A stretch of DNA of 36,885 nucleotides. Origin: an uncultured Planctomycetaceae bacterium. GTDB taxonomy: Bacteria; Planctomycetota; Planctomycetia; Pirellulales; UBA1268. The stretch is taken from contig CALCGM010000113.1 of assembly GCA_937900985.1 (NCBI GenBank), positions 1 to 36,885 on the forward strand, in the 5' to 3' direction. Made by a program: the position numbers and the translations under genes. The number at the start of each line of letters is the position of its first letter. Position 1 is the stretch's first letter. Of the stretch, positions 1 through 36,885 are shown one piece after another. Below the pieces are notes generated by a model. It saw only the letters and a list, made by a program, of their open reading frames with translations. It had not been told where the DNA came from and searched no databases.

Positions 1-77
1 GGGAGCCCGCTGCACCGAGCGGCTTTGACCGAGACAGCCGCCGCTCGCGAGCCCTCACGCCACTCTACACATGGTCG

Positions 78-698
78 ATGCCCGATTTCGCCCGCTTCCG
101 CTTCAATCTGCACGACGAAAGCTGGGCTGACCACGTGGTCAGCATGACCGGGCTCGAGACGCACACCGACGAAAGCAGCGCTCACCACGCGACCTATCTC
201 AGGGCGAAAGCGATCGAGGACGAGGGGGTGATCGTGATGCGGTTTCCGGTGGCGTTTCCCATCCACACCGCTTGGCTGCGTGCGCGAATGTCGGTCTGGA
301 CATCCGTTTCCAAGCCCTTCGCCACCCGAGGCGACCAGTTTCTGCGAGAAGCCTCCGAGCATGCTCCGATCGACCCCGCCGCCATCGTCACGCTGGAGGT
401 GGCCAACGATGGCATCCACTGGATTCCGGTCGATCAGCTTGGCTACGGCCACGCCGGGATTTCCTTCAACCCAAACGACGTGTCTCGCCTGCTCAAAGGC
501 TCTCGGGAAGCCTGGGTGCGGGCGAGGCTGCAGGGGGGACGCACCTGGAGAGACGAAGGCCTGGTCTTCACGCAGTTCCTCCGCACCGAGGCCGAGGGGA
601 GTGGCCCCGCCTTCGAACTCGACCTGACCGGGCCGCCCGCAGCGTCAGCGGATCCTCAAGAGCCGAGCACGTCGGCGAGCACGTCTTCCGAGACGTAG
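78..698 (+). CDS. hypothetical protein (206 aa), no family recognised
   Basis: ATG-initiated ORF with strong G/C third-position bias and ordinary amino-acid composition over most of its length. The last ~14 codons overlap the convergent nuclease gene (656..1060) and become Ser/Thr/Pro-rich, so the 3' end is less certain. No motif recognised. Confidence 0.5.
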   Translation: MPDFARFRFNLHDESWADHVVSMTGLETHTDESSAHHATYLRAKAIEDEGVIVMRFPVAFPIHTAWLRARMSVWTSVSKPFATRGDQFLREASEHAPIDPAAIVTLEVANDGIHWIPVDQLGYGHAGISFNPNDVSRLLKGSREAWVRARLQGGRTWRDEGLVFTQFLRTEAEGSGPAFELDLTGPPAASADPQEPSTSASTSSET

Positions 699-1060
699 AT
701 CGGCAGGTTGGGCTCACACGTGACCGCCACGGCAATCGCGTCGGAGGGGCGGGCATCGATCTCGATCACCTCGCCATCCTTGATCACGCGGATCACGGAG
801 AAGTAGGTGTGCTCTTTGAGTTCGGAGATGACCACGTCCTGAAACTCGCCGCCCATCAGTTCCACCGCGGACACGAGCAGGTCGTGGGTCAGCGGACGCG
901 GGGCGTGGTGGTGCTTCACGCGGCGGTCGATGCTCGTCGCTTCAAAGAGGCCGATCAGGATCGGGAAGGTGCGGTCGCCCTCCACCTCCTTGAGGTAGAC
1001 CACCTGCTGATCATTGATCTCGCTGATAATGATCCGCGACAACTCCATCTGCACCGACAT
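656..1060 (-). CDS. bifunctional nuclease family protein (BFN/DUF151-like), 134 aa
   Basis: The translation has the family pattern read by eye: FPILIGLFEATSI ... RPLTHDLL ... IDARPSDAIAVAV ... PIYVSEDVL. It lies directly downstream of valS on the same strand, after a 141-nt gap. Confidence 0.8.
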   Translation of the reverse strand: MSVQMELSRIIISEINDQQVVYLKEVEGDRTFPILIGLFEATSIDRRVKHHHAPRPLTHDLLVSAVELMGGEFQDVVISELKEHTYFSVIRVIKDGEVIEIDARPSDAIAVAVTCEPNLPIYVSEDVLADVLGS

Positions 1061-1201
1061 ACGATTCGCTCCGACGTGCGGCTCTACGAAAACCCGCGGG
1101 GCAAACGGCCCGCCAGCCCCCGCTCTCGCATTCTACCGCACGCTGCGGCCGTCGCTCGGCCACGGAAACTTTCTTCCGCAGGCCGAAAAACCCCGGGGCG
1201 A

Positions 1202-4200
1202 TCAGGCCCGGCTGCGGAGGTCGGCGGCCATGGCTACCAGCGACGCCAGCCGCTCCTCCATCTCGGCAAGCTGCTCCCGCTCCTTGGCGACAACCTCGGC
1301 AGGCGCCCGGGCGACAAAGCTTTCGTTGGAGAGCTTCTTCCGCTTGCCCTCGATCAGGCCGCCGAGTTTTTCTCGATCCTTGGTCACGCGAGCGAGCTCC
1401 GCCTCCACATCCACAAGACCGGCGAGGTCCACGGCGACTTCACAGCCGGCAGCCGCCACTTTTGCGGCCATCGCCGGCGGCTGCACCTGCGGCCCCACGT
1501 CGACCACCTCAGCCACCGCCATCGTGGCCACCGCCCCGAGCATCGGGGCGAGCAGGGTCTGCTTCGCGTCGTCAGCCTTGATCACCACCGTGACGACCGT
1601 CTTCGGCGGCACGTTTTGCCGCGCTCGGATTTCTCGGATCGCCCCCACCACGCCCAGGAAGGTGCCGAATCGCTCCTCGCTCTGCGTGTCTCTCCAGCTC
1701 GCCGGGGGCGCCGGCCAGCGGGCCACCATCACCGACTCCGCTGGGGCTGCGTCTGGATCGCGGTCCGTCGCATCCCACGGCATCCGCCGGGAGCGAGCCG
1801 CCTCGCGAAGGTGCTGCCAGAGCTCTTCGGTCACAAACGGCATGATCGGATGCAGCAGCCTGAGGATCGTGTCGAGGCCGGTGATCAGCATCGCCTGGGC
1901 CGACGCCCTGGTCGCGGGGTCGGCGAGCCTCGACTTGCAGAGCTCGAGATAGGCGCTGCAGTATTCATCCCAGGCAAACGCGTAGAGCGTGCGGGCGGCA
2001 TCGGCAAAGCGGAAGGCGTCGATCGCAGCGGTCACCTCGGTGGTGACCGTGGCCAGCCGGCTCCGTAGCCAGGCATCCTCCAGAGGGAGGTCGGCCGAGG
2101 CAGCAGCCGCATCCACACAGCCCCCCTCGAAGCCCTCCAGGTTCATCAGCACAAACCGGGTGGCGTTCCAGAGTTTGTTGGAGAAGTTGCGGCCGGAATC
2201 GAAGCGTTCGCTGACCGCCGGCCCGCGGGGCAGGGCGAGGTCGGCGTCGCTGGCGGCCCACTGCGTGCGGAAGGGCTCGCCGCACTTCGTGCACTCGATG
2301 CGGGGCTTTGTGCGGTTGGCGGTGGTCTGCTCGATCCGCTGACCGCACGCCGGGCAGGCAAACTCCACCGGCATCCGCACGTCCTGCGTTTCCGTGGCCA
2401 TGCTTGCCATTCCAAACCGCAGCGCGTCGGCACCGAGCGACTCGATCACGTCGAGCGGGTCGACGCCGTTGCCCTTGCTCTTGCTCATTGTCTCGCCGTA
2501 GCGGTCGAGAATCTTGGGATGGATGGCCACGTCGGCAAACGGCACATGGCCGGTGTTGAAGATGCCCATGATCACCATCCGCGCCACCCACAGCGTGATG
2601 ATGTCGCGGCTGGTGATCAGCGTGGTGGTGGGATAGAAGGTGGCGAGCTCCGCGGTCGCCTCGGGCCAGCCGAGCGTCGAATGCGGCCAGAGGGCCGACG
2701 AAAACCAGGTGTCGAGCACGTCTGGGTCGCGTTCGAGCGGCCGGCCGGCAATCGCCTCCACACCGAGCGCTTCCGCCTTGCAGCAGACGAACCACCGCGT
2801 GGCCGAGCCATCGGCAGGCTCCCCATCCGCTTCCGCCCAGGCCACGTCACCGCGGCCCGCAAACGCCGCCTCGAGATCCGCGGCCGCCACGCCCTCGACA
2901 TGCCAGATCGGAATGCGGTGGCCCCACCAGAGCTGCCGCCCCACCGGCCAGTCGCGTTTCTCGCCGAGCCAGTCGAGATAGCTCTTGGCATAGCGGGAGG
3001 GATGGATCTTCACGCTGCCGTTTTCAACGGCCGCCAGCGCCGGCTCCGCCAGCTCCGCCATGCGGATAAACCACTGATCGGCGAGGTAGGGTTCGATAGG
3101 CGTCTTCGATCGGTCGGAGTGGGCCAGATCGATCAGCCGGTCTTCCACGGCCTCGAGCTGCCCGGCCTCCTCGAGATCCGCCACCAGCTTCTCGCGAGCC
3201 TTGCGGATCGTGAGCCCCTGATACGGCCCGGCTTCGGGATTGAGCGTGCCGTCGGGGTTGAGGATGTTGAGCATTGGCAGCCGCTGCCGCAGGCCCACTT
3301 CGTAGTCGTTGGGGTCGTGGGCTGGCGTGATCTTCACGCAGCCGCTGCCCATCTCGGGCTTGGCCCACTCGTCGGCCACCAGCGGAATCTCGCGGCCCAG
3401 CAGCGGCAGCCGAACCGTGCGACCGGCCCTGGCCATCCCCGCCAGCCGCTCAAGGCCAGCCAGCATCTCGGTGCGGCGGGCCGCGACCGCGTCGAGCTCC
3501 GCCTCGATCTGCGGCTTCTCCTTGGCGGAGGCTGCCGCGATTTTCTCCCGCAGCCCCGCCTCCACCGCAGCAAACGCGGCCGCGGGATCGGGGTGCACCG
3601 CAACGGCCGTGTCGCCCAGCAGCGTCTCGGGCCGCGTCGTGGCCACGGTCACATGGCTCGGCTCCCCTGCTTGAGGATCGACCACCGCATAGCGGATGTG
3701 CCAGAAGTGGCCCTTCACCTCCTCGTGGAAAACCTCATCGTCGCTGACCGCCGTCTGCAGGAAGGTGTCCCAGTTGACCAGCCGCTTTCCGCGGCGGACG
3801 AGCCCCTGCTGGAAGAGCCGATAGAAGGCCTCGCGGACCGCCGTAGCGCACCGCTCGTCGAGCGTGAAGCGGGTGCGGTCCCAGTCGCAGCTCGCCCCCA
3901 GCTCACGCAGCTGCCCGAGGATGCGAGCCTCATACTGCTCCTTCCACGCCCAGATGCGTTCCACGAGCTTCTCGCGGCCGAGGTCGTGCCGGGAGAGCTT
4001 TTCCTCCTCCAAGAGCCGCCGCTCGACAACCGCCTGCGTGGCGATGCCCGCGTGGTCGGTGCCGGGCATCCAGAGCGTGCGAAAGCCCTGCATGCGGCGG
4101 GTTCGCACGAGGATGTCTTGGAGGGTGTTGTTGAGGGCGTGGCCGAGGTGGAGGGCCCCCGTCACGTTTGGCGGCGGGATCACCATCGAGAAGACCGGCT

Positions 4201-4318
4201 GCGGAGCCTGTTCTTCGCCTGCTTGGGGCTCCGCATGCCAGAGCTTTCCGGCGTCCCACAGCTCGCGGCAACGGAGCTGGGCGGAGGTGTGGTCGAAGTG
4301 TTTCGGGAGCTCGTGCAT
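1202..4318 (-). CDS. valS: valine--tRNA ligase (class I aaRS), 1038 aa
   Basis: N-terminal PPPNVTGALHLGHALNNTLQDILVR (HIGH-type motif), GTDHAGIATQ, a KMSKSKGN motif, and a C-terminal coiled-coil-like tail (LAGLVDVEAELARVTKDREKL...). Long uninterrupted ORF with GC3 bias. Confidence 0.97.
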   Translation of the reverse strand: MHELPKHFDHTSAQLRCRELWDAGKLWHAEPQAGEEQAPQPVFSMVIPPPNVTGALHLGHALNNTLQDILVRTRRMQGFRTLWMPGTDHAGIATQAVVERRLLEEEKLSRHDLGREKLVERIWAWKEQYEARILGQLRELGASCDWDRTRFTLDERCATAVREAFYRLFQQGLVRRGKRLVNWDTFLQTAVSDDEVFHEEVKGHFWHIRYAVVDPQAGEPSHVTVATTRPETLLGDTAVAVHPDPAAAFAAVEAGLREKIAAASAKEKPQIEAELDAVAARRTEMLAGLERLAGMARAGRTVRLPLLGREIPLVADEWAKPEMGSGCVKITPAHDPNDYEVGLRQRLPMLNILNPDGTLNPEAGPYQGLTIRKAREKLVADLEEAGQLEAVEDRLIDLAHSDRSKTPIEPYLADQWFIRMAELAEPALAAVENGSVKIHPSRYAKSYLDWLGEKRDWPVGRQLWWGHRIPIWHVEGVAAADLEAAFAGRGDVAWAEADGEPADGSATRWFVCCKAEALGVEAIAGRPLERDPDVLDTWFSSALWPHSTLGWPEATAELATFYPTTTLITSRDIITLWVARMVIMGIFNTGHVPFADVAIHPKILDRYGETMSKSKGNGVDPLDVIESLGADALRFGMASMATETQDVRMPVEFACPACGQRIEQTTANRTKPRIECTKCGEPFRTQWAASDADLALPRGPAVSERFDSGRNFSNKLWNATRFVLMNLEGFEGGCVDAAAASADLPLEDAWLRSRLATVTTEVTAAIDAFRFADAARTLYAFAWDEYCSAYLELCKSRLADPATRASAQAMLITGLDTILRLLHPIMPFVTEELWQHLREAARSRRMPWDATDRDPDAAPAESVMVARWPAPPASWRDTQSEERFGTFLGVVGAIREIRARQNVPPKTVVTVVIKADDAKQTLLAPMLGAVATMAVAEVVDVGPQVQPPAMAAKVAAAGCEVAVDLAGLVDVEAELARVTKDREKLGGLIEGKRKKLSNESFVARAPAEVVAKEREQLAEMEERLASLVAMAADLRSRA

Positions 4319-4614
4319 CGCGGAAAACTGAGAAGGAAAGTGGAGAAACTGGGCCTGTGCGGGCCCAGCATACCGGCCACGCGGGATTCACGAGAGGCCG
4401 CGGAGCCGCTCCCGGCAAAGGCGTTGCCAAGGGCCTGCTGCCTGCGGAAGCCTTCCACCAAGCCTGAGCCCCGCTGCGGCCTGCAGCAAACGCTGTTTAC
4501 CGGCAGCGACCGCGAAGGCACATTTGGCAGTGGAGGAGTCGCAGCGGGCGGCCGAGGGTGAGCCGCCGCGACAGAGGCTGGCGGCGATCGGAAAACGACG
4601 ATTCGAGGAGCCGC

Positions 4615-6327
4615 ATGATGAAGCCAGTCTGGATCGCCGCCGTGGGCCTGCTCGTAGGCATGGTGTCGCCTGCAACCGCCACCACCACCTGGGACGGCCA
4701 GCACGACACCAGCCGCATCGATGTGACGGTCGTCTACTTCGTGCCCGCCGACCGCCAGCCGCTGCCAGACTGGCGGGAGCGAGCCGCCTACTACTGCCGT
4801 CGCATCGAGCAGTTTCACCAGCGGGAGTTTCAGGGCCGCTCCGCGCTCACCACGAATCTGGTCGACGAGCCCTTGATCTCCCGGCGAACAACGCCGCAGC
4901 TGCGGCAGGGCGATGCCAACGCGATCTTTTTCTCCACGCTCCGGGAGGCGGCCGAGCGGCTGAGGTTTGCCGCAGGCGAGCGGCGGGGCTTTCCCGTTTT
5001 GCTCGTGCTCAGCGAGATCAACTGGCGGCCTCTCGACGACTTCTACCGCGTCAAGCCGGCCGACGGGGCCCTGGTCTTTGAGGGCACCTTCAACGGCAGC
5101 GAGCACTTTCCAGGGGCAACCTCTGGCGGGGCACGGGCGACGTATCTCGCCGATCGCGGCGTGGGCTGGGGGCTGGTCAGCGCTGACGGCTGGAGGGTGC
5201 CCTACCGGGGGAGCGACTGTGTGATCTATCACGAAGGCTGTGGGCATACGGTGGGCCTGCCGCATCCGGAGCCCGGCAACGGTTCGGTGATGAGCCTTGG
5301 GCAGTATCGAGGCTGGCTCAGCGAGTCGTGGCTCGACCGGGAGCAGAAGATCCGGCTCGGCTGGGAGCCGCAGGACGAGCCGCTCAGCCCACAACTGCAG
5401 CTCTTTTCGGCCTTCCGCGCGGTGCCCGAGCCGAAGCTGCCGACGCCCGGGCAGCCAGTCGCCCTGCAGCTGACATGGCCTGAGGGAGTGAACGTCTCCT
5501 CGCTGCGGGTGCGGTATCAGACAGCGGTGCACAGCCCCTGGGTGGAGGTGCCGCAGACCTGGGAAGGGGATGCCCCAAAGCAGGCGGCGGTGGCCAGCTT
5601 CGATCGCGAAACCCCTGTCAGCTACCGCATCGATGCCGCCACGGCCGACGGATCGACAGCAGAGCTCTGGGGCTATTTTCAGGTGCGAAGCGACCCACAG
5701 CAGCCGCTGATGCCGCCTCTTCGTGCGGTCGACCTCCAGGCCACCGCCGCGGCACCCGCGGTCATCACCGAGCTTCCCCGCGACTCGCAGAACCTCCTGG
5801 CGGATCTCGACCTCGACGGCTGCTGGAAGAACGGCGACTGGACGATGGACGGGGGCGTGCTCACGAGCCCGAAGATGTATGGGGCCCGCCTGCAGCTGCC
5901 CGTCACGCCTCCGCCGGCCTACCGGCTGGTGGCGGTTGTCGAACCGCTCGATCCGCCCAACGCCCTGATCCTCGGCCAGCGGGCCGGCACCAGCCGCTTC
6001 GTGTCGCTCTTCGGCTACGGGCCCGCGGGCCAGCAGGCAAGCGCGGTGGAAAACATCAACGGCCGCAACGTCGGCAACGAAACCACCTTTCGCGGCGACC
6101 TCTTTCGGCAGCATCAGCTCTCGCAGCTGATTGTGACCGTCGCCGCCCGGGGCGTTCGCATGTCGGTCGACGGGCAGACGATCGTCGACTGGCAGGGCTC
6201 GCCCGACGAGCTCTCGCTTTCCGACTACTGGCAGACCCCCGACAACACAGCGCTTTTCCTCGGCAGCTACGACTGCCGCTACCGTTTTTATCGCCTGTCG
6301 CTGGAACCACTCCCAGCGGGCGAGTAA
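4615..6327 (+). CDS. exported hypothetical protein with variant Zn-metallopeptidase-like motif (HEGCGHTVGLPH), 570 aa
   Basis: The ORF opens at 4558. ATG-ATG at 4615 is preceded by GAGGAG (4605-4610) and gives a signal-peptide-like N-terminus, MMKPVWIAAVGLLVGMVSPATA. The central motif YHEGCGHTVGLPHPE resembles the metzincin HExxHxxGxxH with one extra residue. The C-terminal ~170 aa look like a beta-rich jelly-roll-type domain. Product assignment is tentative. Confidence 0.65.
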   Translation: MMKPVWIAAVGLLVGMVSPATATTTWDGQHDTSRIDVTVVYFVPADRQPLPDWRERAAYYCRRIEQFHQREFQGRSALTTNLVDEPLISRRTTPQLRQGDANAIFFSTLREAAERLRFAAGERRGFPVLLVLSEINWRPLDDFYRVKPADGALVFEGTFNGSEHFPGATSGGARATYLADRGVGWGLVSADGWRVPYRGSDCVIYHEGCGHTVGLPHPEPGNGSVMSLGQYRGWLSESWLDREQKIRLGWEPQDEPLSPQLQLFSAFRAVPEPKLPTPGQPVALQLTWPEGVNVSSLRVRYQTAVHSPWVEVPQTWEGDAPKQAAVASFDRETPVSYRIDAATADGSTAELWGYFQVRSDPQQPLMPPLRAVDLQATAAAPAVITELPRDSQNLLADLDLDGCWKNGDWTMDGGVLTSPKMYGARLQLPVTPPPAYRLVAVVEPLDPPNALILGQRAGTSRFVSLFGYGPAGQQASAVENINGRNVGNETTFRGDLFRQHQLSQLIVTVAARGVRMSVDGQTIVDWQGSPDELSLSDYWQTPDNTALFLGSYDCRYRFYRLSLEPLPAGE

Positions 6328-6363
6328 CAGCCCGATGGCAACCCACCTGCTACACTCCGCCGC

Positions 6364-7809
<1,446 letters not shown>

Positions 7810-7991
7810 CGCCCGCCGCGGCACAGATCTTTCCCGGGAAATTCCGGCCATTCCCGCCGACTTGGCACCGCACTCTGGCGAGGCTGCACGACCGATGTGA
7901 GAATGCGTCGTGGGGTTGCAGCAGCAGGCACAGGCCGGCGGTGTTGGCAGCCTGTGGTGAATCGGAGGTGCCCCGCTTGGGGGCATGTGTG

Positions 7992-8996
7992 ATGTCGTCG
8001 CCTGGCCTTGATCGGTGTTGTGGGCTGCCGTTTCGTCGTCGCAGCGAGCCCTCGTCGCTCGGTGGATTTGCTGAGCGGCTCTGCCGCATTGCGGTGGCCG
8101 CCACGCTCGCCGCAGCGCTCGCCTGGGGTGCGGGCTCGCAGGCCACCGCTGCCGACACCGACGCCGACGCCGAGCAGCCACTGCGGGAGGCCGCCATCGC
8201 CTACGCCGAAGCCTTCAACAGCAACGACATGGAGGCGTTGGCCTCCCAGTGGGCGGAGCAGGCCGAGCTCTTCGAGGCCGACCAGCAGCTCGTGGGCCGC
8301 GATGCGATCATGGCGGCCATCGCTGCCAGCCGTGGACGGCTGCCCAAGGCTCAGATGACGATCGAAATCGATGACATTCATTTCATTGCTGCGAGCCTGG
8401 CCCGCGTCTCGGGCAGGCTGACCATGGAGGCCGTGAAGGATGGGCCGCGGATCTCGTCGGAGTTCACCAGCCTGCGGGTGCTCGAAGACGGCCAGTGGCT
8501 GCTGGCGGAGTCGATCGTGCTCACCGCTCCTCAGGCGTCGCTGGGGGATGTCAGCTGGATGGCCGGCACCTGGGAGGGCAGCAGCGTCGCCGGCGAGCCG
8601 ATCTCGATCAGCATCAGCCGCGAGCTCGGCGGCCAGGCAGTTATCTCGCGGATCACCGTCGGGCCTGCCGAGGAGCCGCTGCTGACCGCGATCGATCTGA
8701 TCTACGCCGACGCGATCACGGGCCGCCTTCGCAGCTGGACCTTTGATTCCACCGGCTCACGAGCCGAAGGCGTGTTGATGTCGGATGGCACCAGCTTCAA
8801 CCGGGTGGTGGAAGGGATTCCGGCCGCCGGCAGCGGAGCGAGTGAGAGCCGCTGGGTGCAGGTGATCGCGCCGCTGGGCGATGGCCGGCTGGCAATGCAG
8901 TCGATTGAGCGAAGCGTGGATGGCGAGCCGATCCCCGACACCGACGTGATCATTCTCGAGAAGACAACATCTTCGTCCGAAATCATCCGCTTCTAA
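7992..8996 (+). CDS. exported two-domain hypothetical protein, N-terminal NTF2/SnoaL-like (DUF4440-like) domain, 334 aa
   Basis: The ORF opens at 7941. ATG at 7992 gives an Arg-containing n-region followed by the hydrophobic stretch RIAVAATLAAALAWGAGSQATAAD. The segment REAAIAYAEAFNSNDMEALASQWAEQAELF...GRDAI has a typical SnoaL/DUF4440-like start. The second half begins WMAGTWEG.... Start codon choice is uncertain. Confidence 0.6.
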   Translation: MSSPGLDRCCGLPFRRRSEPSSLGGFAERLCRIAVAATLAAALAWGAGSQATAADTDADAEQPLREAAIAYAEAFNSNDMEALASQWAEQAELFEADQQLVGRDAIMAAIAASRGRLPKAQMTIEIDDIHFIAASLARVSGRLTMEAVKDGPRISSEFTSLRVLEDGQWLLAESIVLTAPQASLGDVSWMAGTWEGSSVAGEPISISISRELGGQAVISRITVGPAEEPLLTAIDLIYADAITGRLRSWTFDSTGSRAEGVLMSDGTSFNRVVEGIPAAGSGASESRWVQVIAPLGDGRLAMQSIERSVDGEPIPDTDVIILEKTTSSSEIIRF

Positions 8997-9027
8997 GTTT
9001 CCTCACAGTCCTTCCGGAACAGTCACC

Positions 9028-10248
9028 ATGTCCAGTTCGTTCAGCCGTCATCGCGTCGTGAGGGCAGCCCTCGTTGGTGTGTGCGTTGCACTGATCGCCT
9101 TTCCTGCCTCCACCGTCTGGAGCCACGGCGGTGGCTTCCGGGGCGGCGGCGGTGGTGGCATGTCACGGGGCGGTGGCGGCGGCATGTCACGGGGCGGTGC
9201 AGCCCCCCGGCCATCGGCCACACCGAGCCGGGGAGGGGCGGGAGCCACGCCCGGCCGCGGTGGGGCTGGCGGTGGAGCGAGGCCGACAACGGGATCGCGG
9301 CCCGGGCAGGGAACAGGGCCAGGGGCAACAGCACGGCCAGGCACGGGGGCAGGCCGGGGGCCCGGCACACCCGGCCGGGGCGCACCGGGAGCTGGTGTCG
9401 CGCCAGGCCGCGGCGGACCAGGGAAAGCAGGCCCTGGCGGCGCCGGCCGCTTTGCCGGCGATCCACTGGCGCACACAAACCTCTCGGCCGACCGCCTCCG
9501 TTCGCTGGGCCGCGGCGGTTCCACGCAGCTGAAGGCCCAGTCGATCCAGTCGCTCGACGCCCGGGGCTCCCAGATCCGCAACAACTTCTACAACAGCAAC
9601 TGGTATGGCGGCCGGGGCTGGTATGCCAACAACTTTCATGCCTGGTGGCCCGGCCGCTGGTATGGCGGCTGGGGCGGCTGGGGCGTGGGCCTGGCGACGG
9701 GCTTGCTCTGGGCAGATCTCGCTTCCTGGGGCGGCTACGGCCAGGCGGTTGCCTACGACTACGGCACCACGGTCGTCTACAGCGACGACGCAGTGAGCGT
9801 GGCCGGCGAGGAGGTGGGAACGCCCGAGGAGTATGCCCAAGGGGCCAGCGACCTGGCTGCGAGCGGGGCAGGAGAGGACGCCACCAACGACGACGCCGAG
9901 TGGCGGCCGCTGGGGGTGTATGCCCTGGCCCGGGACGGCGAGACCAAGCCCTCGACCTTCCTCAGCCTCGCGGTCGATACCAACGGCGTGCTCCGCGGCA
10001 ACTACTACGACGCGATTTCCGACTCCGACATGCAGGTCACCGGCAAGGTGGATCAGAAAACGCAGCGGGCTGCCTGGACGATCGGTGACAACACCGCCAA
10101 CGTCTACGAAGCCGGGCTTTCCAATCTGCTCAAAGACCAGACACAGGTGCTCGTCCACCGCAACAACGAAGACGGCACCACCACCGGCAAGGTCGAGCAG
10201 ATGCTGCTGGTGCGGGTCGACGAAGGCGACGACAAGGCCGCGAGCTGA
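9028..10248 (+). CDS. exported Gly/Arg/Pro-rich low-complexity protein with Trp/Gly/Tyr-rich segment and globular C-terminal domain, 406 aa
   Basis: Signal-like N-terminus VVRAALVGVCVALIAFPAS. About 120 aa of GGG/RGG/PG low complexity follow, then NWYGGRGWYANNFHAWWPGRWYGGWGGWGVGLATGLLW, then an ordinary-composition C-terminal ~130 aa (EWRPLGVYALARDGE...LLVRV). It lies 31 nt downstream of the previous gene. The antisense ORFs here are Pro-rich mirror artefacts. Confidence 0.7.
   Translation: MSSSFSRHRVVRAALVGVCVALIAFPASTVWSHGGGFRGGGGGGMSRGGGGGMSRGGAAPRPSATPSRGGAGATPGRGGAGGGARPTTGSRPGQGTGPGATARPGTGAGRGPGTPGRGAPGAGVAPGRGGPGKAGPGGAGRFAGDPLAHTNLSADRLRSLGRGGSTQLKAQSIQSLDARGSQIRNNFYNSNWYGGRGWYANNFHAWWPGRWYGGWGGWGVGLATGLLWADLASWGGYGQAVAYDYGTTVVYSDDAVSVAGEEVGTPEEYAQGASDLAASGAGEDATNDDAEWRPLGVYALARDGETKPSTFLSLAVDTNGVLRGNYYDAISDSDMQVTGKVDQKTQRAAWTIGDNTANVYEAGLSNLLKDQTQVLVHRNNEDGTTTGKVEQMLLVRVDEGDDKAAS
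9157..9199 (+). repeat. 24-nt-period tandem duplication inside the Gly-rich CDS (encodes GGMSRGG twice)
   Basis: The exact 19-mer ggcatgtcacggggcggtg occurs at 9157-9175 and again at 9181-9199, an offset of 24 nt that keeps the reading frame. Confidence 0.9.
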
Positions 10249-10269
10249 GGCGGCGGCTGGCCGTGGAAC

Positions 10270-10854
10270 CTACGCGCCGCGTTTCATCCGCGGAGCCGCA
10301 GAGGTGTTCTGCCGCCCGGCCGCCTCAGCACTCAGGGCTGCGTTGAGTCGATCGATCACCACGGCCTCCTCTGCCATCTGCGGAGCCACCATCCCCAGAT
10401 CGGCGAGCCACCTGGCCACCGTCACCCACTGCCACACCGGGTTTCCTTCGTGCAAATGGCAGGCTGCAGCGGGAAAGCGCCGACCCTTCCGCCCTTTGAC
10501 CACCAGCTGACCAAGGTATTGTCGTGAGCAGCCAAGTCGCCGAGCGATTCCGGCCTGCGTGATAAACGGGCAGGCATCAAGTCGCTCGACATCGAGCGGC
10601 ACGCCCATCGCTGCCCCAGCCCGCCGAACGTCGCGAATCGCCGTGGCTACCGCCTCTTCCAGCGTCGCTGCTTCCCGCACCACATCAAGCCAGAGCCGCT
10701 GGTGCGAGCAGCTCAGTGTGGCATCGTCACACCCATGCTCGAAAAGTGCTTCCTCGAGCTCTCGCGTGATCTGATCTGCTCCCCTGAGCACGAGGGTGAA
10801 CTCATGCTCGCAGACCGGGGCCGCGTCGTCGCCGGTGGCATTGTCACTGCTCAT
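10270..10854 (-). CDS. putative antitoxin-like DNA-binding protein (N-terminal HicB-like alpha/beta domain plus helix-turn-helix), 194 aa
   Basis: The ORF opens at 10905. ATG at 10854 overlaps the stop of the upstream small gene (ATGA, 10851-10854). The N-terminal block FTLVLRG...ELEEALFEHGCDDATLSCSHQRLWLDVVREAATLEEAVATAIRDVRRAG resembles the small alpha/beta domain of HicB-like or Xre-associated antitoxins. ITQAGIARRLGCSRQYLGQLV looks like an HTH. Family assignment is by eye only. Confidence 0.6.
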   Translation of the reverse strand: MSSDNATGDDAAPVCEHEFTLVLRGADQITRELEEALFEHGCDDATLSCSHQRLWLDVVREAATLEEAVATAIRDVRRAGAAMGVPLDVERLDACPFITQAGIARRLGCSRQYLGQLVVKGRKGRRFPAAACHLHEGNPVWQWVTVARWLADLGMVAPQMAEEAVVIDRLNAALSAEAAGRQNTSAAPRMKRGA

Positions 10855-11114
10855 GGTCTCGATGCCGGTGGGCCGCCGATACGACCGTCCGCTCCATGGT
10901 CGCACCGCTGCACGGCCTTGCTGATCAGCCTCGCGTGGGCGACAGGATTCCGAGGAGTTGAGTACACGCTCACGATGCAGCCGCCTCGCACTCCGGCCGG
11001 ACAGTGAAGCCGGCCCCAGGCATGCCCGCCCGAGCGTTCCACCCTCCAGCCCCGTTGCTCTGCGGCACGGACAGCCTCCTCAATGTGCTTGTCAGGATGA
11101 CGTGAACCCGCCAT
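10851..11114 (-). CDS. small HicA-like putative toxin, 87 aa
   Basis: ATG at 11114 is preceded by GGGGG. The ORF track opens at a TTG at 11126. KHIEEAVRAAEQRGWRVERSGGHAWGRLHCP...CIVSVYSTPRNPVAHARLISKAVQRC matches the HicA layout: helix, then G-[FW]-x-V, then G-[SG]-H, then a beta-hairpin, then a C-terminal helix. The stop overlaps the start of the downstream HTH gene. Assignment is tentative. Confidence 0.5.
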   Translation of the reverse strand: MAGSRHPDKHIEEAVRAAEQRGWRVERSGGHAWGRLHCPAGVRGGCIVSVYSTPRNPVAHARLISKAVQRCDHGADGRIGGPPASRP

Positions 11115-11122
11115 CTTCGCCC

Positions 11123-11209
11123 CCAACGTTAAGCAAACGCTTGACGGAAGTCAAGCAAAACAGGCCGCCGGCGTCGCCCCGCATCGCAATCCACAACGAG
11201 CCAACGTTA
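11123..11209. promoter_or_regulatory. candidate operator/promoter elements in the divergent hicA-like / queF intergenic region
   Basis: The 9-mer CCAACGTTA (core palindrome AACGTT) occurs at 11123-11131 and at 11201-11209. A perfect inverted repeat CTTGAC-GGAA-GTCAAG lies at 11140-11155. On the minus strand this reads TTGACT (11154-11149), a 17-nt spacer, then TAACGT (11131-11126), which resembles a sigma70-like -35/-10 pair directly upstream of ATG 11114. Function not demonstrated. Confidence 0.3.
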
Positions 11210-11326
11210 GTGTACACAAGGACACCTTCTTCCTCAAGCCGCGATCGTAACGCCACCTGGTTCGCCGCCGCCGCGGTCCCCGAGGGAGCGGTCGCAAGAA
11301 CAGGCCGGCCGGGATAGGCTCGCAGC

Positions 11327-12175
11327 ATGAGCACGTCACCAGAACACTCACCGCTTGGGCGGCCTTCCGCCTACGTCGACACCTACGACGCCTCGCTCCT
11401 CTATCCCATCCCTCGCGGCCCCAAGCGGGCCGAGCTTGGGATCCACGGCCCCTTGCCTTTTTACGGCGTCGACCTCTGGACGGCCTACGAGCTCAGCTGG
11501 CTCAACCCACGGGGCAAGCCCGAGGTGGCGATTGCCCGCTTCACGGTGCCGGCAGCGTCGACGCACATCGTGGAGAGCAAGTCGCTCAAGCTCTACCTCA
11601 ACAGCCTCAGCAACACCCGCTTCGACGGGCAGGCGGCCGTGGCCGAGCGGATTCAGTCAGACCTCAGCGCGGCATTCTGGCAGGGGGGGCCGGTGACCGT
11701 GCCAGTCGACGTGAGCCTCGCCGCTCCGGATGCCTGGGGCTGTGAAACGGTCGCCCCGCTTGAGGGCGAGCTCCTCGACAGCCTCGACATCGCCTGCGAC
11801 CGCTACGAGCCCGCCCCGGAGCTGCTTACGGCCGACAGCACCGCGCCGCCGGTCAGGGAATCGCTGGTCAGCAACCTGCTCAAGAGCAACTGCCTGGTCA
11901 CCGGCCAGCCCGACTGGGGCAGCCTCCGCATTGCCTACACCGGCCCCCCGATCGACCGAGCCAGCCTGCTTCGCTACATCGTGAGCTTCCGCAACCACAA
12001 CGAGTTTCACGAGCAGTGCGTGGAGCGAATCTTCACCGACCTGACCGCCCGGTGCCGCCCCTCACAGCTCGACGTTCTCGCCCGCTACACCCGCCGCGGC
12101 GGCCTCGACATCAACCCCTGGCGCAGCAGCCGCCCAGGCAAAGCCCCAGCCAACATCCGCACGGGCCGGCAGTGA
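11327..12175 (+). CDS. queF: NADPH-dependent 7-cyano-7-deazaguanine (preQ0) reductase, two-domain YqcD-type QueF, 282 aa
   Basis: [12 protein letters not shown], the catalytic-Cys context [34 protein letters not shown], and C-terminal GGLDINPWR. The length matches the bimodular (type II) QueF. Confidence 0.93.
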
Positions 12176-12267
12176 GCGTGTTCCGCTGCTCCTGGCTCCC
12201 CACAAGCTCTCCTTGAGGAGATTCGCCAAGAGCTGCGTTTCGTCAAAAAATCTCAGCGGTCAAGAGT

Positions 12268-12753
12268 TCAGCGGCCGCAGGCGTCCCTGAGCTTTTCGGC
12301 AAACGCTCCCGCTCTCTCAAGGTCGCGTTCGTCGGGGTGCGTGCGGTTGAGGCCGCCAGTGAGCCAGAGCGGGCCCCAGGTGTCGAAGCCGCGGCAGGTA
12401 AACTCGGCGACGACGTCGAAGCCCTTGCGGGCGAGCAGACGTCGCAGGGGCCGGTGCCACAGATCCGCCAAGAAGGGCAGGCCGGAGGTGGAGAAGATGA
12501 AAGCGGGCGTCGTGCCCGCGGGCGCGTCGGGCAGCTTGCGGAGCCAGGCGAAGAGGGCAGGGTGCATGCGGCCGTAGTACACGCCCGAGCCGATCCCCAG
12601 CAGGCCACAACCGGCCGGGATGACGGCTGGCACGGCGTCCGGATCGACGAACTCACAACCGAGCACGCTGCAGACAGCGCCGGCCACTCGGGCCGTGTTG
12701 CCGTGGTGGATCGACTTGCAGAACACGAGTGACGAGGCGGACGGAGCGTTCAT
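12268..12753 (-). CDS. flavodoxin-family protein, 161 aa
   Basis: LVFCKSIHHGNTARVA ... LLGIGSGVYYGRMHPALFAWLRKLP ... PAFIFSTSG matches the short flavodoxin-domain family pattern (S-x-HGNT, GSG-[IV]-Y, F-x-FSTSG) as I recall it. Confidence 0.8.
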   Translation of the reverse strand: MNAPSASSLVFCKSIHHGNTARVAGAVCSVLGCEFVDPDAVPAVIPAGCGLLGIGSGVYYGRMHPALFAWLRKLPDAPAGTTPAFIFSTSGLPFLADLWHRPLRRLLARKGFDVVAEFTCRGFDTWGPLWLTGGLNRTHPDERDLERAGAFAEKLRDACGR

Positions 12754-12921
12754 TGATGGATTCTACGCGTCAGCTTTCGCCAGCGGCATGCGGCAGGCAA
12801 AGTTCGCCCACGTGACGGGGCCGAAAGCAGCCTTTCCGCCCTCCTGAAATCACCCTGGCGTCATCGTCGTGGGCGGATCGCGCCCGCCGCCGCAGCTGCC
12901 TCATGCCCACACCTTGCAGGA

Positions 12922-12951
12922 TTGACCGAAAGATGTGTTCTTGCGTACACT
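12922..12951 (+). promoter_or_regulatory. candidate sigma70-like promoter for the antitoxin/toxin pair
   Basis: TTGACC (12922-12927), an 18-nt spacer, then TACACT (12946-12951), about 65 nt upstream of ATG 13016 in a locally AT-richer stretch. Planctomycete promoter consensus is poorly known, so this is only a pattern match. Confidence 0.3.
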
Positions 12952-13015
12952 TCCCCAGCAACCGTCTGCCGCGGTTTACGACATCGCAACAGTCCAGCAT
13001 CACACGGGGACGCAC

Positions 13016-13225
13016 ATGAGTTCGACTACAGAACAACTCTTTGAAGCAGCGATGCTTCTTCCTGAGGATGCCCGCGTCACCTTGATAGAGCGCCTGCTCG
13101 AAACGATGCCCGGCCGTGAGATCGGCTTGCCCATCGATTCTGCAGACTTTGTGGCCGAACTTGATCGTCGATTCGCTGACGGCGATGACCATGTTGCGTG
13201 GACCGACCTTCAGGCTGAGTCTTGA
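13016..13225 (+). CDS. putative addiction-module antitoxin (Unstab_antitox-like), 69 aa
   Basis: The ORF opens at 12935 and ATG at 13016 gives MSSTTEQLFEAAMLLPEDARVTLIERLLETM ... DFVAELDRRFADGDDHVAWTDL. This is the typical 'L-x-L-P-x-x-x-R' N-terminal helix plus C-terminal RR-containing helix of this antitoxin family. The stop TGA (13223-13225) shares one nt with the toxin ATG (13225-13227). Confidence 0.8.
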   Translation: MSSTTEQLFEAAMLLPEDARVTLIERLLETMPGREIGLPIDSADFVAELDRRFADGDDHVAWTDLQAES

Positions 13226-13525
13226 TGGCCGCCACCGTCGTCTTCCAACGCCGCGCTGCCGATGAGTATCTACACGCCAGAGACTGGTACTCGGCGCGCT
13301 CGCCCCACGTCAGCGAACGTTTCACGCAGGCAGTCAACGCGGCGGTGGCGAAAGTAGAGGCATCACCCGAGGCGTGCGCAACTATCGCCGGCAGATACCG
13401 CTACACACGCGTTCGGGGCTTCCCGTACTTTCTCGTCTTCCGGCCACGGAGTTCCACGGTCACCGTGATCGTTGCTGTGGCCCATGGACGTCGGCGGCCT
13501 GGATATTTGGCAGCAACGGCAGTGA
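13225..13525 (+). CDS. RelE/ParE-family toxin, apparently frameshifted by a 1-nt insertion 6 codons before its expected stop (possible pseudogene or sequencing error)
   Basis: MAATVVFQRRAADEYLHARDWYSARSPHVSERFTQAVNAAVAKVEASPEACATIAGRYRYTRVRGFPYFLVFRPRSSTVTVIVAVAHGRRRPGY has a ParE-like layout. As written, the frame runs on to 14112, antisense to the DUF1501 gene. Deleting one T from the run at 13506-13508 gives ...RRRPGYWQQRQ-TGA ending at 13525, a typical family C-terminus. Coordinates are those of the repaired gene. Confidence 0.7.
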
Positions 13526-13539
13526 ACCGGCTGCTGCGA

Positions 13540-14835
13540 TCACGCAAACAGCTCGGGCATCACGGTGCCGTCGCGAACGATCATCACCGGACGGCCCGTG
13601 TTGGTGAGATACTCCTTGGCCGGATCGATACCCAGCGCGTGGTAGAAGGTGGCTGCCACGTCGTCGGGGGAGTGGCCTTCGTGCAGCGGGCCTTCGCCCT
13701 TGGCGTCGGTCTCGCCGAGCACCCGGCCTCCCTGAATGCCGCCGCCGGCCATCAGCATAAACATCGCGCGGGCGTAGTGGTCGCGGCCGTTGCGGGTCGT
13801 GTTGATCTTCGGCGTGCGGCCAAACTCACCGGTCACATACACGATCGTGGAGTCGAGGAGGCCCTTCTGCTCAAGCCCCGCAAACAGCGCCGACAGGCCT
13901 TCGTCGAGCGGCGGCAGCTGCTGCTCCTTGAGCTTGGTCCAGTTGTCGTTGTGGGTGTCCCAGCCACCAAACGAGACGGTCACAAACGGCACGCCATGCT
14001 CCACGAGCCGTGTGGCCAGCAGGCAGCTCTGGCCAAAGTTGCTCTCGCCAAACGGCTTGGCAAACGCCGGGCTCTCCAGCCCGGTGTTGAAGGCCTCGCG
14101 GGCCCGCGGTGAGGTGATGATGGTGTGGGCCTGTTCGGTGAACTGATCGAGCCCTTCGATCAGCTGGCTCGACTCCTCGAGCATGCCCAGCCGCTGGTCG
14201 AGGTCGCGAAGCAGGCCCTGCCGACGACGGACATTGTCGATCGTCAGCGTGCCGCCGAGCGACACACCCCGCACGCCATACGGCTGCCCAGGCTTCGGCA
14301 CCGACCGGGTCGACAGCGCCGCATACTTCACGCCGAGGTAGCCGGCGCTCTGGTTGATCTTCGGAATCGCCACATGCGTCGGCAGCTCCTCCGGCCCGCC
14401 AAGCTCGCGGCTGACGACCGCGCCGTAGCAGGGAAACTCAAGCGACGGAATCGGCCGGTTGCCCGTGCTGACATACTGCTGCCCCAGCGGATGGGCGGCC
14501 AGCGAATGGGTGATGCCCCGCAGAATCACATACGTATCAAGACACGCCGCGAGCTTGGGGAGATGCTCGCTGACACGCACCCCCGGCACGCTCGTGCCGA
14601 TGGTGCCAAACTCGCCCCGGTGGCTGTCGGGAGCGTCGGGCTTGGGGTCGAACGTGTCGAGATGCGACGGGCCGCCCTCGAGGTTGACGAAGATCGCGGC
14701 CTTGGCTCGGGGCCGGGCCTCCGCCGCATGCGTCCACCGCAGGTAGTTGGCAAGCGTGAGGGCCGAGCCCCCGATCGCGCCAGCCCGCAAGAAGTCGCGG
14801 CGTGCCAAGCCATCACAGGTGCGGTGACGTGCCAT
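13540..14835 (-). CDS. DUF1501 domain-containing protein (alkaline-phosphatase/sulfatase-superfamily fold), Tat-type signal, 431 aa
   Basis: Twin-arginine signal ARRDFLRAGAIGGSALTLA, then NLEGGPSHLDTFDPKP and C-terminal GEFGRTP ... GRDH ... GGGIQGG. The ORF opens at 14883. ATG at 14835 is preceded by GGAGGA 8 nt upstream and is preferred. Confidence 0.9.
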   Translation of the reverse strand: MARHRTCDGLARRDFLRAGAIGGSALTLANYLRWTHAAEARPRAKAAIFVNLEGGPSHLDTFDPKPDAPDSHRGEFGTIGTSVPGVRVSEHLPKLAACLDTYVILRGITHSLAAHPLGQQYVSTGNRPIPSLEFPCYGAVVSRELGGPEELPTHVAIPKINQSAGYLGVKYAALSTRSVPKPGQPYGVRGVSLGGTLTIDNVRRRQGLLRDLDQRLGMLEESSQLIEGLDQFTEQAHTIITSPRAREAFNTGLESPAFAKPFGESNFGQSCLLATRLVEHGVPFVTVSFGGWDTHNDNWTKLKEQQLPPLDEGLSALFAGLEQKGLLDSTIVYVTGEFGRTPKINTTRNGRDHYARAMFMLMAGGGIQGGRVLGETDAKGEGPLHEGHSPDDVAATFYHALGIDPAKEYLTNTGRPVMIVRDGTVMPELFA

Positions 14836-14929
14836 GCTATCGGTCCTCCGAAGGTCGTCGAGACTGTTGATCGCCGCCGGCATGGGCGGCCCGGTGAACG
14901 AGGCGGTTGATCGTGGCGCGTGATCGAGC

Positions 14930-17743
14930 CTAGTGATTGAGCTGAAACTCTTTCGTGTTGAGCAGCGCCCACATCAGGTCGCGGGCCGCCTCTCGATCGG
15001 AAACTTCGGCGAAGTAGCCGCGGGCCCGCTCCAGCTCCTCTGGCTCTGGCAGCCGCGTGAGCGTGCGGAGGTAGGCCGATCGCACGAGCTGGCTGATCGC
15101 CTCGTCGTCGAGCTTTCGGCTGCTCGACGCCGCCGCGGCCTGAGGTCGATCGCCTGGAGCGGCGTCGCCTGCCTTGAGCGCTGCGAGCCGCTTCTCGGCA
15201 GCCGCGAGAAACCGCCGCCCGTTCGCGAGAAACGCTTCATCGTTTTCCTGCTTGGCCCGGGCCAGCCTCGCCTTCCCCTTCGCGATCATCGCCTCAAGCT
15301 CAGGGGCTGCCATGTTCCAGAACCGCTCCCGAGCGGGCGATTCCGCCGCAGGCTCCGCGGCCGCCGTGCCGGTCACCTCCGCCACCCAGCCCTCAGGCCG
15401 GCCGATCATAGAGAGCATCTCACCGTCGTTTTGCAGGAAGACCGTCTGCAGCAGGCTCGGCTCCATCGAACGGTCGCAGTCGCAGTTGCTCTCGCGGATC
15501 GACTGCCCAAACACGCTCAGGGCGTAGTCGGGCCGGCGGGGATCGACGATCGGATCATCGATGGCCCGGTCGGCCTCAAGCGAGCAGAGCGCCTGCGACT
15601 CTTCGTTGCCCGCGGTCGCGATCTTGATCGCGTCGTAGATCACCTCGGCCGGAACCCGCCGCGGCACCGACCGGGCAAAGTTGCGGTCGTCGCCAGCGTT
15701 GGTCGCGTTTGGCTGCCAGCTGAGCTGATAGGTTCGGCTGGAACAGATCTCGCGGTGCAGCCACTTCAGGTCGTAGCCGTGCTCACGAAACCCGCTCGCC
15801 AGATGGTCGAGCAGCGGCTCGTTGCTCGGCGGGTTGGCCAGGCTGAGGTCGTCGGGCGGCTCCACGATGCCGACGTTGAAATAGGAGGCCCACACGCGAT
15901 TCACAATCGCTCGGGCGAAGTATGGGTTGTCGGCACTCCGCATCCAGGCCATCAGCAGCTCGCGTGGATCCTCAACCGCGTCGAGCGCCGTTTCGTCGCC
16001 CCCAAGAACCGCAGCCGTCCGGCCGGAAAGAAACTGCTCGAGCCGCGCCTGCTGCTGCGGGTTGGCAGCCGCCCGGGCCTTCAGGCGGGCCATCGCCTCA
16101 TCGCTCATCGGCTTCGGCGGAGGAAGCACAACCGTTTCGCCAAAGGGCACGACCTTGCCCCGCGCTGCCAGCCGAACGAGCTGCTGATCGAGCTGATTCC
16201 CACGGAGCTTTGGATTGATGTCCAAGGCTTCCATCATTTCGGTGGCTTCGTCGGCGTCCGCCAGCTGACGCAGCTGCTGATACCGCACGCGAGCGAAGAA
16301 GTTTTCAAAGCGGTCGAAGTCGTCTTTCGTCCACTGATCAAACGGATGCTTGTGGCACTGGGCACACTGGATGCGAACACCGAGAAACGCATAGGCGAAG
16401 CCGAGCGCCCGCTCCTCGTTGGTGCGGAAGTTGCGGCGGCTCCAGTAGTAGGGCATCGTGTGCTGCTCTTCGGCAAACTCGCCCGCATGCCCCCGCACGA
16501 GATAGCCGCTCATCCGCTCGCAGTAGTCTTCATACGACTCGTCGCCTTCCCGACTCGTGGCGAGCACGATCCGCTCAACCAGCTCGTCGTAGGGCGTGTT
16601 TTCCGCCACGCGAGCCCGCATCCACTCATACCAGAGCACCGACGCGGTGTTTCGGCGGTCGGGGCCGTTTTGCTGATTCTCTTGGGCGTTGTTGCCCGTC
16701 CAGTCGCAGAACTTGGTGGCCCACCAGGCCGCATAGCCAGGCCTGTCGAGCAGCTCGTCGATCTTGAGCGCCCGCTTGTCGGGATTCGTGTCGGCAAGAA
16801 ACGCTTCGGCCTCCGCTTCGGTCGGCAGGGTGCCCGTCAGGTCGAGCGACACCCGCCTGAGAAACTCACCATCGGTGCAGAGATCGGAAGGCACCTCACC
16901 GAGCTTGCGGAGCTTCGCCACCACCAGCTCGTCGATCGGCGTCGGCGTGGGCACGTCGGGATAGGCAGGCCCAACCTTGTCGGAGACCGGAAAGAGAATC
17001 GGCACAGGCACAACGCCATTGTCGTAGAAAGCCACCACATGCGTGTCGCCGGGACCGGCCGCCGTCACGAGCCCATGCTCATCGATCGTGGCGATCTGAT
17101 CGTTGTTGCTCTGAAAGCGGCACAGCGGCGTTACGTCTTCCCGCGATCCATCCGACCACACAGCGACCGCCTGCAGATGCCACTGCTGGCCCACGTCGGA
17201 GGCCACCAGCTCTTTCGGCTCCACCTCAAGCCGCACAAACTCCGCCGCGTCGTCGTCAACGCCGGCGGCTCCACCATGAATCCACTGCTCAAGCACCCGC
17301 AGCTGCCAGGTGTCGTGCTCGAGCCTCTGCCCACCCTCGTGCGGCTCTTCCTCGAGCGGCTTGAGCAGGGCCAGGCTCTCCCGGGGCGAGGCCACGTTGA
17401 TCCGCGGCTCATCACCGCCGACGAGGTTTTCGTGGTCGGCCTTGAAGTCGTAGCCGAAGAGCGAGAGCTGGAAGCCACCCTGGCCCTGGAATGAGCCGTG
17501 GCACGCGCGGCCGTTGCAGCCGAGCCTGCCCATCAGCGGCACGACATGCCGCCGGAAGTCGGGGATCTCAGCGACGTCGCCGCTGCCAGCTTCAGCGTAG
17601 CGGGCGTCGATGCGGGAGAGTGAGGCCTCGCCTGCGGCAGCCGCGGGCACGATCGCCCAGCAGGCGACAAGCATCAGCAGAACCAGCGAGGCCACAGCAG
17701 CAGCCCCCAAAGATCTCTGCCGGCCGGGTCGTTGTTTGCCCAT
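14930..17743 (-). CDS. DUF1549/DUF1553 domain-containing protein with Ig-like (Big_2-type) insert, 937 aa
   Basis: N-terminal GRLGCNGRACHGSFQGQGGFQLSLFGYD. An Ig-like segment follows (WHLQAVAVWSDGSREDVT...VTAAGPGDTHVVAFY). Then SLDLTGTLPT, the DUF1549-type CAQCHKHPFDQW, and a DUF1553-like C-terminal half (LANPPSNEPLLDHLA...). The ORF opens at 17830. ATG at 17743 gives MGKQRPGRQRSLGAAAVASLVLLMLVA and is preceded by a G-run. Confidence 0.88.
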   Translation of the reverse strand: MGKQRPGRQRSLGAAAVASLVLLMLVACWAIVPAAAAGEASLSRIDARYAEAGSGDVAEIPDFRRHVVPLMGRLGCNGRACHGSFQGQGGFQLSLFGYDFKADHENLVGGDEPRINVASPRESLALLKPLEEEPHEGGQRLEHDTWQLRVLEQWIHGGAAGVDDDAAEFVRLEVEPKELVASDVGQQWHLQAVAVWSDGSREDVTPLCRFQSNNDQIATIDEHGLVTAAGPGDTHVVAFYDNGVVPVPILFPVSDKVGPAYPDVPTPTPIDELVVAKLRKLGEVPSDLCTDGEFLRRVSLDLTGTLPTEAEAEAFLADTNPDKRALKIDELLDRPGYAAWWATKFCDWTGNNAQENQQNGPDRRNTASVLWYEWMRARVAENTPYDELVERIVLATSREGDESYEDYCERMSGYLVRGHAGEFAEEQHTMPYYWSRRNFRTNEERALGFAYAFLGVRIQCAQCHKHPFDQWTKDDFDRFENFFARVRYQQLRQLADADEATEMMEALDINPKLRGNQLDQQLVRLAARGKVVPFGETVVLPPPKPMSDEAMARLKARAAANPQQQARLEQFLSGRTAAVLGGDETALDAVEDPRELLMAWMRSADNPYFARAIVNRVWASYFNVGIVEPPDDLSLANPPSNEPLLDHLASGFREHGYDLKWLHREICSSRTYQLSWQPNATNAGDDRNFARSVPRRVPAEVIYDAIKIATAGNEESQALCSLEADRAIDDPIVDPRRPDYALSVFGQSIRESNCDCDRSMEPSLLQTVFLQNDGEMLSMIGRPEGWVAEVTGTAAAEPAAESPARERFWNMAAPELEAMIAKGKARLARAKQENDEAFLANGRRFLAAAEKRLAALKAGDAAPGDRPQAAAASSSRKLDDEAISQLVRSAYLRTLTRLPEPEELERARGYFAEVSDREAARDLMWALLNTKEFQLNH

Positions 17744-17911
17744 GGAAAGCCCCCCTGCAAGTCCCCGCCGCCATGCACGCGGCATCATGAACGCGGCGTT
17801 GCCGGCTCCACGCCCACCGCAACGCATCAACCACTCCAGTATATCGTGAAAAACGGCAGACCGTCTCCAGCAACTGCGAAAACCGTGCCAAACAGGCGGA
17901 TCCGCAGCCGT

Positions 17912-19468
17912 TTAGGGCGCGATCGGACGCAGTTCGCGGCCTGCTTCGTCAACCGGATACTGGGCCCCATGGGCTTCCAGGTCGGCGATCAGACCCCGCA
18001 TCATGTCCGCGAGTTTCAACGACTCAGTCTCGGCGAGGTTGCGGTGTTCGAAGGGGTCCTCACGCAGATTAAACAATTCATACCGCACCTTCGCCGGGTT
18101 TTGCTCGGGCAGGTAGTGGTAGACGACCTTCCAGTCGCCCTCGCGAAACACCGTGTAGTAGCTGCTGCGGTGGCTGTGCGGAAAGTGCATCAAAAACCGC
18201 TTCTCGCGGTCTGTGTGCACCGCTCCGGCAAGCTGCGGCGCGAGGTCGACGCCATCGACCACATGCGTCGCCGGCGGCTCCACGCCCGCAAGGGCCAGCA
18301 GGGTGGGGTAGAGGTCCATCACGGTGCCGAGCCCCTCATGCACGGAGCCCTCCGCAATCGGCAGCCGCTGCTGGCAGGCAGCTCCCGCCGACGGCTCCGC
18401 CCAGGCCGCGATGAACGGCGTCCGCATGCCGCCCTCGTAGTGTGTGCCCTTCTTGGCCCGCAGCGGAAACGAGCTGGCATGCCCATGCACAGGCCCCAGC
18501 GGAGCATCGCTGCCGTTGTCGCCAAGAAACAGGATCAGCGTCTCCTTCGCCACGCCGAGCGCGTCGAGGTGATCGAGGATGTCACCCAGAGACCTATCCA
18601 TGCCCTCGATCAGCGTGGCGTAGGCCTCCGCCGGCTTGGGCTTGCCCGACTCGGCATAGCTGCCCGCAAACCTCGGATCGGAATGAAACGGCGCATGCAC
18701 CGCATAGTGAGCCAAGTCGAGGAAGAAGGGCACGCCATCCTCAACGGCCTGGCTGATCTGCTTCTTCGCTTCGATCGTGAGGGCCTCGGAAAGAAAGGTG
18801 TCGGTGCCGTGGTAGGCCTCGAGATGGGGCACGGCACGCTTTGCATTGCCCTTGATCGCCCCGTAGCCATCCTCCCCGTAGTAGCTTCCCGGCTGGCCCC
18901 ACGAGCAGCCGGCGATGTTGGTCTCGAAGCCGAGGTTGTCGGGCCATTCCGAAGGCTCACCGATCGGCCCGAAGTGGGCCTTGCCGACAAACATCGTGCG
19001 ATAGCCCGCCGTCTTCAGGAGCCCCGGCAGCGTGACCGACGCGTCGTGCACCCCAGTCCAGTTCCACTCCGGAGGCCCAAACGGCCCACGGTTGTTTTCC
19101 TCCGAGCGAATCCACTGCGTCACGTGGTGGCGGGCAGCATTTTGACCGGTGAGGATCGACGTCCGCGTCGGTGAGCAGACGCTCATCGCATAGAAGGTGG
19201 AAAACCGCACGCCGCGGTCAGCCAGCCGCTGCATGGCCGGCGTGCGGTAGAAGTCGTTGAGCGGGTAGCGAACAGGCTCGCCATCGCCGTTGGTCATGAA
19301 AGGCACCGAGGTGTCCATCGGCCCCATGTCGTCGACGAGAAAGACGACGATGTTGGGCTGCTCTGTGCTCGCCTGCACAGCAGCCACAGCCGCTGTGCCG
19401 CAGAGCCCACAGACACCGAGGACAAGAGCGGCGAGCCCACCCGCCTTCACCATCCAACAGCTTTCCAT
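17912..19468 (-). CDS. sulfatase (formylglycine-dependent arylsulfatase family), exported, 518 aa
   Basis: PNIVVFLVDDMGPMD, the sulfatase signature SVCSPTRTSILTGQ (C-x-P-x-R), and GKAHFG. The signal-like N-terminus is MESCWMVKAGGLAALVLGVCGLCG. ATG at 19468 is preceded by AAGGGGGAG. The ORF-track start at 19531 would overlap the giant gene. Confidence 0.92.
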   Translation of the reverse strand: MESCWMVKAGGLAALVLGVCGLCGTAAVAAVQASTEQPNIVVFLVDDMGPMDTSVPFMTNGDGEPVRYPLNDFYRTPAMQRLADRGVRFSTFYAMSVCSPTRTSILTGQNAARHHVTQWIRSEENNRGPFGPPEWNWTGVHDASVTLPGLLKTAGYRTMFVGKAHFGPIGEPSEWPDNLGFETNIAGCSWGQPGSYYGEDGYGAIKGNAKRAVPHLEAYHGTDTFLSEALTIEAKKQISQAVEDGVPFFLDLAHYAVHAPFHSDPRFAGSYAESGKPKPAEAYATLIEGMDRSLGDILDHLDALGVAKETLILFLGDNGSDAPLGPVHGHASSFPLRAKKGTHYEGGMRTPFIAAWAEPSAGAACQQRLPIAEGSVHEGLGTVMDLYPTLLALAGVEPPATHVVDGVDLAPQLAGAVHTDREKRFLMHFPHSHRSSYYTVFREGDWKVVYHYLPEQNPAKVRYELFNLREDPFEHRNLAETESLKLADMMRGLIADLEAHGAQYPVDEAGRELRPIAP

Positions 19469-19479
19469 GATCTCCCCCT

Positions 19480-22400
19480 TCAGGCTGTGGCCACTCGCCG
19501 CCAACGAACACTCCTGGCGACCGCACCACACCCAAACACAGCAGTCGCCATCCCCACCAGTGGCAGCGTCAGCGTCAGCATACTGGCCAGGCCCAGCAGG
19601 ATCAGCAGCAGCCCCCCGGCCCGAGGTCCAAGTCGCCTCCAGGCCAGGCCACCGAACGTGGCCAGCACCCAGCAGCCGACGACCGCCGCCAACACAAGGG
19701 CCAGCCGCGTGCCGCGATCGACGAGCCGTGCATCCACCGCTTCCGCCGTGATCACGAGATCGCCGCGGGGCGTGGTGAAGAGAACCTCGCGGCCACGCGT
19801 GGGAATCGCCACTTCCAGGCTGGCCAAGCCTGTGGCTGGCGACTGCGCCGCGGCAACGCCGAGCGCGGCCGCGGCGGTGTCGTCGACGCCGCTGCCAAAC
19901 CAGCTGGTCCCGCCTCCCAGACCGCCACCCATGCCACCCAGCCCGCCCGCGCCGCCCATGCCGCCGGCAAAGCCATCGCTGCGGCCTTCGGGCAAACCGC
20001 CGCGACGGCTCTGCCGCAGCAGCGACTCCTCCGCCTCTTCTGCAAGCCTGCGATCTCCCAGGAAGCCACTGGCAGGGGCGTTGGTCGGCGACTGCTCGAA
20101 CTGCCTCTGCTGCTGACCTTCCAGCCCATCCCGTTCGAGACGAAGCTGATACCGCTGCACCTGATCGCGGAGTTCCACGGCCTGCTGCTGGGGCTCGCGG
20201 GTGGAAGCTTCGCCAGCCTGCTCACCTCCACGGCCGAGCGAACGCTTCTTCTCGATGTCTTCAAAATTGACGTCAAACCCAGGTCGTTCCGCGGCGGCTG
20301 CCGGATCCGCGACCTGCTTGGCGAGTTTTCGAACCGCAGCGGCACGCTCTCCGTCCGCCAGCCCGTCCCCAGCACTGCGACCAAAACGGTTGCTGTCGAC
20401 CCAAACACGATTGAGCGAGCTGGTCTCGGCCGCTCTGTCCTCCACGGGCCCCGGGGCCTCAAAGTTGAGATTCAGCTCCTTGACCACGTTCGTGCCGCGG
20501 GCCACCTGCTGGCCGTCGAAATAGGCCCGCAGCTGGCTTCCGTTGCCAGCGGCTGCCTCCATGGCCTCAGCCGGCATCTGCCCTGCCTGGGCTTGCGACT
20601 CCTCGACGATCGCCGAGTTGGTCATCAGCTCACGCTGCAGCCGATCGTTGCCACCACTCGCTCGGCCGGAGCCGCTATACGAATCGACGTAGCCCTGCAA
20701 CGACTCACCAAGCTGCAGGGCGTTTGTGCGAGCACGGACACGGGAGAAGACATCCTGCGACTCCGACGACGCGACCTGCATCAGCTGCTGCAGTTTCTTG
20801 TTTTGGTAGGCCAGAAAGTCGGCTGCGAGTTCGTCTGCATCGTCGGTCTGGCGGAGGGTGCCGTCGAAGCCAAACCAGCGGTGGGTTTCCGGCAGCCAGA
20901 GCCGCACCTGGCTCTGCTCCACATTGATGTTGATCGTCTCGAGAAACGGAAACCGCACCGACGCCTTCGTCCCAAGTGGCCCGAGCGTTCCTCCGTAGGT
21001 GAGCACCACGGCGTAGTCGAGGTCGCCTGCCTGCGTCTTGATCAGCGGAATGCCGACGCGACGACCGTTGTCGTCGTCCACCGCGGTGGGCTTCACCGGC
21101 TCGCCCGCGACCACCGCCGACCAGAGCGTGGCCCCGTCTGGGAGCTGCACCTCCAGCAGCTGCTCCGTCTTGTTGTCGATGCGGTATTCCTGGGTGGCTC
21201 GATACACACCGCCCCCATCCACCGAGAGCGTGGTCACGGCCAGCCCGATCCGAGCCCCCGCCGATTCGACCAGGCTTCGCGACCGCAGGCCGATGCCAAG
21301 CCGCGGCGCCACGGCGTCAGCCGCCACCAGATAGGCCTGCGTGGCGGTGCCGGGCAGGATGCTCGCGAGCTCTCGCCAGGCTGCCTGCTGGCGGCTGAGC
21401 TCCCGCACCCCCTCGCTCTCCGTGACCACGATCTCGTCGCGGCCCTGGTTTTCGAGCACCACGAAACGGTGCTCGGTGGTGCCCGTCTCAATCTGCGGCA
21501 CCGCCGCGGCGTGCGTTTGGTCAACGAGCGGCCCCGTGTGTTCGACGAGCACGGCAAGCGGGCCGATCACGTCGTCTTGCAGCTGGAGATGAAACCGCAC
21601 CAGGCCTGGCTGCTCGGCGACCGGCTCAACGGTCTTCTCCAAGAGCAGCGGCACATGCACCAGAGCGTCCTGCAGCGTTTCCGGCAGCAGGAACGACAGC
21701 TCACGAATGCCCGCCTCGGCGATGTCAAAACGCAGCAGCACTGTCTCGGCCAGTTCGCGGGGCGTGACCTGCACGTTGGTCAGCCCCACGGCCTTCACCA
21801 CCGGCTGCCGCCTGATCGCCTGAAAATCAGCCTGGAAGCCAGGCCCTCGTGCAAACACCGCGAGTCTGGCGAGCGTTCGCTGTTCCGCGGCAAGCCAGGT
21901 GAAGGTCTGCGGGAGGGGGATGGTCTCCGCGTTTTCCAGCCCAGCAACTTCCACGCTCACCGATGGATCCGCCTGCACGACCAGCGTTGTCGTCTGCCGA
22001 CGGGCGTCCACCACCACAAACGCCGGCGCGGCCACACGCATCCCGCCGTCGAGCGTTCCCGTGATCGTCGCCGACCAGGCCCCCGTCGCTCCGGCTGTCA
22101 GATCGATGACAAGCCGCGGCACGCTCCCCGGCACCACCGTCCAGCCCGACAGACCGCGGCAGTTGACCTGCTCCACGGTCACCCCCGCGGGCAGCTCCAC
22201 CTGCAGCCGATGCGTGGGCCGGTCATCGATCACACAGGCCAGCCTCGTCTCGAAGGTCGACTGCCGCTGGGCAATCCGCAGGAGGGTCTGCACGTCGACG
22301 GCCAGCTGCGACGCACGCGGACGGGGAGCGACCTCAAGCTCGAAGCGATCGTTGGCGAAGCGGTAGGCCTGGAAGGCCTGCACGGCCAGCGGGCTCTCAT

Positions 22401-25400
22401 CAGGAAAGCGATCGACCACGGCTGCGAGTCGGTCTGCTGGCGGATCGTCGCGAACGAGGCCCGCGGCCTGCGCCACCCGGAGATCGACCAGCGGCCCGCG
22501 ACGCAGCACCACAAACCCCTGATGCAGCACCGCCTCGGGCACGACAACAGCGGGCAGTCGCAGGGCCGCCTGCTCGCCAAACAGCACATCCACCGGCCGC
22601 GAAAGCCGCACCCACAGCTGCTCATCTCCCGACGCCGGCTCAAGCAGCGTGACATCGATCTGCTGGGGCGCTGCGGCATCGCCTTCCTGGCGGCGGACGA
22701 TCTCCCAGCCACGCACCTTCGGACCTTGCACCGCCTCCACCAGCCAGCCATCCGGCACCTCAAGCGTGAACACGTCTCGCTGCCCCTGCCGCACATCGAG
22801 ATCCACCTGCCAGGTGGCGTGCACCCCATCTTCACGGACGTCGATCACCGCCAGCGAGCGAGCGGTCAGCGCCTCATCGACACGAGCCGCCGACACCTCT
22901 GATCGCCACTCGACAGCAATCGACGCATCGGCCGCAAGCGCCGTCTGCAGCTGCTCGTCAGCCTGCTGCGTCTGTTGCGTGATCAGGCCGTCTGCTCCCA
23001 CGATCCGCAGTTCGGTCTGGGCGTTGGGCACGGTCAGCGCCAGCTGCGTGGCCGGGGCGGCAGGCAGCTGGCCCCGCACCGATCGCCACCCACCCCGCTG
23101 CTGCAGCGGCATGCGGATCACGAGATCAAGCGTGTGCCGGCCGATGCCTTCGACGGCGAGCACCACCAGCGGATCGACCGCCGGCGGCATCGCTGCCTGC
23201 TGTTGGGGCTCCTGCTCTCCGGCCGCCGGTGTTGCCGGCTCCACCAGCCGCAACACCGCCGCCTGGCCGTCGAGCGAGGCCCGCTCCAGCACACCACCGG
23301 TCAGTCGCAAAGGCAGATCCACGGGCCCTTTCGCGAAGACCTCCAGTTCCAGCCTGCCGCGGACCACGAGCTCCCCGCGGTCGTCGAGCCGAGAGGTGTA
23401 GGCCCCGCCTGCAAGCGCGAACGACGCGGGTGGCACGACCGCCGGCGACGCGTCGTCGCCCTCAGCGATCGCCTTGAGCCGGGTGTAGTGCTCGTAGGGA
23501 ATCAGCACCTTGCCGGCGGCTGCGAGGCGAGCCGCGCTCGGCAGACCACCGGCCTGCCCGGCGTCATCGCCGGCGCCGTCCGGATCGTAGGGGATGATCA
23601 CCGCATCATCGGGCACCGCCAGCGGGTGCCGAGGGTCGAGCGTCTCCAGGATGTCTGCGATCGTCAGAGCCGGTGCCGGCTCCGCAGGCTCCTCGCCGAC
23701 GACAGCGATCGCGGCAGCAACCAGCAGCAGCCCCACCACCACGCCCACCGCCCGCGGCGCTGCCCGCCGCGGCAGACGATGGGCCACCCATCGCACGGCG
23801 TCGATGACCGCATAGCAGGGGAGCAGCACGACCGCGACCAGGAAGCCAGGCTGGAAGAGGTCGTGCAGCTGCAGGCCAGCCGTCAGCTCAATCGCGATCG
23901 GAGCGGCCAGCGTGAGCACAACGCTGCACACGACGACCCACCGGCGAGCCCGCCAGCTGCCACCAGCCACCGCCAGCCCGCAGGCCGCCACCAGCACCGC
24001 GATGCCAACGGTGGCAAAGAACAGCCGGCTCTCCTGCACCAGCATGGCCGAGAGCCGTGGCTGGCCGCCCAGGCTGGCAAACGACACCCGGCGGCCCTGG
24101 TCGGCAAGCTCGATCGGCAGGCTCCGCACCCCCGCAAGCGCCCAGGCAAACGTCTCTGGCGAACCCTCGGGGATGGGTGTTGCAGGCACGAAATCAGCGT
24201 CTGGCGGCGGGGCTGGCTCGCTCAGCGGAGCCTCGACAGGCGGCTGATCCTTCGACTTCTCCTCGGCCATAACCTCATCGACCGCCATCTCGGCCTTGTC
24301 GACAGCCGCCGGCAGCTCCGGGGCTGCGAGCAGGGCCAGGGCGTTTTCAGTTTCCAGGCTGCGTGCTGGCGCATCGGTGGCGACGACCGAACGGCGGCCC
24401 GCGAGCAGGAGCGGGCTCTGGGCCTGCGGCAGGAGCGGCTTGAGCAACGGCGAGTGCCATCCGACACCCTCGATGCCACCACCGAGCTGCGCGAGCAGCT
24501 TCGCAGGTGTGACCAACGACCAGGGCCGCGCCGCCTCTGCGGCTGCAAACACGCTGCCCTCGCTGCGGACCACACGGTAGCCGTCGGGGAGCACCACCTG
24601 CCACTCGACATCTGCCAGCGGCACATCAAATCGCGTCAGGCCATCTTCGCTTCGCACAGCAAGCTGCGGCGCTTCCTCCGAAACCTCCCCCATCCAATCC
24701 AGGCGAGCCGACGGCCGCTGGTAGACGATCGAGACGTCCCGCAGCACATCCCCTCCCGGCTGCCCAGGCAGGCTGACAAGCAGGTCGTCGCCATCCCGCT
24801 GGGGCAGGGAGGGCAGGCCATTGATCGTCACCGACCAGAGCGTCGCTGCTGACGGGAGCGTCACCTGTAGGAAGGAGGCGTTGGTCCGCAGCAGAAAACG
24901 CGCCGCGGTCTGGCTCGTGCCACCGGCCCCCTGGAGCGTGACCAGGGCCGCCCGCTGGGTGATCGCCGTCGGCAGCCCGTAGCCGGGCCGCCGCTGGAGG
25001 GTTGCCGTGACGGATGCCGTGCCCGCAAAGCCATACACCCCGAGCAGCCGTCGCCCCACCTCCGCCTCCGCGTCGACAAGCTCACCGACATCAATCGGCC
25101 GCCCCGCAGTGGCCAGCGTCACGCTCAGCTCCGGGTTGCCTTCCACGGCCACCGCCGCCGTCTGGTAGCCGACCGCCTCTGCCGCAGCGCAGGGCAGCAC
25201 GAGCTCGGCCGTGCCTTCGACCGTGAGTGGCTCTTCAAAGTCGATCGCCAAGCCTGCCTGACCTCGGGTGCGGTCAGCCAGCCGTGCCGTCCAGATCCGC
25301 CTTCCCTCCGCCTCGCGGCTGGAAAAGTCGGTGACCTGCACCTTCCCCAGCCCCCGCAGGGAGATCGTCTTGGGGGTCGTGTCGGGGAGTGAAAAGCTGA

Positions 25401-27300
25401 GGCTGGTGGCCGAGGCCCGCTCGATGTCGTAGAGCAGTTCGGCGTGGGTGGCGACCGCTTCGTTGCCAATCCGGAAGAAACTCAACGACCGGGCGGTGAG
25501 TTCGGGTGTCTTCCGACTGGCGAGAAACCTCGCGGCCAGCAGCGGGCCCTCCAGCCGATAGGCAAACGTGCCCTCGTCGGCAGACAGCCCGAGCGCTTCG
25601 AGCTCGCGGCGGGCCAACGGAATCAGCCCCTCGATCCGCTCTGGCCGCACGGCGAGGTCGTCGGTGGCGGTGATCGCAATGGCCCCCTCGCCACCATCGG
25701 CTCCGGCAACACCGACAGCCGGGAACCGCACGGGCAGCTCCGTCCAGGCGTCGAGCCAGCCGTCAGGCACGTGCGTCGCCTCCAGGGTGAGCCGCACCGC
25801 GCCGCCGGCAGCCACCGGCTGTGGCAGCCCGACATGAATCCCGCCCGTGTCGTCTTCCGCACCGATCAGCGGTGCAAACGCAAGGGATTGATCCTGGGCA
25901 TCCGTCACCGCCGTCACCTCCCAGCCAGCCGGCAGCTGCAGCTCGACCGCAAACAGCGGGTCGACCCGCGGCGAAAGGGAGATGGTCGACCGCAGCCGCA
26001 ACTCGGCATCCTGCAGGGTCAGGAGCGTGGCGGTGGTGGCGTCGACGCCGGAGGCAGGACGAGTGAACTCGCTGCGGGCCGTCGCTGTGCTGTCGGCCGC
26101 CAGCCACGCGGCCACCGCCCGCGGCACTGAGCCACCCGGCTCCGGCTGCGCGACGCTCTTCGGGAGGATCTGCTCAAACACCGCCGTATCGATCGAGATC
26201 AGCTTCTCCGCCTCAAACGACTCGGCCTTCAGCCGCTCGTCGAGCAGGAGGCCAAGCACCGCGGTATGGCTGGTGACGCCGAGCGGCTCAATCCTCGGCA
26301 TCGTCCAGCTGCCGAGCATGGGCCGCGCCGCCGACGCTGTCACTGCGAAGCTGATCGTGTCGGTGGTCGGCTCATGCAGCTGCACGTCGAGCATGCTGGG
26401 CCCGCCATCGGCCGCTTCGAGCACCCCCCAGCGGGCCACCTCGGGAGCGGAAACCTCCGTCACCTCAAGCCCAGCAGGCAGCCGAAAGCGAAAGAGGTCC
26501 ACCGCTCCACGGAGCACCCGCATCGTCAGCACCGCATGCAGCCGCTCGGCCGACAGTGTGACCTCATCGACCACCACACTGCTCGCTTCCACCACCTGCT
26601 GGCTGGCCGTGGTGCGGTTATTCAGAGACATCGCCAGGGTCTGCTCGCCACGCACCACCGGCAGTTCAAAACGCGTCTCCTCCGCTGCCGGGTCGTAGGC
26701 TCGCGAGAGCACCGGAGTCCGCATCTCCACGTTGCCCGGCACCGTCAGCCGCAGCTGGGTGGCCGCCGGCGTCGGCACGCGAAACGACACCTGCTGCTGG
26801 GCTGCCGAGGCCTCGATCCTCGTGGTCGCCTCCAGCCTCAGCGAATGCCTGCCTTCGCCTTCCACAAAGAGCAGCAGCTGCCCGTCGTCGCTGCGGGCGA
26901 GCATGGCGGCGGCGTCATCAAGCGAAGCCGCCAAGAGCCCCACCCGCTCCAGCTCGAGCGAGACCGCGTGCAGGCCGGGCTCCAGCAGCTCAAGCTCGAG
27001 CGTCCCGCGGACGAACGCCCGCTCACCGGCCATCTCGACGCTGTAGTCGGCGGAGAGCAGCACGGCTTTCCTCGGCGGAGCCGTGCGAGGCTCCTCGGGC
27101 TTCGCCTTGGCCAGCAGATCTCGGTATTCCTCGCGGCTGACAAACACCCGCTCGGCCTGGCCGGCGAGCAGCAGATCGAGATCGGCAAAGGGCACGAAGA
27201 TCTCGCGGACGGGCGTGGGCTCGTCTGCGGAGGCGAGCCCCGAAAGCGCCGCAGCCCCGCAGCAGAGAAGCGGCAACAGCAGCAGGTGCAGGCTACGCAT
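19480..27300 (-). CDS. giant membrane-anchored envelope protein, two tandem ectodomain modules separated by a 4-helix TM cluster, 2606 aa, no known family recognised
   Basis: Uninterrupted 7.8-kb ORF with GC3 bias. ATG at 27300 gives a signal peptide, MRSLHLLLLPLLCCGAAALSGLASA, while the ORF track opens at 27459. An internal hydrophobic cluster lies at about nt 23700-24025 and a C-terminal hydrophobic cluster at about nt 19500-19705. Both halves resemble the upstream 1137-aa protein. The start overlaps the upstream stop by 8 nt. Confidence 0.8.
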   Translation of the reverse strand: MRSLHLLLLPLLCCGAAALSGLASADEPTPVREIFVPFADLDLLLAGQAERVFVSREEYRDLLAKAKPEEPRTAPPRKAVLLSADYSVEMAGERAFVRGTLELELLEPGLHAVSLELERVGLLAASLDDAAAMLARSDDGQLLLFVEGEGRHSLRLEATTRIEASAAQQQVSFRVPTPAATQLRLTVPGNVEMRTPVLSRAYDPAAEETRFELPVVRGEQTLAMSLNNRTTASQQVVEASSVVVDEVTLSAERLHAVLTMRVLRGAVDLFRFRLPAGLEVTEVSAPEVARWGVLEAADGGPSMLDVQLHEPTTDTISFAVTASAARPMLGSWTMPRIEPLGVTSHTAVLGLLLDERLKAESFEAEKLISIDTAVFEQILPKSVAQPEPGGSVPRAVAAWLAADSTATARSEFTRPASGVDATTATLLTLQDAELRLRSTISLSPRVDPLFAVELQLPAGWEVTAVTDAQDQSLAFAPLIGAEDDTGGIHVGLPQPVAAGGAVRLTLEATHVPDGWLDAWTELPVRFPAVGVAGADGGEGAIAITATDDLAVRPERIEGLIPLARRELEALGLSADEGTFAYRLEGPLLAARFLASRKTPELTARSLSFFRIGNEAVATHAELLYDIERASATSLSFSLPDTTPKTISLRGLGKVQVTDFSSREAEGRRIWTARLADRTRGQAGLAIDFEEPLTVEGTAELVLPCAAAEAVGYQTAAVAVEGNPELSVTLATAGRPIDVGELVDAEAEVGRRLLGVYGFAGTASVTATLQRRPGYGLPTAITQRAALVTLQGAGGTSQTAARFLLRTNASFLQVTLPSAATLWSVTINGLPSLPQRDGDDLLVSLPGQPGGDVLRDVSIVYQRPSARLDWMGEVSEEAPQLAVRSEDGLTRFDVPLADVEWQVVLPDGYRVVRSEGSVFAAAEAARPWSLVTPAKLLAQLGGGIEGVGWHSPLLKPLLPQAQSPLLLAGRRSVVATDAPARSLETENALALLAAPELPAAVDKAEMAVDEVMAEEKSKDQPPVEAPLSEPAPPPDADFVPATPIPEGSPETFAWALAGVRSLPIELADQGRRVSFASLGGQPRLSAMLVQESRLFFATVGIAVLVAACGLAVAGGSWRARRWVVVCSVVLTLAAPIAIELTAGLQLHDLFQPGFLVAVVLLPCYAVIDAVRWVAHRLPRRAAPRAVGVVVGLLLVAAAIAVVGEEPAEPAPALTIADILETLDPRHPLAVPDDAVIIPYDPDGAGDDAGQAGGLPSAARLAAAGKVLIPYEHYTRLKAIAEGDDASPAVVPPASFALAGGAYTSRLDDRGELVVRGRLELEVFAKGPVDLPLRLTGGVLERASLDGQAAVLRLVEPATPAAGEQEPQQQAAMPPAVDPLVVLAVEGIGRHTLDLVIRMPLQQRGGWRSVRGQLPAAPATQLALTVPNAQTELRIVGADGLITQQTQQADEQLQTALAADASIAVEWRSEVSAARVDEALTARSLAVIDVREDGVHATWQVDLDVRQGQRDVFTLEVPDGWLVEAVQGPKVRGWEIVRRQEGDAAAPQQIDVTLLEPASGDEQLWVRLSRPVDVLFGEQAALRLPAVVVPEAVLHQGFVVLRRGPLVDLRVAQAAGLVRDDPPADRLAAVVDRFPDESPLAVQAFQAYRFANDRFELEVAPRPRASQLAVDVQTLLRIAQRQSTFETRLACVIDDRPTHRLQVELPAGVTVEQVNCRGLSGWTVVPGSVPRLVIDLTAGATGAWSATITGTLDGGMRVAAPAFVVVDARRQTTTLVVQADPSVSVEVAGLENAETIPLPQTFTWLAAEQRTLARLAVFARGPGFQADFQAIRRQPVVKAVGLTNVQVTPRELAETVLLRFDIAEAGIRELSFLLPETLQDALVHVPLLLEKTVEPVAEQPGLVRFHLQLQDDVIGPLAVLVEHTGPLVDQTHAAAVPQIETGTTEHRFVVLENQGRDEIVVTESEGVRELSRQQAAWRELASILPGTATQAYLVAADAVAPRLGIGLRSRSLVESAGARIGLAVTTLSVDGGGVYRATQEYRIDNKTEQLLEVQLPDGATLWSAVVAGEPVKPTAVDDDNGRRVGIPLIKTQAGDLDYAVVLTYGGTLGPLGTKASVRFPFLETININVEQSQVRLWLPETHRWFGFDGTLRQTDDADELAADFLAYQNKKLQQLMQVASSESQDVFSRVRARTNALQLGESLQGYVDSYSGSGRASGGNDRLQRELMTNSAIVEESQAQAGQMPAEAMEAAAGNGSQLRAYFDGQQVARGTNVVKELNLNFEAPGPVEDRAAETSSLNRVWVDSNRFGRSAGDGLADGERAAAVRKLAKQVADPAAAAERPGFDVNFEDIEKKRSLGRGGEQAGEASTREPQQQAVELRDQVQRYQLRLERDGLEGQQQRQFEQSPTNAPASGFLGDRRLAEEAEESLLRQSRRGGLPEGRSDGFAGGMGGAGGLGGMGGGLGGGTSWFGSGVDDTAAAALGVAAAQSPATGLASLEVAIPTRGREVLFTTPRGDLVITAEAVDARLVDRGTRLALVLAAVVGCWVLATFGGLAWRRLGPRAGGLLLILLGLASMLTLTLPLVGMATAVFGCGAVARSVRWRRVATA

Positions 27301-30300
27301 GGTCGTCGGCTCCTTTCCCAGCGGTGGCCCCACCGTTGCCAGCAGCCGCTGCTGCGGCCGGCGGAGACGCCTGAGGCTGAGGGCGGCGACGGGTGGCCGA
27401 CCCGGCAAGCCACAGCAGGCCCACTCCCGCCAGGCCAACCGCAAAGAACTGGTCGACAACCTGCATCGCCAGCATCGGCATCAGGATGCCGGTGGCCACG
27501 AGCCCCATTGCCAGCAGCACGAGCACCGCCAGCTTGGTGGACAACCGCGACCGCACAAACAGCAGGCCAATCAGCGTCAGGCCACCGAGCACGCCGCCGG
27601 TCACCAGCCGGTGATCGACCGCCACGATCGCCAGTGCCCCTTCAGGCGGAGCGCTGGGCCGCAGGGCAGTGAAGCGATACGACCGGCCATCGGTCGCAAA
27701 CGACCGCAGCCGCCCCTGATCGACCGGCAGGCCTTCGCTCACCCAGTTCAGCAGATCGCTGTCGTCGCCCTGCCGCCACGGAAGGCCGTTGAGCGCTGCG
27801 AAGAAGTCGTTCTGCTCGTTCGTCCAGGGGCCGCGTGTGTCCAGCACGGCACGTTCTTCCGGCAGCGCAACCACCAGCGACACCTTCTGCACGGCCGGCT
27901 CGGTGGCCACGCCCTGCTGCTCGGGAAACACCGGCAGCTCAAGCTCCGCGCACGTGCCAGGCAGGGTGTATCGCATCTCCACAAGGCTGGGCTGATCTGG
28001 GCCCTGCGAGACCAGCGGGATAAAGAGCTGCTCCCCTTCGCCACGCTCCAGCGGCTGCGGCTGGCCATTGATGGTCAGCATGTCCATGTCGAACTGGCTG
28101 CCAGCCGGGAGGATCACCGCAAGCCGCTGCAGCACGCTGCGAACGCGGTAGATCGCCTGCACGGTGATCTCGTCGCTGCGGGTGACCACCATCCGCACCA
28201 CCGCCCGCTCGATGCTCGCCCGCTTGACCTCCTCAAGCTCATACCGCGTGGCGGTCACGGTGAGATTCCAGGCGTCGGTAAACTCAAAGGCTCGGGCCGC
28301 ATCAGCCCCGGCCGCCCCTGGCATCAGATCGTGCTGAGGGTCGATGGGCCGCAAGCCGCTCAAGCCTGAGGCCGGACGGATGTCGAGGGTTTCGGCCTTG
28401 CTGATGAGTATCTGCCCCCAGGCCCGATCAACCCCGCGGGGGGTGAGCACCGGTAGGGGATACTCGCCGCTCTCCCCAACGGCCAGCTCCGGCACGACCT
28501 CCTCCCAGGTCAGCGGAATCACCAGCTGGCCGAGCAGCTCGCCTTCGCCGCGAAACTCCATGGCCACATCCCCCTCCGCCACGTCTTCCGGCTGAGGGTC
28601 GAGCAGGCTCTTGGTGAAGCCTGCGTTGACGGGGAGCCTGGCGATCGCCGCCACGGCTGCAGGAACATCGATCCGCAGGGAGCTGACTGGGCTGTAGGCC
28701 ACCTCAAAGGTGAACGTGGCTTTCGAACTGACCACGCCCGGCTCCACAGCAACCGCCAGCAGCTGGCGGGCCGTCACCTGCGGCCGTCGTCGCTCCGCCG
28801 AGAGCGTCAGGCGGGCAGCCTCCTGGGCATACGCAAACGCCATCACCTCTCGCAGCCCCGGCGCCCGACCGTCACGAACGCTCGGCAGCTCGCGGCGGGC
28901 ATCGGCCACCGCCACCTCCTGCAGCCTGGATCGGCCTGTTGCCGTCAGCTGCAGGCTCTCCGGCCCCAAGACCACGAGCCTGCCGCTCGACCGCCGCACC
29001 GGCGTGGCGATCGTCGGCAGCGGGATCTCGAGCGTGCTCGCTTCGCCAGTCGCCGTCAGCAGGTTGGGGTCGTCGAGCGGCCGAATCAGCGTGACCAGCA
29101 GGCCAACCCGGCCAATCGCCTTGCCGGCGAGGTTGACCGAAAGCCGTCTGCTGCCATCGTCAGCCAGATGAAAGGTGTCGACGCTCGCCGGCTGACTCTC
29201 GCCGAGCTGGCGGCCCTGCACCCGGCGAACCTCGTAGCCCTCAGGCACTGCGAGCTCCAGCTGAAACACGCCAGCGTCTTCGATGCCGAAGACCGTCGCC
29301 ACGTCGAGCACGAGCTGATTCGGCTCGACGTAGGCCTCGATCAGCTGCTGGGCCTCGATCCGCGGCTGCACCGCCTCCACGGTGAGCACGAGCGAAAAGG
29401 GCATCGCGGCTGCCCGGTAGGCAAAGTCCCACGGTGTCGAGCGGAGCGGTTCGGGCAGCTCGGTCGCGTCGAGCTGCAGCAGCCCATCGGTCACCGCCGC
29501 CTCACCACGAAGCTCGTCGGCGAGCCGCACCGCCACGACTCCCTGCTGTCGGCTCACCCCAACCGCCTGCACACTCGGGATCGCCAGCGACCTGAGGCTC
29601 TCTCCGTCAAGCAGCTGTTCGAGCTCAATCGAGAGCTGCTGCTGGCCCCGCACCGGCTCAAACAGCTCCGCCGTGATCCGCTGCTGCCCGTCGACGTCCG
29701 CCACATCCCACTGCCGCACATTCGGGTCGAGCACTCGCGTGATCTTCTGGCTCGCGGGCACGTCCACCACCAGCTGCGGCAGCTCGGCGCGGCTCACGCT
29801 GTAGGTCAGCTCGGCACGCGTCCGCAGGAGCCCCTCGTCGACGGTCACCTCCTGCCGCGACTGCACGCTGGCCACTGCCGCCATGCCCGAGGCACCCTCC
29901 GCCTTGGGTGTCCAGTCGATGCGGACGCTGGCAGCCGGGCCCACAAAGGCGAGCACCACCGTCTCGCCTTCCGAGGGCGGATTCGCATCGCCGCTGTCGG
30001 CAGGCACCTCAGCTGCAGCGAGCATCGGCTGCACATTGACGGTCACCCCCGACTGGGGCACCCGAATCCGCCAGCGGTTGACCGCCGCCCGCGGCGACTG
30101 AAACGACACCGAGTTCTGGCCCGGCGATTTGGTGAAGGCCTTGGAGTAGTCGAGGGTGAGCGTCAGGCTCCGCGGCGTCTCCTGATCATGCTCAACCAGC
30201 AGCGCGGAGCTGCCGTCGTCGGCAACCACCACGCGGGCTGGCTCACCATCGATCGTGGCCACACGCACCGCCGCGTCGGCCAGCCGCAGGGGGATTTCAT

Positions 30301-30706
30301 GCCAGCCCTTGCCGAGCAGCTCGATTGCCACCCGAGCCCGCACGCGGACGACGTCGGCCTCGACCGTCGCCTCGCTCTCAATGTCGGTGATCACCGCGCC
30401 AACCGGCGGCGGCTCGTCGGGAGCCGGCTCATCGGCCAGCCTCGCCTTCCGCCAGAGCTCCTGAAACTTCTCGTACGGGATGAAGACCCCGCGGCCATCC
30501 TCCTCAAACACGCCCCGCAGTTTGCGGTAGGGGATGTAGATCGTCTGCTCGCGGAGCGGCTGTTCGGCGGTCTCGTCCGCAACGGCGACCGGCTGCGGCG
30601 TCCCGCCATCCACCGCCGGCTGATCCTGCCCGAGGCCCACCGCTCCCCAGGCCAGCGAGAGCGCCACACCCGCCACAACGACCACACCACGACAGCAGCG
30701 TTTCAT
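27293..30706 (-). CDS. large membrane-anchored envelope protein, single-module paralogue of the giant downstream protein, 1137 aa
   Basis: ATG at 30706 is preceded by GGGGGAAAG and gives the signal peptide MKRCCRGVVVVAGVALSLAWGAVGLG. The ORF track opens at 30817. A ~1000-aa Ala/Val/Leu/Arg/Thr-rich ectodomain follows, then a C-terminal 3-helix hydrophobic cluster (about nt 27400-27610) and a short Pro/Ala/Gly tail. Confidence 0.8.
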   Translation of the reverse strand: MKRCCRGVVVVAGVALSLAWGAVGLGQDQPAVDGGTPQPVAVADETAEQPLREQTIYIPYRKLRGVFEEDGRGVFIPYEKFQELWRKARLADEPAPDEPPPVGAVITDIESEATVEADVVRVRARVAIELLGKGWHEIPLRLADAAVRVATIDGEPARVVVADDGSSALLVEHDQETPRSLTLTLDYSKAFTKSPGQNSVSFQSPRAAVNRWRIRVPQSGVTVNVQPMLAAAEVPADSGDANPPSEGETVVLAFVGPAASVRIDWTPKAEGASGMAAVASVQSRQEVTVDEGLLRTRAELTYSVSRAELPQLVVDVPASQKITRVLDPNVRQWDVADVDGQQRITAELFEPVRGQQQLSIELEQLLDGESLRSLAIPSVQAVGVSRQQGVVAVRLADELRGEAAVTDGLLQLDATELPEPLRSTPWDFAYRAAAMPFSLVLTVEAVQPRIEAQQLIEAYVEPNQLVLDVATVFGIEDAGVFQLELAVPEGYEVRRVQGRQLGESQPASVDTFHLADDGSRRLSVNLAGKAIGRVGLLVTLIRPLDDPNLLTATGEASTLEIPLPTIATPVRRSSGRLVVLGPESLQLTATGRSRLQEVAVADARRELPSVRDGRAPGLREVMAFAYAQEAARLTLSAERRRPQVTARQLLAVAVEPGVVSSKATFTFEVAYSPVSSLRIDVPAAVAAIARLPVNAGFTKSLLDPQPEDVAEGDVAMEFRGEGELLGQLVIPLTWEEVVPELAVGESGEYPLPVLTPRGVDRAWGQILISKAETLDIRPASGLSGLRPIDPQHDLMPGAAGADAARAFEFTDAWNLTVTATRYELEEVKRASIERAVVRMVVTRSDEITVQAIYRVRSVLQRLAVILPAGSQFDMDMLTINGQPQPLERGEGEQLFIPLVSQGPDQPSLVEMRYTLPGTCAELELPVFPEQQGVATEPAVQKVSLVVALPEERAVLDTRGPWTNEQNDFFAALNGLPWRQGDDSDLLNWVSEGLPVDQGRLRSFATDGRSYRFTALRPSAPPEGALAIVAVDHRLVTGGVLGGLTLIGLLFVRSRLSTKLAVLVLLAMGLVATGILMPMLAMQVVDQFFAVGLAGVGLLWLAGSATRRRPQPQASPPAAAAAAGNGGATAGKGADDHA

Positions 30707-30939
30707 CAGCTTTCCCCCACCGCAGACAAGGCTTCCCACGCACAGATCCCTCGGCTGTAGCCTAGTTTCGAGGCGTCTTCGGTGCGACGTTCGGCCTGAA
30801 AACCGTCGCGAGCCCAAGCGGCGGCCCCCCTCAGTCGCTCAGGCAGCTGAAAAAGTTCCCCGCCGCCTTCCGGCAGGCAGACCAGCGAGCGACAGACGCC
30901 CGCAGCTTGCGAGCAGCCCCCGGGCCGCGGAGCCTTCGG

Positions 30940-32277
30940 TCAGATCCGCAGGAAGAGCTTGCGGCGGGCCATCCAGAAGAGGATCAGCCAGTAGATGGCG
31001 AGCACAGCTCCGCCGGAGACGAGAGGCTCGTAGGCGTCGCCGGCCATGTGGAAGAGCTCTTCTCCCAGGAAGGTCTGGAAGTTGCTCCGCAGGAAGCCCT
31101 CGATCAGGTGGGCGATCATGTAGGCGGCAATCGAGTTCATGCCGATCACCCGCAGGGGAAACGACCAGGCGGCAAAGCCGGTCATGTCGTTGAGCAGGTA
31201 AAAGCCGGCCAGCAGCAGGAAGCACCAGCCGCCGCTGACGAGCACCCACGATGGCGTCCAGATCCGCTTGACGCTCGGGCAGATGCCGAAGTGGTCGAGG
31301 GCGAGGCCCGCCCCCAGGCAGACGCCCCCGGCCACGATCATCATGCCGAGTTTCGCCCACGACGTGCGATTGGAGAGGAGCCAGCCGCCGGCAATCAGCC
31401 CGAGCAGCGACGTGCCGAGCGTGGGGATGAAGCTCAGCGTTGCATAGCCGCCGCTGTTGAAGAGAAAGGGCTCGGCCCGCGGGAAGAGGTTGAGAAACCA
31501 GGTGTCAAACTTCCAGGCGAGGTTGGCGTTTTTATTCCAGTGGGCGGCGAGGCCCTCGCCGTGCTCCGTCCAGCCGTCGTCCACGCCCACAGCGGCATAG
31601 TCAAAGTCGGCCGGTGGGGCCGGGAAGAGGGCAAACGCTCCCCAGGTGCCTACGAGGATCACCAGCAGGCTGATCCACCACACGCGTTTGGGAGCAAGCG
31701 AGATGAGAAAGAGCGGAAAGTAGCCGAGGCCGATCTGCGTGAGCGTGTCTTCAAAGGTGAAGTTCGGTTGCTCACGGCCGAGCGACCGCAGCCAGATGCC
31801 GAGCACCGTCAAGAGCACGGCCCTCCAGGCGGCATGCACCACCGTCCAGCCGAGGGCGTCGCCCCGCGAGCGGCGATGGTTGAGCGAAAGAAACACGCTC
31901 ACTCCAACGAGAAAACTAAACGACGGCTGAATCAGGTCGTGCAGCGAGCAGCCGCGCCACGGCACATGGCTCTGGTGATGGGCGAGAAACCGCATCACCG
32001 AGCAGTCGCCGATCGCCTCGCTCACGCGGCTGAAGTGCAGCACCTCCGCCATCATCAGGAGCATCACAAAGCCGCGATACGCATCGACCGACGCCAGCCG
32101 CTTCCACGGGGCAGGCTTGTCGGCCGCGACCGACGCATCAGGCGGCGGGGCGTTGGCTGCGGGCGGCTCTGCCGGCGGAGGCGGGGAGGCTGGTACCGCC
32201 CCCGCAGCCGGTTCGCTGGCAGCATCTTCCAAGAGCCGCTCATACGCAAACGCGTTGCCGCTGTTCTCGGTGTCCAT
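30940..32277 (-). CDS. polytopic membrane acyltransferase-like protein (heparan-alpha-glucosaminide N-acetyltransferase-like, DUF1624/DUF5009-type), 445 aa
   Basis: A Pro/Ala-rich N-terminal tail is followed by KRLASVDAYRGFVMLLMMAEVL, the family's R-x-x-S-[LV]-D-x-x-RG motif at the start of TM1. About 10 further hydrophobic segments follow. ATG at 32277 is preceded by GGAGGA (32283-32288). The ORF track starts at TTG 32280. Family call is by motif only. Confidence 0.65.
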   Translation of the reverse strand: MDTENSGNAFAYERLLEDAASEPAAGAVPASPPPPAEPPAANAPPPDASVAADKPAPWKRLASVDAYRGFVMLLMMAEVLHFSRVSEAIGDCSVMRFLAHHQSHVPWRGCSLHDLIQPSFSFLVGVSVFLSLNHRRSRGDALGWTVVHAAWRAVLLTVLGIWLRSLGREQPNFTFEDTLTQIGLGYFPLFLISLAPKRVWWISLLVILVGTWGAFALFPAPPADFDYAAVGVDDGWTEHGEGLAAHWNKNANLAWKFDTWFLNLFPRAEPFLFNSGGYATLSFIPTLGTSLLGLIAGGWLLSNRTSWAKLGMMIVAGGVCLGAGLALDHFGICPSVKRIWTPSWVLVSGGWCFLLLAGFYLLNDMTGFAAWSFPLRVIGMNSIAAYMIAHLIEGFLRSNFQTFLGEELFHMAGDAYEPLVSGGAVLAIYWLILFWMARRKLFLRI

Positions 32278-32398
32278 CAAGGTCCTCCGCGTGGATCCTT
32301 CATGAATGCCGCTTGCACCACAGCAAGCCGATCGCGTCGAGATGCTATCACAGCCAGCAAGCGGCCGCGCGACAGCCTCGCCTGAACGCCGGTCTGCC

Positions 32399-33874
32399 TC
32401 AGGCCAGGATCTCGCTGACCACCCGTCGCTCTTCGACGCCGCTGAGCCGTAGGTCGAGGCCTTGAAAGGGGACGGTCAGCCGCTTGTGGTCGATGCCCAT
32501 GCAGTGCAGCACGGTCGCATGCAGGTCGTTCACATGCACCGGCTGATCGACGATGTTGTAGCCGTAGTCGTCGGTTGTGCCGTAGGTCCTGCCCCCCTGG
32601 ATGCCGCCGCCCGCCATGAAGATGGAGAAGCAACGGGGGTGGTGATCGCGGCCGTAGGTTTCGTTGGTCAGCGTGCCCTGGCAGTAGACGGTGCGTCCAA
32701 ACTCCCCGCCCCAGATGATCAGCGTGTCGTCGAGCAGCCCCCGCTGCTTGAGATCAGCAATCAGGCCTGCCGTCGGCTGGTCCACATCCTTGGCCTGCTT
32801 CGACATGTGGTCGGGCAGGTTGTCGTGCTGATCCCAGCCCATGTGGTAGAGCTGGATAAACCGCACGTCTCGCTCAGCCAGGCGGCGGGCGAGCAGGCAG
32901 TTGCGGGCGTAGGTGCCGGGCTTGTGGACGTCGGGGCCGTACATGTCGAGCACATGCTCCGGCTCGTCGGCCAGATCAACGAGTTCTGGCACCGCCGACT
33001 GCATGCGGAAGGCGAGCTCATACTGCTCGATGCGGGTGGCGATCTCCGGATCGTGGAGCCGCTCGAGGGCGTGCTGATTGAGCCCCCGCAGGTCGTCGAG
33101 CATCTGGCGGCGAATCTGCGGCGGGCAGCCCGCGGGATTGGCGAGATAGAGGATCGGCTCGGCAGCCGCCCGCAGTTTCACGCCCTGGTAGCGGGAGGGC
33201 AGGGGGCCGCTGCCCCAGAGACGGTCGTAGAGAGGCTGGCCCGCAGCCCGGCCCGTGCCCCGCGACACCATCACCAGAAACGACGGCAGGTTGTCGTTGA
33301 GGCTGCCGAGGCCGTAGGCGATCCAGGCCCCCATGCTCGGCCGGCCCGCCAGCTGGCTGCCGGTCTGAAAGAAGGTAACTGCGGGATCGTGGTTGATCGC
33401 CTCGGTGTGCATCGAGCGGACCACGCAGAGCTCGTCGGCCTGCGCGGCGATGTGCGGAAACAGTTCACTGATCCAGGTGCCGCCGCTGCCGTGCTGCGTG
33501 AAGGCAAACTTCGAGCGGGCCACCGGAAAACTCGACTGCCCCGAGGTCATGCCGGTCAGCCGCTGCCCCATCCGCACGCTGTCGGGCAGTTCGGTCTCAT
33601 GCAGCTCGGCAAGCTTTGGCTTGTGGTCGAAGCTCTCAAACTGCGAGGGCGCCCCCGACTGAAAGAGATAGATCACCCGCTTGGCCCGCGGGGCGAAGTG
33701 CGGCAGCCCGGCAAGGCCGCTGCTGGCGGTGGCGGCATGCGTCGAGCGGCCCGCCAGCGACGCCATCGCAAGGCTCCCGAGGCTCAGCCCCGAGCGGCCG
33801 AGAAACGTGCGGCGGTTGGCCGGAAAAGCAGCCGCCGTGCGATCGTGGGTCATCAAGAGGTCTCCGTTGCTCAT
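32399..33874 (-). CDS. DUF1501 domain-containing protein, Tat-type signal, 491 aa
   Basis: NRRTFLGRSGLSLGSLAMASLAG (twin-arginine), YLFQSGAPSQFESFDHKP, WDQHDN, GGEFGRT ... GRDHH ... GGGIQGG. ATG at 33874 overlaps the upstream stop (ATGA). The alternative ATG at 33853 has GGAG upstream. Confidence 0.9.
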   Translation of the reverse strand: MSNGDLLMTHDRTAAAFPANRRTFLGRSGLSLGSLAMASLAGRSTHAATASSGLAGLPHFAPRAKRVIYLFQSGAPSQFESFDHKPKLAELHETELPDSVRMGQRLTGMTSGQSSFPVARSKFAFTQHGSGGTWISELFPHIAAQADELCVVRSMHTEAINHDPAVTFFQTGSQLAGRPSMGAWIAYGLGSLNDNLPSFLVMVSRGTGRAAGQPLYDRLWGSGPLPSRYQGVKLRAAAEPILYLANPAGCPPQIRRQMLDDLRGLNQHALERLHDPEIATRIEQYELAFRMQSAVPELVDLADEPEHVLDMYGPDVHKPGTYARNCLLARRLAERDVRFIQLYHMGWDQHDNLPDHMSKQAKDVDQPTAGLIADLKQRGLLDDTLIIWGGEFGRTVYCQGTLTNETYGRDHHPRCFSIFMAGGGIQGGRTYGTTDDYGYNIVDQPVHVNDLHATVLHCMGIDHKRLTVPFQGLDLRLSGVEERRVVSEILA

Positions 33875-36345
33875 CGGCTCACCGTCTCATCGAGGTTGAG
33901 GAGCACGGTGGCGACGGCGGTGAGCGCCGCGAGCTCTGGCGTGCGTTGATCTTCGGGAATCGGTGAGCCGCCGTGTGCGAGCAGGGCGATCGCGTCATCA
34001 GGATGCTCACCGTAGTAGGCCGCATAGTGCTGATAACTCCGCGCAAGCGCCGCCTGCTCAGCCTCCGCCGGCTGGCGACTCGTTGCCAGCTCGAAGCCCA
34101 GGCGGAGCTGCTCACGGAGATCACTCCCCGCCTCGTCCTGCATCCGCTCCGCCAGGTGCGCGGCAGCCTCGGCATAGGTCGTGTCGTTGAGCAGAGCAAG
34201 CGACTGCAGAGGCGTGTTGGTCGTGCCGCGTTTGGCCTGGCAGATCTCCCAGCTTGGCGCGTCGAACGTGGCGAGCGTCGGATGCGAGACCGTCCGCTTG
34301 CGAAACGTGTAGAGGCTGCGGCGGTAGAGGTCGTCGCCTTCGGAGAGCACATACGGCCCGCCGCTTGCGCCTCCGGCAAGCTCATCCCAGAGGCCGTCCG
34401 GCTGGTAGGGCTTCACCGAAGGCCCGCCGATGCGGCCGGCGAGCAGGCCCGACACCGCCAGGGCGTTGTCACGAATCATCTCCGCGGAGAGCCTGCGGCG
34501 GGGCCCGCGAGCGAGCAGCCGGTTGCTGGGATCGCGGTCGCGGAGAGCTGGCACCACCGCTCCGGTCTGCCGGTACGTCGCCGAGAGGGCGATCTCCCGC
34601 TGCAGCGCCTTCACATCCCAGCCGCTCTCCACAAACCGCACCGCCAGCCAGTCGAGCAGATCGGGATGGCTCGGCGGGTCGCCCTGCACGCCGAAGTTGT
34701 CGGCGGTGGCCACGAGCCCTTGGCCAAACATCTGCTGCCAGATGCGGTTGACCATCACTCGCGCAGTGAGGGGGTTGGCCGAATCGACCAGCCAGCGGGC
34801 AAGCCCCAGCCGGTTCTTCGGCACCGCCTCGCCAAGCTCTCCCAGCGACACAGGGATCTGCGGCGAGAGCGTCTCCGACTCCTCCGGCTGGTCATACTGT
34901 CCGCGGTGCAGCAGGTAGGTAGGCCGCACCTCGCCGCGGTCTTTCATGATCATCGTGGTCTGGATCGCCGCGTTGAGCTCGTTCCGCTGTGTGGTGAGGG
35001 CCTCGGCCTCCGCCTTGAGCTCTGCGAGCTGGGCCTGCGGGGCGTCGTCGGCCTCAAGCACGGCCTCCGACGCCTCTGCGTTTTCGTCTCTTGCCTCTGC
35101 CTCAGCCGCCTTCGCCTCGGAGGCCGACGTCGCCGCTGCGAGCCGGGCCGACACCTCAGCGAGCGAGCGATCCAGCACCGCGAGCTGCTCGGTCTGCTCG
35201 GGGGTGGGCAGCGAAATCATCGGCGGCACGTTGCCCCGCCGCTCGTTGTAGACCCCCTGCTCATCAACATTGTTGAAGAAGGCAAAAAACTGATAGAAGT
35301 CGCGGCGGCTGACGGGATCGTATTTGTGGTCGTGGCAGCGGGCGCAGCCCATCGTCAGGCCGAGAAATGCTGTCGAGGTGGTTTCCACACGGTCGACCAC
35401 GTTCTCCACCCGCCACTCTTCATCGATCGAGCCGCCCTCGGTGACCATGCGGTGGTTGCGGTTGAAGCCGGTGGCAATCAGCTGCTCCTGCGTGGGCTCG
35501 GGCAGCAGATCACCGGCAAGCTGCTCAAGGAGAAACTGATCCGCCGGCATGTTGGCGTTAAACGCGCTGATCACCCAGTCCCGCCAGGGCCACATGCTGC
35601 GGTTGAAGTCGTTCTGATAGCCGTTGGTGTCGGCGAAGCGGGCGATGTCGAGCCAGTCGGCCGCCATCCGCTCGCCGTAGTGGGGCGAGGCCAGCAAGCG
35701 ATCGACCTGTTTCTCAAATGCATCGCTCGACACGTCGGCCGCAAACGCCGCGAGTTCGGCAGGCGTCGGCGGCAGCCCCGTCAGATCAAACGACACCCGC
35801 CGCAGCCACTCGCCGCGGCTGGCCGGCTCGCTCGGCTCAAGGCCCTCGGTGTTCAAGCGGGCCCACACGAAGTGATCGATCGCGGAACGCGGCCAGGCCG
35901 TGCCTTCGCTGTCTGGCACAACTGGCATCGCTGGTGGCACAAACGCCCAGTGGCGTGCCCAGGGAGCCCCCTGATCGATCCAGCGACGCAGCAGTGCGAC
36001 CTGTTCGGCCGTCAGCTGCCGCTCCATCTCTGGTGGTGGCATGCGGAGGTCGTCATCCGTGCTCTCGATCCGCTTGATCAGTTCACTCGCTGCCGCGTCG
36101 CCGCGAACAATCGCGTGCTCGGTCGCGGCCTCTTCCGTGTCGAGCCGCAGGTCCGCCGCCCGCTGCTCGGCATCAGGCCCGTGGCAGGCAAAGCAGTTGC
36201 TCGCCAGGATCGGCAGGATGTCGCGGGCAAAGTCGACCGGCTGCTCGCGAGATGCGTCAGCAGCCCAGCTGCCGGAGAACCCGGCGGACCACACGCACAC
36301 CATGGCGAACAAGGCACCCACACGGCTGCGATGGCGGCAGTTCAT
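33871..36345 (-). CDS. planctomycete cytochrome C (PSCyt) + DUF1549 + DUF1553 (PSD1) domain-containing protein, 824 aa
   Basis: Signal-like N-terminus, then [24 protein letters not shown] (CxxCH, PSCyt-type), [30 protein letters not shown] (DUF1549-type), a coiled Ala/Glu-rich linker and a DUF1553-like C-terminal half ([14 protein letters not shown]...[13 protein letters not shown]). Confidence 0.9.
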
Positions 36346-36406
36346 AGTGGTGATCGACTCCCTGACAGCTCGTCTCGTTGCGATCGCATCCCCGTTGCTC
36401 CTGAGT

Positions 36407-36763
36407 CTACCCGGTTCCGCTTGCCCCGAGTTCCTTCAGGTCCTCATTGTTCTCGTCGGGGCGGCGAATCCAGGCGAAGCCGTACGGATTGAGCGCATGC
36501 AGCAACACGCAGCGGACGGGAGGAGACGCTGAGGAGGCTCACTGCTCGAGCACCATCGTCTGCACGGCCGACCCAAAGAACCCTTCGACACCATGCAAGC
36601 CCGACGAGATGACCAGCACGTTGTCGGCATCCTCGGTTGCCGAAGAGACGCCATCGATCGTCAGCTCTTCTCCGCCGGGCCCGACCGCTTCAATGGGATA
36701 CGCCTCCAGCCTCCAGCCAATCCGCTGCGCAGCTCTCGCGAAAACGTGCGCGGGCGGCTGCAT
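36407..36763 (-). pseudogene. remnant of a DUF2817 / M14-like (succinylglutamate-desuccinylase-type) peptidase gene, with in-frame TGA and 3' truncation
   Basis: The 74-codon ORF ends ...VLVISSGLHGVEGFFGSAVQTMVLEQ-TGA (36539-36541). In the same frame the sequence continues ASSASPPVRCVLLHALNPYGFAWIRRPDENNEDL, the expected continuation of this family. After about 36430 it diverges (KELGASGTG) and stops at TAG 36407-36409. Roughly 110 of the ~370 expected codons are present. Confidence 0.6.
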
Positions 36764-36885
36764 ACTCGGTGGTGAATACCGTAGAAAGAGGCATGTGATG
36801 CTCTTCTGGCAGCCTCGTCGGCTGCGGCGTCGTGCTCCGCCGGCGGATGGGCGTGAGGCCAGCTTGATCGGGTGCGTTCGGTCAG

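Follow-up and report, generated by a model that had tools for sequence, protein, structure and literature searches.

A 23-kb co-directional gene cluster in a Pirellulales genome is probably a set of separate units rather than a sulfated-glycan locus

Results

Gene content and layout of the cluster

The window analyzed here, 36,885 nt from an uncultured planctomycete, is the longest contig of a 3.8-Mb assembly. The ORF listing and a reading of the sequence placed eight consecutive genes on its minus strand, across positions 13540 to 36345. In the direction of transcription, the genes at 33871 to 36345 and 32399 to 33874 share a 4-nt ATGA overlap (33871 to 33874) and are followed, after a 121-nt gap, by a NagX-like gene (30940 to 32277) and, after another 233 nt, by the gene for giant protein A (27293 to 30706), which overlaps that for giant protein B (19480 to 27300) by 8 nt. 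Gaps of 11, 168, and 94 nt then separate giant B from a sulfatase gene (17912 to 19468), the sulfatase from a gene for a PSD1 protein (14930 to 17743), and the latter from a DUF1501 gene (13540 to 14835). The run of eight genes and all seven junctions were reproduced exactly as given in the original prediction. All cluster proteins are predicted to be membrane embedded or exported. Among other window genes, those scanned with Pfam gave ValRS, a helicase, SnoaL, QueF, and a nuclease domain. The gene composition of the 23-kb stretch is unusual for random DNA, and the G+C content was 0.64 to 0.71 along the window and did not shift at either end of the cluster.

The first gene of the run (33871 to 36345) encodes an 824-aa protein with PSCyt1, PSCyt2, and PSD1 domains (Pfam PF07635, PF07583, and PF07587) and, by motif scan, two CxxCH motifs, at residues 51 and 334. 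Its ATGA-coupled partner (32399 to 33874) encodes a 491-aa DUF1501 protein (PF07394, E = 4e-154) with the Tat motif RRTFLG. In the second pair, a 937-aa PSCyt2-PSD1 protein (14930 to 17743) with one CxxCH motif is followed, 94 nt farther on, by a 431-aa DUF1501 protein (13540 to 14835; PF07394, E = 2e-97) that carries a Tat signal (TIGR01409; RRDFL). In both cases, a PSCyt2/PSD1 protein thus adjoins a Tat-signal DUF1501 protein, and the earlier identification of two DUF1553/DUF1501 pairs was right, both being PSD1 plus DUF1501 by Pfam. These pairs are the already described PVC-specific PSCyt/PSD1 plus DUF1501 module of Planctomycetes-Verrucomicrobia-Lentisphaerae (Kamneva et al. 2012; PMC3542564) and are not new: they share its two-gene architecture of PSCyt1/PSCyt2/PSD1 followed by a Tat-signal DUF1501, and the second pair differs in nothing essential, lacking PSCyt1 and having a weak Big_2 segment in addition. 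A link of the module to giants, sulfatase, or NagX is neither described nor found.

When the AlphaFold model of the DUF1501 protein at 32399 to 33874 (pLDDT 83, pTM 0.83) was searched against the PDB with Foldseek, each of the top 50 matches was to a sulfatase, a phosphonate monoester hydrolase (PMH), LtaS, or alkaline phosphatase (probability 1.0, E of 5e-9 to 2e-5, TM of 0.28 to 0.40), and weak Pfam matches to Sulfatase and Phosphodiest were also seen (E of about 0.05). The model thus has the core fold of the alkaline phosphatase/sulfatase superfamily, in which DUF1501 had been placed. A motif scan of both DUF1501 proteins found no formylglycine motif C/S-x-P/A-x-R, the mark of a true sulfatase, outside the signal peptide.

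The window's genome carries an expanded set of about 55 copies of the module, with about 54 to 57 DUF1501 loci and about 61 PSD1 loci in the assembly, next to about 40 to 60 sulfatase loci. Because such loci are abundant genome-wide, the presence of two pairs and one sulfatase inside 23 kb is weak evidence of linkage. In this genome, DUF1501-PSD1 pairing was tight, 33 of 54 DUF1501 loci having a PSD1 locus no more than 500 nt away (null, 3.3), and the proximity of sulfatases to DUF1501 or PSD1 was random (4 of 41 within 6 kb; nulls, 4.2 and 5.1).

The NagX-like acetyltransferase and the S1_16 sulfatase

The gene at 30940 to 32277, on the minus strand, encodes a 445-aa polytopic acetyltransferase of the NagX/HGSNAT kind, which matched NCBIfam NF046061 (E = 2e-37) and human HGSNAT structures (E = 2e-7). 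The NF046061 match covered model positions 2 to 369 of 369 at 129 bits, compared with an equivalog cutoff of 480, and by this profile the product is a relative of the NagX family, not an equivalog; PF07786 and PF16401 gave no match in Pfam even at E ≤ 10. In the phmmer alignment to 8JKV, His105 lies under His297, the catalytic histidine of HGSNAT (PMC9007349), within the pattern H-x-x-W-x-G...DL..P.F.F..G. The resemblance to HGSNAT claimed earlier agrees with the aligned catalytic residue and with a profile match that spans the model but scores far below the cutoff. About seven hydrophobic segments (hydropathy of ≥1.4 over 19 residues) were found by a crude count, more helices being likely. 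In Price et al. 2022 (PMC9007349), fitness data for five bacteria linked NagX to the use of glucosamine. The window protein shares its polytopic nature with NagX (Shewanella SO_3504 type) and human HGSNAT but lacks the lumenal N-domain of HGSNAT, and its gene, unlike that of NagX, does not adjoin nagA, nagK, nagP, or chitin genes. NagX orthologues were present in 30 of 61 same-order relatives (the window's own genome counted), and no conserved neighbor of NagX was found across 12 other genera of Pirellulales.

The sulfatase (17912 to 19468, minus strand; 518 aa, signal peptide) combines PF00884, matched over the full model (E = 3e-42), with SGSH_C, and the CSPTR motif at residue 98, inside the PF00884 domain, confirmed it as the formylglycine-type enzyme that had been proposed. 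Its best PDB matches were 7OZ9, 6USS, 7OZA, and 9FO1. The match to 7OZ9, which is BT3057_S1_16, a 4S-Gal/GalNAc sulfatase, extended over 486 residues at about 62% identity (a by-eye estimate; E = 3e-198), and 7OZA and 9FO1 are S1_16 enzymes as well (PMC11760155), so that the closest characterized relatives, by PDB matches and published subfamily labels, are S1_16. BT3057 and the window enzyme are alike in length, CSPTR motif, and signal peptide and come from different phyla and habitats; the former is a nutrient-scavenging exo-sulfatase of gut Bacteroides (PMC11760155). We thus predict an exo-sulfatase of the Gal/GalNAc-4-sulfate type, in a subfamily that also includes 6S-GalNAc and kappa-carrageenan sulfatases.

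The Shine-Dalgarno sequence of the sulfatase gene overlaps the giant B stop codon (AAGGGGGAG-N4-ATG), the ATG lying 11 nt past the TGA. Given this spacing, giants and sulfatase probably form one transcript in this genome, the sulfatase being the only neighbor that read-through from the giants may reach. The 11-nt gap was found in the window's genome only; in relatives the gap is 84 to 170 nt and its sequence is not conserved.

The giant pair

With the start codons used here, on which both lengths depend, giant A (27293 to 30706, minus strand) has 1,137 aa and giant B (19480 to 27300, minus strand) has 2,606 aa. Giant A is predicted to comprise a string of beta-sandwich domains between an N-terminal helix or signal peptide and three C-terminal transmembrane helices. 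Giant B contains two more copies of the giant A module (27% identity between the proteins, E = 2e-17), joined by four hydrophobic helices, and has a Q/E/R- and Gly-rich tail ahead of its last anchor. The 8-nt overlap of giant B start and giant A stop recurred in each of the six contigs for which gene calls were inspected. Neither giant matched Pfam (E ≤ 10) or NCBIfam, giant A had no sequence match in the PDB, and no carbohydrate-binding module (CBM), lectin, or enzyme signature was found in them by Pfam, NCBIfam, or PDB profile. Foldseek with the AlphaFold model of giant A (pLDDT 83) returned only generic beta-sandwich arrays, namely, integrin alpha legs, ribophorin I/Ost1, and ITIH1. Like these, giant A is predicted to be a beta-sandwich string ending in membrane helices, a likeness of fold class only, since TM-scores were 0.10 to 0.30 and identities 8 to 12%; the giants differ in being bacterial and in having the module three times. 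We propose that the giants serve as a nonenzymatic scaffold of the periplasm or envelope. Giant A has at least 856 homologues, all of those with a source name being labeled hypothetical protein. The pair was present in at least 235 GTDB species genomes, most of them titled Pirellulales, and in 9 of 61 same-order relatives (the window's own genome counted).

Promoter-like motifs in two gaps

The 233-nt gap contains an ECF-sigma-type promoter motif, GGAAC-N17-CGAC (30834 to 30859, minus strand). It precedes the start codon of giant A by about 130 nt and is the only match within the 36.9 kb. The strict motif GGAAC-N16-18-CGTC, from which the window departs by its CGAC at -10, precedes giant A at a matching position in 23 of 84 loci, where 1.1 would be expected, while wrong-spacer controls were flat (2 and 3 loci; 1.0 and 1.3 expected); a relaxed motif occurred in 45 of the 84 (8.3 expected). 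The motif is kept in relative G004 despite a different upstream gene. This enrichment suggests that the giant pair is probably transcribed from its own ECF-sigma-type promoter in the gap.

In the 168-nt gap, upstream of the second PSD1/DUF1501 pair, an intergenic block, TGCTGGAG...TTTTTCACGATATACT (17836 to 17872, minus strand), is conserved: among five aligned genus-level loci, CTGGAG and CGATA..CT were invariant and the surrounding sequence had diverged. The block is likely to be a promoter, or a -10-like element, of that pair. As sequence patterns, the conserved motifs in the two gaps argue against the single coexpressed locus that had been envisaged.

Synteny and co-occurrence in relatives

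The order PSD1-DUF1501-NagX-giantA-giantB-sulfatase-PSD1 was kept, besides the window, in G003, L033, L034, and L036, a genus-level clade whose enzymes are 75 to 92% and giant A 63 to 70% identical to those of the window. Genes upstream of the kept block differ among these four, and L033 contains an insertion of three small genes. The persistence of a seven-gene order despite varying flanks speaks against separate units, as does the common direction of all eight genes, and some selection for the block is possible.

Beyond this clade, the arrangement dissolved. An orthologue of any enzyme lay beside the giants in 2 of the 80 best loci, both of the window's own genus (L041/G004 with NagX, L042/G003 with the sulfatase and PSD1_a), and in none of the other 78 species loci, nor in the metagenome contigs L035, L037, L038, and L039, all four of which are more distant. 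In an all-against-all comparison of seven neighborhoods, only the two giants were common to all. Contigs with a giant A 47 to 56% identical to that of the window were flanked by unrelated genes, in many cases encoded on the opposite strand (PQQ propeller, ABC1, ECF sigma, MS channel, MCP). In other genera, orthologues of NagX and S1_16 either were not found or lay on contigs other than that of the giants, the latter being the case for NagX in G041, G049, and G053.

The most similar giants were no exception. In G004, whose giant A is 83% identical, insertions of a HupE/UreJ gene and a 1,068-aa gene separate NagX from the giants, and the place of the sulfatase is taken by another gene and the contig end, the sulfatase itself lying on another contig. 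In G061 (giant A 86% identical), neither a NagX nor an S1_16 orthologue was found in the 3.7-Mb assembly. An S1_16 orthologue occurred without giants in eight genomes, and giants occurred without it in four, which belong to other genera and families. The same-genus genomes G001 and G002 are without the giants and also without NagX and the S1_16 sulfatase; this joint absence may reflect a general reduction, since both are smaller (2.8 to 2.9 Mb) and gave fewer first-look candidates in the sulfatase search (roughly 36 to 38 versus 90 to 106). The original prediction had looked to co-occurrence of giants, sulfatase, and acyltransferase across relatives; we found synteny in the genus-level clade only, broken in G004 and G061. 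Operon organization is weak in planctomycetes, and missing wider synteny is for this reason weaker counterevidence than it would be in Bacteroidota.

Discussion

The cluster had been read as an analogue of a polysaccharide utilization locus (PUL) for sulfated glycans, with the giants as its capture or scaffold part. Like the sulfated-glycan PULs of Bacteroidota, it has co-directional genes for exported proteins, among them a carbohydrate sulfatase with its close counterpart in Bacteroides thetaiotaomicron. Unlike them, it has no sensor/regulator, and Pfam revealed neither a SusC-like TonB-dependent transporter nor a SusD-like binding protein among the eight products, nor any glycoside hydrolase, lyase, or CBM (E ≤ 0.01; E ≤ 10 for giants and NagX). 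Conservation of the gene set across related genomes, a mark of a PUL, ended at the genus-level clade, and units within the cluster have promoter-like motifs of their own. Nor do the enzymes, earlier described as consistent with each other, obviously form one pathway: the closest characterized relative of the sulfatase removes 4-O-sulfate from Gal/GalNAc, and NagX acetylates glucosamine. With its synteny limited to a genus and promoter-like motifs in its gaps, which answer to two of the refuting conditions named with the original prediction, the PUL-like reading is unsupported.

We consider it likely that the 23-kb stretch consists of separate units lying side by side, inherited within one Pirellulales genus, and not of one functional locus. 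The first unit would be the PSCyt1-PSCyt2-PSD1 protein, translationally coupled through ATGA to a Tat-exported DUF1501. The second would be a stand-alone NagX/HGSNAT-type membrane enzyme which, by homology, would use cytoplasmic acetyl coenzyme A for the N-acetylation of periplasmic glucosamine. The giants would form the third, three copies of a chain of roughly 1,000 residues of beta-sandwich domains, presumably exported by the signal peptide, anchored to the cytoplasmic membrane through C-terminal helices, coupled by their 8-nt overlap, and probably transcribed from the ECF-sigma-type promoter; in this genome only, the exported S1_16 exo-sulfatase would probably be read through from their transcript. 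The second PSD1/DUF1501 pair, with its conserved upstream block, would be the fourth.

That the giants were instead recruited, within this genus, as the periplasmic scaffold of a coexpressed sulfated-glycan set made up of the sulfatase, the NagX-like enzyme, and both PSD1/DUF1501 pairs seems unlikely to us. The seven-gene order kept between varying outer flanks, the co-directional genes with short gaps, the joint absence in G001 and G002, and the predicted export or membrane embedding of every protein would fit such a locus, although the absence may stem from genome reduction. The two genomes with the most similar giant A, however, have no enzymes next to the giants, G061 yielded no orthologue of either enzyme, and co-occurrence is absent outside the genus; two gaps have conserved promoter-like motifs, the sugars differ (Gal/GalNAc-4S versus GlcN), and hydrolase, lyase, transporter, and binding module are missing. 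A narrower version, in which an ECF-driven giant operon captured the S1_16 sulfatase and the other five genes are bystanders, we regard as decidedly improbable. If true, the sulfatase might trim a sulfated envelope glycan or glycoprotein held by the scaffold, and both the 11-nt junction, with the ribosome-binding site over the giant B stop, and the succession of giant B and sulfatase in G003, L033, L034, and L036 would agree with it. Against it stand the longer, unconserved gap of relatives, the nonadjacent sulfatase of G004, the failure to find an orthologue in G061, the four giant-bearing genomes without and the eight giant-free genomes with an S1_16 orthologue, and the 62% identity to a nutrient-scavenging gut enzyme. 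Horizontal acquisition of the block as an island might account for the patchy presence of giants, NagX, and S1_16 within the genus and for a sulfatase so unusually similar to that of Bacteroides; it is nonetheless very hard to credit, given the even G+C content across the cluster ends, where no integrase, tRNA, or repeat boundary was noticed in passing, and the typical order-wide, vertical-looking distributions of giants and NagX.

Composition of the gene cluster

The eight consecutive minus-strand genes of the original prediction were reproduced by ORF listing and by direct reading of their junctions. All seven junctions proved exact: an ATGA overlap at 33871-33874 is followed by gaps of 121 nt and 233 nt, and an 8-nt overlap by gaps of 11 nt, 168 nt, and 94 nt. 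The families that had been named were confirmed by profile searches, and the annotations were largely right. In the direction of transcription, the cluster encodes a PSCyt1-PSCyt2-PSD1 protein (33871-36345, 824 aa) followed by a DUF1501 protein (32399-33874, 491 aa), a NagX-like polytopic protein (30940-32277, 445 aa; NCBIfam NagX, E 2e-37, model positions 2-369 of 369), the giants A (27293-30706, 1137 aa) and B (19480-27300, 2606 aa), neither of which has a match in Pfam or NCBIfam, a sulfatase (17912-19468, PF00884), and a PSCyt2-PSD1 protein (14930-17743, 937 aa) followed by a second DUF1501 protein (13540-14835, 431 aa).

The window is an entire contig (C113), the longest of an 82%-complete assembly of 3.8 Mb in 749 contigs (G+C content of about 67%). 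Positions 1-12753 hold housekeeping genes or genes unrelated to the cluster. A protein with a bifunctional-nuclease domain (656-1060), valyl-tRNA synthetase (1202-4318), and two small ORFs without family (12268-12753 and 12770-13192) are on the minus strand, and a DEAD-box helicase (6364-7809), a SnoaL/DUF4440 protein (7941-8996), and QueF (11327-12175) are on the plus strand.

Conservation of the cluster among relatives

The giants, the sulfatase, and the acyltransferase had been proposed to belong to one sulfated-glycan processing locus; comparative genomics, in which metagenome contigs were read with precomputed gene calls, confined their synteny to one genus. The order PSD1-DUF1501-NagX-giant A-giant B-sulfatase-PSD1 was kept in the loci L033, L034, and L036 and in the genome G003 (giant A 63 to 70% identical), and the enzymes of these four were 75 to 92% identical to those of the window, a genus-level kinship. 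In L035, L037, L038, and L039 (giant A 47 to 56% identical), the giants were flanked by unrelated genes, often on the opposite strand, encoding a PQQ propeller, an ABC1 kinase, an ECF sigma factor, a mechanosensitive channel, and a chemoreceptor. The 8-nt overlap between giants A and B was constant across the contigs with gene calls. An enzyme orthologue adjoined the giants in only 2 of the 80 best species loci, both of the window's genus; NagX lies beside the giants in L041 (genome G004), and the sulfatase and the second PSD1 gene do so in L042 (G003).

G004 and G061, whose giant A proteins are the closest to that of the window (83% and 86% identical, respectively), both break the arrangement. 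In G004, a HupE/UreJ gene and a 1068-aa gene separate NagX from the giants, and the expected place of the sulfatase is taken by a different gene and the contig end, the sulfatase being on another contig. The insert (contig C206, locus L022, 13333-17889) consists of the HupE/UreJ-family gene of 419 aa and the 1068-aa gene, which had marginal DUF3604 and Reg_prop matches only. Neither a NagX nor an S1_16 sulfatase orthologue was found in the 3.7-Mb, possibly incomplete assembly of G061.

Among 61 genomes of the same order, the giant pair was present in 9 and NagX orthologues in 30 (the window's own genome counted in both), and S1_16 orthologues were present in 12; eight genomes had S1_16 without giants, and four had giants without S1_16. 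NagX and the giants were on different contigs in G041, G049, and G053. An all-against-all comparison of the neighborhoods in seven of the nine giant-bearing genomes left the two giants as the sole genes common to all. For NagX, no conserved neighbors were found in 12 further genera of Pirellulales; a PSD1 or DUF1501 gene lay within 8 kb of it in 3 of the 12, about as expected from copy number. Planctomycetes disperse functionally linked genes, and missing synteny is therefore not proof of missing function.

An ECF sigma gene was considered as a conserved neighbor of the giants and rejected as clade specific, since it adjoins them only in L037 and L038. In these two loci (21175-22836 and 21373-23052, respectively), it and a gene of 331 to 336 aa directly follow the giants but are encoded on the other strand; the 331- to 336-aa product could be an anti-sigma factor.

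The enzymes and the DUF1501 pairs

The sulfatase carries the CSPTR formylglycine motif. Over 486 residues, it shares about 62% identity (E 3e-198) with PDB 7OZ9, identified as the Bacteroides thetaiotaomicron enzyme BT3057_S1_16, a 4S-Gal/GalNAc sulfatase; 7OZA and 9FO1, which rank next, are S1_16 enzymes too (PMC11760155). Judged by sequence, the protein can be named with some precision as a BT3057-like S1_16 sulfatase. Such identity to a gut-bacterial enzyme is unusually high between phyla; it suggests that this S1_16 branch is strongly constrained or that the gene moved from one phylum to another. An SGSH_C match of the sulfatase and the HGSNAT-like neighbor had suggested a heparan sulfate breakdown pathway, with a sulfamidase followed by an N-acetyltransferase. 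Sulfamidase identity was ruled out by the S1_16 assignment, sulfamidase-type (S1_8) structures being matched only at E of about 1e-10, and the heparan sulfate link to the HGSNAT-like gene was therefore dropped.

Two stretches of the NagX-like protein matched structures of human HGSNAT (E 2e-7), and its His105 was aligned to the catalytic His297. Since its score was far under the NCBI equivalog cutoff and Pfam PF07786 was not matched, we regard it as a family relative and not as an equivalog. According to fitness evidence, NagX proteins serve glucosamine use, and a transfer of acetyl groups from acetyl-CoA across the membrane has been proposed (Price et al. 2022, PMC9007349).

The PSCyt/PSD1-DUF1501 pair is a known module of PVC bacteria (Kamneva et al. 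2012, PMC3542564). An AlphaFold model of the 32399-33874 DUF1501 protein, built on an alignment of 22 paralogues from the same genome (pLDDT 83, pTM 0.83), had all its PDB matches among sulfatases, phosphonate monoester hydrolases, LtaS, and alkaline phosphatase. A motif scan detected no formylglycine motif in either DUF1501 protein, and both carry Tat motifs. DUF1501 is thus predicted by the model to have an alkaline phosphatase-type fold, and it lacks the formylglycine motif. This protein has 36 paralogues in the genome, and the columns invariant across the 22 include D83, K85, P86, H162, and W347-D348-x-H350, as well as R409 and H411 within GRDHH. These residues resemble those of a metal and active site, and they may guide a search for the substrate.

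Profile HMM searches of the window's genome gave 60 DUF1501 and 64 sulfatase matches, fragments counted. By permutation test, DUF1501 and PSD1 were strongly paired (33 of the 54 DUF1501 loci had a PSD1 locus within 500 nt, versus a null of 3.3), while a general linkage of sulfatases to DUF1501 was ruled out: proximity of sulfatases to DUF1501 or PSD1 genes was random (4 of 41 within 6 kb versus nulls of 4.2 and 5.1). The rest of the genome thus offers no gene-order support for the claim that the enzymes of the cluster fit together.

The giant pair and its upstream motif

Two copies of the giant A module were recognized inside giant B (27% identity, E 2e-17). From hydropathy, each module is predicted to have a signal-like N terminus, about 1,000 exported residues, and hydrophobic helices; module A is followed by three of these, B and C are separated by four, and two or three come last. 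An AlphaFold model (59-sequence alignment, pLDDT 83) shows giant A as a string of all-beta sandwich domains that leads into three helices; the only Foldseek matches of the model were arrays of a generic kind (integrin alpha legs, ribophorin I/Ost1, and ITIH1) at TM-scores of at most 0.30. Searches of Pfam and NCBIfam linked the giants to no family by sequence, and a profile of their own family matched no solved structure in the PDB. Clustering at 90% identity gives at least 856 clusters for the family, all without a Pfam domain; the family occurs in 235 GTDB species genomes labeled Pirellulaceae, Thermoguttaceae, Pirellulales, and the like; all source-named homologues are called hypothetical protein. 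Nothing in the profile, structure, or fold searches pointed toward carbohydrate binding. The closest giant pair (86% identity) is in L040 (JAYQOK010000001.1), a record titled "Candidatus Kuenenia sp."; its assembly gave 86 first-look candidates in a sulfatase search, and the label or the binning looks doubtful.

A generic promoter and terminator scan of the window was uninformative, and the intergenic regions had no blastn match in relatives. A hairpin with a T-run in the 233-nt gap (30859-30877) was rejected as a terminator, the total count of the scan (7) being lower than the shuffle expectation (9.3); its supposed T-tail, GGGAACTTTTT, fits better as the -35 element of a conserved ECF-type motif. 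Promoters of ECF sigma factors have the signature AAC at -35 and CGT at -10. Upstream motifs were spotted by eye and then searched for by regular expression with controls. A GGAAC...CGTC pattern was common to the giant A upstream regions of close relatives and was kept in G004 despite a different upstream gene. Of 84 loci having 400 nt or more of upstream sequence, 23 carried GGAAC-N16-18-CGTC at the same relative place, versus 1.1 expected on the basis of the remaining sequence of these loci; a relaxed form was found in 45 (8.3 expected), and the wrong-spacer controls N10-12 and N22-24 were found in 2 and 3 (1.0 and 1.3 expected). The copy in the 233-nt gap, GGAAC-N17-CGAC (30834-30859, minus strand), is the single match in the window, and the motif is at the equivalent place in L033, L034, L036, L041, and 19 more loci.

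The giant pair is best described as a self-contained unit with a putative ECF-type promoter motif that recurs across Pirellulales. We infer all promoter readings from sequence; they suggest that the giants are under an alternative sigma factor, probably one responsive to envelope signals, and point to signal- or stress-dependent expression of the pair. A second conserved word (GAACTAGGCTACAG / GAACTACGCT...), noted by eye only, is at about 30753-30768 (minus strand), downstream of the ECF-like motif and ahead of the start codon, and also occurs in L033, L034, L036, L040, and L041; it is presumed to belong to the giant A 5' leader.

Independent units or a functional locus

The original prediction suggested that the cluster may be a counterpart of a polysaccharide utilization locus for sulfated glycans. 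Synteny, co-occurrence, and the promoter-like motifs favor independent units side by side, and we consider it probable that the cluster is a juxtaposition of such units inherited within one genus. It would consist of two copies of the known PVC module, a stand-alone NagX-type acetyltransferase, and a self-contained giant pair, probably ECF controlled, with the S1_16 sulfatase possibly read through from the giants in this genome only. The 11-nt giant B-sulfatase junction is peculiar to the window's genome, relatives having 84 to 170 nt of unconserved sequence at this place; that giants and sulfatase form a unit of their own is very unlikely, the two occurring apart in several genomes. Acquisition of the whole as a horizontal island is extremely improbable.

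The block being kept in four related sequences speaks for a functional locus specific to the genus, which we hold to be unlikely, its order being broken in the two relatives with the closest giant A. A more elaborate proposal is decidedly unlikely: in this genus, an ECF-controlled giant operon would have gained an exported Gal/GalNAc-4-sulfatase and would lie amid a glucosamine acetyltransferase and the two DUF1501 pairs because the giants organize a periplasmic workbench, on which a sulfated amino-sugar polymer is processed stepwise; this would be a planctomycete counterpart of a polysaccharide utilization locus built from unrelated parts. Had the cluster proved to be a conserved unit, it would have offered a first functional handle on the giant Pirellulales envelope proteins and the abundant DUF1501/PSCyt pairs, and on planctomycete breakdown of sulfated glycans without SusC/D systems. 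The evidence says that the adjacency is local and recent, and it therefore gives no basis for inferring what the giants or DUF1501 do. The giants are a still unnamed family, for which the ECF-type motif now provides a regulatory lead.

Other intergenic sequences

The 168-nt gap that precedes the second PSD1 gene holds a block, CTGGAG...CGATA.ACT, conserved among five loci in diverged surroundings. A tandem direct repeat, GGTCACGGGAAGGCGAGCAGGGTCACGGGAAGC, lies in the giant B-sulfatase gap of L034 (about 21500-21570) and of the near-identical L032 (G003; about 11290-11350), the gap that measures 11 nt in the window.

Follow-up and report, generated by a model that had tools for sequence, protein, structure and literature searches.

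What do two overlapping genes that together encode ~3,700 aa build in the envelope of a planctomycete, and do any of their neighbours belong with them? The genes lie on the minus strand of the window, by which we mean the whole stretch of 36,885 nucleotides analysed here, from contig CALCGM010000113.1 of an uncultured Planctomycetaceae bacterium (Table 1). The envelopes of Planctomycetes and Verrucomicrobia are unusual, and for a large part of the genes conserved in these groups no function has been assigned. A preliminary description of this DNA had read the products of genes 1 and 2 as three paralogous modules of no recognisable family and had joined both genes to a downstream sulfatase gene in one coupled unit.

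Sequence comparison confirms the paralogy: gene 1 (module A) and both halves of gene 2 (modules B and C) align as three end-to-end homologous modules of ~1,100 aa each. By BLASTP, gene 1 matches gene 2 at aa 30-943 (E 3e-17) and again at aa 1265-1963 (E 5e-12), and the two halves of gene 2 match one another (E 3e-11). In profile-profile comparison with hhalign, the A-B, A-C and B-C alignments (E 7e-48, 5e-50 and 6e-59 over 1020, 1022 and 1118 columns, respectively) each begin at the signal or anchor and extend as far as the last TM helix, a likeness that by these scores is well above chance level. The paired N-terminal motifs align in register, as do all of the motif blocks listed earlier, namely VVRVRA.../FVRGTL.../VVRGRL..., RSLTLTL/HSLRLE/HTLDLV, ...RIRVP/...RLTVP/...ALTVP and the G-R-x-x-x-F block. 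Hydropathy, AF2 models and alignment likewise bear out the plan proposed for every module and add detail to it. An export signal or internal anchor comes first and the paired motif, in strand-helix form, second; tandem beta-sandwich domains then make up ~900 aa, three ~180-aa repeats among them, and a membrane-proximal terminal hairpin leads directly into a cluster of ~3 TM helices with short loops. Modules A and B are exported via a cleavable-looking signal peptide, probably removed in module A, and module C via an internal fourth TM helix. An envelope location of the proteins is plausible. Modules A, B and C lack a cytoplasmic domain, and catalytic, nucleotide-binding or cofactor motifs were not found in them.

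Table 1. Features of the gene pair, with positions in the window and residue numbers in the respective gene product.
Feature	Position	Strand	Length	Basis or remark
Gene 1, module A	27293..30706	minus	1137 aa	ORF and start
Gene 2, modules B and C fused	19480..27300	minus	2606 aa	ORF and start
Gene 1/gene 2 overlap, ATGCGTAG	27293..27300	minus	8 nt	gene 2 start within gene 1 stop
Module A signal peptide, aa 1-27	30626..30706	minus		hydrophobic segment aa 4-27; helix 3-21 in AF2 model
Module A paired N-terminal motif, aa 52-89 (xIYIPY..., VFIPYEKFQELW)	30440..30553	minus		aligns with B and C motifs
Module A all-beta ectodomain, aa 104-1031, tandem beta-sandwich domains	27614..30397	minus		DSSP of AF2 model
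Three tandem ~180-aa internal repeats, aa ~287-790	28337..29848	minus		each holds two strands of ~25 residues
Module A membrane-proximal beta-hairpin (aa 1008-1031, with GRSYRF) and three TM helices (aa 1032-1106)	27389..27685	minus		AF2 secondary structure; hydropathy, TM helices at about aa 1033-1105
Module B ectodomain, aa 26-1090	24031..27225	minus		hhalign A-B E 7e-48
Module B paired motif, aa 31-67	27100-27210	minus		motif alignment
Inter-module TM cluster, aa 1091-1206	23683..24030	minus		three module B TM helices and a fourth helix re-exporting module C
Module C ectodomain, aa 1207-2529	19714..23682	minus		hhalign A-C 5e-50, B-C 6e-59
Module C paired motif, aa 1231-1281	23458-23610	minus		motif alignment
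Module C membrane-proximal extension, aa ~2130-2495	19816..20913	minus		Gly-rich, poorly conserved
Degenerate DUF1559-type motif RTNALQLGESLQGYVDSY in module C extension	20677-20730	minus		motif alignment
Module C terminal hairpin (GREVLF, aa 2503-2508) and terminal TM helices (aa 2530-2595)	19516..19794	minus		hydropathy, motif alignment

The AF2 model of gene 1 is all-beta throughout the ectodomain with a mean pLDDT of 81.9, and its pTM of 0.43 makes the global shape uncertain. An hhalign self-alignment places aa 302-598 on aa 473-788 (E 1e-13), and the long strand pairs of the model lie at 293-317/341-365, 464-486/521-543 and 658-682/713-737. AF2 confidence is low over the paired motif, which is the most conserved short element and has 16 invariant columns between E53 and W85 in a 43-sequence alignment. 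Conservation, taken as the fraction of sequences with the commonest residue and averaged over 40-residue windows, is uniformly high in the ectodomain (0.57-0.81 for aa 41-960), 0.63 for aa 1001-1040 (hairpin and TM1) and 0.38-0.52 in the windows covering aa 1041-1137, where the tail and most of the TM segments lie. The Arg/Lys-rich loop that follows TM1 would fit a cytoplasmic, positive-inside placement. For gene 2, hydropathy marks a signal peptide in addition to the TM cluster and the terminal TM helices. An AF2 model of the B-C junction (gene 2 aa 900-1500, model residue 1 being aa 900) contains a hairpin and then four helices (model residues 191-211, 217-242, 247-276 and 282-299, equal to gene 2 aa 1090-1198); as a stand-in for the complex this model is poor (mean pLDDT 59), and motif docking is not visible in it.

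The two genes appear to be translationally coupled, as had been proposed from their 8-nt overlap. AAGGAG lies 5' of the gene 2 ATG, and among 65 related loci the overlap recurs in the form ATGnnTAR in 58, 53 of them with a GGAG-like Shine-Dalgarno sequence, while 5 further loci have a 4-nt overlap instead. The A to B-C order, the B-C fusion and the ATGnnTAR overlap are kept across Planctomycetota. The pair occurs in at least 309 species genomes, mostly of Pirellulales (of the 309 genome loci, the best 80 all come from MAGs). Gene 1 has more than 856 full-length homologs at 46-99% identity, none of them annotated, with ~48% identity across the order over 1137 aa, and gene 2 orthologs of 2500-2900 aa directly follow it in essentially all loci with enough sequence. 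The recurrence of the pair with equal lengths in ~65 independent loci rules out that the long ORFs are an assembly artefact, an option that the preliminary description had itself raised. An apparent natural split between B and C in locus L025 was rejected, being a run of 100 N. Locus L085, from another lineage, holds A, B-C, A' and B', and this multiplication of the set fits parts that work together. The superfamily comprises ~5,000 clusters at 50% identity and is common to Planctomycetota and Verrucomicrobiota. Two-module relatives occur in Verrucomicrobiota, where an adjacent A gene is absent in all three loci examined, so that the three-part assembly is not universal in the family. Neither window protein matches Pfam or NCBIfam, a profile search of PDB sequences gave no match, and we found no account of the family in the literature on crateriform structures, essential genes, cryo-ET, DUF1559 or beta-sandwich/AlphaFold work; the module family is real and undescribed. 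Its great size across both phyla had escaped the preliminary description, as had a DUF1559-type pilin-helix motif that many orthologs carry in the membrane-proximal region of module C.

We suggest, with a probability of roughly 45%, that the pair forms an assembly of three paralogous modules that is anchored in the cytoplasmic membrane, faces the periplasm and acts as a passive structural scaffold in the form of a 1:1:1 hetero-oligomer. In our model, coupling and fusion would set A:B:C at 1:1:1, and because the ratio would be fixed in this way, the modules probably form one hetero-oligomer, an argument from genetics only; it would probably be held by a bundle of ~10 helices. That conservation is even from one end of the ectodomain to the other points to numerous fixed contacts, among the modules or to partners, and away from a loose spacer. 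In module C, only ~25 residues separate the anchor helix from the N-terminal motif; this would place both ends of an ectodomain near the membrane and argues for an arch or a membrane-apposed shape over a straight rod. As the modules have neither a cytoplasmic nor an enzymatic part, a passive, structural role is the most likely. The scaffold would organise the periplasmic face of the cytoplasmic membrane, and it might also hold other parts of the envelope, for instance the abundant pilin-like proteins of the DUF1559 type, whose helix motif recurs in module C. A bolder version, which we regard as possible but rather doubtful, makes the A/B-C pair the core of an envelope structure that is specific to PVC bacteria and has so far gone unrecognised: a hetero-oligomeric scaffold of beta-sandwich domains, megadalton in scale, on the periplasmic side of the cytoplasmic membrane, which could organise the unusual planctomycetal periplasm or membrane, or anchor DUF1559 pilin-like proteins.

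The same ectodomain might instead span the envelope, as a tether or spacer that reaches from the cytoplasmic membrane to the peptidoglycan or outer membrane and sets the width of the periplasm. The length of the beta-sandwich array (~900 aa per module), the marked conservation of the N-terminal motif and a lectin-like N-terminal domain in verrucomicrobial homologs (Laminin_G_3 in P0306; aa ~60-270 of P0203 similar by eye) would agree with such a tether, but the would-be tip of module C is membrane-proximal, Pfam found no peptidoglycan-binding domain, and the ectodomain is uniformly conserved, whereas spacers usually evolve fast; we consider it unlikely. The very high conservation over 1137 aa could equally reflect an unrecognised enzymatic or transport activity, which counts against a purely passive scaffold, and one may imagine a periplasmic protease trap akin to alpha-2-macroglobulin, a cage or chaperone, or a conduit for lipids or glycans. 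Salmonella alpha-2-macroglobulin is indeed among the Foldseek matches, but the alpha-2-macroglobulin matches have a probability of only 0.21-0.38 and a TM-score of 0.05-0.07; this poor probability and the absence of a CxEQ thioester motif led us to reject it, and MG/A2M Pfam matches are absent as well. AsmA, TamB and Lpt likewise gave no Pfam match, and nothing of that type stands among the 50 Foldseek matches listed. Overall, an unrecognised activity of the ectodomain seems quite improbable.

A further alternative takes up the DUF1559-type motif and sees the pair as anchoring or otherwise assisting a pilus or pseudopilus apparatus (type II secretion or type IV pilus-like), where it would dock or nucleate the many DUF1559 / H-X9-DG pilin-like proteins of PVC bacteria. 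In 6 of 18 gene 2 orthologs, positions 9-45 of PF07596 match with E down to 5e-7, and the NNLKQLGLAxxNYxDTY helix motif of DUF1559 sits in the module C extension; in the verrucomicrobial homolog P0203 a pilin-like TM helix is embedded, along with a small domain whose last residues are VLFADGHV, and source databases name many homologs 'type II secretion system protein' or 'PulG'. Against this, the motif is degenerate in the window protein, in which neither Pfam nor NCBIfam finds PF07596 or TIGR04294, the prepilin cleavage motif is absent, and P0203 scores 17.5 bits with GspG (TIGR01710), far under the cut-off of 88.85 (P0193 and P0231 give no match). T2SS, T4P and N_methyl genes lie near only some loci, at a rate that, judged by eye, is compatible with chance for such abundant genes, and a pilus accessory seems a rather unlikely reading. 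Gene neighbourhood also bears on whether the two genes form a polysaccharide-utilisation operon with the sulfatase and a NagX-like acetyltransferase. In this window the sulfatase ATG does lie 11 nt past the gene 2 stop, preceded by AGGGGGAG, as the preliminary description had noted, and the acetyltransferase gene is upstream of gene 1. Yet in none of the related loci is the spacing or AGGGGGAG conserved, and none of them has a sulfatase gene right after the pair, even where the gene 1 product is 83-86% identical; conserved co-occurrence or co-regulation with sulfatases in many genomes was not seen. Flanking genes differ in every locus examined, and a terminator-like hairpin (30859-30877) parts the acetyltransferase from gene 1. 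The variable neighbours place both enzymes outside the unit: by synteny their adjacency, missing even at 83-86% identity of the gene 1 product, is specific to this genome, they are rejected as partners, and the operon is most improbable. The three-gene unit of the preliminary description does not hold in general, and its label of a 'system' is too strong, since across the loci compared the conserved unit is two genes only, with no partner genes that travel along.

Whichever role applies, no Pfam or NCBIfam model covers a family of this breadth, and defining it would give annotators a model, and a correction for homologs now misleadingly labelled 'type II secretion system protein' or 'DUF1559'. 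The pair also offers a concrete two-gene knockout target for the organisation of the PVC periplasm. If the modules do form a fixed hetero-oligomeric scaffold, it would be a new structural component of the diderm envelope.

To our knowledge, neither a homologue nor an analogue of such a system is described from other bacteria. BatD and DUF4139/DUF4140 (MuiA-like) proteins are bacterial envelope proteins that combine a signal peptide and a beta-rich ectodomain with a TM anchor at the C-terminus, and they resemble the modules in all three respects; they had been named as families that might absorb the pair, but neither BatD (PF13584) nor DUF4139/DUF4140 (TIGR02231, Pfam/NCBIfam) matches the two window proteins or 18 gene 2 orthologs at E <= 1. 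Genes of the Bat operon (MoxR ATPase, DUF58, vWA BatA/BatB) are found neither in the window nor beside the pair in loci L001-L003 and L085-L087; a vWA protein upstream of the pair in L088 is a single occurrence. For the AsmA/TamB/YhdP-like lipid bridges, marked by a beta-taco fold and a hydrophobic groove, the AsmA/DUF490 Pfam profiles gave no match, and none of these bridges stands among the 50 Foldseek matches listed. With DUF1559 / H-X9-DG prepilin-like proteins, many module C orthologs share the NNLKQ[IL]GLAxxNY helix motif, and verrucomicrobial homologs hold a more complete pilin-like insert, but in the orthologs only 37 of 268 profile positions are matched, the rest of the protein is unrelated, and the modules are without a prepilin leader. 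For the gene 1 model, Foldseek matched only generic beta-sandwich arrays. The best matches are the integrin alpha legs (thigh, calf-1 and calf-2; PDB 7nxd_A, 8t2v_A and 3fcs_A; E 2e-10 to 1e-7), at 8-11% identity and TM-scores of 0.1-0.16, values that leave only the domain type in common. Like integrin alpha, the window proteins are large beta-sandwich chains with a C-terminal membrane anchor and would be non-catalytic scaffolds; unlike it, they lack a beta-propeller head, match neither FG-GAP nor Integrin_alpha2 in Pfam, carry three TM helices per module instead of one, and are bacterial and periplasmic. Ribophorin I/Ost1 of the eukaryotic oligosaccharyltransferase (PDB 6s7o_E and 6ezn_A; E 4e-10 to 2e-8, target TM-score 0.25-0.31) is likewise a scaffold subunit of a membrane complex, with tandem lumenal beta-sandwich domains followed by a TM helix, whereas the window proteins lack a Ribophorin_I (PF04597) match and OST-like partners, and their modules carry the paired N-terminal motif and are two- to fivefold larger. 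Both top matches are thus non-catalytic, membrane-anchored beta-sandwich scaffolds, an observation that speaks for a scaffold. The module family itself is recognised here by a signal or anchor, the paired motif, a beta ectodomain of ~900 aa, a hairpin and ~3 TM helices in each module, and by an A gene with an overlapping B-C gene after it.

The reading that we favour, at a probability of roughly 0.45, is that the products of gene 1 (module A) and gene 2 (modules B and C) form a passive 1:1:1 hetero-oligomeric scaffold in the periplasm, on the cytoplasmic membrane. The three paralogous modules are exported and carry helical anchors of the inner-membrane type, none has a cytoplasmic domain or a catalytic part, and the gene order, the B–C fusion and the translational coupling of the two genes are conserved. 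In our model, the A:B:C ratio would be fixed, about ten TM helices would hold the hetero-oligomer together, and the complex would act as passive scaffolding on the periplasmic side of the membrane. The assembly may be arched or lie against the membrane, given that module C has its N-terminus tethered beside it.

The triplication proposed in the preliminary description is real. BLASTP aligns gene 1 with each half of gene 2 (E 3e-17 and 5e-12) and the two halves with one another (E 3e-11), while profile–profile comparison based on ortholog alignments (A1, 43 sequences; A2, 18 sequences) gives a probability of 100% for all module pairs (A–B, E 7e-48; A–C, E 5e-50; B–C, E 6e-59), with alignments of 1020–1118 columns that open at the signal or anchor and reach the final TM helix. 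All the sequence blocks named in that description are in register across A, B and C, and its gene coordinates, lengths and overlap agree with our re-reading of the sequence: ATGCGTAG holds both the ATG of gene 2 and the TAG stop of gene 1, and AAGGAG lies 9 nt 5' of that ATG.

Features of the two genes, their surroundings and module A
Feature	Position	Strand	Remarks
Gene 1	30706..27293	(-)	1137 aa
Gene 2	27300..19480	(-)	2606 aa
Degenerate DUF1559-type motif	20677-20730	(-)	RTNALQLGESLQGYVDSY; module C extension
Sulfatase gene	17912-19468	(-)	likely start ATG at 19468, 11 nt past gene 2 stop
NagX-like gene	30940-32280	(-)	446-aa membrane protein, NagX model match; upstream of gene 1
Terminator-like hairpin	30859-30877	(-)	between NagX-like acetyltransferase gene and gene 1
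PSCyt/DUF1549/DUF1553 + DUF1501 gene pair	13540-17830 and 32399-36345	(-)	two copies, one each side of the region
Module A signal peptide	gene 1 aa 1-27		
Module A low-complexity linker	gene 1 aa ~28-51		
Module A paired motif	gene 1 aa 52-89		
Module A all-beta ectodomain	gene 1 aa 104-1031		
Module A short helical linker	gene 1 aa ~961-1005		
Module A beta-hairpin	gene 1 aa 1008-1031		contains GRSYRF
Module A three TM helices	gene 1 aa 1032-1106		
Module A tail	gene 1 aa 1107-1137		~30 aa, poorly conserved

Hydropathy was combined with an AF2 structure prediction for gene 1 (mean pLDDT 81.9, with values >= 70 for 942 of the 1137 residues) to derive the layout of module A. Its paired motif, a conserved double strand–helix element, has 16 invariant columns from E53 to W85, yet is of low confidence in the model; in module C, a model of the junction places a short strand and then a helix in either half of the motif. 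The ectodomain of module A contains three repeat units of ~180 aa (hhalign self-alignment of aa 302–598 with 473–788, E 1e-13), each with a pair of ~25-residue strands in the AF2 model. When conservation is taken as the fraction of sequences with the commonest residue in 40-residue windows, the ectodomain is evenly conserved throughout (0.57–0.81 over gene 1 aa 41–960), against 0.38–0.52 in the windows over the tail and the greater part of the TM helices. Arg and Lys are abundant in the loop after TM1, which suits a cytoplasmic loop and, with it, a periplasmic ectodomain. The module plan occurs twice in gene 2, where module B ends with three TM helices and a fourth helix after them (aa 1180–1206) returns the chain outward; the paired motif of module C begins just ~25 residues beyond it. 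Module C also has a Gly-rich, poorly conserved extension of ~370 aa before its hairpin.

The A/B–C family is widespread, not local; the sequence evidence is strong, and the family is large and conserved and lacks annotation. Gene 1 has over 856 full-length homologs (46–99% identity), all of them unannotated and without any Pfam domain; among GTDB species genomes, relatives turned up in 309, most of them labelled as Pirellulales, Pirellulaceae or Thermoguttaceae MAGs. In the fetched loci, an overlapping ORF of 2500–2900 aa follows gene 1 wherever the sequence suffices. The 8-nt overlap ATGnnTAR occurs in 58 of 65 gene pairs, 53 of these 58 with a GGAG-like Shine-Dalgarno sequence, and a further five pairs overlap by 4 nt; the pair is kept even in relatives at just 21–25% identity. 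In one metagenomic lineage (L085), it looks partly duplicated (A'/A 36% and B'/B 46% identical), four consecutive genes at 6546–26583 (1152, 2746, 1305 and 1475 aa) encoding five modules. An apparent B/C split at locus L025 (~7000–7250) was rejected as not natural, the two ORFs arising from a stretch of 100 N in the sequence record. A profile built from the most distant matches recovered hundreds of verrucomicrobial proteins of 2300–2600 aa with two modules each (hmmsearch E 1e-90 to 1e-134 against module profiles); their gene stands alone, with no A gene beside it, in three of three loci examined. An exhaustive profile search returned 4,986 clusters at 50% identity (E <= 1e-3), 1,398 of them with E <= 1e-30. 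In P0387, a 2372-aa representative and possible A-x fusion, the module A profile aligns with the first ~1140 residues, and further stretches match as well. Other related loci bear Anaerolineales or Phycisphaerae labels, and one labelled Candidatus Kuenenia sp. (L004) encodes a gene 1 relative 86% identical in protein. Kuenenia has a low G+C content, for which the 61% of this locus looks odd; the contig is probably mis-binned, and the taxon labels of MAG loci thus call for caution.

The window has a G+C content of ~67% and genes typical of Planctomycetota, among them those for ValRS, QueF and a DEAD-box helicase. In a listed plus-strand ORF of 296 aa (13222–14112), a ParE toxin domain occupies the first ~92 residues; since the ORF overlaps the opposite-strand DUF1501 gene, the true ParE-domain gene is probably short. 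The NagX-like protein matches the model for transmembrane glucosamine N-acetyltransferases with E 2e-37, under the equivalog cut-off. For the sulfatase, the ATG is the most likely start, with AGGGGGAG just before it and a product that opens with a signal-peptide-like segment; the GTG at 19531 in the ORF finder's list is a less likely candidate. A sulfatase-linked operon, to which the close spacing of the three genes had pointed in the preliminary description, is nevertheless highly improbable: flanking genes vary at every locus, and neither the sulfatase nor the NagX-like gene accompanies the pair elsewhere, even where the gene 1 product is 83–86% identical. What stands of the envelope system proposed there is a real, uncharacterised envelope family of three coupled paralogous modules, with a conserved unit of two genes only.

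That the proteins form an anchor associated with a pseudopilus is suggested by a helix motif of the prepilin-like family DUF1559, the sole link of the A/B–C family to any named family. Positions 9–45 of PF07596 are matched by 6 of 18 gene 2 orthologs (E down to 5e-7), and RxxNNLKQLGLAxxNYxDTY opens the membrane-proximal module C extension in many orthologs, including P0128, P0131 and P0133. Verrucomicrobial two-module homologs have an N-terminal domain of lectin-like appearance (aa ~60–270 of P0203, judged by eye; Laminin_G_3 in P0306) and an embedded pilin-like TM helix with a small domain. In P0203, this fuller pilin-like insert closes the first module (aa ~1129–1260), and its small domain has VLFADGHV at the end. 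Such motifs and inserts explain the source labels 'type II secretion system protein', 'PulG' and 'H-X9-DG protein' on homologs, and the first two fail the GspG cut-off, P0203 scoring 17.5 bits against 88.85. We regard the pseudopilus anchor as unlikely, and rank a tether from membrane to wall equally low. Somewhat less probable still is an unrecognised activity as trap, chaperone or conduit; alpha-2-macroglobulin is a weak Foldseek match to the gene 1 model (probability 0.2–0.4), and a search for a thioester motif found none.

The A/B–C proteins fall outside every family tested: neither gives a match beyond noise in Pfam and NCBIfam at E <= 1, and a profile search of PDB sequences gave no match. 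Foldseek relates the gene 1 model to integrin alpha legs (E 2e-10) and ribophorin I/Ost1 (4e-10), and also to ITIH1 and mastigoneme; identities of 8–11% and low global TM-scores indicate that what they share is large beta-sandwich domains arranged in a chain rather than family membership. It is doubtful that the family marks a truly new envelope structure, and both the building blocks and the topology belong to a familiar sort, that of membrane-anchored tandem beta-sandwich scaffolds.
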